Positions 1 through 64,000 of a DNA stretch of 64,000 nucleotides are shown here, piece by piece (the stretch's first letter is position 1; the number at the start of each line of letters is the position of its first letter). The notes beneath the pieces were generated by a model. The model was not told the origin of the DNA. It did no database searches and saw only the letters and a program-made list of their open reading frames with translations. This stretch comes from Macrostomum hystrix. Its lineage: Eukaryota; Animalia; Platyhelminthes. The DNA is taken from contig CATNEN010000039.1 of assembly GCA_950097015.1 (NCBI GenBank), forward strand, positions 5,394,001 through 5,458,000. The letters run 5' to 3'. A program made the position numbers and the translations under genes.

Positions 1-1748
1 AATTAGACTCAATTCAGATAGAATTAGACTCATTTTAGATAGAATTAGACTCAATTTAGATAGAATTAGACTCAATTTAGATAGAATTAGACTCAATTTA
101 GATAGAATTAGACTCTAGATAGAATTAGACTCAATTTAGATAGAATTAGACTCAATTTAGATAGAATTAGACTCAATTTAGATAGAATTAGACTCAATTT
201 AGATAGAATTAGACTCCAGATAGAATTAGACTCAATTTAGATAGAATTAGACTCATTTCAGATAGAATTAGACTCAATTTAGATAGAATTAGACTCAATT
301 TAGATAGAATTAGACTCCAGATAGAATTAGACTCAATTTAGATAGAATTAGACTCATTTCAGATAGAATTAGACTAATTTCAGATAGAATTAGACTCATT
401 TCAGATAGAATTATACTAATTTCAGATAGAATTAGACTCTTTTCAGATAGAATTAGACTCATTTCAGATAGAATTAGACTCATTTCAGATAGAATTAGAC
501 TCATTTCAGATAGAATTAGACTCATTTCAGATAGAATTAGACTCATTTCAGATAGAATTAGACTCATTTCAGATAGAATTATACTCATTTCAGATAGAAT
601 TATACTCATTTCAGATAGAATTAGACTCATTTAGATAGAATTAGACTCATTTCAGATAGAATTAGACTCATTTTAGATAGAATTAGACTCAATTCAGATA
701 GAATTAGACTCAATTCAGATAGAATTAGACTCCAGATAGAATTAGACTCAATTTAGATAGAATTAGACTCATTTCAGATAGAATTAGACTCATTTCAGAT
801 AGAATTAGACTAATTTCAGATAGAATTAGACTCTTTTCAGATAGAATTAGACTAATTTCAGATAGAATTAGACTCATTTCAGATAGAATTAGACTAATTT
901 CAGATAGAATTAGACTCATTTCAGATAGAATTAGACTCATTTCAGATAGAATTATACTCATTTCAGATAGAATTATACTCATTTCAGATAGAATTATACT
1001 CATTTTAGATAGAATTAGACTCATTTCAGATAGAATTAGACTCATTTCAGATAGAATTAGACTCATTTTAGATAGAATTAGACTCAATTCAGATAGAATT
1101 AGACTCATTTTAGATAGAATTAGACTCAATTCAGATAGAATTAGACTCATTTTAGATAGAATTAGACTCATTTCAGATAGAATTAGACTCAATTCAGATA
1201 GAATTAGACTCATTTCAGATAGAATTAGACTCATTTCAGATAGAATTAGACTCAATTCAGATAGAATTAGACTCATTTCAGATAGAATTAGACTCATTTC
1301 AGATAGAATTATACTCATTTCAGATAGAATTATACTCATTTCAGATAGAATTATACTCATTTTAGATAGAATTAGACTCATTTCAGATAGAATTAGACTC
1401 ATTTTAGATAGAATTAGACTCAATTCAGATAGAATTAGACTCATTTCAGATAGAATTAGACTCAATTCAGATAGAATTAGACTCATTTTAGATAGAATTA
1501 GACTCAATTCAGATAGAATTAGACTCATTTTAGATAGAATTAGACTCAATTCAGATAGAATTAGACTCAATTCAGATAGAATTAGACTCATTTTAGATAG
1601 AATTAGACTCAATTCAGATAGAATTAGACTCAATTCAGATAGAATTAGACTCATTTTAGATAGAATTAGACTCAATTCAGATAGAATTAGACTCAATTCA
1701 GATAGAATTAGACTCAATTCAGATCGAATTAGACTCAATTGAGATAGA
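1..1748. repeat. 21-bp minisatellite (AATTAGACTCATTTCAGATAG)n, intronic to the LAR-like gene
   Basis: Direct tandem repetition; ORFs 310..630 and 725..1738 are its 7-aa periodic translation. Confidence 0.97.
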
Positions 1749-2564
1749 ACGCAGCTCTGTTAAATAATGGACCAGCTGACCTGTGCTCATATTTGGTAGT
1801 AAATTGTTTTATTCTCTGAGCTGCTCAAGTCGGTGAGCAACCTACATTTTTAGGACCAGGAAATTGAGCATTGTACGGAACTTCACACATTTACTGCCTA
1901 TAAAACCATAAAGGAGTGTATCAAAGTTAGCGATAGAACCAAAGGTAAAAAAGCTCACGCAGCTTTTTCATTGATCTCTGTGATCATTCTGTGCCTTTTT
2001 CCCAAAAAAGCAACAAAGGCTCAAAGGCCACTTGAAATTGAGTGTTTTGTCTCGCAAGTGTGTTCAAAATTTTATGATAATGTACAGTTTTAAGTTCCTA
2101 TGAAAATCTTCTCTTTTGCTTCGTTGTACGCCCAAAAAATCCCAATTTAGTCACGTTTCTGACTATTCCCAGTTCCCAAATTGTGTGGCTCTGTACCCAT
2201 TGTTAGCTGGGTGGGTAAAAAGCGAGTGTTGAAAATAATGGAAACGAGCACTTCCTGCATTAGCCAGAGCTGAACTGTATTACAGAGGCCTTTGAGCTGG
2301 CTCTAATCCCCCGAAGCATTCACGCTAATCTCCCAAACGCAATGAGCTTGACAACTCGCTCTATAACTTCTCATCCATACAATTTTCGCTTAATTTCATT
2401 CATTCTAAAATAGGCCTATAGCGATTGTGTTTCGCGGTCGCTGATTGCTGTGACAGTCTGTCACTCAGCCAGTCAAACTTGTTCCAACTGCTTCAACTTT
2501 TTGCTTCAACTTTCGGCCCAGCGACCGCAGGAAATTTCCCTGCCAAGCCGTTGAGCCGTTGAGC

Positions 2565-2808
2565 GGGCAATGGCACATCATTTGGTGACACTAGACCCGC
2601 AGCCAGCGAGGAGGCAATTCTGCCCGCTGTCTCCTGAGCACACACGCACGCCGATACTGTACACAGGCACACTCTCCAACAGGTGTGTACATCTGCCCTG
2701 ACTTTCTCATCGCCAGGCAGTTTACACTCTCACTGTGCCTTTGAGGTTGGCCCTCAAGGGCGTAAATTGCACGACAATCCCCCAAGCCTTCCCTCCGCGG
2801 CTGCGCCC
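2565..2808 (-). mobile_element. SINE family A, copy lacking the tRNA-like head
   Basis: Closely similar to 54125-55137 (minus the MITE) and 61153-61418, e.g. CTAGACCCGCAGCCAGCGAGGAGGCAATTCTGCCC and GGGCGTAAATTGCACGACAA. Confidence 0.8.
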
Positions 2809-3245
2809 AAAATAAGGTTTTAGGGAGGAAGGTTTTAGGGAATGATAAGTTTTGGTTTTCTAGTAACTTTTTTGGGAGTGAAGACTTTATTAAATAGAAA
2901 TAGTAGGATGACAGATGGATATGACACCTGGGTGTACAACCAGTGTCACGGCCGCTGCTATTGTGCAGTGTACAGCCTCTCAGTCCATGGACAGGGGAGG
3001 CCGTCTCACCCGCATCAATTTCTACCGCATCCAGCAAGTTTAGAATGAAACTAGGACAGAACAATTTGGTTCGCGCCCATTGTATTTCTTGTTAAAGTAC
3101 TTTGTTGGCATGCTAAGCAAGTGAATTGGCCAAAGACGGATGAATTGCTGAGACAGTGTGAGTGGAAGGTGCTCAATATAATTTCTTCCTTCGCTGCCCT
3201 CCCACTTTCTTGACCCTGCCTACTCAGGCGTACTCGGTGGCTCAC

Positions 3246-3275
3246 ATTTTTCGCCTTTCAAATAATATCCTCCCG
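3246..3275 (-). CDS. Candidate 30-nt micro-exon of the LAR-like gene (TGGYYLKGEK)
   Basis: Minus strand CTACTTCAG|CG GGA GGA TAT TAT TTG AAA GGC GAA AAA T|GTGAGC; phase 1-1, open in the frame of the preceding exon; weak polypyrimidine tract. Confidence 0.3.
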
Positions 3276-3664
3276 CTGAAGTAGGCCCCATGAGTTCAAA
3301 GCTCAGCAGCTCATTGAGAGCTTCGGTCAGCTTCCGCTGGCTCGCTCTTAAGTCCCGAAAGCGATCAGGGCTGACGTCTCCGAGTCTCTGAGCTCAAAAT
3401 CTGGCTTAGGAATTCGAGGCCACGCCTTAGCAACCGAGATGGGAACTTTTAAATTTATATACACGATAGGATTCTGAAATACTAAACCATCGTACTCCAG
3501 AAAAATGGATGAGACGGCTTTGAGCACTGCTCAGATTGCAAGTCTGAGCGCTCCATTTCAAACCCAGCAGATTTATTTTAGAATTTTCGAAAGCTATTTT
3601 ATTAGCTTCTTATTTGGCTCTGCGAGACTATGCAAAGAAGCGCAAGAAATTGATGTTCTCTTAC

Positions 3665-3838
3665 TTTTGGTGAGCTGGTATCTGGGTAGACTCAAATCCA
3701 GACGAATGTTCGATCGGATCCACTCGTGCCGCATCGGCTGCGCGCCCTCTGCCAGACAGTTCAGCTCCACTCGCTGATCGGACTCGCTGACTAGCAGCCT
3801 CGGCTGCACCACAATGTGAGGAAACCCGGGCGGTCCGG
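3665..3838 (-). CDS. LAR-family receptor, coding exon 3 (N-terminal half of Ig2)
   Basis: CCCGCAG acceptor, GTAAG donor, phase 1-1; PPGFPHIVVQPRLLVSESDQRVELNCLAEGAQPMRHEW aligns by eye with LAR PPGFPSIDMGPQLKVVE...MLCAAGGNPDPEISW. Confidence 0.85.
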
Positions 3839-3840
3839 CT

Positions 3841-4063
3841 GCGGGCGGAGGGGGTGGGGCAGAGGGGGCGTCTGCGATAGTGGCGCGCGGAGGGGGTGGG
3901 GCAGAGGGGACGGCTGCGATAGTGGCGCGCGGAGGGGGTGAGGCAGAGGGGACGGCTGCGATAGTGGCGGGCGGAGGGGGTGGGGCAGAGGGGACGTCTG
4001 CGATTGTGGCGGGCGGAGGGGGTGGGGCAGAGGTGGCGGCGGCGATAGTGGCGGGCGGAGGGT
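3841..4063. repeat. 39-bp GC-rich tandem repeat filling the intron 3839-4096
   Basis: About 5.5 copies of GGCGGAGGGGGTGGGGCAGAGGGGACGGCTGCGATAGTG-like units. Confidence 0.9.
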
Positions 4064-4096
4064 AAAGGGCACAAATCACGAAGCAGAGAGCCTCAC

Positions 4097-4414
4097 GCGA
4101 GCCAGGCGCAAACACGTAGAGAGTGGCGTTCGCCATCGCGGGCGCCAGCGCGACTGCGTTTCTGGCGACGCAAGTCACCACTGCGCCGTTGTGCTGCTCC
4201 GCGTCTAGAGTGTCAATCTTCAGCACCTGGCCGAATGCAATGCTGAACGCGTAGTAGCGGCTGCTACCCTGCAGAGCGTTCAGAGACACCGGCCGACCAT
4301 TCAGCAGCCATTGAATCTCAGGCGCCGGACTGCCCTCGGCTCGGCAGTACAGCAATGCCGCGGAGCCGTGAAGCATTCGCAGCGTCTCCGGGCCCTGAAC
4401 AATGCGCGCATCCT
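4097..4414 (-). CDS. LAR-family receptor, coding exon 2 (Ig1, I-set Ig domain)
   Basis: CCCGCAG acceptor, GTGAGG donor, 318 nt, phase 1-1; LYCRAEGSPAPEIQW...VLKI...VTCVARN...ATLYV carries the Ig C-W-C pattern. Confidence 0.9.
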
Positions 4415-4608
4415 CTGCGGGTGGTCAGTTTAAATGGTGTCGGTCAGTTTTCTAGGTTTACACATTCCGCCATCGTTCCATCTGCGAACGAGAACCTGCG
4501 TGGATACCTGGCATCAGTAGCACCCACCTGTCAGCTGTCTCCCGTGTACTTTTACCCCCATCCCCAAAGTCTTCTTTTCTAACACAGAATAGAAGCCATT
4601 CTCTTGAG

Positions 4609-4610
<2 letters not shown>

Positions 4611-4646
<36 letters not shown>
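4611..4646. repeat. (CTG)n microsatellite; a second run at about 5281-5305
   Basis: Direct reading. Confidence 0.9.
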
Positions 4647-4647
<1 letters not shown>

Positions 4648-5610
4648 AACCATTGGCGCAGTTTGCAGTGCTGACTTGAGGTTCCACTCTATGAGGACTC
4701 TCCAATAATAACTTGATTGTCTTTCATTCAAGTTTTGGAAAACAATGAACAAAATTTAGAGCGCGTGGGAAAATTGAAGACAAAGCACAGCTGCCTGCTC
4801 AACCAGCGATCGATACTGTTAATGCCGCGCTGTTCGATGTTATTTTTTATTAAAATTTACAGTTTTTTGACAGAAATACTGTCATTAGAGTTATTTGTCA
4901 CGAAGATCACAAACTCTGTCAGCTGTGGTGAGTATATGCTGTGAGCACAACAGCTTTGAGCTGTCAGATCCGCGATTTCGTCTCCGTGAGCCTATGCTCA
5001 TGCAATTTCTAAGCATTGGGAGCTCCTGATCTCAATGTCAAACGCCCGCCATCTAGGGGTAGCGCGTAGCTTTGTGGGATCGGTTTGGACAGGTAAAGAT
5101 ACGCATTGTCGGTGCTAATTAATTATTCACTAGCTAGTCTCTCTGGTTGCTGTATCCGGGCTGGCTTGCTGGCTCTCAGTGGCATCACACTTTTCAGTGC
5201 TCAACATTTCAAAGGCCTGCCTCTGTCTCTATGCGGACTTACTGCGATCAAAGTCTACGAAATAATAGCTCTCTGAATCGCTGCTGCTGCTGCTGCTGCT
5301 GCTGCCGATTTTGTCGAATTCAATAGCAGCTGCCGCTGTAAATGCATTGGCGGCCAATCGTGGCGATGCTGTCACATGCCTCGCACAATGAATATGACGT
5401 CATAAGTTAAGGATTTTTTCTATGCACATGAAGAGATCAGGCACGCGAGAAAGGGATGGGATTTCGCCAGCTCGGGACAGTATATTGGGCGGCCCAAGAT
5501 GATTTGAGGTAAAATAGAAAACGGTCGATTTCGCTTTTTGTGCCATAGACAAACCTGTTGCGAGTTTTGGACCTTGATTATTATTTTTTTCGGATTACGC
5601 TGAAAACTAA

Positions 5611-5980
5611 GTCACTGCATCCTCAGTCACTCCCCTGCACCCTCAGTCACTCCCCTGCACCCTCAGTCACTCCCCTGCACCCTCAGTCACTCCCCTGCAC
5701 CCTCAGTCACTCCCCTGCACCCTCAGTCACTCCCCTGCACCCTCAGTCACTCCCCTGCACCCTCAGTCACTCCCCTGCACCCTCAGTCACTCCCCTGCAC
5801 CCTCAGTCACTCCCCTGCACCCTCAGTCACTCCCCTGCACCCTCAGTCACTCCCCTGCACCCTCAGTCACTCCCCTGCACCCTCAGTCACTCCCCTGCAC
5901 CCTCAGTCACTCCCTCAGTCACTCTCCTATGATCTCAGTCACTCACCAGCACTCTCGGCCACTTTCTCAGTCACTCTCAG
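5611..5980. repeat. 20-bp minisatellite (CCTCAGTCACTCCCCTGCAC)n
   Basis: About 14 perfect units with degenerate edges. Confidence 0.97.
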
Positions 5981-6380
5981 AGTCTGGAGGGCTGCGATCG
6001 GGATTGCTGGTTTCGGCATTACAAGGCCTCGGTAACCCCGATAGAAGAAAGTTGTTGTGGCAGGTCAAGCCCTAGCTTTGATTCATTCCGCGAAGATCAA
6101 TCACCCTGCCCCTGAATGCAGGAAATCTCAAATTTTGCCGAGCAAAAAGTGAAAGATTTACGATCCGGCCTGAAGCAACTGCAAAATTCTCAGACTGTTC
6201 GCTCTCTTGGTCATGCCAATAATTTTTTCAAGCGGAATAATTTATGCTAATTTTTCTTTTAGGTCAAAACATTTCGAATTTTAGAGGCGCAAACAAAACA
6301 GGTTCGACTTGCAACTTCTAACATTTCTTGACTCTAGACAACCAAAGCTCAACTAATCTCAATTAGATATGCCTACACAT

Positions 6381-7274
6381 TCTCACCCAGTCTCACCTAA
6401 TCTTATCTAGATCTCTCTAACCAATCTCACCCAGTCTCACCTAATCTTATCTAGATCTCTCTAACCAATCTCACAAAATCTCACCTAATCTTATCTAGAT
6501 CTCTCTAACCAATCTCACAAAATCTCACCTAATCTTATCTAGATCTCTCTAACCAATCTCACAAAATCTCACCTAATCTTATCTAGATCTCTCTAACCAA
6601 TCCCACAAAATCTCACCTAATCTTATCTAGATCTCTCTAACCAATCTCACAAAATCTCACCTAATCTTATCTAGATCTCTCTAACCAATCTCACAAAATC
6701 TCACCTAATCTTATCTAGATCTCTCTAACCAATCTCACAAAATCTCACCTAATCTTATCTAGATCTCTCTAACCAATCCCACAAAATCTCACCTAATCTT
6801 ATCTAGATCTCTCTAACCAATCTCACAAAATCTCACCTAATCTTATCTAAATCTCTCTAACCAATCTCACAAAATCTCACCTAATCTTATCTAGATCTCT
6901 AACCAATCTCACAAAATCTCACCTAATCTTATCTAGATCTCTCTAACCAATCTCACAAAATCTCACCTAATCTTATCTAGATCTCTCTAACCAATCTCAC
7001 AAAATCTCACCTAATCTTATCTAGATCTCTCTAACCAATCTCACAAAATCTCACCTAATCTTATCTAAATCTCTCTAACCAATCTCACAAAATCTCACCT
7101 AATCTTATCTAGATCTCTCTAACCAATCTCACAAAATCTCACCTATTCTCATCCAATCTCACCGATCTCTCTAACCAGATTTCAGCCAAATCTCACCCAT
7201 TTCTCTGTAGCCCAATCTCACCCATTTCTCTGTAGCCCAATCTCCCCCATTTCTCTGTAGCCCAATCTCACCCA
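6381..7274. repeat. 44-bp minisatellite (TCTCACCTAATCTTATCTAGATCTCTCTAACCAATCTCACAAAA)n followed by 3 x 25-bp units
   Basis: Direct tandem repetition. Confidence 0.95.
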
Positions 7275-7699
7275 CTTTTCGCCTCGCAGAATATCTCGCA
7301 CTCCATCGCTGTGAAACTGTGACCCTTAAAGGATTCTCTTTCCAACTCTCAGCAATGCCCGGCCCTCAGTTCCCTAAATGCAATTTACCCAATGAAGGCT
7401 TCTAGAAGCATCAACCCGATCGGGGGCAAGGCTATTTAAGCTGAGAGTATGCGGCACTGGGTTTAGAGATGATGAGGCATAGAAACCTTCCTCCGAGTAG
7501 TAGCTACGGTACTTCGATGGATTGACCTTGATCAATTGTTAAAACTTATTTCTTTTTTGCTCCGAATCTCGCTGCTATCGCTGACTAAAAGGGGACAAAA
7601 ACTATAAAAAGAAATGCGTAGAATCTCTCTTTATCGCAAAGGATTTATTATTCCCAGTTTACGAGCTAGTTTATTTTTCTTCCCTGTCAAAGGCCGCGC

Positions 7700-7830
7700 T
7701 GACCTGGGCAGCTGTAGACTCTAACTAGGAGGCCTGAAGTTCGATTCTGCAGCGAGGCCATATCCATTTGGGGCGCAGGCCGCCGTGTACAATATCTGCG
7801 TGCGTTTGTGCTCAGGAGTCAGCGGAATGG
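7700..7830 (+). mobile_element. Degenerate, internally deleted SINE family A copy
   Basis: B-box GTTCGATTC, then GCGAGGCCA..TGGGGCGCAG and GTGCTCAGGAGTCAGCG matching the reverse complement of 54125-55137. Confidence 0.6.
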
Positions 7831-7939
7831 ACAGAAATGCCTTCCATCCCTCCCCTGTCCACGGACTGAACAGCTGTACACAGCCTTTGGAAGCGCGGCA
7901 GTCTTAGATTGTAATAATTAATAATGATTGATTGTACCT

Positions 7940-8206
7940 GCCCCAATAGGGTCAGAAGTGCAGCCGACAGGACAGCCGCATCTGAAGGCTGCGTACGGCT
8001 GTTCAGTCCATGGACTGGGGGGACGCCACATCACCCTTAATTACCCCCCAGCCAATGCTGGTACCCATTTAACAGCTGGGTGAACTGAAGCCATACAGAG
8101 TTAAGGGTCTTGCTAAAGGACACAATTTGTTCCAGTGAAGTCGGGAATCGAACCCCCGACCTTCAAGTCGTGAGTCCGACTCTCTAACTACTAGGCTACA
8201 TCGCCC
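7940..8206 (-). mobile_element. tRNA-derived, CORE-like SINE (family B)
   Basis: Minus strand A-box TAGCCTAGTAG and B-box GGTTCGATTCC, then GTGTCCTTTAGCAAGACCCTTAAC...CAGTTCACCCAGCTGTTAAATGGGTACC; related fragments near 2193-2216, 2968-3010 and (inverted) 7844-7885. Confidence 0.75.
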
Positions 8207-8379
8207 TTGTAAAACATTTACACTGTACTGTAGTTAAAATACATAAATGAGAAAAAATTTGACTTCATTTTAAACTTGATTATAACAAAAATTAACTTTC
8301 TTTTTTAATGACCACCTAAATAATTCAGGTGCTAGCATCTAGAAGTCCTTATCAAGCCCCCACAGAAAAGCCAGCTCAC

Positions 8380-8533
8380 TTATATAATCCTCCAGCATTG
8401 AAGCTGACGACAAAATCGCGTCCATGCTGTCGGCGTGGCAGACCAATATCCCAAGCAGGGGGCCCAGCAGCAGAGTGAGCAGTTCTCGGATGAGCACAGG
8501 CCTGACCGGCCTGAGCAGCCGGCACTCTCTCAT
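8380..8533 (-). CDS. LAR-family receptor, coding exon 1 (signal peptide)
   Basis: AAAAAGCATG start; basic n-region, hydrophobic LLTLLLGPLLGILVCHA, GTGAGC donor in phase 1 that joins exon 4414 in frame (EDYI-K-DARIVQGP). Confidence 0.8.
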
Positions 8534-8559
8534 GCTTTTTTGTTTTAAATCGCGCGGTA

Positions 8560-8780
8560 CAGTTACTTCCGTTTCTTAAACATTGCCTGTCTGTTTTCTT
8601 TCCCCAGTCAATTCCGCCGTCTATCAGAAGAATCAGACTTTTCGCAGTTTCTCAGAGTCTGCTCCTGTTTTTTGTAGTGGCTTTTTTGTTGTTGCTAGAA
8701 TTTTTATTGGACTTCGCTACAAAGTAAAATTTGTTTGAGACAGCCAATGAGGCTACAGGATCTGCTGGACCAATGAGAAT
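8560..8780. promoter_or_regulatory. Possible promoter/5' region of the LAR-like gene
   Basis: Two CCAATGAG boxes (about 8745 and 8770) and an ETS-like ACTTCCG (about 8565) upstream of the ATG; motif-only evidence. Confidence 0.3.
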
Positions 8781-9030
8781 ACAGCATCCTCTCCGACATG
8801 TCCCTCATCCTTCAAAGTGCTTGCCTGTGTTTTCTTACCTGCAAAATTTATAGTCTTGCGCTGCTTTGTTGACAGGAAAAACTAAAAAACGACATTGTCC
8901 GTTTTTCATTTAAAACTCTGAAGAATCGCCACCTTTGTTGGACTTAAAATATTTCTCATTGCCACTCTAACTGAATCCAAATTTCTCACCGTGGATATGT
9001 CATCTCTAGATAATATCTACTCTCTTTTAT

Positions 9031-11570
9031 CTATCCTAGATCAATCTCTAATATCCCAGATCAATCTCTAATATCCTAGATCAATCTCTAATATCCTAGA
9101 TCAATCTCTAATATCCCAGATCAATCTCTAATATCCCAGATCAATCTCTAATATCCCAGATCAATCTCTAATATCCTAAATTAATCTATAATATCCCAGA
9201 TCAATCTCTAATATCCTAGATCAATCTCTAATATCCTAGATCAATCTCTATTATCCTAGATCAATCTCTAATATCCCAGATCAATCTCTAATATTCCAGA
9301 TCAATCTCTAATATCCTAAATTAATCTATAATATCCCAGATCAATCTCTAATATCCTAGATCAATCTCTAATATCCTAGATCAATCTCTATTATCCTAGA
9401 TCAATCTCTAATATCCCAGATCAATCTCTAATATTCCAGATCAATCTCTAATATCCCAGATCAATCTCTAATATCCCAGATCAATCTCTAATATCCCAGA
9501 TCAATCTCTAATATCCCAGATCAATCTCTAATATCCCAGATCAATCTATAATATCCTAGATCAATCTCTAATATCCCAGATCAATCTCTAATATCCTAAA
9601 TTAATCTCTAATATCCCAGATCAATCTCTAATATCCCAGATCAATCTCTAATATCCTAAATTAATCTCTAATATCCCAGATCAATCTCTAATATCCTAGA
9701 TCAATCTCTAATATCCTAGATCAATCTCTAATATCCTAGATCAATCTCTAATATCCTAGATCAATCTCTAATATCCCAGATCAATCTCTAATATCCTAGA
9801 TCAATCTCTAATATCCCAGATCAATCTCAAATATCCCAGATCAATCTCTAATATCCTAGATCAATCTCTAATATCCCAGATCAATCTCTAATATCCTAGA
9901 TCAATCTCTAATATCCTAGATCAATCTCTAATATCCCAGATCAATCTCTAATATCCTAGATCAATCTCTAATATCCCAGATCAATCTCAAATATCCCAGA
10001 TCAATCTCTAATATCCTAGATCAATCTCTAATATCCCAGATCAATCTCTAATATCCCAGATCAATCTCTAATATCCCAGATCAATCTCTAATATCCCAGA
10101 TCAATCTCTAATATCCTAAATTAATCTATAATATCCCAGATCAATCTCTAATATCCTAGATCAATCTCTAATATCCTAGATCAATCTCTATTATCCTAGA
10201 TCAATCTCTAATATCCCAGATCAATCTCTAATATTCCAGATCAATCTCTAATATCCTAAATTAATCTATAATATCCCAGATCAATCTCTAATATCCTAGA
10301 TCAATCTCTAATATCCTAGATCAATCTCTATTATCCTAGATCAATCTCTAATATCCCAGATCAATCTCTAATATTCCAGATCAATCTCTAATATCCCAGA
10401 TCAATCTCTAATATCCCAGATCAATCTCTAATATCCCAGATCAATCTCTAATATCCCAGATCAATCTCTAATATCCCAGATCAATCTATAATATCCTAGA
10501 TCAATCTCTAATATCCCAGATCAATCTCTAATATCCTAAATTAATCTCTAATATCCCAGATCAATCTCTAATATCCCAGATCAATCTCTAATATCCTAAA
10601 TTAATCTCTAATATCCCAGATCAATCTCTAATATCCTAGATCAATCTCTAATATCCCAGATCAATCTCTAATATCCTAGATCAATCTCTAATATCCTAGA
10701 TCAATCTCTAATATCCCAGATCAATCTCTAATATCCTAGATCAATCTCTAATATCCCAGATCAATCTCAAATATCCCAGATCAATCTCTAATATCCTAGA
10801 TCAATCTCTAATATCCCAGATCAATCTCTAATATCCTAGATCAATCTCTAATATCCTAGATCAATCTCTAATATCCCAGATCAATCTCTAATATCCTAGA
10901 TCAATCTCTAATATCCCAGATCAATCTCAAATATCCCAGATCAATCTCTAATATCCTAGATCAATCTCTAATATCCCAGATCAATCTCTAATATCCCAGA
11001 TCAATCTCTAATATCCCAGATCAATCTCTAATATCCCAGATCAATCTATAATATCCTAGATCAATCTCTAATATCCTAGATCAATCTCTAATATCCTAGA
11101 TCAATCTCTAATATCCTAGATCAATCTCTAATATCCCAGATCAATCTCTAATATCCCAGATCAATTTCTAATATCCCAGATCAATCTCTAATATCCTAGA
11201 TCAATCTATAATATCCTAGATCAATCTCTAATATCCCAGATCAATCTCTAATATCCCAGATCAATCTCTAATATCCCAGATCAATCTCTAATATCCCAGA
11301 TCAATCTCTAATATCCCAGATCAATCTCTAATATCCCAGATCAATTTCTAATATCCCAGATCAATCTCTAATATCCCAGATCAATCTCTAATATCCCAGA
11401 TCAATCTCTAATATCCCAGATCAATCTCTAATATCCTAGATCAATCTATAATATCCTAGATCAATCTCTAATATCCCAGATCAATCTCTAATATCCCAGA
11501 TCAATCTCTAATATCCCAGATCAATCTCTAATATCCTAGATTAATCACTAATCTCATAGATCAGTATATA
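9031..11570. repeat. 20-bp minisatellite (TCAATCTCTAATATCCYAGA)n
   Basis: About 125 units in register. Confidence 0.98.
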
Positions 11571-12094
11571 ATCACCCCAGTTGACTCTAATGAATATTAA
11601 TCCCCAACAAGAAATGTTGATATATTTCAATCAATGTATCAAATCCAGCTTTGATAAGCATCAGAATCCACCCTCAGCATCAGGGAGTCATTCTGTCATT
11701 CTTTCTCATTGTTTTGCACTTTCTTGCTGCCGTGTCCATTTTCCAGTTTTCTACATGAAAATTCTGTCCCGGCTCTCCGCACTGGCCATGCCACAGAGAT
11801 TATTGCTTAACAATCTTCAGCCCAGTTGCTGGCCAACAACAGTCCGCCATTATTAATAATTCAGCTTGAGTGCGATGCAAGGCCGCAACAGGAAGCCGCG
11901 GGTTCCCCAGTTGCTGAGTGGCATGTTAGTGCCTGCTCTAACATGTGCCAATTCTCCGTAGATTAATTGTTTACCCAATTTTCCTATTTCTAGCTGGCAC
12001 AGAGAGCACTTTGCTTAGCTGCCTACTGTCAGTAGAACAGAAAGAATATTTATTCGGAAAATAAGTTTTTTAAATTGAAAAAAGTGGAATATGT

Positions 12095-12350
12095 TAAAGG
12101 AAAGGAAAGGGGAGAGTGGAACATGGATAGGGAAGGGGAAAGGTAATAATAGAATTGGGATAGGAGAGAGGAAGGGTGAGAGTTGAACGTAGAGAGAGGA
12201 TAAGAAAGGTGAGAGGATAAGGGAGAGGAAAGGGAAGAGAAAGGGGAGAGTGGAATGGGGATAGAGTAGAGGAAAGGGGAGAGAATGGGGAGAGGAAAGG
12301 GGAGAGAAAGGGGAGAGGAGAGGAACTGCGGGAAAGGAAAGGAGAGAAAA
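12095..12350. repeat. Purine-rich (GA) low-complexity tract
   Basis: GGGGAGAG/GGAAAG degenerate repeats. Confidence 0.8.
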
Positions 12351-12916
12351 AGCAATCCTAAAATGGGCTGTGGTAATTAACCGCAGTTCAATAACTTTTT
12401 CCCCAAAAAGCAGTTTCTCGCCCTGATTTCTACAGCGTGGATTGAAGGCACGAAGCGAACCCCGCCAGTTGGTTTTGCTGGACTGACTTGTAGCTATTTC
12501 GGGGAGTCGGCTATGTTGAGTCTGCCCCAAAGTGGGTGCTTTTTGGCCTCTTCTTGATCGGCGTGTTTGCTCAGACTGATGAGGCTGCTGAGCAAGATTT
12601 CTTCGAATTCGCCAAACAAGCAGAAATTATGCGTTTTTGTGCCGCTTGAGAAATTAACAGACTTTTTGAGCAGAGTTTGAGCAGAATTTGGTGGCTCGCC
12701 AGAGGGTGGGGCTCTAGGGGAACAGCAATTTGGCTCAGCATCTGCTTCTGCTGCAGGACCTCCTAATTATCGAAGAGGCTGTGTGCTCACTGTGTGCTCA
12801 CAGTGTGCTTAGGAGATGCACAAAATGGCTTATCCACTGTGAGGGGTGGAGTTGCGAGTAAATGCTGCGGAGAAGTAAAAGTTACTTAGAGATGAGATCT
12901 GAATTCTTCGACAATG

Positions 12917-13730
12917 CTGAAAGGTACCTGAAGGGATCTCATCGATGAGACTGAAGTACCTGAAGGGATATTCTAGGTGAAGCTGAAGTACCTGAAAGGA
13001 TATTATCGGTGAGACTGAAGGACCTGAATATGAAATCATCGGTGAGACTGAAGTACCTGAAGGGAAATCATCGGTGAGACTGAAGTACCTGAAGGGAAAC
13101 CATCGGTGAGACTGAAGTACCTGAAGTGAAATCATCGGTGAGACTGAAGTACCTGAAGTGAAATCATCGGTGAGAGTGAAGTACCTGAAGGGAAATCATC
13201 GGTGAGACCGAAGTACCTGAAGGGAAATCATCGGTGAGACTGAAGTACCTGAAGTGAAATCATCGGTGAGAGTGAAGTACCTGAAGGGAAATCATCGGTG
13301 AGACCGAAGTACCTGAAGGGAAATCATCGGTGAGACTGAAGTACCTGAAGTGAAATCATCGGTGAGACTGAAGTACCTGAAGTGAAATCATCGGTGAGAC
13401 TGAAGTACCTGAAGTGAAATCATCGGTGAGAGTGAAGTACCTGAAGGGAAATCATCGGTGAGACCGAAGTACCTGAAGGGAAATCATCGGTGAGACTGAA
13501 GTACCTGAAGTGAAATCATCGGTGAGAGTGAAGTACCTGAAGGGAAATCATCGGTGAGACCGAAGTACCTGAAGGGAAATCATCGGTGAGACTGAAGTAC
13601 CTGAAGGGAAATCATCGGTGAGAGTGAAGTACCTGAAGGGAAATCATCGGTGAGACCGAAGTACCTGAAGTGAAATCATCGGTGAGACTGAAGTTCCTGA
13701 CGGGAAGTCATTGTGACTCAAACGAAGTAC
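12917..13730. repeat. 32-bp minisatellite (GTACCTGAAGKGAAATCATCGGTGAGACTGAA)n
   Basis: Direct tandem repetition. Confidence 0.96.
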
Positions 13731-14364
13731 TTTGCCGGACAGCAGAAACGTAAAAGAAAGTTAATATTTGATGAAATCGATGAGCAGGCACCTGATTCTC
13801 TGATTCATGGAAATGCAAATAAGCCAGTCCTAAAATGCAAATACCAAAATACCTTGCCAATAAACGACTGAGATCATTCAATGCTACTGCTCACGATGAA
13901 GAATAAATGTGCTTTCAGGGGCCAAATGAATATGAAATTTTGTTGCCATCTTCAAGAACAGGAGCTGAGAAAAAATTCAAATCGATGGGTGAAAAATGTC
14001 TTCAGCTAAAGAATCACAACTGCTTTGGCTAGACATGATGAAGCTTTCGGGTTGCTTGCGGTCAAGTGTTTGCAGATCTGCTCCGGGCATAGAGATAGCT
14101 TTGCAATTCATGAAATTTATGAAACACTGCTGTAGGGGTGGCCTCAGAAACCCTTATCAGTGTACTTTTAGTTATTTTAATTATCAGGATTATTCAAAAC
14201 AGAATCTTTGAAATTATTATTCGATGTAAAAAAAACTATTGTCTTAGCTGTTCTCGATGAAAAAAGGTAGATTTGTCTATGGCACGAAAAAAACACTTCA
14301 AAATTCAAAAGCGGAGATTAGCAAAATAATAGGATATTAACAAATCCGTTTTCTAATCTATCCC

Positions 14365-14743
14365 CACGGATGAAGGATTAGAATGGATTGCTAATCTATC
14401 CTCACAGATGAAGTATTAGAGTAGAATGGATTGCTAATCTAATCTCACAGATGAAGGATAAGAATGGACTGCTAATCTACTCTCACGGATGAAGGATAAG
14501 AATGGACTGCTAATCTACTCTCACGGATGAAGGATAAGAATGGACTGCTAATCTACTCTCACGGATGAAGGATAAGAATGGACTGCTAATCTACTCTCAC
14601 GGATGAAGGATAAGAATGGACTGCTAATCTACTCTCACGGATGAAGGATAAGAATGGACTGCTAATCTACTCTCACGGATGAAGGATAAGAATGGACTGC
14701 TAATCTATCCTCACAGATGAAGGATTATAATGGATTGCTAATC
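14365..14743. repeat. 38-bp minisatellite (CACGGATGAAGGATAAGAATGGACTGCTAATCTACTCT)n
   Basis: About 10 units; matches the terminus of the MITE at 54329-54987. Confidence 0.95.
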
Positions 14744-15380
14744 CAGAGACAGTGAAGTGTCAGAGTACACCAGACGTAGCAGCAGAGCTGGTCGCAAAAT
14801 GTCATCTTCTCACCTGAGATGCCAATCACGTATTTCTGGCTGAGCAAAAGCAGCAGACAATGCACCGTTAGCTGGCTGCTTTGCAGCATGTCGGCAAGTC
14901 CGATGCTTTTCCGACTCAGACTTGGCGGTGTTTTCAATTGGCCTTACCTGCAGATTGGATTAACAAAATCGATTAGGATTAAGATCCCAGATCCCATCCA
15001 AGAGCTGGCGTGAGGTGTGAACTGAGGAGGGTGACCAGGCACACAGGTTGGATTTCACACTCGCGGCAACGGATTGTGATGTTTCAGAATGGACAAAAAG
15101 GATTCAGTAGAGCTGTGTTGACTGTGCCTTGCTTATTCTTGGCTTGTTCTTTGGGCTAGGAAGCGAAACGATATGGTTTTCAGTCTTTCACGATCCTGCA
15201 CTAGAAGACTTCAATTGATAGCGCTAATTCCGTGGCAATAGGCCAGCCAATCACAGACACTAGCGGTTTTGACACCCATTGGACGAAACTCAAACAGGAA
15301 AGTGTGAGAAGAGAAGGCCAATAGACTGGCTTCTTGACGAGAATCTGAGCACCCAACTATAACATTTCGTTTGGAAATTC

Positions 15381-16350
15381 GATGATTCAGTCACTCCCTC
15401 AGTCAATGATTCAGTCACTCCCTCAGTCAATGTTTCAGTCACTCCCTCAGTCAATGTTTCAGTCACCCCCTCAGCCAATGATTCAGTCACTCCCTCAGCC
15501 AATGATTCAGTCACTCCCTCAGTCAATGTTTCAGTCACTCCCTCAGCCAATGATTCAGTCACTCCCTCAGCCAATGATTCAGTCACTCCCTCAGCCAATG
15601 ATTCAGTCACTCCCTCAGCCAATGATTCAGTCACTCCCTCAGTCAATGATTCAGTCACTCCCTCAGTCAATGATTCAGTCACTCCCTCAGCCAATGATTC
15701 AGTCACTCCCTCAGCCAATGATTCAGTCACTCCCTCAGCCAATGATTCAGTCACTCCCTCAGCCAATGATTCAGTCACTCCCTCAGCCAATGATTCAGTC
15801 ACTCCCTCAGTCAATGATTCAGTCACTCCCTCAGTCAATGATTCAGTCACTCCCTCAGTCAATGTTTCAGTCACTCCCTCAGCCAATGATTCAGTCACTC
15901 CCTCAGCCAATGATTCAGTCACTCCCTCAGCCAATGATTCAGTCACTCCCTCAGCCAATGATTCAGTCACTCCCTCAGCCAATGATTCAGTCACTCCCTC
16001 AGTCAATGATTCAGTCACTCCCTCAGTCAATGTTTCAGTCACTACCACAGTAAGCCCCTCCTTCAGTCAATGATTCAGTCACTCCCCCAGTCAATTTTTC
16101 AGTCACTCCCTCAGTCAATGATTCAGTCACTCCCTCAGCCAATGATTCAGTCACTCCCTCAGCCAGTGATTCAGTCACTCCCTCAGCCAATGATTCAGTC
16201 ACTCCCTCAGCCAATGATTCAGTCACTCCCTCAGTCAATGATTCAGTCACTCCCTCAGCCAATGATTCAGTCACTCCCTCAGTCAATGATTCAGTCACTC
16301 CCTCAGCCAATGATTCAGTCACTCCCTCAGCCAATGATTCAGTCACTCCC
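15381..16350. repeat. 24-bp minisatellite (AATGATTCAGTCACTCCCTCAGYC)n
   Basis: Direct tandem repetition. Confidence 0.97.
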
Positions 16351-16892
16351 TATTTCTTTGTCAATGAAATGTATTTTATTATTTTATAATCTAATCCAAA
16401 AGCTTTACGTTTCGCAGCGCAGATTGCACTACCCGCAGAATAAAAGCGTCAGATTAAGGATGTCTGGAAAAACAGAAATTCCTATTAAAAGACATCATTT
16501 TGAACGCAAAAACAATACCAATATTCAAAATTTATTATCGATTTTGTCAAAAGCCAGAGAAACACAAACGGGCTCTCGTTAGTGCCAAATTCAAAATATT
16601 ATCAACTCGGGAATGATTGCGAAGTGGCACTCACGGAGCTTGACTTGGCAAAAGAAGAACAGAATTTCTGTGGCTTCAGCGAGACACAGAATCTAATCTG
16701 ATTCATTGAGTTCCAGCATATTTAGCCTCGCGTCAATATGAAGACAGCCAAACAGAAGGGCCCGGACTAGGGGGACGTCTAAAAGTGCGAGCGCAGACCG
16801 ATTGATGCTCCTGATTTGATGCTTGACTCGGCCGGCTAAATATGAATTTTATTACTAGAACTCAACAACTACTCATATTCTCACCGAATGTG

Positions 16893-17857
16893 CATAGATC
16901 CCATCCATCTGCGAGTAGACTCGATCCCATCTGTGAGTACACTAGATCCCATCTGTGAGTACACTAGATCCCATCTGTGAGTACACTAGATCCCATCTGT
17001 GAGTACACTAGATCCAATCTGTGAGTACACTAGATCCCATCTGTGAGTACACTAGATCCCATCTGTGAGTACACTAGATCCAATCTGTGAGTACACAAGA
17101 ACCCATCTGTGAGTACACTAGATCCCATCTGTGAGTACACTAGATCCCATCTGTGAGTACACTAGATCCCATCTGTGAGTACACTAGATCCCATCTGTGA
17201 GTACACTAGATCCAATCTGTGAGTACACTAGATCCCATCTGTGAGTACACTAGATCCCATCTGTGAGTACACTAGATCCAATCTGTGAGTACACAAGAAC
17301 CCATCTGTGAGTACACCATATCCCATCTGTGAGTACACTAGATCCCATCTGTGAGTACACTAAATCCAATCTGTGAGTACACTAGATCCCATCAGTGAGC
17401 AGACTAGATCACATCAGTGAGCAGACTAGATCCCATCAGTGAGCAGACTAGATCCCATCTGTGAGTACACTAGATCCCATCTGTGAGTACACTAGATCCC
17501 ATCTGTGAGTACACTAGATCCCATCTGTGAGTACACTAGATCCCATCCTTGAGTACACTGGATCCCATCTGTGAGTACACTAGATCCCATTTGTGAGCAG
17601 ACAAGATCCTATCTGTAAGTACACTTGATCCCATCTGTAAGTACACTAGATCCCATTTGTGAGCAGACAAGATCCCATCTGTAAGTACACTTGATCCTAT
17701 CTGTAAGTACACTTGATCCCATCTGTAAGTACACTAGATCCCATCTGTGAGTACACTAGATCCCATCTGTGAGCAGACTAGATCCGATCATCTGTGAGCA
17801 GACTAGATGCCATCTGTGAGCAGACTAGATGCCATCTGTGAGCAGACTAGATCCCAT
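16893..17857 (+). repeat. 22-bp minisatellite (CTAGATCCCATCTGTGAGTACA)n, left arm of an inverted pair
   Basis: Direct tandem repetition. Confidence 0.96.
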
Positions 17858-18470
17858 TAATAGCATTTGTGTCAAGATAAGTTGCAGTAATCTAACTGTG
17901 TTTACCGAGTACATCCATGAAATGCGCAGATCAGAGCCCAAATATTTTAGTCCTGATTTTTAAGCACCCTTCACTAACAGCCATAGTTTTCTGATCCCAT
18001 TCAAGGCATCTTCAGTGTTCTCCAAGATACAACACCGATGCCATACAACTCGCTGCCAGAGTGGGATCAGGTTGAGCAATGCTTGACTGTCAAAAACGAA
18101 GTCAGAAGCGAGGAGCCACACACACAGCCCACTTGACCAGCCTGTGCAGCATCCAAGGATTTGAGAGGCCAAACATCAACGAATGAAGAAGTGGGGAGAT
18201 GTTGTAGGATAAAAATCCCAATCCATTAGGGCATCAAGCATTAATCAGCTGTGACAGAAGCGAAGCGTCCTGTACCGAGCGCCACTTTTCTGGATCCTCT
18301 TTTAGATTTCTCTCACGGGGAAGGCGAAGGCGAAGGTGTTCCGACTGTCTGGAGCTGCCAGGTTTCTGTTCAAACACTGCTAATTTGCCTCTCCGCCTCC
18401 ATTTGACTGATTAACTTGCTCAACTGGCTCTGCCGCTTTGGATAAGCTGGTCTTACTTGAAGAACTGCTC

Positions 18471-19312
18471 ACTGATGGGATCTAGTCTACTCACAGATGG
18501 GATCTAGTCTACTCACAGATGGGATCTAGTCTGCTCACAGATGGGATCTGGTCTGCTCACAGATGGGATCTGGTCTGCTCACAGATGGGATCTAGTGTAC
18601 TCACAGATGGGATCTGGTCTACTCACAGATGGGATCTGGTCTACTCACAGATGGGATCTGGTCTACTCACAGATGGGATCTAGTCTGCTCACAGATGGGA
18701 TCTAGTCTACTCACAGATGGGATCTAGTGTACTCACAGATGGGATCTGGTCTGCTCACAGATGGGATCTAGTCTGCTCACAGATGGGATCTAGTCTGCTC
18801 ACAGATGGGATTTGGTCTGCTCACGGATGGGATTTAGTGTACTCACAGATGGGATCTAGTGTACTCACAGATGGGATCTAGTGTACTCACAGATGGGATC
18901 TAGTGTACTCACAGATGGGATCTAGTGTACTCACAGATGGGATCTAGTGTACTCACAGATGGGATCTAGTGTACTCACAGATGGGATCTAGTGTACTCAC
19001 AGATAGGATCTAGTGTACTCAGAGATGGGATCTGGTCTACTCACAGATGGGATCTAGTGTACTCACAGATGGGATCTGGTCTACTCACAGATGGGATCTA
19101 GTCTGCTCACAGATGGATGGGATCGAGTCTACTGACAGATGGGATCTAGTCTGCTCAAAGATGGGATCTAGTCTGCTCACAGATGGATGGGATCGAGTCT
19201 ACTGACAGATGGGATCTAGTCTGCTCACAGATGGATGGGATCGAGTCTACTGACAGATGGGATCTAGTCTGCTCAAAGATGGGATCTAGTCTGCTCACAA
19301 ATGGATTAAATC
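18471..19312 (-). repeat. Same 22-bp minisatellite in reverse orientation (TGTACTCACAGATGGGATCTAG)n, right arm
   Basis: Reverse complement of the 16893-17857 unit. Confidence 0.96.
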
Positions 19313-19923
19313 TAGTATATTCATCGCCGAAAACTTTTCCCTTCCGACCAGCAAACGCCACATGTCTATCTGCGGCTTTGGAATGAATTTGCTGTTACAA
19401 AAAAGCGGGCTCAGCCAATAAATAAATAATGGGTCTAACTGAAATGTCTGAGTGCCGTCAGCTCCGGCGCACATTAGGCGCCAAGCTGAGCACTTCTCAC
19501 TTCTAACTCGCCCGTGCGACTTCCCTAGTGCGTTGAGTTGCCTTTTCTAAATGCCCATAAGAAAAAAAACTACTAATTGAGTCGGCAGATTCTACTGCAC
19601 GGCCTACGATGACAACACAGAAGCTGCGGCCAATTCTCACCAGCCCCAATTCTTCATCAGCTCCGACAGAAAAATGCTGCTATGCTTCTCACACTGAGCT
19701 CATTTGCTATACTTTCTCTTACTCCAAGTCCTTACCCTCAAATAGGCCTCCATTCCTAGCTAAATATTTTCTTGGCCAAGTGGCTTAGGAGAATATTTTT
19801 CTTTTTTTTTATTTTAGAGCTAGAGCTTGTATGCGATTGGCTGGCTTAAGAAAATTAAATATACTGATTGACTATTCATTCCCGTTCTTTAATTGGTTCT
19901 TTATAGCTACCTTGAATGTCACA

Positions 19924-21191
19924 CACTGAATGGTACTGATAAGATACTGAATGGTACTGATAAGATACTGAATGGTACTGATAAGATACTGAATGGTACT
20001 GACAACTCACTGAATGGTACTGATAACTCACTGAATGGTACTGATAAGATACTGAATGGTACTGATAAGATACTGAATGGTACTGACAAGATACTGAATG
20101 GTACTGATAAGATACTGAATGGTACTGATAAGATACTGAATGGTACTGATAAGATACTGAATGGTACTGATAAGATACTGAATGGTACTGATAAGATACT
20201 GAATGGTACTGATAAGATACTGAATGGTACTGATAAGATACTGAATGGTACTGATAAGATACTGAATGGTACTGACAAGATACTGAATGGTACTGATAAG
20301 ATACTGAATGGTACTGATAAGATACTGAATGGTACTGACAACTCACTGAATGGTACTGATAACTCACTGAATGGTACTGATAACTCACTGAATGGTACTG
20401 ATAACTCACTGAATGGTACTGATAAGATACTGAATGGTACTGATAAGATACTGAATGGTACTGATAAGATACTGAATGGTACTGACAAGATACTGAATGG
20501 TACTGATAAGATACTGAATGGTACTGATAAGATACTGAATGGTACTGACAACTCACTGAATGGTACTGATAACTCACTGAATGGTACTGATAAGACACTG
20601 AATGGTACTGACAAGATACTGAATGGTACTGATAAGATACTGAATGGTACTGATAAGATACTGAATGATACTGATAAGATACTGAATGGTACTGATAAGA
20701 TACTGAATGGTACTGATAAGATACTGAATGGTACTGATAAGATACTGAATGGTACTGATAAGATACTGAATGGTACTGATAAGATACTGAATGGTACTGA
20801 TAAGATACTGAATGGTACTGATAAGATACTGAATGATACTGATAAGATACTGAATGGTACTGATAAGATACTGAATGGTACTGATAACTCACTGAATGAC
20901 ACTGATAACTCACTGAATGATACTGATAACTCACTGAATGATACTGATAACTCACTGAATGACACTGATAACTCACTGAATGATACTGATAACTCACTGA
21001 ATGATACTGATAACTCACTGAATGATACTGATAACTCACTGAATGACACTGATAACTCACTGAATGATACTGATAACTCACTGAATGATACTGATAACTC
21101 ACTGAATGATACTGATAACTCACTGAATGGTACTGATAAGATACTGAATGACACTGATAACTCACTGAAGGACACTGATAAGCCACTGAAG
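19924..21191. repeat. 21-bp minisatellite (ACTGAATGGTACTGATAAGAT / ...AACTC)n
   Basis: Direct tandem repetition with two unit variants. Confidence 0.97.
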
Positions 21192-21779
21192 GTTTACCAT
21201 TTCATCGTCCATCTGTTACAATCTTGTCGAATCCTGATCCAGGACTCTAAATAGGGACTCTAAAACAGGCATTAAATGAAAACTCTTGAGGAAAGGCATC
21301 GCCGTTCAGCCGTGAGTGGCTGAGAGACGAACTCGGTCGGCCCCTTCAAAAGCCCATTTGGGAAATACCCAACCCGCGGGGCTGTTTTTTAGGGATGTAA
21401 CTTAATTCCTTCAACTGGCTGGCCACGGAATCCTCTTTTCTAAGAAATCTGATGCCTTAAGTCCGAAAATTGGACTCTCTAATGGCTCGCTAACACAGCT
21501 CAGAAGAGAAGAATGAAGTCCGAAGTGGCAGTAGAAGAGAGTTTAGACGACTCCTATCAAGGCCTGTCTGTCTGTCTGGCTGGCTGGCTGGCTGGCAACA
21601 CAAAGCTTGAAATTGAGAAGCCAAGTCCATCCGATTCGTAAAAAAGTGTTAAACTGTTCAATTCATACTACTGATCAAGACGCTGATAATAGTATCTAGA
21701 GGATATTCACATCATTTGGTGATTAAAAAATTATATGATTTCATAGAAAACTCAGAAATAGTTTGGATGACTCATTTAA

Positions 21780-23520
21780 CCCTTCAGGCATCTATCCCCC
21801 TCAATCCTTCAGGCATCCATTATCCCCACAGTACTTCAGGCATCTATTATCCCCTCAGTCCTTCAGGTATCTATTATCCCCTCAGTCTTTCAGGCATCTA
21901 TTATCCCCTCAGTATTTCAGGCATCTATTATCCCCTCAGTCTTTCAGGCATCTATTTTCCCCACAGTACTTCAGGCATCTATTATCCCCTCAGTCCTTCA
22001 GGTATCTATTATCCCCTCAGTCTTTCAGGCATCTATTATCCCCTCAGTCTTTCAGGCATCTATTTTCCCCACAGTACTTCAGGCATCTATTATCCCCTCA
22101 GTCCTTCAGGCATCTATTATCCCCTCAGTCCTTCAGGCACCCACAGTCCCCTCAGTCCTTTAGGCACCCACTGTCCCCTCAGTCCTTCAGGTATCTATTA
22201 TCCCCTCAGTCTTTCAGGCATCTATTATCCCCTCAGTCCTTCAGGTATCTATTATCCCCTCAGTCTTTCAGGCATCTATTATCCCCTCAGTCTTTCAGGC
22301 ATCTATTATCCCCTCAGTCTTTCAGGCATCTATTTTCCCCACAGTACTTCAGGCATCTATTATCCCCTCAGTCCTTCAGGCAACTATTATCCCCTCAGTC
22401 CTTCAGGCACCCACAGTCCCCTCAGTCCTTTAGGCACCCACTGTCCCCTCAGTCCTTCAGGTATCTATTATCCCCTCAGTCTTTCAGGCATCTATTATCC
22501 CCTCAGTCCTTCAGGTATCTATTATCCCCTCAGTCTTTCAGGCATCTATTATCCCCTCAGTCTTTCAGGCATCTATTTTCCCCTCAGTCCTTCAGGTATC
22601 TTTTATCCCCTCAGTCCTTCAGGTATCTATTATCCCCTCAGTCCTTCAGGTATCTATTATCCCCTCAGTCTTTCAGGCACCTATTATCCCCTCAGTCCTT
22701 CAGGTATCTATTATCCCCTCAGTCTTTCAGGCACCTACTGTCCCCTCAGTCCTTCAGGCATCTATTATCCCCTCAGTCCTTCAGGCACCCACAGTCCCCT
22801 CAGTCCTTCAGGCACCTACTGTCCCCTCAGTCCTTCAGGCATCTATTATCCCCTCAGTCCTTCAGGCACCCACAGTCCCCTCAGTCCTTTAGGCACCCAC
22901 TGCCCCCTCAGTCCTTCAGGTATCTATTATCCCCTCAGTCTTTCAGGCACCTATTATCCCCTCAGTCCTTCAGGTATCTATTATCCCCTCAGTCTTTCAG
23001 GCACCTACTGTCCCCTCAGTCCTTCAGGCATCTATTATCCCCTCAGTCTTTCAGGCACCTACTGTCCCCTCAGTCCTTCAGGCATCTATTATCCCCTCAG
23101 TCCTTCAGGCACCCACAGTCCCCTCAGTCCTTCAGGCACCTACTGTCCCCTCAGTCCTTCAGGCATCTATTATCCCCTCAGTCCTTCAGGCACCCACAGT
23201 CCCCTCAGTCCTTCGGGCACCTACTGTCCCCTCAGTCCTTCAGGCATCTATTATCCCCTCAGTCCTTCAGGCACCCACAGTCCCCTCAGTCCTTTAGGCA
23301 CCCACTGCCCCCTCAGTCCTTCAGGAACCTACTGTCCCCTCAGTCCTTCAGGAACCTACTGTCCCCTCAGTCCTTCAGGCACCTACTGTCCCCTCAGTCC
23401 TTCAGGCACCTACTGTCCCCTCAGTCCTTCAGGAACCTACTGTCCCCTCAGTCCTTCAGACATCTATTATCACCTCAGTCCTTCAGGCATCTATTATCCC
23501 CTCAGTCCTTCAGGCATCCC
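21780..23520. repeat. 27-bp minisatellite (CCCCTCAGTCCTTCAGGCATCTATTAT)n
   Basis: Direct tandem repetition; 9-aa periodic ORFs in two frames. Confidence 0.96.
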
Positions 23521-24079
23521 ATGATTCCTGAAGGAATCAGCTGTTTCGCAAATGTCTCCAAAAAACGGTGCATCGATCTGGTGCAGGCTCGCTGCCTCAC
23601 TCTCTTGCAACGTCAGTCGCGTGGAAAATTGAGGACAGTAAAGTAGGATAGATAAAGCGGAGAGTTGGGAAGATGGGGTGGAAAGTGGAGAGGGGAAAAC
23701 AGGGAAGACATCAGACGGAGATGAGGTTTGATGGCTGAGCTGTTATTCCTCCTGGTTGGCCAAGCAAATTTTGGTTCGACTCCCTCCCGCCGCCAAGTGG
23801 GTCGGAGGCAGCTGAGAGACGCGATGCGATGTGGCATTTCGGAACCAGATTCAATGAGTTCTTCAGCTCATCATAGCCAAGGGCCAGATGCTCAGCTGAC
23901 TAGCTGAGGCTCTGCACATTTCTCTGGGGGGCGCATGGGAAAACTTTACTGGAGAGCGATGTCTCCGATGCTAAACTAAACATATTTTTATAGTCAATTC
24001 TTCGTTATTATATATAGATTCACAGCAGTAGGAAATCTACACGGTTAACTACAGCTTGGGTAGCTTTAAGGTTGCACTC

Positions 24080-25080
24080 TGATGCTTTGGGGTTGCCCAC
24101 CGATGCTTTGGGATTTCCCACAGATGCTTTGGGGTTGCCCACCGATGCTTTGGGATTTCCCACAGATGCTTTGGGGTTGCCCACAGATGCTTTGAGATTT
24201 CCCACAGATACTTTGGGGTTGCCCACCGATGCTTTGGGATTTCCCACAGATGCTTTGGGATTTCCAACCGATGCTTTGGAATTTCCAACCGATGCTTTGG
24301 GATTTCCAACCGATGCTTTGGAATCTTCCCCTCATGCTTTGGGATTTCACACGTATGCTTTGGGGTTTCCAACAGATGCTTTGGGATTCTCACATTTGAT
24401 TTCGGGGTTGTTCCACATACGCTTCAATGTTGCCAACTGATGCTCTGGAATTCCCCACAGATGCTTTGGGATTTTCCCACAGATGCTATGGGATGTTCCC
24501 ACAGATGCTTTGCGATTTCCCCACATATGCTTTGGGATTTCCGCACAGGTGCTTTGGGATTTCCCACAGATGCTTTGGGATTTTCCCACAGATGCTTTGC
24601 GATTTCCCCACATATGCTTTGGGATTTCCGCACAGGTGCTTTGGGATTTCCCACAGATGCTTTGCGATTTCCCCACATATGCTTTGGGATTTCCGCACAG
24701 GTGCTTTGGGATTTCCGCAAAGATGCTTTGGGATTTCCCCACAGATGCTTTGCGATTTCCCCACAGATGCTTTGGGATTTCCGCACAGGTGCTTTGGGAT
24801 TTCCCACAGATGCTTTGCGATTTCCCCACATATGCTTTGGGATTTCCGCACAGGTGCTTTGGGATTTCCGCAAAGATGCTTTGGGATTTCCCCACAGATG
24901 CTTTGGGATTTCCCCACAGATGCTTTGCGATTTCCCCACATATGCTTTGGGATTTCCGCACAGGTGCTTTGTGATTTCCCACAGATGCCTTGGGATTTCC
25001 CCACAGATGCTTGGGATTTCTCCACAGATGCTTTGGGATTTCCCCACAGATGCTTGGGATTTCCCCTGATGCTTTAGGAT
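24080..25080. repeat. About 21-22-bp minisatellite (CCCACAGATGCTTTGGGATTT)n
   Basis: Two sub-arrays of the same unit. Confidence 0.95.
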
Positions 25081-25454
25081 TGCCTATTTATGTTTTAGGG
25101 CTACCCACTGGTGTGATTATTGGATGAAATCGACTGCACCAGAAGGAAAGATGGGACTAGTTTACGAGCGCATTTACCTCTCCCGGTGGGAACCCGAAGA
25201 GATAACGAGACTTGAAAAGTCTAAAAAATTCAGCTGATCCCACAACGATAGCCAACTAACTCGGTCGGAATGCCCTGTGGTAGGCTGCAGTGTCTGGCCC
25301 ATTCTGGCGCCGAAAATTGACATTTTTCAAAGTTCAATCCTGCAGCGAGGGTCACAGTCGTTCAGGTGGAAGGAGCCCTCAGTGCTTAATGCGTGAAATG
25401 CATTGAGGGATATTTTAGAGAGATTCGAGGAGCGAATGATTAGAAGAAGGTTTT

Positions 25455-26098
25455 AGGGATCAGGAGAGGATTTCAGGGATCAGTAGAGGATTTCAGGGAT
25501 CAGGAGAGGATTTCAGGGATCAGTGGAGGATTTCAACGATCAGTAGAGGATTTCAGGGATCCCGAAAGAGGATTTCAGGGATCAGACAAGGATTTCAGGG
25601 ATCACGAGAGAGGATTTCACGGATCAGATAAGGATTTCAGGGATCAAGAGAGAGGATTTCAGGGATCAGGAGAGGATTTCAGGGATCAGGAGAGGATTTC
25701 AGTGATCAGGAGAGGATTTCAGGGATCAGAAAAGGATTTCAGGTATCACGAAAGAGGATTTCAGGGATCAGAAAAGGATTTCAGGGATCAATAGAGGATT
25801 TCAGGGATCAGAAAAGGATTTCAGGGATCACGAGAGAGGATTTCAGGGATCAGAAAAGGATTTCAGGGATCATGAGAGAGGATTTCAGGGATCAGAAAAG
25901 GATTTCAGGGATCAGAAAAGGATTTCAGGGATCACGAGAGAGGATTTCAGGGATCAGAAAAGGATTTCAGGGATCACGAGAGAGGATTTCAGGGATCAGA
26001 AAAGGATTTCAGGGATCAGAAAAGGATTTAAGGGATCAGAAAAGGATTTCAGGAATCACGAGAGAGGATTTCAGGGATCAGAAAAGGATTTCAGGGAT
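25455..26098. repeat. 20-23-bp minisatellite (AGGATTTCAGGGATCAGAAA)n
   Basis: Direct tandem repetition. Confidence 0.95.
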
Positions 26099-26541
26099 GA
26101 GGATGGTTCCCAAACTGATTGTTTCACTGACTACATAAATTCTGAACTCATAATAAAATAATACTTTACTTACAAAGCACGCCCACCGAATCACGGAGAA
26201 TCAGCAGTGTGTTGCTAGCTCTAGTTGTCCATCATTTAGGCCAAATGTTTTCCTCCGATGCCTCCTCGATACAAATCTGCTATTTACAAGTGATTCCTGG
26301 CGCAGTCCTGCGAAAAAAAGTTGTGTTTAGTTAGGCAAAATTTTGCTTTAAAATTATTCTACAAATAACAGTGCACAGTCAGTTTCCGTTCTGTACCGAT
26401 CAGTTGGCTTTTGGCTCGAAAATTTGCAGGAAGGAAATTTCTAAGAAAACTAGATTTTTCTTATCATAACTGCGTTTATTGACAAGACAATGAATAGAGA
26501 ATGATTAAGAAAGCTTAATTTAATGAAAATAATTTATTCGA

Positions 26542-27243
26542 TAGAGAGTGGGTGTGAATTAGAGAGTGTGTGGGTGCGAATTAGAGAGTGTGTGGGTGTG
26601 AATTAGAGAGTGATGGCAGAGGGTGAGTATGAATGGGAGACAGTGGGTGTGAATGGGAGACAGTGAGTGTGTATGGGAGAGAGTTGGTGTATATGGGAGA
26701 GAGTGGGTGTGAATGGGAGAGAGTGGGTGTGAATGGGAGAGAGTGGGTGTGAATGGGAGAGAGTGAATGTGAATGGGAGAGAGTGAGTGTGAATGGGAGA
26801 CAGTGGGTGTGAATGGGAGAGGGTGAGTGTGTATGGGAGAGAGTGGGTGTGAATGGGAGAGAGTGAGTGTGAATGGGAGAGAGTGGGTGTGAATGGGAGA
26901 GAGTGAGTGTGAATGGGAGAGAGTGAATGTGAATGGGAGACAGTGGGTGTGAATGGGAGAGAGTGAATGTGAATGGGAGACAGTGGGTGTGAATGGGAGA
27001 GAGTGAGTGTGAATGGGAGAGAGTGGGTGTGAATGGGAGACAGTGGGTGTGAATGGGAGAGAGTGAATGTGAATGGGAGACAGTGGGTGTGAATGGGAGA
27101 GAGTGAATGTGAATGGGAGACAGTGGGTGTGAATGGGAGAGAGTGGGTGTGAATGGGAGAGAGTGAGTGTGAATGGGAGAGAGTGAATGTGAATGGGAGA
27201 GAGTGGGTGTGAATGGGAGACTGAGGTGGTATGAATGGGAGAG
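26542..27243. repeat. 20-bp minisatellite (GAGTGGGTGTGAATGGGAGA)n
   Basis: Direct tandem repetition. Confidence 0.96.
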
Positions 27244-27621
27244 AAAAGTGTTCACTGTGTTATCGTGTTGCATACTCATATTATGTAAGCCATTGGGTCG
27301 CCCTACTCAGTAAAATCACAGCTGGGTAATGAAAGCAGGTCGCCAAACAAGTCACACGGCAGTCGTCTTATTTAGTATGCAATAATAATATTATTACTGC
27401 AGCATAATGCCTTGGCTGAAGCTCTAAACAGTTGGGCGATTCCCAGGACGCATTGCAGTTGTTGTAATGACTTTATCAATATGCAAATTGGCGCTCGAGT
27501 CTCATCTATTTCCGAGGCGAGGCACAATGTACATCTTCCAGCTGCTGGACAGTTTTTTCTTAGTTTTTTGTCTGAAATTGAACAGCTATTTCTATCTAGT
27601 TTATTTGTGCAACCATCAAGG

Positions 27622-28800
27622 ATAGATTAGCAATCCATTCTAATGCGAATAGATTAGCAATCCATTCTAATGCGAATAGATTAGCAATCCATTCTAATGC
27701 GAATAGATTAGCAATCCATTCTAATGCGAATAGATTAGCAATCCATTCTAATGCGAATAGATTAGCAATCCATTCTAATGCGAATAGATTAGCAATCCAT
27801 TCTAATGCGAATAGATTAGCAATCCATTCTAATGCGAATAGATTAGCAATCCATTCTAATGCGAATAGATTAGCAATCCATTCTAATGCGAATAGATTAG
27901 CAATCCATTCTAATGCGAATAGATTAGCAATCCATTCTAATGCGAATAGATTAGCAATCCATTCTAATGCGAATAGATTAGCAATCCATTCTAATGCGAA
28001 TAGATTAGCAATCCATTCTAATGCGAATAGATTAGCAATCCATTCTAATGCGAATAGATTAGCAATCCATTCTAATGCGAATAGACTAGCAATCCATTCT
28101 AATGCGAATAGATTAGCAATCCATTCTAATGCGAATAGATTAGCAATCCATTCTAATGCGAATAGATTAGCAATCCATTCTAATGCGAATAGATTAGCAA
28201 TCCATTCTAATGCGAATAGATTAGAAATCCATTCTAATGCGAATAGATTAGAGATCCATTCTAATGCGAATAGATTAGCAATCCATTCTAATGCGAATAG
28301 ATTAGCAATCCATTCTAATGCGAATAGATTAGCAATCCATTCTAATGCGAATAGATTAGCAATCCCTTCTAATGCGAATAGATTAGCAATCCATTCTAAT
28401 GCGAATAGATTAGCAATCCATTCTAATGCGAATAGATTAGCAATCCATTCTAATGCGATTAGATTAGCAATCCATTCTAATACGAATAGATTAGCAATCC
28501 ATTCTAATGTGAATAGATTAGCAATCCATTCTAATGCGAATAGATTAGCAATCCATTCTAATGCGAATAGATTAGCAATCCATTCTAATGTGAATAGATT
28601 AGCAATCCATTCTAATGCGAATAGATTAGCAATCCATTCTAATGCGAATAGATTAGCAATCCATTCTAATGCGAATAGATTAGAAATCCATTCTAATGCG
28701 AATAGATTAGCAATCCATTCTAATGCGAATAGATTAGCAATCCATTCTAATGCGAATAGATTAGCAATCCATTCTAATGCGAATAGATTAGCAATCCATT
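27622..28800. repeat. 27-bp minisatellite (ATAGATTAGCAATCCATTCTAATGCGA)n
   Basis: About 43 near-perfect units. Confidence 0.97.
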
Positions 28801-29390
28801 GTCTGCAATAATTTTCTTGTGGAAGAAGAAGAACAATGTCCCTGTATTTTGTTAGTAATTTGTCATTGTTAAAAACAGTTGAAATGCGCAATGGTGTTTA
28901 TCACGGGAATTCGCATTGCACAATCCAAGGCCATCATCTGGTGCTGCCAGTCAAGCCGACAGTCGACCTACTACCAGCGCATGACAAACACCACCCTCAC
29001 CGCTGTCCATTGTCCAATTAAAGAAGAGGTTTCTGATCAGCAGCAATCTTCACCAGTTCTGGCGACAATGGGTAGAAAAGATTTTTTTGGCGAGAAAAGG
29101 GGAAAATAGACAAAGCTGTGCTAATAGCGAACGCAACGAACGACTGATGTAAACACATCCGCCATCACGTAGTCAAATATGCAATAGATTCGTGACAGAG
29201 ATTATCAATGATTTGTGTTTACGCACTGACTTAGTCCAATGCTAGGGCTTGTTAAAGTGTCAGTCTCATTAGTTCTGCATTTTCTACTAGACAATTTACT
29301 AATCTTAACGCTCTTTTGCGAACTATAGTTAATTAAATGAACATTTTGTCTAACACTCTTTAGTACAAAACAAAATCTTCTCCACCCCTT

Positions 29391-30476
29391 TCCTCTCCTC
29401 TCCTCTCCTCTCCTCTCTTCTCCTCTCCTCTCCTCTCCTCTCCTCTCATCTCCTCTCCTCTCCTCTCCTCTCCTCTCCTCTCCTCTCCTCTCCTCTCCTC
29501 TCCTCTCCTCTCCTCTCCTCTCCTCTCCTCTCCTCTCCTCTCCTCTCATCTCCTCTCCTCTCCTCTCCTCTCCTCTCCTCTCCTCTCCTCTCCTCTCCTC
29601 TCTTCTCCTCTCCTCTCCTCTCCTCTCCTCTCCTCTCCTCTCCTCTCCTCTCCTCTCCTCTCCTCTCCTCTCCTCTCTTCTCCTCTCCTCTCCTCTCCTC
29701 TCCTCTCATCTCATCTCCTCTCCTCTCCTCTCCTCTCATCTCCTCTCCTCTCCTCTCCTCTCCTCTCCTCTCCTCTCCTCTCCTCTCCTCTCCTCTCCTC
29801 TCATCTCCTCTCCTCTCCTCTCCTCTCCTCTCCTCTCCTCTCCTCTCCTCTCTTCTCCTCTCCTCTCCTCTCCTCTCCTCTCCTCTCCTCTCCTCTCCTC
29901 TCCTCTCCTCTCCTCTCCTCTCCTCTCCTCTCCTCTCCTCTCCTCTCCTCTCCTCTCCTCTCCTCTCCTCTCCTCTCCTCTCCTCTCCTCTCCTCTCCTC
30001 TCCTCTCCTCTCTTCTCCTCTCCTCTCCTCTCCTCTCCTCTCCTCTCATCTCCTCTCCTCTCCTCTCCTCTCCTCTCCTCTCCTCTCCTCTCTTCTCCTC
30101 TCCTCTCCTCTCCTCTCCTCTCCTCTCCTCTCCTCTCTTCTCCTCTCCTCCCCTTTCCTCTCCTCTCCTCTCCTCTCCTTTCCTTTCCTCTCCTCTCCTC
30201 TCCTCTCCTCTCCTCTCCTCTCCTCTCCTCTCCTCTCTTCTCCTCTCCTCTCCTCTCCTCTCCTCTCCTCTCCTCTCCTCTCTTCTCCTCTCCTCCCCTT
30301 TCCTCTCCTCTCCTCTCCTCTCCTCTCCTCTCCTCTCCTCTCCTCTCCTCTCCTCTCCTCTCCTCTCCTCTCCTCTCCTCTCCTCTCCTCTCCTCTCCTC
30401 TCCTCTCCTCTCCTCTCCTCTCTTCTCTTCTCCTCTCCTCTCCTCTCCTCTCCTCTCCTCTCCTCTCCTCTCCTCC
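29391..30476. repeat. (TCCTC)n microsatellite
   Basis: About 1.1 kb polypyrimidine run. Confidence 0.98.
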
Positions 30477-31146
30477 TAGTCGTTACATTTCGCTTCCCCC
30501 AACACCCACAGCCTCGAATAGTGTGAGAAAATTAAAAAATCCCAAATTGCTTGGTTGTGATCCTCTTCTAATAGAACAGAATCTATGAACTATCCAATCT
30601 CGCCCACGGCTGCAAGCGGCTCTGCCATCTCACCGGCTGAGTACCCACCTCAACTACCCAGTAAATTATTCATTAGTCAGTCAGTGCACCTTCTGTGTAG
30701 ACTTGAGCCAGCTGGCCTGTTTGATATAAAATATTGCCTTGTTTAGAGGATAGAAGAGAAACAGTCTGGTTGAGGAGCGGGTGGGGACTTGACGGGGAGA
30801 CAAGAACCCGGAGTTGCTGACCGTCGATGAAGGCGCTTTGGAAAAATTTGTTATAGTCGATCCATGCTCAAGTGCTCAGTCGTGCTCAGATAATGAGTTG
30901 GCTAAAACTATAGCTTTTTTCTGCCAGTTTTTAGGACACGGACACAGGTGGGTCCTGACACACATGACAGGCCTGTACGGCTTGGCAAAACCAGCCCATA
31001 GTACTGTGTTTTGCTGCTGGGACTGTATTGCTATACGAGCGTAGGTAGCGCACTAATATAAGCATATATGCGTAAAATATTGACCCGATTCTTGATGAAA
31101 TCGTCTTTTTCTAGAATAAATAATTCTTCATGCAATGATACATGCC

Positions 31147-31592
31147 TTTCAGAATGACCGAAATGACTTTCAGAATTACCCATCACTTTCAGAATGACCT
31201 ATATGACCTTTAGAATGACCTATATGACTTTCAGAGTGACCTATCTAAATTTCAGAATGACCTATATGACCTTTAGAAGGACCTATATGACCTTTAGGTC
31301 ATATGTGACCTATATGATTTTCAGAATGACCTATATGACCTTTAGAAGGACCTATGTGACTTTCAGAATAACCTATATGATTTTCAGATGACCTATATGA
31401 CCTTTAGGTCATATGTGGCCTATATGATTTTCAGATGACCTATCTAACTTTCAGAATGACCAATACTTCATGGAATGACCAATACTTCATGGAATGACCA
31501 ATACTTCATGGAATGACCAATACTTCATGGAATGACCAATACTTCATGGAATGACCAATACATCATTGAATGACCAATGCTTCATGGAATGA
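31147..31592. repeat. Compound minisatellite: about 21-bp (AGAATGACCTATATGACCTTT) then 19-bp (GGAATGACCAATACTTCAT)
   Basis: Direct tandem repetition sharing a GAATGACC core. Confidence 0.9.
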
Positions 31593-31994
31593 TCGAGCCT
31601 GAGAATGAGCGGTTCTGCTCCGGTTTGAAAAGACCCACTCCATTAGCCAGGGGGGGCAGTTGTGCCCGCACCGCTGACGAATTCAATTAAAACGGAACAG
31701 ACAAAAGTCCAAGTCAACAGGAGGGTTTCCCTTCGCGACCAGATCTCGAGATTAATAAACTGGCATTTGCATAAGCAGATTAGAGTAAGTTGTTCTCAGA
31801 CTCCTCTGCTGCATCTGTTTGAGCAGCTACTGGAATAAATTTGACCGCTTCTCGCCTCGTCCCTGGCGGAATTTTCGACCGTCTGTCGCACCTCCTTGAT
31901 CTCGATGAAGAGCGGAAAAGGGAAAAGGGGAGAAAATGATTCAGCTAACAAATGGTGCAAATTGAGTGACAGGCGCCGAGTTTTCTGCAACCCT

Positions 31995-32229
31995 CGCCCT
32001 GTTGCCCTGTCGCCCTGTCGCCCTGTCGCCCTGTCGCCCTGTCGCCCTGTCGCCCTGTCGCCCTGGCGCCCTGTCGCCCTGGCGCCCTGTCGCCCTGGCG
32101 CCCTGTCGCCCTGTCGCCCTGTCGCCCTGTCGCCCTGTCGCCCTGTCGCCCTGTCGCCCTGTCGCCCTGTCGCCCTGTCGCCCTGTCGCCCTGTCGCCCT
32201 GTCGCCCTGTCGCCCTGTCGCCCTGGCGC
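31995..32229. repeat. 8-bp repeat (CGCCCTGT)n
   Basis: Direct reading. Confidence 0.97.
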
Positions 32230-32439
32230 CGATTTGATTGAAGACACAAGATATGCTGAACTACGAGCGTAGCATTGTCTCACCTCTTATCAATTAGCCT
32301 TGACGAATCGTAACTTTGCCCATTAGCCACTTGTGTCACTAGATGGCTAATGACAAATATCAATTTTAAAAGCTTTTTATCAAAACAATCGTTTTCTCTG
32401 TATCATTGTCTACATGCCTATTTCCATCTCCATTAATAT

Positions 32440-33540
32440 CCCCTATTCCTATTCCTATTCCCGTCCCTATTCCCGTCCCTATTCCCATTCCTATTCCCGT
32501 CCCTATTCCCATTCCTATTCCCATCCCTATTCTTACCCCTATTCCCATTCCTATTCCCATCCCTATTCTTACCCCTATTCCCATTTCTATTCCCGTCCCT
32601 ATTCCCATCCCTATTCCCATCCCTATTCTTATCCACATTTCCATTCTTATTCCCATCCCTATTCCCATCCCTATTCTTATCCATATTCCCATCTCTATTC
32701 CGATCCCCTATTCCCATCCCTATTTCCATTCCTATTCCCATCCCTATTCTTATCCATATTCCCATCCCTATTCCTATCCCTATTCCCATTCCTATTCCCA
32801 TTCCTATTCCCGTCCCTATTCCCATCCCTATTCCCATCCCTATTCTCATTCCTATTCCCATCCCTATTCTTATCCATATTTCCATTCCTATTCCCATCCC
32901 TATTCTTACCCCTATTCCCATTCCTATTCCCGTCCCTATTCCCATCCCTATTCCCATCCCTATTCTTATCCACATTTCCATTCTTATTCCCATCCCTATT
33001 CCCATCCCTATTCTTATCCATATTCCCATCTCTATTCCGATCCCCTATTCCCATCCCTATTTCCATTCCTATTCCCATCCCTATTCTTATCCATATTCCC
33101 ATCCCTATTCCTATCCCTATTCCCATTCCTATTCCCATTCCTATTCCCGTCCCTATTCCCATCCCTATTCCCATCCCTATTCTTACCCCTATTCCCATTC
33201 CTATTCCCGTCCCTATTCCCATCCCTATTCCCATCCCTATTCTTATCCACATTTCCATTCCTATTCGCATCCCTATTCCCATCCCTATTCCCATCCCTAT
33301 TCTTATCCATATTCCCATCTCTATTCCAATCCCCTATTCCCATCCCTACTCCCATCCCTATTCTTATCCCTATTCCCATCAATATTTCCATTCACATTCC
33401 GATCCATATTCCCATCCCAATTCCCATTCCTATTCCCATCCCAATTCCCATCCCAATTCCCATTCCTATTCCCATTCCTATTCCCATGCCAATACCAATA
33501 CCCCATGCCGTATCCCCATCTCTATTCCCTCCCTATTCCC
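32440..33540. repeat. 12-bp repeat (CCTATTCCCATY)n with higher-order duplication
   Basis: Direct reading; variant CTCTATTCCRATCCCC recurs at about 32692, 33030 and 33319. Confidence 0.95.
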
Positions 33541-34042
33541 GTTCCTGTCTTAGTGTGCCCCGCCGTCATAGTTGAGTCAGGGAGTGGAAAGCTGCACCAG
33601 ACGGCGCAGGATAATCAATTGGCCATGGGATTCGGGATTCATCGACTCCAGTCGAGCGCCCCTTGATGGGCGAGGTTCTTCCCACTGGTTGCTGTCGCTA
33701 ACCGCAGAAATTTTCGAAAGTCCTCTTGGGACCTGTTCTCCCCGCCGCCCTCCCCGCTTCTCTATTTTCTTATCCCACTCTCGATCTCGTTCTCCCAAAA
33801 AGTCAGTTAAAATCCCCACAGGGCTCTAAACGCAGGAAAAATGGCTTGGCCCTTTGACAATCATAACAAGACCAACAAATTGTCGATCGTAACTTAATTT
33901 TTAACCGAATTCTCTGATTTTCACAGGCCAGCAGATTGCGTGTTAAGACCTCGATACCTGAGGGAAACCAGCCCCATTGCTGAACAAAAACTTTGACTCC
34001 TTGGATGAGGTTTATTAACAATACTTAGCCATCTCATCTAAA

Positions 34043-34800
34043 ATGGGATTAGGATGGGATGGGATGGGATGGATTAGGATGGGATTAGGATGGGATGGGA
34101 TGGGATGGATTTGGATAGGATGGAATGGGATGGATAAGGGTGGGATGGGATGGATTTGGATAGGATGGAATGGGATGGATTAGGATGGGATGGGATGGAT
34201 TTGGATAGGATGGGATGGGATGGGATGGGATGGGATGGATTTGGATAGGATGGGATGGGATGGGATGGGATGGATTTGGATAGGATGGGATGGGATGGGA
34301 TGGACTAGGATGGGATGGGATGTGATGGGATGGGATGGATTTGGATAGGATGGGATGGGATGGATTTGGATGGGATGGATTTGGATGGGATGGATTTGGA
34401 TGGGATGGGATGGGATGGATTAGGATGGGATGGGATGGGATGGATTAGGATGGGATGGGATGAGATGGGATGGGATGGGATGGGATGGGATGGGATGGGA
34501 TGGGATGGGATGGGATGGGATGGATTTGGATAGGATGGGATGGGATGGGATGGATTTGGATAGGATGGGATGGGATGGATTAGGATGGGATGGGATGGGA
34601 TGGATTAGGATGGGATGGGATGGGATGGATTAGGATGGGATGGGATGAGATGGGATGGGATGGGATGGGATGGGATGGGATGGGATGGGATGGGATGGGA
34701 TGGGATGGATTTGGATAGGATGGGATGGGATGGGATGGATTTGGATAGGATGGGATGGGATGGATTAGGATGGGATGGGATGGGATGGGATGGGATGGGA
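34043..34800. repeat. (GGGAT)n microsatellite
   Basis: Direct reading. Confidence 0.97.
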
Positions 34801-35317
34801 ACTTTTTGGTTTAGTACAGTCGCCATTGAGGCCAACAATAAAGCATTTTCTGATTTGCTGATTCTGTCAAATTAACAAGTACCTGATCAAGGTAACTGAA
34901 TGCTGTGAGCTCAGGCCTTGTATATCAGCAATATGTACAAAACAATAGCTGTAACTGCGTTTGTGTCCAAACGAGATCGTGAGCAAGAGTTTCTTCCGCC
35001 AGCCATTTTGAGCATGGTCAACCGGAATGGTATATAAATATATACAAATCGTTTTTTGCTCGTTGCTTGACTACTACTATGACTGCGACAGAGTGAATGA
35101 ATCGCGGTGTTAAGGTATATTCTACTGCTACAAGCACTCAGCGATAATGTTGCTGTCTCATGTGTCCATTAATTAATGACAAATCATAAGGACTTCTGGA
35201 CAATTGATTACTGGATTGTACATGGTCCAACCGCGTTTAGTATTCTGTTACTGAAAATATCTATGTTAATATGGGCTGCGAATATGCACAGATTCTGTGT
35301 GGAAATGCAAAATGTCA

Positions 35318-36230
35318 GTGTGAAAATCTATAGATTCTGTGTGAAAATCTATAGATTCTGGGTGAAAATCTATAGATTCTGTGTGAAAATCTATAGATTC
35401 TGTGTGAAAATCTATAGATTCTGTGTGAAAATCTTTTGATTCTGTGTGAAAATCTTTTGATTCTGTGTGAAAATCTATAGATTCTGTGTGAAAATCTTTT
35501 GATTCTGTGTGAAAATCTATAGATTCTGTGTGAAAATCTTTTGATTCTGGGTGAAAATCTATAGATTCTGTGTGAAAATCTATAGATTCTGTGTGAAAAT
35601 CTATAGATTCTGTGTGAAAATCTTTTGATTCTGGGTGAAAATCTATATATTCTGTGTGAAAATCTATAGATTCTGTGTGAAAATCTATAGATTCTGTGTG
35701 AAAATCTTTTGATTCTGTGTGAAAATCTTTTGATTCTGGGTGAAAATCTATAGATTCTGTGTGAAAATCTATAGATTCTCTGTGAAAATCTATAGATTCT
35801 GTGTGAAAATCTATAGATTCTGTGTGAAAATCTATAGATTCTGTGTGAAAATCTTTTGATTCTGTGTGAAAATCTTTTGATTCTGGGTGAAAATCTATAG
35901 ATTCTGTGTGAAAATCTATAGATTCTCTGTGAAAATCTATAGATTCTGTGTGAAAATCTATAGATTCTGTGTGAAAGTCTATAGATTCTGTGGGAAAATC
36001 TTTTGATTCTGGGTGAAAATCTATATATTCTGTGTGAAAATCTATAGATTCTGTGTGAAAATCTATAGATTCTGTGTGAAAATCTATAGATTCTGTGTGA
36101 AAATCTTTTGATTCTGGGTGTAAATCTATAGATTCTGTGTGAAAATCTTTTGATTCTGGGTGAAAATCTATAGATTCTGTAAATCTGTAGATTCTGTAAA
36201 TCTGTAGATTCTGTAAATCTGTAAATTCTG
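35318..36230. repeat. 21-bp minisatellite (TGTGAAAATCTATAGATTCTG)n
   Basis: Direct tandem repetition; unit contains the palindrome AATCTATAGATT. Confidence 0.96.
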
Positions 36231-36682
36231 TTTTCTTGGTTGCACTGGATGTTTTTTCTTAGCCCTCTTATTCCAAGTTTGCTATCTCTCCCGTAGATCT
36301 CACAGTTCCCCTCTACTCAAACTGTCTACAACAGTCGAGTCTCCCGAAGAAAGTGTCCGTCACTGTCCGGCCAAAAGGATTAACGCTCTCGGAAATTGCT
36401 AGCTTAACTCGCTACGCCGAATATCCCACCCAGTGGGATGTCCGCATCACTGCAGTGGCTGCTCTACTTCCCAATAGCTAATTTGTTTGCATAGAAGGAG
36501 GAATGGGACAGGGTAAAATATTTCCCAAGCTCCTCCTGTTGATTGCGGGCAAACCCGAATGATCCCCAGACATTCTCAGGGGTCGAAGCGCCTTAGTACG
36601 ATGGGATAAATGAGGAATAAAAAAAACATTAGTCGACTCGCGGACAAGGAGATTTGGCCACAGAAAATTGAGAACTTTACTG

Positions 36683-38212
36683 ACTGACACTAGTACTGAC
36701 TGTTGTACGAGCTGACACTATACTGAATGTTTGACACAATCTGACACTAGTTCCACTGCTGTACGAGCTGACACTAGTACTGACTGCTGTACGAGCTGAC
36801 ACTATACTGACTGTTGTACGAGCTGACACTAGTACTGACTGTTGTACGAGCTGACACTAGTACTGACTTTTGTATGATCTGACAATAGTACTGACTGCTG
36901 TATTATCTGACACTATATTGAATGTTTGACACAATCTGACACTAGTTCCACTGTTGTACGAGCTGACACTAGTACTGACTGTTGTATGATCTGACACTAG
37001 TACTGACTGTTGTACGAGCTGACACTAGCACTGACTGTTGTATGATCTGACACTAGTACTGACTTTTGTATGATCTGACAATAGTACTGACTGCTGTATT
37101 ATCTGACACTATATTGAATGTTTAACATAATCTGACACTAGTTCCACTGTTGTACGAGCTGACACTAGTACTGACTGTTGTACGAGCTGACACTAGTACT
37201 GACTTTTGTATGAGCTGACACTAGTACTGACTGCTGTATTATCTGACACTATATTGAATGTTTGACACAATCTGACACTAGTTCCACTGTTGTACGAGCT
37301 GACACTAGTACTGACTGTTGTATGATCTGACACTAGTTCCACTGTTGTACGAGCTGACACTAGTACTGACTGTTGTACGAGCTGACACTAGTACTGACTG
37401 TTGTACGATCTGACAATAGTACTGACTGTTGTATGATCTGACACTAGTACTGACTGTTGTACGATCTGACACTAGTACTGACTTTTGTATGAGCTGACAC
37501 TAGTACTGACTGCTGTATTATCTGACACTATATTGAATGTTTGACACAATCTGACACTAGTTCCACTGTTGTACGAGCTGACACTAGTACTGACTTTTGT
37601 ATGAGCTGTCACTAGTACTGACTTTTGTATGATCTGACACTAGTACTGACTTTTGTATGATCTGACACTAGTACTGACTTTTGTATGATCTGACACTAGT
37701 ACTGACTTTTGTATGATCTGACACTAGTACTGACTTTTGTATGATCTGACACTAGTACTGACTGTTGTATGATCTCACACTAGTACTGACTTTTGTATGA
37801 TCTGACAATAGTACTGACTGCTGTATTATCTGACACTATACTGAATGTTTGACACAATCTGACACTAGTTCCACTGTTGTACGAGCTGACACTAGTACTG
37901 ACTTTTGTATGATCTGACACTAGCACTGACTGTTGTATGATCTCACACTAGTACTGACTTTTGTATGATCTGACAATAGTACTGACTGCTGTATTATCTG
38001 ACACTATACTGAATGTTTGACACAATCTGACACTAGTTCCACTGTTGTACGAGCTGACACTAGTACTGACTGTTGTATGATCTGACACTAGTACTGACTG
38101 TTGTACGAGCTGACACTAGCACTGACTGTTGTACGAGCTGACACTAGTACTGACTTTTTTATGATCACTGTACTAGTTGTACTGACTGTTTTACGAAATC
38201 TGACACTAGTGT
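36683..38212. repeat. 28-bp minisatellite (CTGACACTAGTACTGACTGTTGTACGAG)n
   Basis: Direct tandem repetition with recurring variants. Confidence 0.95.
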
Positions 38213-38761
38213 CAACAGCTATTCACAACCTAACACTGCTTATAACCTACCCAGCCCAGTCTATGAAACTCAAAAAACCTCGCTTGACAATAATCCAGAG
38301 TTGAAAATAAGAGACACAACAAAGAATGGCTTTCAAATCCGCGAAGCAATTAGCAGGAAACGTTGCCCAGACAGGTTATTTTCAAATAAGAAATTCAATG
38401 AGATTCAATATTTCGAAACACGTTTGGAACTTCCTGAGAGTGAGTGACTTCTTTTCAGACTCTAGAGTAAGTTTAGCACGCGATTTAGCTTGACGACAAG
38501 TTATTTTATATTGATCCATCACTTGAAGTTTCACATACTCCGAAAGGAAATCCCCTGACGTGATAATGGTAATGCTTTTTTTCCAAGTTATTTTTTTGCA
38601 CGAGTCTAGAATATAAGTAACGGATAACACCAATAATACTGCCAATGGTTTGTTGCTATGGGGTTGTGGCGAGGCTGCTTCAGCCGAAAAGGTAGGAGAA
38701 TGTTGGACGAGAGGGCGAGAGAGGGGATGAGAGTGGATGAGAAGATATGATATGGGTGCTA

Positions 38762-39890
38762 GGGGATCATAAGGATCAGAGGGGATCAGAGGGGATCAGA
38801 GCGATCAGAAGGGATAAAATGGGTTCAGAGGGCATCAGAGGGATCAGAGGGGATCAGAGGGAATCAGAGGGGATCAGAGGGAATCACAGGGGATCAGAGG
38901 GAATCACAGGGGATCAGAGGGGATCAGAGGGGATCAGAGGGGATCAGAGGGGATCAGAGGGGATCAGAGGGAATCACAGGGGATCAGAGGGAATCACAGG
39001 GGATCAGAGGGGATCAGAGGGAATCACAGGGGATCAGAGGGAATCACAGGGGATCAGAGGGGATCAGAGGGGATCAGAGGGGATCAGAGGGGATCAGAGG
39101 GGATCAGAGGGAATCACAGGGGATCAGAGGGAATCACAGGGGATCAGAGGGAATCACAGGGGATCAGAGGGGATCAGAGGGGATCAGAGGGGATCAGAGG
39201 GGATCAGAGGGGATCAGAAGGGATCAGTGGGTATCAGAGTGGATCAGAGGGATCAGAGGGGATCAGAGGGGATCAGAGGGGATCAGAGTGGATCAGAGGG
39301 GATCAGAGTGGATCAGAGGGATCAGAGGGGATCAGAAGGGATCAGAGCGGATCAGATTGGATCAGAGTGGATCAGATTGGATCAGAGGGGATCAGAGGGG
39401 ATCAGAGGGGATCAGAGGGGATCAGAGGGGATCAGAGGGGATCAGAGGGGATCAGAAGGGATCAGTGGGGATCAGAGTGGATCAGAGGGGATCAGAGGGA
39501 TCAGAGGGATCAGAGGGGATCAGAGTGGATCAGAGTGGATCAGAGTGGATCAGAGTGGATCAGAGGGATCAGAGGGGATCAGAGGGATCAGAGGGGATCA
39601 GAGGGGATCAGAGTGGATCAGAGTGGATCAGAGGGGATCAGAGTGGATCAGAGGGATCAGAGGGGATCAGAAGGGATCAGAGCGGATCAGATTGGATCAG
39701 AGGGGATCAGAGGGGATCAGAGGGGATCAGAGGGGATCAGAGGGGATCAGAGGGGATCAGAGGGGATCAGAAGGGATCAGTGGGGATCAGAGTGGATCAG
39801 AGGGGATCAGAAGGGATCAGTGGGGATCAGAGTGGATCAGAGGGGATCAAAGGGGATCAAAGGGGATCAGAGGGATCAGATGAGATCAGA
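38762..39890. repeat. 10-bp repeat (GGATCAGAGG)n
   Basis: Direct reading. Confidence 0.97.
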
Positions 39891-40564
39891 GAGAAATCGT
39901 AGCGAAGGTAAAGAATATTAATTAAATAAAAAATTTTCCTGCCAAAAATAATAAAATACTTTCTTGGAAACGGGCCTTCTGAGTCTGCACTTACCAGCAA
40001 ACGGCCGGTTGTGAGTGGAACGGACTGCAAACTCTCGCAGCCTCACACGTGATTTACAGGCGCCGTCGCAGTGAAGATAACTTTAATTTATTTGATATTT
40101 TGTGATATGACAAAAGGCCCGGCTAAGTTGAAATCCTCTTTTTTAAATGAACTTTCTTAATTATTGAAGGGACTAATGAACTGCCAAAATCAAAGAATAA
40201 CTTGACGAGAAGCCAATAATAGCTTGCGGTGTGAGTGCATAGAACGACCTGACAATGGGCCATTGCAGTTCAGACCCTTATATTCTTTGCAGCTTTCGGT
40301 TGCCCTATTGACTGGTTGAGGAGGGAGGAGGGGCGCACTAGCTCTGCCCTCATTGGCTGATTGGCTATGGGGCTGTTCTGGTTAGTGTCCACTGCCGCGT
40401 GCTGTTTGCAATAGTGAAGCACTGGTGGCAAAAAAGTCTAGAGGATAATGGGGAGTCAGAAAATATGAGGGAGGGGAGATCGGATGGGAAAATTTAGAAA
40501 GAAATGAAATATATAAAATTAGAGCGTAGAGGTTAGATAATAGAGTGACTCTGATTTAGCAGAA

Positions 40565-41482
40565 AGGGTAGAGCGGAGAGGGTAGAGCGGAGAGGGTAGA
40601 GCGGAGAGGGTAAAGCGGAGAGGGTAGAGCGGAGAGGGTAGAGCGGAGAGGGTAGAGCGGAGAGGGCAGAGCGGAGAGGGCAAAGCGGAGAGGTTAGAGG
40701 GTTGAGGGCAGAGCGGAGAGGGTAGAGCGGAGAGGGTAGAGGGTTGAGGGCAGAGCGGAGAGGGTAGAGCGGAGAGGGTAGAGGGTTGAGGGCAGAGCGG
40801 AGAGGGCAGAGCGGAGAGGGTAGAGCGGAGAGGGTAGAGCGGAGAGGGCAGAGCGGAGAGGGCAAAGCGGAGAGGTTAGAGGGTTGAGGGCAGAGCGGAG
40901 AGGGTAGAGCGGAGAGGGTAGAGGGTTGAGGGCAGAGCGGAGAGGGTAGAGCGGAGAGGGTAGAGGGTTGAGGGCAGAGCGGAGAGGGCAGAGCGGAGAG
41001 GGTAGAGCGGAGAGGGTAGAGGGTTGAGGGCAGAGCAGAGAGGGTAGAGCGGAGAGGGTAGAGGGTTGAGGGCAGAGCAGAGAGGGTAGAGCGGAGAGGG
41101 TAGAGCGGAGAGGGTAGAGGGTTGAGGGCAGAGCAGAGAGGGTAGAGCGGAGAGGGTAGAGCGGAGAGGGTAGAGTGGAGAGGGTAGAGTGGAGAGGGTA
41201 GAGCGGAGAGGGTTGAGCGGAGAGGCTAGAGCGGAGAGGGTAGAGCGGAGAGGGTAGAGCGGAGAGGCTAGAGCGGAGAGGGTAGAGCGGAGAGAGCAGA
41301 GCGGAGAGGCTAGAGCGGAGAGGCTAGAGCGGAGAGGGTAGAGCGGAGAGGGTAGAGCGGAGAGGGCAGAGCGGAGAGGGTAGAGCGGAGAGGGTAGAGC
41401 GGAGAGGCTAGAGCGGAGAGGGTAGAGCGGAGAGGGTAGAGCGGAGAGGCTAGAGCGGAGAGGGTAGAGCGGAGAGGGTAGA
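40565..41482. repeat. 14-bp repeat (GAGGGTAGAGCGGA)n
   Basis: Direct reading. Confidence 0.96.
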
Positions 41483-42001
41483 ACAGGTAGAGAGGAGAGC
41501 GAAGAGGGTGCGGGTAGAGGGGTGGAGCAAAGTGATATGGCGAGTGTTGAGTGGCTTTAGATAGACAGCCTAGTCATGCGGGTTAAGAGTCTGTTCAATT
41601 GTCAGAACGTCAACTCATTCATGCTTTACTCAATTGATAGAAGAAAAGAAAAAATTATCGTAAAAAATAATTGGTGAATTTCGTTTCATTTTATTTCGCT
41701 AGCCTGTTTTCCACATTGCAAACTTCATTCTTTAATGCGCCATTCATTCTCGCAATGCCCGTTATAAAAGCTTTCTTTCTTCGCATATTTAGGAAATTAG
41801 TTTCCTGGATTTCGCTTCGAAATACTACTGTCAGTAGTCAGGCTAAGTAGTTCTGTCAGTCTATTAAAATAAATCATGCCTGACGCAATAATGGAGCTTA
41901 GAAATAAAATTTGATTGACAACAAGTGGAGATGACTCGTTGAAATATGGACAGAAAGATAAAGTGCCCTACAGAAAGATGAAGGACACATTATTTTAATT
42001 A

Positions 42002-42048
42002 GGCTGAGAATCGAACTCACGACCTCTCGTTCTGAAGTCCGGTGCTCT
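42002..42048 (-). mobile_element. tRNA-derived SINE head fragment
   Basis: Minus strand GGACTTCAGAACGAGAGGTCGTGAGTTCGATTCTC with a B-box; resembles the head at 8140-8206. Confidence 0.45.
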
Positions 42049-42629
42049 TTCCTAACTTTCCTAAGTAAGGGGAGAGATGGAAAGATGCGATACGAACTAG
42101 TGACTCAGCTGGGGATAGGGAAAATGCCTGGGGATCCGTTTAGAGATCCCAAAAAATAGAACTGCATGGGATCTTTATCCCGCCGAAAAGTGGGAGGGCT
42201 TCGCTTTTTTCTAGCGAGTGCGGCGCGGGTATTTCTTATTATGAAGCCGGCTCTGGGGATTTCAACCATTGCTTTAGTGAGCATTAATTAGTGCATTGGT
42301 TCGAATATATCCCCTTTCTCATCTTCCCCCCTGCCCAAGTCTATCGACAAACGGCCGCGTTGGCAAAGTGGTTATTTGGAGGGGTGAGTATGGACTCATA
42401 ATTCTTAGAACTGGGTGGGGGAATCGGTTGCGGGATTAGCTATTTTGGAGGCGGGTGGGACAAATATTCCCCCGGAAATTCTGGGATGAAAAGCAGCCAG
42501 ATAGAGAGAGGGAGATGACACAGTGGATTAACAAATAATTTTATTTATGAAATATATATAACTCTGTGCAGCTTGCCATTTTCAAATAGTAAAGTTTCAA
42601 CTCGCAGCATGCCAATAGGCTCCTAGCTT

Positions 42630-43156
42630 AATCCCATGTCCTAATTATCCCAACATCATCATCCCATAGCCTCATTATCCCATAGCGTCATCATCCCATA
42701 GCCTCATTATCCCATAGCCTCATTATCCCATAGTCTCATCATCCCATAGCCTCATTGTCCCATAGCCTCATTATCCAATAGCCCCATTATCCCATAGCCC
42801 CAGCAATCCCATAGCCCCATTATCCCATAGCCCCACTATCCCATAGCCCCAACTATCCCATAGCCCCATTATCCCATTGCCTCACTATCCCATAGCCCTA
42901 ACTATTCCATAGCCTCACTATCCCATAGCCCCAACTATCCCATAGCCTCATTATCCCTTAGGCTTAGCCCAATTATCCCATTGCCTCACTATCCCATAGC
43001 CTCATTACCCCATTGCCTCATCATCCCATAGCGTAATCATCCCATAGCGTCATCATCCCATAGCCTCATTATCCCATAGTCTCACTATCCCATTGCACCA
43101 TTATCCCATAGCCCCACTATCCCATAGCCCTATTATCGCATAGCCTCATTATCCCA
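42630..43156. repeat. About 16-bp degenerate minisatellite (ATCCCATAGCCTCATT)n
   Basis: Direct reading. Confidence 0.92.
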
Positions 43157-44779
43157 AACCCAAAAATTCCTCATCAGAAAGCAATATTCGCAGTGAAAAT
43201 ATCCCAGAGCCGCAGGTCTTAAAGCAGTAGATCGCTACCACTTAGCTTAGAATCGATACGAAAATTGCCACTTTCATCTAATGGACAAGCTGGGCGGGCC
43301 TATCCTTCCATTTCCTGGATATGTCAAATAATTCCTATCGGGTCTAGGCTCCATCGATTTTCTCACGCGCTTCAAAATGACAAAGTCACACCCAGTGGCA
43401 ACCTCTGAGGAAATGTTTCAGCCAGCCTTTTATCCCCACTTTTATTTCTCTCTTCCATCTTTTACCGACTGGCGGCAAACAATGGGAAAATTGTTGCATT
43501 TCAGGGGGGAGAGAACAGGTGTCTGCAAGAGTCTGGACTATTCACCCCAAGCATTAGCCCAGCATCCACCAGCTTCCTCTAGAAGCGGCAGGACTGTCAG
43601 TCAGTCAGCTCTGAGCAGGAGTAAATTTCCTCAATTTTAGAAGCAATTTTTTGGTAGGAAACACTGGGGGGACCCTTACTCACAGGAGAGAAGAGCTTAA
43701 GGCAGTCTCACCTTTGTGCACGCCAAGCAGAACTGCCAGGCCGCTCCGCCTCTCCCCTCCGCCACAGTCCCTCTTTCTGTCTGCAGTGTGGGCATCGATT
43801 TCCAAAATGCCCTGCCAACCAGCGACCAGCGCCAGCCTCTGGGAGCAAGTCCCGCACCATTCTACCCCTTGTGGCTAGCGATACTTGTCCCTATTTCTAT
43901 ACTGCCAATTCATTTCGTTCTCATCCTCCCTTCATAGGTTTTGCTGGATTGCCGGAAAAAATGCCGCATACTTTCCTGTTCCCAAACTGGCTGCACTGAC
44001 GTGTCTCTGCCCCCCCCCATTGCAAGCATCCGTGAACTGCACTTTGTTTGATTGCTTGTCACCTCCTTGCCGGTGATAACAGGCGCAGTGTAGTTCGATA
44101 ATTAATTTTTACCTATCAACCGCTTTCCCCGCCTCCCTTCTGTTCCCTGCTTCCTGCCGAAAAATTGTCGCTTTTCCACGGCCGTCGCCAATATTCCCAT
44201 GCCTCCCCAAGTCCTTTCCTCTCCTCTTCCAAATTTATCCCAAACTGAGCCCAACTCTGTTCTGTTTGGAGGAAGCGGGGCAAGCTGCATCTGTCCTGAC
44301 TCCGCATCTGTTTCTCTCCCGCCTCAGAGCGGCCCATTGTTTTCAGCTACCAAGGGCAGCCTCACTCCACCAACCAGGCCCTGCCAAGCCAGCTGGGTCT
44401 GCTGCTTTGGCGGCTGGCCACCCCACTCCACCCCACCCCCAACAACCCAGTGACATCTCTACTCCACCCGTTCAATCCAAACTCATAGGCTTAAAACACT
44501 GCTCAAAACTGTTCTCACGTCTCTGCCTTCCTCTCTCTCTGTCTCTCGCTCCCTGTCTGCGGCTGGCCACCCACCCCGACTCCAGCTCCCCAAAGCCAGC
44601 GCGCCACCACCCCCACCGCCAGCGGTGTTTCAGGCAAAAAGGGTCTCCTCTGTCAATCCTCCTCGTAGAGCCGGTTTTAAAAGGGCCCAGAAAATTCTTG
44701 CCTACCCTGCACCCACCACCCAGCCTGGTATCCGCGCGCCATCCGACAATTCAGCTTTGCTCCCCTTCCAGCAGCAACA

Positions 44780-45139
44780 ATGTCCGCCTATTTGTCATCA
44801 ACTTCCGCAGCCGCTTTTGATGCGGCCGCAGCGGCAGCCGCCGCCGCTGCCGCCGCAGCCTCTGTCGCCGCCGTCTCGATGCCGCCTCAGGGTAGCTCGG
44901 CTTCGGTGATGTCGCCAGCAGGAGCTGCCGCTGCGGCAGCCGCAGCCGCCGCAGCTGCCGCCGCAAATCCAATGAACAGCCAGATGTTCTCATACGGCTT
45001 TCCTGGGCTGCAGCAGCAACAGCAGCAGCAGCAGCCAAGTTTGCATCCGCAGATGCAGCTGAACCCCTTCATGTACTTTCCTGGCCAGCAGCAGCTGCAG
45101 CAGCAGCAGCAGTCGCAGCACTCAGGCAGTCAACTCAAG
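44780..45139 (+). CDS. PTBP: PTB coding exon 1 (polyA/polyQ N-terminus, ends ...GSQLK)
   Basis: ACAATG start, AAG|GTGATT donor; K|RG junction as in the vertebrate KRGSDEL motif. Confidence 0.75.
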
Positions 45140-48100
45140 GTGATTAACTCTAACGATGGTTAATTGTTCATTACGAACTGCTCGATTAGTCAATTTCGCG
45201 GGTATAAAAGGCAAATATACACAACGCGCTGGAACAGAAATGAATACATAATTTTTTTTAGTCTGTCACCTGCAAAAATACGACAGCAACCTTTTGAGTC
45301 TCTGTCTGTGTCTCTAGCCCGTTTGTCTGTCTATTCAGCCTCTCAGTTATCGTTTAACAAATGTTTAACTACCGCGTGCAATGTATGCATATATATATAG
45401 ATCGTATATATTTATAAGTAGCTCACATAATTTTTTTGCATGAATTTTGAGCTAGAGAAGAATTATCTCCAAGTCTAGATATCTGCATATCTCGTCCGCA
45501 TCTTCAGCGCGGTCCCGCTGACGACATTCAGGCTGGCGGACCGAACGGCCATGGCGGCACTGGTGGTGTCGGCGGCGGCCTTAATCATCAGCACGGATGC
45601 CACGGGATTGGCAGTCCGATGGAGAGCCTGGACATCACCGACGCCAAGAAGGTTCAAGAGCTTTCGAGGGATGCATTTCTTAGAAAGAAATCTTGCCCAC
45701 TGGAAACAATAACCACCCATCCGCCCCTATCCGCCCTATCGGGCCATCATCCGCCCATCACCAGCCCCTATCCACCCATCACCCGCCCCCATCCGCCCAT
45801 CACTCGCCCCAATCCGCACATCATCCACCTCCCTCCGCGTCCCCTTAGGCCTATTTTCCGCCCCTATCCGCCCATCATCCGCTCCCATGCGCTCATCATC
45901 CGCCCCCATCCGCCCCCTTGGGCCCATCTTCCGTCTCCCATCCGCTCATCATCTGTTGCCAACTCGCTTCTGATCCGCCCCGCCAGGTCCGCCTGGAGTC
46001 GTCGCACGCGCCCGAGCCGTCGCCATCGCGAGTGCTACACATCCGCAATGTGCCACAGGAGTCCACCGAGAATGACATTGTGCAGCTGGGAGTGCCATTC
46101 GGCTACATGACCAACATGGTGCTGGCCAAGAAGAAGAATCAGGTGAGCGCTCTGCCCCACAGGCTTCCACTCTGCCCCACACCACTTCCCTACCCAAGAA
46201 CACACCACTCCACTCACCTAGAACACACCACTCCCCTCACCTATAACAGCCTCACTCACCCTAGAACAGCCTCACTCACCCTAGAACAGCCTCACTCACC
46301 CTAGAACAGCCTCACTCACCCTAGAACAGCCTCACTCACCCTAGAACAGCCTCACTCACCCTAGAACACCCTCACTCACCCTAGAACACCCTCACTCACC
46401 CTATAACAGCCTCACTTAGTCTAGAACAGCCTCACTCACCCTAGAACAGCCTCACTCACCCTAGAACAGCCTCACTCACCCTAGAACAGCCTCACTCACC
46501 CTAGAACAGCCTCACTCACCCTAGAACAGCCTCACTCACCCTAGAACAGCCTCACTCACCCTAGAACAGCCTCACTCACCCTAGAACAGCCTCACTCACC
46601 CTAGAACAGCCTCACTCACTCTAAAACAGCCTCACTCACCCTAGAACAGCCTCACTCACCCTAGAACAGCCTCACTCACCCTAGAACAGCCTCACTCACC
46701 CTAGAACAGCCTCACTCACCCTAGAACAGCCTCACTCACCCTAGAACAGCCTCACTCACCCTAGAACAGCCTCACTCACCCTAGAACAGCCTCACTCACC
46801 CTAGAACAGCCTCGCACCACAGCCTCACTCACCCTAGAACAGCCTCGCACCACAGCCTCACTCACCCTAGAACAGCCTCACTCACCCTAGAACAGCCTCG
46901 CACCACAGCCTCACTCACCCTAGAACAGCCTCACTCACCCTAGAACAGCCTCACTCACCCTAGAACAGCCTCACTCACCCTAGAACAGCCTCACTCACCC
47001 TAGAACAGCCTCACTCACTCTAAAACAGCCTCACTCACCCTAGAACAGCCTCACTCACCCTAGAACAGCCTCACTCACCCTAGAACAGCCTCACTCACCC
47101 TAGAACAGCCTCACTCACCCTAGAACAGCCTCACTCACCCTAGAACAGCCTCACTCACCCTAGAACAGCCTCACTCACCCTAGAACAGCCTCACTCACCC
47201 TAGAACAGCCTCACTCACCCTAGAACAGCCTCACTCACCCTAGAACAGCCTCGCACCACAGCCTCACTCACCCTAGAACAGCCTCGCACCACAGCCTCAC
47301 TCACCCTAGAACAGCCTCACTCACCCTAGAACAGCCTCGCACCACAGCCTCACTCACCCTAGAACAGCCTCACTCACCCTAGAACAGCCTCACTCACCCT
47401 AGAACAGCCTCACTCACCCTAGAACAGCCTCACTCACCCTAGAACAGCCTCACTCACTCTAAAACAGCCTCACTCACCCTAGAACAGCCTCACTCACCCT
47501 AGAACAGCCTCACTCACCCTAGAACAGCCTCACTCACCCTAGAACAGCCTCACTCACCCTAGAACAGCCTCACTCACCCTAGAACAGCCTCGCACCACAG
47601 CCTCACTCACCCTAGAACAGCCTCGCACCACAGCCTCACTCACCCTAGAACAGCCTCACTCACCCTAGAACAGCCTCGCACCACAGCCTCACTCACCCTA
47701 GAACAGCCTCACTCACCCTAGAACAGCCTCACTCACCCTAGAACAGCCTCACTCACCCTAGAACAGCCTCACTCACCCTAGAACAGCCTCACTCACTCTA
47801 AAACAGCCTCACTCACCCTAGAACAGCCTCACTCACCCTAGAACAGCCTCACTCACCCTAGAACAGCCTCACTCACCCTAGAACAGCCTCACTCACCCTA
47901 GAACAGCCTCACTCACCCTAGAACAGCCTCACTCACCCTAGAACAGCCTCACTCACCCTATAACAGCCTCACTTAGTCTAGAACAGCCTCACTCACCCTA
48001 GAACAGCCTCACTCACCCTAGAACAGCCTCACTCACCCTAGAACAGCCTCACTCACCCTAGAACAGCCTCACTCACCCTAGAACAGCCTCACTCACCCTA

Positions 48101-51030
48101 GAACAGCCTCACTCACCCTAGAACAGCCTCACTCACCCTAACAAAAAGCAAAGCCGCATTCTCTATGCAGGATTTTCAATCATAAACGAAAAATGCCTTT
48201 TTATATAATAATATTTTAGATGATGAAACCGCAGAGATTCAAAATTTATGGGTGTGGCTTAGCCCATGTTTCTTCCTCTCTCTTCCCTCCCGTCTTATCC
48301 CCATCGGTCTCCAATGAGAAAAGCAAGCAGGAAAATAAAAATCTCAATGATTCAAGCCAGGCACGCATGCCAGGCAGTGAGCACACTATTCTACAGTGCT
48401 CAGCATTTTTTATCAGTATCTGAGCAGATTAGCAATGAATTTCAGCAATCGATAGCTGTGCTGAGTGGACTGGTTGGCCATGGTTGAGCAGCCACAATGG
48501 ACACACCTGCTGCTAGGCTAGAATGACACAATAGCTTCCCTCTATAGCCGATTATTTGTTATAACTGAAAGAATTGGAGAATGGGAAGGCTGCAGTTTTC
48601 TGTTTGCTCAGCCACCAAATACTGCGCTCCGGCTTTCTGTTGGTTTCAATTCCGGGCTGGGTGACTGGCGGGCGGGAGGAGGCTCATTCTAGGAAAGCAG
48701 ATACTCCTAGAGCTCACGTTTGGGACCCACAGGTATGCCAGCACTGGAATTCGCAATCGAGACAGCTTTTTCTGCTTTTACTAGAATTGATGATTTCTCC
48801 TCCAGACACGTCAAGCCAGCTTTTTTATCTCATCACCAATAAACAGAAATTTTCCACCGACCCAACATCCGTGGGGACAGGAATGCGACTGAAATATAGA
48901 CAGGCAGACACGAAAACAATTCACTTCTGCTGCTGCTGCTGCTGCAAATCCTCAAATCTAGAGTGCTGACAATTATCATCGAAGCCATCGAAGCAGCGCT
49001 GCGAGAATCCTTGAGATCACAAAAGTTAGGAGAGACACGGTATATTGTTGGCTGATGCAGCAGCAGTCGAGGGGGAGCTGGCTGGTTGGCACTCTGAGCA
49101 CTGAGCAGTACCTGAGCCAGAACGCTCACAACCCCACCTCCGCTCTCAGTCCTCTGTCTCTGTCTGTCTCGCTCTTGACACTGAAGCAAAAAAGCACCCC
49201 TTTGTTTCCGAAAGCCCCGTCAGCCTAAAAGCATTGTTCCATGCCAGAACTGATGGGGGAGGGAAGGAGGTACGCATTGGTCTGGGACCAGTGTAACTTC
49301 TAGCTGGCTGGCTCTTAACATTATTCCTATCTTTCAGTTTCCCTTCCGCTGGTAGTGGGGAGTGGAGTACAGCCAGCGCTCACCTCACCAGCGCTCTCAG
49401 CCCCCCCCACCGGCAGGAGAGGAGACGGCAGATGCTCGACTCTGGGAAAAAAACAGAGAGAGACCCCAGCAGATGGGAAGAGAAACGAGGACTGGGGGGG
49501 AGAAATGTTTGCTAAAGCATCGAATCCCATTCTGCCTGGGCGCAGAGCCGGTGCCACACTTCCTGAGCAGTTCAGGGCGAGTTGGAACAAAAGCCATCAG
49601 CCCAGGCCGACTCAAACTGCCACGCAAGCTCTCCGCTGAGCAAACAAAGGCCCCGCAGGCAAGGCTTTCCACATCGGGCCCAATGAAGCGATGCGGAGCG
49701 GCCCAGATGTTGCCCGCCCTGAGCTGCTCAGCGTTGTGTAGTGGGGACAGAAACGGAAAGCATATTTCTTTTAGCGCATTGCTGCTCAGCACCACAGCTC
49801 AGGCGAAGCCGGTGGGGATCCAGTTTATAGCTTCATCAGTGCAACGAGTCGTCATTCTTTAAATCCGGGCTGAAAGCACTGAATGCGTTTACTTCTTTTT
49901 TTCATATTTTTCTGTTTGCTTTTCGTTTTGGTCTCCGTCATTGCCCAAATGAAACTCTACCCCACCCATTTAGACCTATTTTTATTACAATTCTCTCTTT
50001 TACAGAGGTACCGTCTCTTTTATCTCTTTTATCGTTTCCCCTATGTCACTCACAGCTTCCCCCGTGTCACTCACAGTTTCCGCTCTTTCACTCACAGCTT
50101 CCGCCATGTCACTCACAGTTTCCGCTCTTTCACTCACAGTTTCCCCCATGTCACTCACAGCTTCCCCCGTGTCACTCACAGTTTCCGCTCTTTCACTCAC
50201 AGTTTCCTCCATGTCACTCACAGTTTCCTCCATGTCACTCACAGTTTCCGCTCTTTCACTCACAGTTTCCTCCATGTCACTCACAGTTTCCGCTCTTTCA
50301 CTCCCAGTTTCCGCTCTTTCACTCACAGTTTCCGCTCTTTCACTCACAGTTTCCGCTCTTTCACTCACAGTTTCCGCTCTTTCACTCACAGTTTCCGCTC
50401 TTTCACTCACAGTTTCCGCTCTTTCACTCACAGTTTCCGCTCTTTCACTCACAGTTTCCGCTCTTTCACTCACAGTTTCCGCTCTTTCACTCACAGTTTC
50501 CGCTCTTTCACTCACAGTTTCCGCTCTCTACCCTAGCAACTCCGCTCCTCTCCCTCACAATCCTCTAACTGCATATTCCCCGATAAATTCCGTCGAATTT
50601 CCCAGGCCCTGCTGGAAATGAAGACCCAGGAGGCTGCCACGAAGATGATCGAATACTATAGCCAGCATCCGGCCAGTATTCGCGGTCGAACCATCATCAT
50701 TCAGTACTCAAACCATCCCGAGCTGAAGACTGAGCAGCCGGTGAGTGACTGACTGACTGATTAATTGCTTGATTGATTGATGGTTGATTGCTTGTTTAAT
50801 TGGTCGATTGATTGATTGATGGATTGATTGATTGCTTGATTAATTAATTCGTTGATTGAGTGATTCGTCAATCGATCATCAAAATTGATGATCGATTGAT
50901 TGCTTGATTGAGGATTGATTGTTCGATTGATTGATTGATTGGTTGATTGATTGCTTGATTGAGGATTGATGATCGATTGATTGCTTGATTGAGGATTGAT
51001 GATCGATTGATTGCTTGATTGCTTGATTGC

Positions 51031-51069
<39 letters not shown>

Positions 51070-51154
51070 AGGATTGATTGTTCGATTGATTGCTTGATTG
51101 ATTGATTGATGATCGATTGATTGCTTGATTGAGGATTGATGATCGATTGATTGC

Positions 51155-51197
<43 letters not shown>

Positions 51198-53342
51198 AGG
51201 ATTGATTGTTCGATTGATTGCTTGATTGGGGATTGATGATCGATTGATTGCTTGATTGAGGATTGATGATCGATTGATTGCTTGATTGATTGATTGTTTG
51301 ATTGATTGATCGATCGATTGATTGATTGCTTGATTAATTAATTAATTGATTTCTACGCTGCAGAACGCCGCAGCTGACAACGCCGTCAGCTCTGCCAACG
51401 GCCTCGTCACCGCCTACGAGCAAGAGGAACCGCCGCCGGTTCTGCGGGTCATTGTGGAGAACCTCATCGCGCCAGTCACCATCGAGGTGCTGCACAAGGT
51501 GAGTGAGCCGCTTCATAGATAGATAGATATTTTTATGAGCCCACTTCGCTAGCAGCTAATCGCATTTCCATTGCCTCAATTTCATTGGCTTGCAGATATT
51601 CTCTCGGTTCGGAGCCGTCCAAAAGATTGTGATCTTCAGCAAGAACAGTGAGTAGTTCTCCACTGCTCTGAGCTACTCTGAGCTTTTCGGAGTCTGAGGC
51701 TATACCCACACCTCAATCTTCAACGTTCCCGGGCAAGAGTAGGGGAACAAAATTAAATTTCCTCCGAAAGTAAATCCCCACTCTTTTCATCCTCCCAGGA
51801 TCGCATGGCCAGCGTTGCTTGAGTTTTTGTTGTGTGTATTGCAATATCTCCGCAGTCTAATACTCAAGCTCACCCAGCTTGGGCCTCTTGTGAAAAGGAA
51901 TAGCCTTCAGGCGAGAGCGGGCTCTAATGTCATTTCTGGCCCCACAAACCCTTTCTCCTTCTACACTCTTTTTCTCTCTGCAAGAGGCAAATTGCAATTA
52001 CAGCGCACAGAGCTCAGTGGGTTTGCTTTCCATGCTGAGCCAGGAAAGATGAAGATTTTAATTAAAATTATCACTTTTTATTTTGAAATTTCCCGCGCAC
52101 ATCCTTCCTCACCTGGCAGACACGTTCCAGGCACTCATCCAGATGGGCAGCTCAACTGAGGCCCTGACTGCTAAGCTGGTGAGCCGGTGGCAGAGGCAGG
52201 AAGGCGATGGGAAACGGGATGGGATGGGAAACGGGATTGGATGGGAAACGGGATGGGATGGGAAACGGGATGGGATGGGAAACGGGATGGGATGGGAAAC
52301 GGGATGGGATGGGAAACGGGATGGGATGGGAAACGGGATGGGATGGGAAACGGGATGGGATGGGAAACGGAATGGGATGGGAAACGGGATGGGATGGGAA
52401 ACGGGATGGGATGGGAAACGGGATGGGAAACTGGACGGAAAAAAGGATGGGGAAACTGGATGAGAAACTGGATGGGAAACTGGATGAGAAACTGGATGGG
52501 AAACTGGATGAGAAACTGGATGGGAAACTGGATGAGAAACTGGATGGGAAACTGGATGAGAAACTGGATGGGAAACTGGATGAGAAACTGGATGGGGAAA
52601 AAAGGATGGGGAAACTGGATGGGAAACTGGATGGGAAACTGGATGAGAAACTGGATGAGAAACTGGATGGGAAACTGGATGGAAAACTGGATGAGAAACT
52701 GGATGGGAAACTGGATGAGAAACTGGATGGGAAACTGGATGAGAAACTGGATGGGGGAAAAAGGATGGGAACGCAAATAGCAAGCAGAATTATTTGGAAA
52801 TAGGTTGGGAAATGGGATGGAAAACGGGATTGAGATATTTTGAAAATAGGGAATGGGATGGAAAATGGAAGGGGATGAGAGTAGGAAACGGAATATTGAT
52901 GGAAAATGGTGTGGGATTGGCAATTGGATGGGAACTGGGTTGGGAAATGAGTGAGAAAGGTATAAAGATAAATCAGATGGGGAATGAACGACCGCGACTG
53001 GAAATGAGAGATGTGGATGGGATGGGATGTGTTAGATGACTCAGGAACAGTTTCAGAATGCCAAATCGTTTGCAACAAAACGGGACTCCTTTCAGATCCT
53101 GAACGACCAGAACATTTACAACGGCTGCTGCACTCTGCGCATTGACTTCAGCAAGCTCAGCAACCTGAACGTCAAGTTCAACAACGACAAGAGCCGCGAC
53201 TTCACTGTGGCCCGCGCCCCTGGCGACTTCCCGTTCGCCTATTTTGATCCCAATCTGGCGCCTCATCTGGGTGAGATTTCTTGGAATACGAATCTACAGA
53301 TTATTGTAGACCAAAGAATCTGTGCTCATATGAGTATGAGTA

Positions 53343-53379
<37 letters not shown>

Positions 53380-56300
53380 TCTCGGAAGCCAAAAATAAAT
53401 TGTGTTTCGCAATGCAACAATACACTAGACCTAGTGAAAAATGCGACAAAAGACAAAGAAGAGTGGAAAAAAGATTGAGCGAAGTAAAAGCAGTGGCGCA
53501 TTGTGGCGAATGAATGGTGAAGTTATCGCACTTGGGTGGCGCTTACTCACTCTCTCTTTCTTCCATATTGTTTGGCACAGCAACTGTCAATATGATACTT
53601 AAACAAATGAAAGAGAAAGGTTGCAATACTGGCTGCGGTTTTTTGTAAGGCCATGCATTGTTGCTACCCCACCCCCCCCGAGGCACACGCTGAGCATAGC
53701 TGAGCACTGATGAGTAGAGTTGAGCAGGGCTCAGTCGGGGTCCCCAGTGTGTGCGAGCTGTGATCGCAGACTACCGCAGATGCTGACAAGCCTGACACTG
53801 ACAATTTGTTGCCTAGCTTAATATTGTATTTGCAGTTAACAATTATCTTACAGTATCCTATATACGACTATTCATTAAATATGTCGAAACTGGAAATTGC
53901 CGCCTTTCAGGAACGACACTGTTTCCTGCGCTGTTTCCGGGCCTGCATACGGGCTTTGAGTTCGCACCGGCTGCGCAGTTTCTGGCACCCGCTCTGGACG
54001 GTGAGCAGATTCTACTCTGCTCCACTTAACTCGATTCAAATCTGCTCAAATCTACCTTACTGTAGTTTACTCAACCCTAATATACCATTAATAATAATAT
54101 TGTTATTATTTGCTGGAGCGCTGAGGGCAATGGCACATCATTTGGTGAGACACTAGACCCGCAGCCAGCGAGGAGGCAATTCTGCCCATTTCGCTGACTC
54201 CTGAGCACACACGCACACCGATACACAGATACACAGTTATAATGAGCAAGCATACGCTCACGCAGGGTGTAAATCTGCCCTGACTTTCTCATCGTCAGGC
54301 AGTGTACACTGCCACTGTGCCTTGGAGGCATGGACGAATGAATAGAATGGATTGCTATTCTGGCTCTGGCTATTTTCGTTTTTGACTATTTTGCATCCGG
54401 TTCCCCCCGTGCCTTTTCATTGGTTGATGATTGCCATAGACAATTTTCGGCCTTCGCCCCTTTCTTTCGATGCACAAGCGCAAAGAACTGATTTTATTGT
54501 AGTCGAATCGACTCTCGAATCGTGCTTGTAGGTCTTCCCCCTTTATTTCAAAACACGAGCGAAAGCAACTGAGAATTTAAAGTAGACAAATCGACTGATT
54601 CGTGCTGAGAGACTTTTATCACTACCATGCCTAATGGCTCAAAGCGCTACTGTGCTGCACTAGAATGTCTGTCCAAGTCAGGGATGCGGGACGACACTGG
54701 AGTGAATATCAGCTTCTTTTCTTTTCCTGTCAAATCTCCACTTCAACTGACCGAATGGATGAGCAATGTGAAGATGGCATCGCAGTTTGTCTTGACAGAG
54801 AGCTCAGTATTGTGTTCTACATTCTCAGTTCTTTGCGCTTGTGCATCGAAAGAAAGGGGCGAAGACCGAAAATTGTCTATGGCAATCATCAACCAATGAA
54901 AAGGCACGGGGGGAACCGGATGCAAAAGAGTCAAAAACGAAAATAGCCAGAGCCAGAATAGCAATCCATTCTATTCATTCATCCATGCTTGGAGGTTGGC
55001 CCTCGAGGGCGTAAATTGCACGACAAGCCCCAAGCCTTCTCTCGGCGGCTGCGCCCCAGTCTATAATGTGGCCTCGACGCGTAATCGAGCTTAGGGGCGT
55101 TGGTTCGAGAGGCAAACGCGTTAACCGCTCTGCCACTCACCCCTCCTAATCTACCCTACTCTTACTCTACTTTACTCAACCCTAATCTGCCCTACTCTTA
55201 CTCTACTTTACTCAACCCTAATCTACCCTACTCTTACTCTACTTTACTCAACCCTAATCTACCCTACTCTTACTCTACTTTACTCAACCCTAATCTGCCC
55301 TACTCTACTCTACTTTACTCAACCCTAATCTACCCTACTCTACTCTCCGTTTCGCAGGCTCGGCCCTCAGCCTTTTCCAGGGTCTGACAGCTCCCCTGCC
55401 GCAGGTCACAACAATGGCCGCTCTGCCGCCGCCGCCACCGCCACCACAGCAGCTCGGCTTCCCCTACGCTGCACTGCATCATCATCATCAGCAGCAGCAG
55501 CAGCATCAACAGCAGCAGCAGCATCAGCAGCAGCAGCAGAACCAGCATGCCGCAGCCGCAGCCGCAGCCGCAGCCGCGGCGGCCGCAATGCTCTCACCTC
55601 AGACAGCCGCAGCCGCCGCTGGGCTAAACTCAATCCTGCTGGTGTCCAACCTGGATGAGGATGTAAGTTAGCGGATGGGGAAGGGAGTCTGTTATTGAAA
55701 TTTGGCAGTTGTGTCAATGGAGTTCAGTTAACCGCCCTGTGCCTGCAGTCTTTGTCGTGTTTCAAAAACCTACGATCTAACATAATAAGTGACGCCTAGT
55801 AAATCACCCGCTTATGTCACCTGTTTACGTCACCCACCTGGCAATTTCGCTGCGCTTTTGAAGTTGTTTTAAAAAAAACGATATTCGCACTTCACACAAA
55901 CAAAATACCCAATTTTAACTACTTATAGTCAGTCTAGTCTAGCACTGATAAGTGTTTGGATATTAATTAACCCTGCAGAGTGTAAAACGCTGTTTATCTT
56001 TCTCGGCCCAGTCCATCTCTTTGACTGTGTTTAACCAATTCGGCATAGAAGCAGAAGATCTAACAAGTGGCTTTGGAATGTGCTTTATCGCATTACCTAA
56101 TATTTCATTCTTTTGCCTTGCCAATGCTCTCAAAGATCAAAGGACAAAGAACACTGTTGGTCTCAATTTTCTCTTCAAGCCTTCTTTAGTTCTGCCTGGT
56201 CGTTGTGCAACTCTACTCTCTGCTTTTTGTGCAGATCGCAAACACTTCGTTAATGGTAGTCCATAAAGGGAAACAATCTCTATAAGGTCAATTGTATGGG

Positions 56301-59300
56301 GCTTGTCAGTGGAAATCTTAATACTACGTTTGGATAGGTAGATTTGAACTGCAAGGCCTTGAAGGTAGACTCAAAATTCAAGTCAAGTAAACGTTAATAA
56401 TCTTTAACGTATCGCAGGGGCTTCAAAAGAAATAAATATTTTATTCAAAGATCCTCTGACTGAATTTGTTTACCCTCCACCTAAATACTGAATTATTTGT
56501 GTCACCTCAATATTGCATTATTAATAAACAATAATTAAAAAACACGCATTTTCTGTTTCGCCGCAATGCATAGAGAGTCTCACCTGACGCTCTCTTCACA
56601 CTCTTTGGTATGTCTATTTTCTTGCCTGACTAACCGCACCTGTCCTTTGTATTTCCTTATTTTCTATAAATATTTCAATTACCAGCCAGTCAGCACTTCT
56701 CAGAGTCTCGAAGTTTAGTAAAATATCAAAACAAATTAGAGAAACAAATTTCTTTGAGAAGATATAATGTAGTCGAAATCTTTTTTAGATATTTTATATT
56801 CCTCGTCCGTGTTTTTCTTACATTATGCACCGAATGTAAAATGCGTGTTTCGTATTATCACAGTTTTTTACTAAAATAATTTCATTGTCTCTTGCTACTG
56901 TCAAGCATTGAACGATAAAAAAATTAATTTGAGAATATATATACTAGATTGGAAAAACTCGGTATTTTAAGAAAAGTTTTATATAAGATAGTAGAATACC
57001 CTTGAAATAATTGTTATAAAATATTAAGACAAATTCAAGTTCTAACTGCACAATTTCGTTTCTTTGCGGAACGGCATAGATTGACTCGGTATTTAAAATT
57101 TGCCTACGGAAAAATGTGTGTACCAAATTAATAAAATAATAGAAAAACAAGAAGTAAAGAAACTAATTAAAAGTAAAGACAAGTGACAATATCTACTACC
57201 TGGACGCTTAAATAACTACTGCATGGTAACTTTTTGCTTTTACAAAAAGGACAGCTTTAACACAAATTGAACCTGTTTGTCTCAGCCACGTTCATTTTCT
57301 CATTTTTTACCGCGTGGCGTTATTTCGAGCTGTTCGCTTATGCTTACTAGCGTAAGTAGTGTAGGATTACAGTGTAGATGTACAGCTAAAGGCACAATAA
57401 CTTTTTAAATTAGAAAATGAAGGTTAGAGTAATAAAGTGCGCTCGTATAGTCTTTCAAATGTGGCAAGAGTTCCGAATCGAAGGCAAAATCAGGTTCGTT
57501 GGTTCAATTTAAAAATGGAAATTATTCCTTATTAACTTACTTGAATCGTGTTTTTAACATATTTTCCTTCTTGTGCATGTCCTCTTTACTGTCGTGAAAT
57601 TACGAAAAAAACGTTAAAAAGTATTCTAAAAAGAGGTCATATATTTGGTGGAATACCCAGGGACTTATCTGTGTCAATATAACCACGCACAGAGTCGGTG
57701 CCTCTCTGGCCGCGTTTTACGAAGGGTGAATCAGTGGGGTTGGCGGCACGGTAAGATAAGAGGGGTTAGAAAATTAGGCTTAGGGGTGACAGATGGACCA
57801 ATCAGAACGCGGTGGAAGGGGGTGAGAGATTTCAGCTTAATGAAATGAGTCTTCACTGAGAAAGGTATCTCTTCTCTCCATCTCTTCTAATGAGATGGAT
57901 AATGCTAAAAATAGAAAAACGAGATAGTGTGAATAAGGGAGGAACTGCGGTTGGATCTGGCAGCAGTTGCATCGAAGTAAGTTCTGACATTAAAACACAC
58001 TATTGGGAGATTTACATGCAGCCAGAAAACTAATATTATATTATTAGTATTCATGCACATTCCCCCTACATCTGCGCATAAACCTGAACCTTTGCAGGCG
58101 TGTACGGAGATGTACAGAGGGTGAAGGTGATGTACAACAAGAAGGACAACGCTCTAATTCAATTCGCTGACGCAACGCAGGCCCAACAGGCGATGCAGAA
58201 CCTCAATAATGTAAAGCTGAACGGCAAACCGATGAAGATCACTTTTAGCAGGCACTCTCAGGTGGCTATGCCGAAGGAGGGTTCAGAGTCCGGCCTGACC
58301 AAAATATTCTCCAATAGTCCGCTGCACAGGTTCAAGAAGCCCAACTCTAAGAATTATCACAACATCTATCCGCCGTCGGATGTGCTTCATCTCAGCAATA
58401 TCCCGTTAGAGGTGCCGGAGGATCGAATTCGTGACATCTTCGAGGAGAACGGCTTCAACTTGGTGGCAATTAAATTTTTCCTGTGAGCACTATTTTTTAT
58501 GAAAAATCTAACAAGCAGGCCTTTGCAATGTAGAAATCCTGATTCTCGAAATTTGATTGGCTCAGTGAGTTTTGGGTTTTGGTTATTTTTAGAATGACGA
58601 GTGGGGATTCTCTCTTGAATTTTTTTCAACCAGCAAAAGCACGTGACTCACTTCAACGAATGAAATGACATTCAGGATGCTGGAAAAGCAAGAGATTATA
58701 ACAGTAAAACTACCAAGGAAGTCGAATTCCCTCCTCCCTGACAAAATTTTGTGCTGCACCCGAACGGAGCAAAGCAAGCACACGAAGCTCGATAGCACGG
58801 GCCAAATTTTTGTTGCGCTTCTTCTGGAACAAAGTATCTAGTCGCCAACTCATCTTCACCCGAATGTGCCTGCATCATCTCCGTCTTCGGTGGTCACCTA
58901 CCTTTATCGGACGGACTGCTGGACCTTCAATGTCTACAACATTTGGAAATAGGCCACTATGGACACCCTGACGCGAATTTATTCAATTTCACTGATCAAG
59001 CCTAAATATTAGGCGCAGATCAACCACAGGACACCTTTGTCTGAATGCCCTAGTCTATCAACCAATCAGTCACCACCAACGCTATTAGCATTCAGGCGCT
59101 GCCAAAAAATTTCAGTGGGGGAAAACCCCCCCACCCTTGGTATAAAAACGGGTGCAAAATGGCTTGGTAGTCCTACTGATAACGGTGACCAGATGGTGTC
59201 CATCTGCTGCATCGCTGTGGCTATCGGAACAGTTAACACTTTCGTCCAATGGTCCCCACTAAGACAATTCAAGACCTGTTGCAACTCAAACATTTCAGAA

Positions 59301-59564
59301 AGGATAAGAAGATGGCGCTGGCTCAGATGGGATCCGTTGATGAGAGCGTCGAGGCGCTGATTGTGAGTTGACGGCTCTGATTTCTTCGAATTCAAACCAT
59401 GTTGCTTATAGCACGTCAACACAAACGTTTTATAACATGCAAACGAAATTTTCCAGAAACTGCATAACATTCAGCTAAGTGCCAATCATCACCTGAGAGT
59501 TAGCTTCAGTAAATCAATCATTCAGCAGCAACAGCAGCAGCAACAGCAGCTGCAGCTGCAGTAA
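44780..59564 (+). CDS. PTBP: Polypyrimidine tract-binding protein (PTB/hnRNP I, four RRMs): join(44780..45139,45508..45651,45987..46142,50606..50740,51364..51498,51596..51647,52120..52178,53096..53270,53911..54000,55358..55662,56574..56607,58098..58482,59299..59362,59457..59564), 2202 nt, 733 aa
   Basis: All introns GT-AG with consistent phases; PTB signatures [102 protein letters not shown]. Confidence 0.95.
45508..45651 (+). CDS. PTBP: PTB exon 2 (RGPADDI...DAKK)
   Basis: TCTTCAG acceptor, weak GTTCAA donor; KR...KK bipartite NLS-like. Confidence 0.75.
45987..46142 (+). CDS. PTBP: PTB exon 3 (RRM1 start)
   Basis: [23 protein letters not shown]...KKKNQ; CAG acceptor, GTGAGC donor. Confidence 0.92.
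46195..48140. repeat. 20-bp intronic minisatellite (CTAGAACAGCCTCACTCACC)n
   Basis: Direct tandem repetition with a recurring CGCACCACAG variant triplet. Confidence 0.97.
50040..50528. repeat. 21-bp intronic minisatellite (TCACTCACAGTTTCCGCTCTT)n
   Basis: Direct tandem repetition. Confidence 0.96.
50606..50740 (+). CDS. PTBP: PTB exon 4 (RRM1 end)
   Basis: [18 protein letters not shown]...[16 protein letters not shown]; CCCAG acceptor, GTGAGT donor. Confidence 0.93.
50745..51350. repeat. (GATT)n-type microsatellite filling PTB intron 4
   Basis: Direct reading. Confidence 0.95.
51364..51498 (+). CDS. PTBP: PTB exon 5 (linker, RRM2 start)
   Basis: NAAADNAV...[21 protein letters not shown]; TGCAG acceptor, GTGAGT donor. 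Confidence 0.92.
51596..51647 (+). CDS. PTBP: PTB exon 6 (RRM2)
   Basis: [17 protein letters not shown]; TTGCAG acceptor, GTGAGT donor. Confidence 0.93.
52120..52178 (+). CDS. PTBP: PTB exon 7 (RRM2)
   Basis: (N)[19 protein letters not shown]; GGCAG acceptor, GTGAGC donor. Confidence 0.9.
52206..52775. repeat. Compound repeat (GGGATGGGATGGGAAAC)n then (GGATGRGAAACT)n in PTB intron 7
   Basis: Direct reading. Confidence 0.93.
53096..53270 (+). CDS. PTBP: PTB exon 8 (RRM2 end)
   Basis: [37 protein letters not shown]...; TTTCAG acceptor, GTGAGA donor. Confidence 0.95.
53347..53378. repeat. (TG)n microsatellite
   Basis: Direct reading. Confidence 0.9.
53911..54000 (+). CDS. PTBP: PTB exon 9 (90-nt symmetric RRM2-RRM3 linker exon)
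   Basis: CCTTTCAG acceptor, GTGAGC donor, phase 1-1, open: [30 protein letters not shown]. Confidence 0.75.
54125..55137 (-). mobile_element. SINE family A, apparently full-length copy interrupted by a MITE
   Basis: Minus-strand tRNA-like head (A-box TGGCAGAGCGG 55135-55125, B-box-like GCTCGATTAC 55090-55081); body matches 2565-2808. Confidence 0.75.
54329..54987. mobile_element. Non-autonomous DNA transposon (MITE), 659 bp, about 163-bp TIRs, 8-bp TSD CTTGGAGG (P- or hAT-type)
   Basis: 54329-54491 is the near-perfect reverse complement of 54825-54987; TSD at 54321-54328 and 54988-54995; termini CATGG...CCATG. Confidence 0.93.
55141..55346. repeat. 36-bp repeat (AACCCTAATCTACCCTACTCTTACTCTACTTTACTC)n abutting the exon 10 acceptor
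   Basis: About 5.5 units. Confidence 0.92.
55358..55662 (+). CDS. PTBP: PTB exon 10 (polyP/H/Q/A linker, RRM3 start)
   Basis: TTCGCAG acceptor, GTAAGT donor; ends [14 protein letters not shown]. Confidence 0.88.
56574..56607 (+). CDS. PTBP: PTB exon 11, 34 nt ([12 protein letters not shown])
   Basis: GCATAG|AGAGTCTCACCTGACGCTCTCTTCACACTCTTTG|GTATGT; required to join phase 0 to phase 1 in RRM3. Confidence 0.93.
58098..58482 (+). CDS. PTBP: PTB exon 12 (RRM3 and RRM4 start)
   Basis: [23 protein letters not shown]...HLSNIP...IKFF; TTTGCAG acceptor, GTGAGC donor. Confidence 0.96.
59299..59362 (+). CDS. PTBP: PTB exon 13 (RRM4)
   Basis: [21 protein letters not shown]; TTTCAG acceptor, GTGAGT donor. 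Confidence 0.94.
59457..59564 (+). CDS. PTBP: PTB exon 14 (RRM4 end, stop TAA 59562-59564)
   Basis: [35 protein letters not shown]. Confidence 0.94.
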   Translation, partial: KLHNIQLSANHHLRVSFSKSIIQQQQQQQQQLQLQ

Positions 59565-61120
59565 AGTTTTTCAATAACCTTCCGGAGACGCACAAAAACC
59601 GTGTACTGACAAAGTGCCTTTTAGTTTTGCAAATCGCCCGAAATGCCAATCGTTTTGTACCACCGCAACTGTAATCTCCGGCTCTAATGGGTTATATAAA
59701 AGACAAAAGCAGAAAATAAACATTAATATTAGTTCGAGCATCAGCTAAAACAACCAAAACAGTGCAATATGTCAATTTCGTGTTTAATTTATTAACTTTA
59801 TAAGGCCTGCGTTGCGTCAAATTTGAAGATTGACAGACATTCACCTCGATCGCCTGCCCTGCGTTGTACGCCTGTCCATCCGTTTTGTGTCACTTTGATT
59901 TCCTCGTCCTCGTGTTTTTTCTGTGTTGTTAAAATATACGCACGATTCGCGCACAATATATGCGACTAGAAGTAGCACATTATGCTAAATTATTTTACAA
60001 TTCTGCTTCATTTTGTGAGATTTGAATTGGTTTTTAAATAGTTTTTCCTATAGTTTCGTTAGAACAAGAAATAGTTGCGAGCGAAAACGAAAAAGCTGTT
60101 TGTAACCATAGTTCCATAAACAGCACAAATAATATTGTTTTATTGCAATCGGGTCTAACCGAAAAACGAGCACTTTTTATTTTGAACGTCGTGCGACATG
60201 AATTCGTACTAACAATAGTGACGTGGTGTTTTCTTTCATACTCTCTATAGATGCAGAGCACTACAGAATATCAAAATCATCCCTGTTATTTGATTTTCGT
60301 TTTAATTAGCATTGTAAAGTAAAAAATCTCTATACATTTTCCACGCATACACGGCGCACGAGTCCACATGGTAAAAGTTATCGTAAAGTGACTTTTAGCG
60401 GTAACATTTAATCGAACTTTAAATCCAGTAAAGTTTTTTCTCCACCGAGTTGCCTTATTTTAAGCACTTATCTGTATTGTAATAAGAAACTTTATTTGTT
60501 TGTTGTGTTCTCGAAATCAGTTTTAATATAGTTTTTATATGTTATTAGTCGCTGCAATTCGTTTTTTAATGAGCTCGTACTTTCGTTCAATTGTGACTGG
60601 AAATTGAGCTATAGTTAATTGCTTAATTTAATTGCTCTTTTCCACTATAGTGAGGTGTTACTAATGAAAAGTCTGTTTCACATGTCTGCTGCTGTTAAAG
60701 GTAGTTAATGTCTTGTTTTAATAGAAGTCCTTGATTAGTAGGACATCAGTGTTATTGTAAAAAACGTTAAAATTTACTTTTATAAAATATTTTAAAGCAA
60801 TTTTTACTCTGTGTATACTGCGTATGCAAGACGTTGGTATGGCATAATGTTTACCTTTTTATATCGGAAACGGCTTGGTTCATTTTTGCATCGTTTTGTC
60901 TGCCCGTTCGTCCGTTCTTTATTTTGCTTATATTTGTGGTTGATTGTTGGTTTTTCGTGTACACCTGTTGGAAACGGATTCAGTTTCACGTCAATATAGT
61001 AGTAATTACAAATGAGAAAAAAAGAAAAAATATATACGGCTTTTGTTTGCGCAGAAAAGTACAAAGATGTAAGAAAACGTCGCCTCTAGTTGAAATAAAG
61101 AAAATGGGACTCTAGTAACT
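59565..61120 (+). promoter_or_regulatory. Putative AT-rich PTB 3' UTR with AATAAA at 59715-59720 and 61094-61099
   Basis: Repeat-free U-rich sequence after the stop; polyA signals seen directly; true end unknown. Confidence 0.5.
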
Positions 61121-61152
61121 TTGCGATTATTAAATCCATATTAATAAGTTTA

Positions 61153-61418
61153 CAGTGGTGGCACATTGGTGGCAGTAGACCACCAGTGAGGAGGCAATTC
61201 TGCCCATTAAGCTGATCCATGATCACACACTCACGCAGGTGTGTATCTATACCGTAGGTGTGTATCTATGCTGGTTGGCCCTCAAGAGGGCGTAAATTGC
61301 ATGACAAGCCCCCGAGCCTTTTATCCGCGGCTGCGCCCTAACTGAATGTGGCCTCACTGCGGATTGGAGCTCTTGGGAACTAATTGGGTGCGCGTTAACC
61401 GCTTAACCGCTCTCTCCC
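61153..61418 (-). mobile_element. SINE family A, diverged copy
   Basis: GAGGAGGCAATTCTGCCC, GGGCGTAAATTGCATGACAAGCCCC, GCGGCTGCGCCC, AATGTGGCCTC, GCGTTAACCGC shared with 54125-55137. Confidence 0.75.
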
Positions 61419-62362
61419 ATTGAATGTACATAAACTGCGCAGCTGCAGTCACCTGATCCACTGATAGATGTCTATGGGTACCTGACTTCCTACCTCTGTC
61501 CTGGGCCCAGTGGCCTTCCGAAGGTGCTCTCTTGGTGGCCCTCTAGTCTATAAATAAGCTGACCTAGATGTCTGGCTATACAATCTTCCCAACTGGTGCA
61601 CTTTTACCTTCGCTTGCGTTCGCACTAGCCGGACCCTGAACCAAGTGCCTTCTGCATGGTGTTTTGAGCTCCTATGTACGGTTGTTCCGAAGGTGTTACC
61701 AGGTTCATTTAACACAAATCCCAGTAAAACGGTCTCTATGTAAGAGCGGTCTACCAGTCGTACCGGAATGTGTAATACAACGTGCAATACCAACTTCATA
61801 AATAGCTGTCCTGAGCCGTGGGGTTGCTCTGAGCCGGAGCAGACTAGAAACTGTTTCCCACAGGGGTTGGGGTGGCTCGCCTGCTGGCTCAGACGTTGAA
61901 TTGATGGGTGCGCAGACAATACAATAACAATGATACGGTAGTCTATAACCAAATTATAACACAAAATATACTAATTCTAAAAATAGCATAAACAACAACT
62001 CTAACCTAGCATTAATAACAAATCCCTCTAAGGCAAAAAGACGCTCACACTACACGATCTGCAATATTTCTTTAGAATCTCACTCCTACTTTTTCGACTA
62101 GATTTCCACTTTAAAACATACTTTTCTACATGTCATTGTAAAATTAATATTACATGCAATAAAGTTTGATCAACTGACGAACTTAGTTGGTCTCACAAGC
62201 CGGCCAGTGTCAAGAAACGTACTTCGCCGACAAGGCTACTGCAGTCGGGCGAGGAAACAAATGAAAGGACTGGGGCAAATTCACATTCGATGTGCATGTA
62301 ATCGCGTACGTAAGTGGTTCTTCGCCGACGACGGCAAATTGGCCTTCTTAATCTGATATTTA

Positions 62363-62871
62363 CAGTGGCGCAACCAGGTTTTGCCTTAGGGGGGGCGGTC
62401 TTTGCGTACATTGCCCTTTGCGTACATTGCCCTTTGCGCACATTGCCCTTTGCGTACATTACCCTTTGCGTACATTGCCCTTTGCGCACATTGCCCTTTG
62501 CGTACATTGCCCTGTTGCGTACATTGCCCCGCGGGTCGAAGGGGGTCGGCCGCCAGGTGGAGCGCGCTCTGTTTCGCGGTTTTCGCCCATCGTTCCTGGG
62601 CCAATTTCAAGGGCCGGTAGGGTAGGGCCCAGACGATTTAAAAGGTTTAAAAAATCAGAACGCACGCACGATTATAATGAAAGCTTGAAAATTAATATAT
62701 GACCAATGGTCTTGGACTTGCTCTTTGGTCATGTACGTTGGACTTGGGGGACAGGGAATGAGATAAGGTAATAAATTAAGAAGCGTCTTGGCTTGCCCTT
62801 TGCGTACATTGCCCTGCGGGCCGAATCGGGGGGCGGCCGCCACCCCCGCCCCCCCCCTGGTTGCGCCACTG
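62363..62871. mobile_element. Non-autonomous hAT-like element, 509 bp, 16-bp TIR CAGTGGCGCAACCAGG, 8-bp TSD GATATTTA
   Basis: TSD at 62355-62362 and 62872-62879; perfect TIR; internal 16-bp repeat TTGCCCTTTGCGYACA at about 62400-62530 and again near 62792. Confidence 0.92.
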
Positions 62872-64000
62872 GATATTTAGAGAAAGCGAGAGTTAAAATT
62901 TAGGAAAAACAGATAACGTTAAATGAGATGAAAGTTGGCTGACTCAGCTCACGGTATACCCACCGGCGGGGAAGTAGTCTAGCCGGTGGCCTGAGAAACT
63001 ATACACTCGTTGGGTGTGGCCGTCTCGTAGGCTCAATGTATTTTCACGCAGGGGGGCCGTAGACTAGTCAGTGCATCGCCGGCGATTGGCCGAATTGCCG
63101 AATTGCGAATGTAATGATTTAATCATGGGAATTGTGATAGTAACGCTACAGTCAAGGCTTAAGCGAAGAATTATTTTCTTTTTCTATTCAAATAAGTGAT
63201 TACAAAAACGAACGCAAAGAAAAGAAAGCATTTCGGCGCAACTCTGGGGTCATTTCATATATCCACGAAGCTCTCGATTGCTTCAAATTTTTAACAAATG
63301 TAAACTTAGATGATTTTTTGTTCCTTTAAGCTCTTGAAGAAAAAAATGACATTGTACTCTATATTCTGTAACAAATTTCATTAATCCTAATTTAGAATTG
63401 CTGTGTAAGAAACTGCAAATCAGCTGTTATCCTCTATTTTTGTGAACATTGCAATGATTGCTTCTTTCCTTCCAGTTCACGCATTATTTTTGCTCAGCGT
63501 TCTATATCATTATTTTAAGCTTTCCAAGACACTAATTGTGTGCTTTTAATCAAAGGCATACTTTGTTGGATGATTCATTTAGTACATTTACTCTTTCGCA
63601 TGTGGGGTCTGGGGTCTCCAGTGAAATTTCTGTTCTTCTAAGTTATTATCACTTGCAGTTAGTGTCTGCTAACTAACATACCGGCCACCTCTCCACTTTT
63701 GGCAGATTTTTTGAATAACATGTAGGGGCCTAGCTATGTAGGTATGTAGCTACCTAGTAGGCCCTAGCTAACAAATTGCAAGGATAGACACAGGCATAGG
63801 CCTCTATCCATAGTAGTCCCTACTACAGATAATAACATAACATAATGTCATGGAGTAGTAATTAACTGAAATATTAATGATACCATCATCTACTATCATG
63901 TAGCAATGATGCGATGCCTATTTAGATTAAATAAAGAAATAGTGAGTACAACATTTTTATAAACTTGTAGGTTATTAGCCTACTCTTACTACATATTTAT

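What the first reader, a model, noticed from the sequence alone, without database searches (positions are those of the whole stretch)
9031..43156. Quasi-periodic 'beads' architecture: about 23 different tandem arrays separated by unique spacers of similar length
Seen: arrays vary about 10-fold in length (0.2-2.5 kb) and nearly all have different units. The unique gaps between them are, in order, roughly 520, 570, 635, 640, 545, 615, 610, 590, 560, 375, 445, 380, 590, 670, 400, 210, 500, 520, 450, 550, 675 and 1150 bp (hand estimates). Random placement would give a broad exponential spread. Array edges fade into local sequence, consistent with in-situ expansion. Inference: something sets where arrays are born or tolerated about every 0.4-0.7 kb. 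Candidates are a chromatin ruler (gaps near 2-3 nucleosome repeats), constrained regulatory islands between two developmental genes, or germline-limited segments removed by programmed DNA elimination. This is the best candidate here for an undescribed system.
Basis: partly seen in the sequence, partly recalled or inferred. Interest (0 to 1): 0.85.

Follow-up and report, generated by a model that had tools for sequence, protein, structure and literature searches.

The report
Evenly spaced minisatellite arrays in flatworm DNA
In the flatworm Macrostomum hystrix, non-coding DNA is packed with hundreds of different short tandem-repeat arrays that keep a surprisingly even distance of about 0.55 kb of single-copy DNA from one another, which points to an unknown rule that stops arrays from settling close together.

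Summary
Their spread (CV 0.31) is far below random placement (CV 0.96, P<1e-5).

The genome is the published Macrostomum hystrix assembly. The stretch lies between a LAR-type phosphatase gene and a PTB-type gene. The pattern is not special to this interval. In 264 kb around it there are 111 arrays covering 34.6% of bases, no gap of 33-209 bp, and a mode at 500-700 bp.

- **Spacers:** single-copy, unrelated to each other, non-coding, not decayed arrays, and AT-richer at their edges.
- **Arrays:** sharp edges, no target-site duplication, and families that recur on many contigs without shared flanks.
- **Non-coding spacers:** mean 536 bp (SD 152), none at 824-1107 bp, five at about 1.15 kb.

Best reading: near-saturating colonisation of non-coding DNA by dispersed minisatellite families, with interference between neighbouring arrays whose cause is unknown. 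No nucleosome-size steps were detectable. DNA elimination was not testable.

Another first-stage note (s1-411611, unchecked) reports the same pattern on another contig. I found no published description of the spacing.

The parts
9031..43156 (.). Array-saturated intergenic stretch. It holds 23 minisatellite arrays (about 22 kb) alternating with 22 single-copy non-coding spacers (about 12 kb).
   Evidence: All 22 spacers lack coding 3-periodicity, and their longest open frames hit no Pfam domain.
11564..24080 (.). The most regular run: nine consecutive spacers of 539-641 bp (mean 595, SD 37).
   Evidence: The run length gives P=2e-4 by permutation among short gaps (band chosen after seeing the data). 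The nine spacers show no similarity to each other and no shared motif.
9032..11563 (.). Array, 20-bp unit x 127, 94% identity.
12103..12323 (.). Array, purine-rich 23/33/68-bp unit, degenerate (64-82% identity).
12924..13711 (.). Array, 32-bp unit x 25, 92% identity.
14353..14743 (.). Array, 38-bp unit x 10, 92% identity. Relatives at 84-86% identity on contigs C29 and C39. Its unit is partly homologous to the unit of array 27622-28800.
15382..16351 (.). Array, 24-bp unit x 40, 93-97% identity. The family is found at 40 or more other loci on many contigs (66-88% identity), and the matches stop at the array edges.
16905..17857 (.). Array, 22-bp unit x 43, 91% identity.
18468..19304 (.). Array, the same 22-bp family as 16905-17857 but inverted (91% identity between the two).
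19925..21190 (.). Array, 21-bp unit x 60, 95% identity. Weaker relatives (67-79%) on contigs C24, C3, C8, C39 and C5.
21781..23518 (.). Array, 27-bp unit x 64, 88% identity. Relatives on C32 (80%) and C38 (73%).
24081..25081 (.). Array, 22-bp unit x 47 (153-bp higher order), 82-85% identity.
25438..26098 (.). Array, 20-bp unit x 32, 86-89% identity.
26548..27244 (.). Array, 22/20-bp units, 89-95% identity. Relatives on C1, C37, C39, C38, C24 and C3.
27622..28800 (.). Array, 27-bp unit x 44, 98% identity (the most homogeneous here). Relatives on C5, C1 and C24.
29379..30475 (.). Array, TCTCC x 219, 95% identity.
31142..31592 (.). Two abutting related arrays, 21-bp and 19-bp units.
31994..32230 (.). 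Array, 8-bp unit x 30, 96% identity. It is followed by the one short gap of the stretch (210 bp).
32441..33487 (.). Array, 12-bp unit x 87, 80% identity.
34046..34800 (.). Array, GGGAT-type 5/25/30-bp unit, 78-83% identity.
35290..36231 (.). Array, 21-bp unit x 42, 91% identity.
36684..38210 (.). Array, 28-bp unit x 54, 82% identity. Only a few weak relatives elsewhere (65-76%).
38761..39891 (.). Array, 10-bp unit x 114, 88% identity.
40565..41509 (.). Array, 14-bp unit x 67, 86% identity. It is followed by the double-length gap of 1121 bp.
42631..43156 (.). Array, 16-bp unit x 32, 81% identity.
3594..4376 (-). Immunoglobulin-domain exon of the LAR-type receptor tyrosine phosphatase gene, the left neighbour. 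The matching phosphatase domain lies about 39 kb before the window start.
   Evidence: Pfam Ig_3 at 1.8e-13. Y_phosphatase at 2.1e-56 at L010:1033-1752:-.
44780..58486 (+). PTB-type RNA-binding protein gene, the right neighbour. Its introns also hold arrays (46178-48140, 50034-50527, 50742-51351, 52206-52755, 55145-55346).
   Evidence: RRM_5 at 2.1e-19. 92% identity to a Macrostomum lignano protein. TRF.

Best explanation
The stretch is the intergenic DNA between the 5' ends of a LAR-type receptor phosphatase gene (minus strand) and a PTB-type RNA-binding protein gene (plus strand) of the flatworm Macrostomum hystrix. The introns and intergenic DNA for at least 100 kb on either side look the same. 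All of it has been colonised almost to saturation by short minisatellite arrays. Units are mostly 10-40 bp (mode 20-24), and arrays are 0.2-2.5 kb long. They belong to many families that recur on other contigs.

The DNA between arrays is ordinary single-copy non-coding DNA.

Inferred mechanism:
- An array becomes established only in unique DNA, preferentially AT-rich. It starts either as an array fragment inserted at a DNA break (as proposed for circular-DNA-mediated spread of satellites) or as a local seed that expands quickly.
- It is then homogenised in place.
- Establishment is suppressed within a few hundred bp of an existing array (interference).

Once the permitted slots are used, the remaining unique pieces fall in a narrow range (mean 0.54 kb, SD 0.15 kb). 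An empty or lost slot leaves a piece of about twice that size (about 1.15 kb).

The physical cause of the interference is not known. Candidates are chromatin next to an array (about three nucleosomes fit one spacer) or the length of DNA processed when breaks next to an unstable array are repaired.

Shown here: non-random spacing, single-copy unrelated spacers, dispersed array families, sharp edges without target-site duplication, and AT-rich junctions. Inferred: the way arrays arrive and the interference itself.
For: **Spacing**
- In the finding region CV is 0.31 against 0.96 for random placement, P<1e-5.
- Over 264 kb, 5 of 110 gaps are under 300 bp against 25% expected (p=1e-8), and none is 33-209 bp.
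- There is a run of nine gaps of 539-641 bp, P=2e-4.
- Non-coding spacers form a main peak (n=48, mean 536, SD 152). None is 824-1107 bp and five are 1108-1228 bp.

**Spacers are ordinary unique DNA**
- Three of three tested are single-copy in the 220-Mb genome.
- They show no similarity to each other beyond shuffled controls.
- They have no more cryptic periodicity than other unique DNA, and no shared motif.
- In the finding region they lack coding periodicity and Pfam hits.

**Arrays are dispersed families**
- The 24-mer array matches 40 or more loci on many contigs at 66-88% identity.
- Every match ends at the array edge. Other arrays behave likewise.

**Junctions and sizes**
- No target-site duplication, and abrupt junctions.
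- Array lengths are bimodal, with a trough at 75-200 bp.
- GC falls to 0.40-0.41 within 50 bp of array edges, against 0.47-0.49 in spacer centres.

**Orientation and young DNA**
- Array orientation is random with respect to the host gene strand.
- A young LTR retrotransposon with an intact 1337-aa pol frame lies within a 10.5-kb array-free gap.
Against: - A hard exclusion distance at saturation predicts gaps within a factor of two and skewed to the short side. The observed main peak spans 210-823 bp and is bell-shaped, so simple 'parking' is not sufficient (my reasoning).
- Two arrays can lie 226 bp apart with an exon filling the gap (45952-46177). In about 10 of 28 exon-bearing spacers one open frame covers 80% or more of the spacer. 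Arrays can therefore abut functional DNA closely.
- Non-coding-looking stretches of 2-6 kb without arrays exist. Saturation is regional, which fits local stepwise spread or constraint as well as it fits interference.
- Only 264 kb of one contig, plus one 3-kb locus elsewhere, could be examined.
- No cross-species, chromatin or read data could be obtained.
Confidence: 0.5

Rival explanations
1. Nucleosome lattice. Arrays are placed, or survive, only at linker positions of a phased nucleosome array. Spacers would then hold whole numbers of nucleosomes, mostly three (about 3 x 190 bp), sometimes two, four or six.
For: The mode at 550-650 bp and the second cluster at about 1.15 kb fit 3 and 6 nucleosome repeats. 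Junctions are AT-rich and spacer centres are GC-richer, as expected for linkers and nucleosome-covered DNA. The run of nine gaps has a CV of only 0.06.
Against: The gap lengths show no significant periodicity. The best period is 192 bp with R=0.16 and P=0.85 on all short gaps, and 148 bp with P=0.30 on non-coding gaps. Long unique DNA shows no intrinsic GC periodicity. Unit lengths show no helical-phase preference. Why the third linker would be preferred over the first is unexplained.
Confidence: 0.15
2. Functional islands. Arrays fill all DNA that selection does not protect, so each unique spacer is a constrained element (regulatory module or non-coding exon). The spacing then reflects the size of those elements.
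For: Arrays come within tens of bp of exons. Some introns are little more than an array (first-stage note s1-851538). Spacers have GC-richer cores. The stretch lies between two divergently oriented genes with complex regulation.
Against: Nine consecutive elements of 539-641 bp and an overall CV of 0.28 are unusually uniform for regulatory modules. Spacers share no motifs. The same spacing is seen in introns and in other intergenic DNA. Array-free non-coding stretches of several kb also exist. Conservation was not testable.
Confidence: 0.15
3. Stepwise local spread. An existing unstable array induces a new array about 0.55-0.6 kb away, for example at the end of a repair-synthesis tract or by template switching. 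Beads would then be laid down one after another.
For: Array-dense runs alternate with array-free non-coding stretches. There is a run of nine near-equal steps. Related arrays are somewhat enriched among neighbours: adjacent pairs 4 against 1 expected, and within five positions 10 against 5. This includes three inverted pairs at about 90% identity.
Against: Most neighbouring arrays are unrelated (57 of 111 have no relative in the 264 kb). There is no gradient of array identity along the run. Array identity and adjacent gap length do not correlate, and neither do neighbouring gaps.
Confidence: 0.1
4. Relic of an old tandem duplication whose roughly 0.6-kb unit contained a hypervariable minisatellite.
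For: The spacer length in 11.5-24 kb is near-constant.
Against: Spacers show no similarity above shuffled controls in local or semi-global alignments. The arrays belong to unrelated, genome-wide families. The same spacing occurs across unrelated genes.
Confidence: 0.03
5. Germline-limited segments removed by programmed DNA elimination, or an assembly artefact.
For: None found.
Against: Arrays of 0.2-2.5 kb with unique flanks lie inside functioning genes (introns of the LAR-type and PTB-type genes). I know of no report of elimination in this genus (own knowledge, not searched). The published assembly is highly contiguous, with 42 contigs and a Merqury quality value of 42.8 (PMC10468722), and the arrays here are short.
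Confidence: 0.03

Closest known systems
Euchromatic satellite DNAs of Tribolium castaneum (Cast1-Cast9), spread in gene-rich regions by bursts, transposable elements and circular DNA (PMC11610590)
   Same: Short tandem arrays lie inside gene-rich DNA. The same family occurs on many chromosomes without shared flanks. Array ends show no regular pattern. The surroundings of insertion sites are A/T-rich.
   Different: Here there are hundreds of different families rather than nine. Units are 10-40 bp rather than about 170-340 bp. Arrays cover about a third of the DNA examined, and they keep an even distance from each other. No spacing rule is reported in that paper. Presence of these arrays in circular DNA was not tested.
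Classical short-period ('Xenopus-type') interspersion of repeats with single-copy DNA (Davidson and Britten, 1970s; from my own knowledge, not re-read here)
   Same: Short repetitive blocks alternate with single-copy DNA of sub-kilobase to kilobase length across much of an animal genome.
   Different: The classical repeats are dispersed elements of about 0.3 kb, and the single-copy lengths are broadly distributed. Here the repeats are tandem arrays of many families, and the single-copy pieces are under-dispersed (CV about 0.3).
High simple and tandem repeat content reported for Macrostomum lignano (PMC5730564)
   Same: Same genus. Simple and tandem repeats are given as 15% of the genome and blamed for assembly difficulty.
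   Different: Neither that paper nor the M. hystrix genome paper analyses array families, dispersal or spacing. The latter states that the nature of the repeats was outside its scope.
Repeat-based holocentromeres with regularly spaced satellite arrays (Rhynchospora Tyba arrays; from my own knowledge)
   Same: Tandem arrays are spread along chromosome arms at regular intervals.
   Different: There, one satellite family forms all arrays, and the spacing is hundreds of kb with centromere function. Here every array differs and the spacing is about 0.55 kb.
Transposable elements with internal tandem repeats (Helitron-, MITE- or foldback-type)
   Same: They give dispersed copies of the same tandem repeat.
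   Different: Those have conserved termini, and in most types target-site duplications or inverted terminal repeats. Here the homology ends at the array edge and there is no duplication.

Membership tests
Dispersed euchromatic satellite/minisatellite arrays (Tribolium Cast-type) | Short tandem arrays embedded in gene-rich, non-heterochromatic DNA | tested here: met
   111 arrays in 264 kb lie in the introns and between the genes for LAR-type phosphatase, kinesin, PTB-type, HECT/WWE and WD40 proteins.
Dispersed euchromatic satellite/minisatellite arrays (Tribolium Cast-type) | The same repeat family at many loci on different chromosomes, without shared flanking sequence | tested here: met
   The 24-mer family has 40 or more loci on many contigs, and the matches stop at the array edges. 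This holds for at least six of the arrays tested.
Dispersed euchromatic satellite/minisatellite arrays (Tribolium Cast-type) | A/T-rich or poly(A)/(T) junction regions with microhomology | tested here: inconclusive
   GC dips to 0.40-0.41 at junctions, but runs of five or more A or T are not enriched there. Microhomology cannot be judged without empty sites.
Dispersed euchromatic satellite/minisatellite arrays (Tribolium Cast-type) | Repeats present in extrachromosomal circular DNA | not testable with these tools
   Needs Circle-seq or 2D gels.
Transposable element carrying an internal tandem array | Conserved element termini flanking the array in different copies | tested here: not met
   Own-genome matches cover query positions 84-1052 of a query whose array is at 83-1052. 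No flank homology was seen.
Transposable element carrying an internal tandem array | Target-site duplication | tested here: not met
   The longest shared word between left and right flanks is 3.57 against 3.36 in unpaired controls with 15-bp flanks, and 4.51 against 4.17 with 25-bp flanks.
Higher-order tandem duplication (macrosatellite with variable core) | Sequence similarity between successive spacers | tested here: not met
   blastn found none. Local alignment scores equal the shuffled controls (12.5 against 12.1). The nine regular spacers score 14.4 against 11.7 with overlapping ranges.
Nucleosome-ruler placement | Gap lengths quantised in multiples of one nucleosome repeat | tested here: inconclusive
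   The Rayleigh scan is not significant (P=0.85 and 0.30), with only 53-82 gaps.
Nucleosome-ruler placement | Phased nucleosomes in spacers, shown by MNase or ATAC | not testable with these tools
   No chromatin data could be reached.
Programmed DNA elimination (germline-limited DNA) | Sequence present in germline reads and absent from somatic reads, with reproducible break or rejoin sites | not testable with these tools
Repeat-based holocentromere arrays | One satellite family forms all the regularly spaced arrays | tested here: not met
   57 of 111 arrays have no relative within the 264 kb, and units differ from array to array.

The most novel reading that the evidence does not exclude
Macrostomum genomes obey a genome-wide spacing rule for tandem arrays. 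A chromatin-based or repair-based ruler allows a new minisatellite array only about 0.55 kb (roughly three nucleosomes) of unique DNA away from the next one. Tens of thousands of unrelated arrays would then form a quasi-lattice in all non-coding DNA. Such interference between unrelated tandem arrays has not, to my knowledge, been described.
Probability: 0.3. Interest if true: 0.8.

Novelty: new variant of a known kind. Interest (0 to 1): 0.6.

Why it matters
How satellite and minisatellite DNA spreads through gene-rich DNA is still poorly understood.

This small, well-assembled animal genome appears to hold on the order of 1e5 short arrays from many families. My extrapolation is 35% of 220 Mb divided by about 0.8 kb per array. 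Their even spacing is a quantitative signature that any model of array birth, insertion and loss must reproduce.

If the spacing reflects chromatin or break-repair tract lengths, the genome becomes a natural read-out of that process. If it reflects constraint, the spacers are a ready-made map of functional non-coding DNA in a regeneration model genus.

There is also a practical point. TRF alone marks 34.6% of this region as arrays, while the published RepeatMasker total for the genome is 22.9%. The arrays fill many introns.

Tried and rejected
**Ideas tested and not supported**
- **Hidden common element in the spacers:** blastn, local and semi-global alignments against shuffles, 7-mer and 9-mer presence tests. 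Nothing was found.
- **Spacers as decayed arrays:** their cryptic periodicity equals that of other unique DNA.
- **Spacers as exons:** this holds for 28 of 82 short gaps, mostly inside genes. It holds for none of the 22 in the finding region, and there are no Pfam hits.
- **RNA genes:** no Rfam or tRNA hits in the window.
- **Target-site duplications:** none. My first version of that test was biased because it included array bases, so I discarded it.
- **Universal core motif in array units:** only words shared by subsets were found, for example TCAGTC and TGGGAT in 9-12 of 108 units.
- **Nucleosome-size steps in gap lengths and helical phase in unit lengths:** not significant.
- **Intrinsic GC periodicity of unique DNA, and an AT valley in the middle of double-length gaps:** not seen.
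- **Correlations:** none between neighbouring gaps. Array length against adjacent gap length is only a weak trend (rho -0.28, P=0.06), and array identity shows no relation to adjacent gaps.
- **Array orientation against gene strand:** random.
- **Small 2-4-copy repeats:** uniformly placed, so they are chance events rather than proto-arrays avoiding big arrays.

- The Wasik et al. 2015 genome paper is not held.

Full report
**Observation**

Tandem Repeats Finder on the window finds 23 separate arrays between 9032 and 43156. The 22 gaps between them are 539, 600, 641, 638, 553, 610, 620, 590, 562, 356, 449, 377, 578, 666, 401, 210, 558, 489, 452, 550, 673 and 1121 bp.

Their coefficient of variation is 0.31. 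In 100,000 random placements of the same number of arrays in the same amount of unique DNA, the mean CV was 0.96 and the minimum was 0.41. The regularity is real and not a chance effect.

**Where this is**

The window is C39:5394001-5458000 of a genome of 220,453,370 bp in 42 contigs. Those are exactly the figures of the published Macrostomum hystrix assembly (PMC10468722, Table 1). An RRM exon in the window is 92% identical to a Macrostomum lignano protein.

- On the left, on the minus strand, lies a LAR-type receptor tyrosine phosphatase gene. Its Ig exon is at 3594-4376. Its phosphatase domain lies about 39 kb before the window.
- On the right, on the plus strand, lies a PTB-type gene from about 44.8 kb to beyond 58.5 kb.

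The 'beads' stretch is therefore the DNA between two divergently oriented genes.

**The pattern is not local**

I fetched 100 kb on each side and ran TRF on the 264 kb.
- There are 111 arrays of at least 150 bp, covering 34.6% of the bases. Nearly all have different units, most commonly 20-24 bp.
- They sit in the introns of the LAR-type and PTB-type genes and between other genes (kinesin, HECT/WWE ligase, WD40).
- Of 110 gaps, one is 32 bp, none is 33-209 bp, and five are below 300 bp. An exponential with the same median predicts 25% below 300 bp (p=1e-8).
- The mode is 500-700 bp.
- The result does not depend on the TRF score or on the minimum array length.
- One 3-kb locus on contig C33 shows the same look, with two arrays 627 bp apart.
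- A first-stage note on another contig (s1-411611, unchecked) describes the same alternation.

**The spacers**

- Three spacers searched against the whole genome are single-copy.
- Spacers do not resemble each other in blastn, in local alignments against shuffled controls, or among the nine most regular ones.
- They share no motif.
- They carry no more hidden periodicity than other unique DNA of the region, so they are not dead arrays.
- GC content is 0.40-0.41 within 50 bp of an array edge and 0.47-0.49 in spacer centres.

**Coding and non-coding spacers**

A three-base periodicity scan, calibrated on known exons of the window, separates two classes of short gaps.
- **Coding-like (28 of 82):** mostly inside the LAR-type gene. 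They are longer and more variable (median 818 bp). In about ten of them a single open frame fills 80% or more of the gap, so some introns are little more than an array next to the splice sites.
- **Non-coding-like (53):** a bell-shaped main peak (n=48, mean 536, SD 152, range 210-823). None is between 824 and 1107 bp, and five are at 1108-1228 bp, about twice the main mode.

All 22 spacers of the finding region are non-coding-like. Their longest open frames hit no Pfam family. No Rfam family or tRNA is present in the window.

**The arrays**

- Junctions are abrupt, and there is no target-site duplication.
- Array lengths are bimodal: 168 chance-level micro-duplications under 50 bp, 104 arrays of 200 bp or more, and only 17 in between at 75-200 bp.
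- Arrays are strongly strand-asymmetric, with a mean absolute GC skew of 0.5 against 0.08 in spacers. Their orientation is random with respect to the host gene.
- Arrays are not locus-specific inventions.
  - The 24-mer array at 15382-16351 matches 40 or more loci on many contigs at 66-88% identity.
  - Every match stops at the array edge.
  - The arrays at 14353, 19925, 21781, 26548, 27622 and 36684 also have relatives elsewhere.
- Within the 264 kb, related arrays are only mildly enriched among neighbours: 4 adjacent pairs against 1 expected. Three of the closest pairs are inverted, including 16905-17857 and 18468-19304.
- Units of different families share some words, such as TCAGTC and TGGGAT, in 9-12 of 108 arrays. 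There is no universal core.

**What sets the spacing**

Random insertion gives exponential gaps, so some interference between arrays is required.
- A hard exclusion distance at saturation (the 'parking' problem) predicts gaps within a twofold range, skewed to the short side. The observed peak is bell-shaped and spans a fourfold range, so that simple model does not fit (my reasoning).
- Gap lengths show no significant steps of nucleosome size. Power is low with 53-82 gaps.
- Unit lengths show no helical phase.
- Long unique DNA shows no intrinsic GC periodicity.
- Double-length gaps have no consistent central AT valley.
- Neighbouring gaps do not correlate. Array length shows only a weak negative trend with adjacent gap length (rho -0.28, P=0.06), and array identity shows no relation to it.
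- Nine consecutive gaps of 539-641 bp (mean 595, SD 37) are more regular than the general distribution allows (P=2e-4, band chosen after seeing the data).
- Saturation is regional. Non-coding-looking stretches of 2-6 kb without arrays exist. A 10.5-kb array-free gap contains a Ty3/gypsy-type retrotransposon with an intact 1337-residue pol frame, which fits young DNA not yet colonised.

**Best explanation and rivals**

The best explanation (confidence 0.5) is near-saturating colonisation of non-coding DNA by dispersed minisatellite families.
- Arrays establish only in unique, AT-rich DNA and not close to another array.
- The double-length gaps are empty or lost slots.
- How arrays arrive is inferred from the dispersed families, the sharp edges, the lack of duplications and the size trough. 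They may arrive as fragments inserted at breaks, as proposed for circular-DNA-mediated spread in Tribolium (PMC11610590), or as local seeds that expand fast.
- An earlier follow-up in this genome (s1-344290) reports in-situ expansion in duplicated tRNA spacers. Both routes may operate.

The cause of the interference is unknown. The rivals are:
- a nucleosome lattice (0.15);
- functional islands left between arrays (0.15);
- stepwise local spread from existing arrays (0.1);
- an old tandem duplication (0.03, tested and not supported);
- programmed elimination or an assembly artefact (0.03).

**Comparison with what is known**

- High simple and tandem repeat content is known for M. lignano (15%; PMC5730564).
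- The M. hystrix paper left the nature of the repeats open.
- Dispersed euchromatic satellites are well described in Tribolium and, from my own knowledge, in Drosophila.
- Short-period interspersion is a classical concept (my own knowledge).

What I did not find in the searchable literature is the combination seen here. Hundreds of unrelated array families fill a third of gene-rich DNA, and the unique pieces between them are under-dispersed at about 0.55 kb. A blank in that library is not proof of novelty.

**Limits**

Expression, polymorphism, and germline against soma could not be examined.

Noticed in passing
window 16905-17857 and 18468-19304; L007 around 7516-8086 and 8882-9223; L014:6575-6774 and L015:4530-5777: Three pairs of same-family arrays lie in inverted orientation at about 90% identity. 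They flank a 610-bp non-coding spacer, a 795-bp exon-like spacer inside the LAR-type gene, and a 7.7-kb stretch that includes HECT/WWE-coding frames. Inverted arrays in the two introns around an exon could promote back-splicing or exon skipping.
   Followed up: partly
L022:1586-5596 (minus strand), 81.6-85.6 kb beyond the window end: An intact 1337-residue pol open frame of a Ty3/gypsy-type LTR retrotransposon (protease, RT, RNase H, integrase) sits within a 10.5-kb gap that holds no arrays.
   Followed up: partly
window 2565-2811, 7785-7884, 54125-54328, 54988-55091, 61159-61371: A short dispersed element (about 100-250 bp, 73-91% identity between copies, both orientations) recurs in the array-free parts of the window. 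It is probably a small transposable element.
   Followed up: no
whole 264 kb (window plus L004-L023): TRF alone marks 34.6% of the bases as arrays. The published RepeatMasker total for this genome is 22.9%. Either this region is array-rich or the published figure undercounts minisatellites.
   Followed up: no
whole 264 kb: Array unit lengths peak at 20-24 bp (36 of 107 units). Arrays are strongly strand-asymmetric, with a mean absolute GC skew of 0.5. Array lengths have a trough at 75-200 bp. None of these is explained.
   Followed up: partly
window 45716-46177: An RRM exon of the PTB-type gene almost fills the 226-bp gap between a C-rich array (45716-45951) and a 2-kb array (46178-48140). Arrays therefore reach to within tens of bp of the splice sites.
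   Followed up: partly
window 44780-45163: The first coding exon of the PTB-type gene encodes long alanine and glutamine runs (GCN and CAG repeats). Similar CAG-rich coding repeats occur at 55486-55574 and 59523-59561.
   Followed up: no
L009:3569-4321 (minus), L014:6775-7740 and L015:263-1318 (plus), L020:7629-8480 (minus): The neighbouring genes, identified by Pfam, are a kinesin motor, a WWE plus HECT ubiquitin ligase, and a WD40 protein. The region is gene-dense despite its array load.
   Followed up: no
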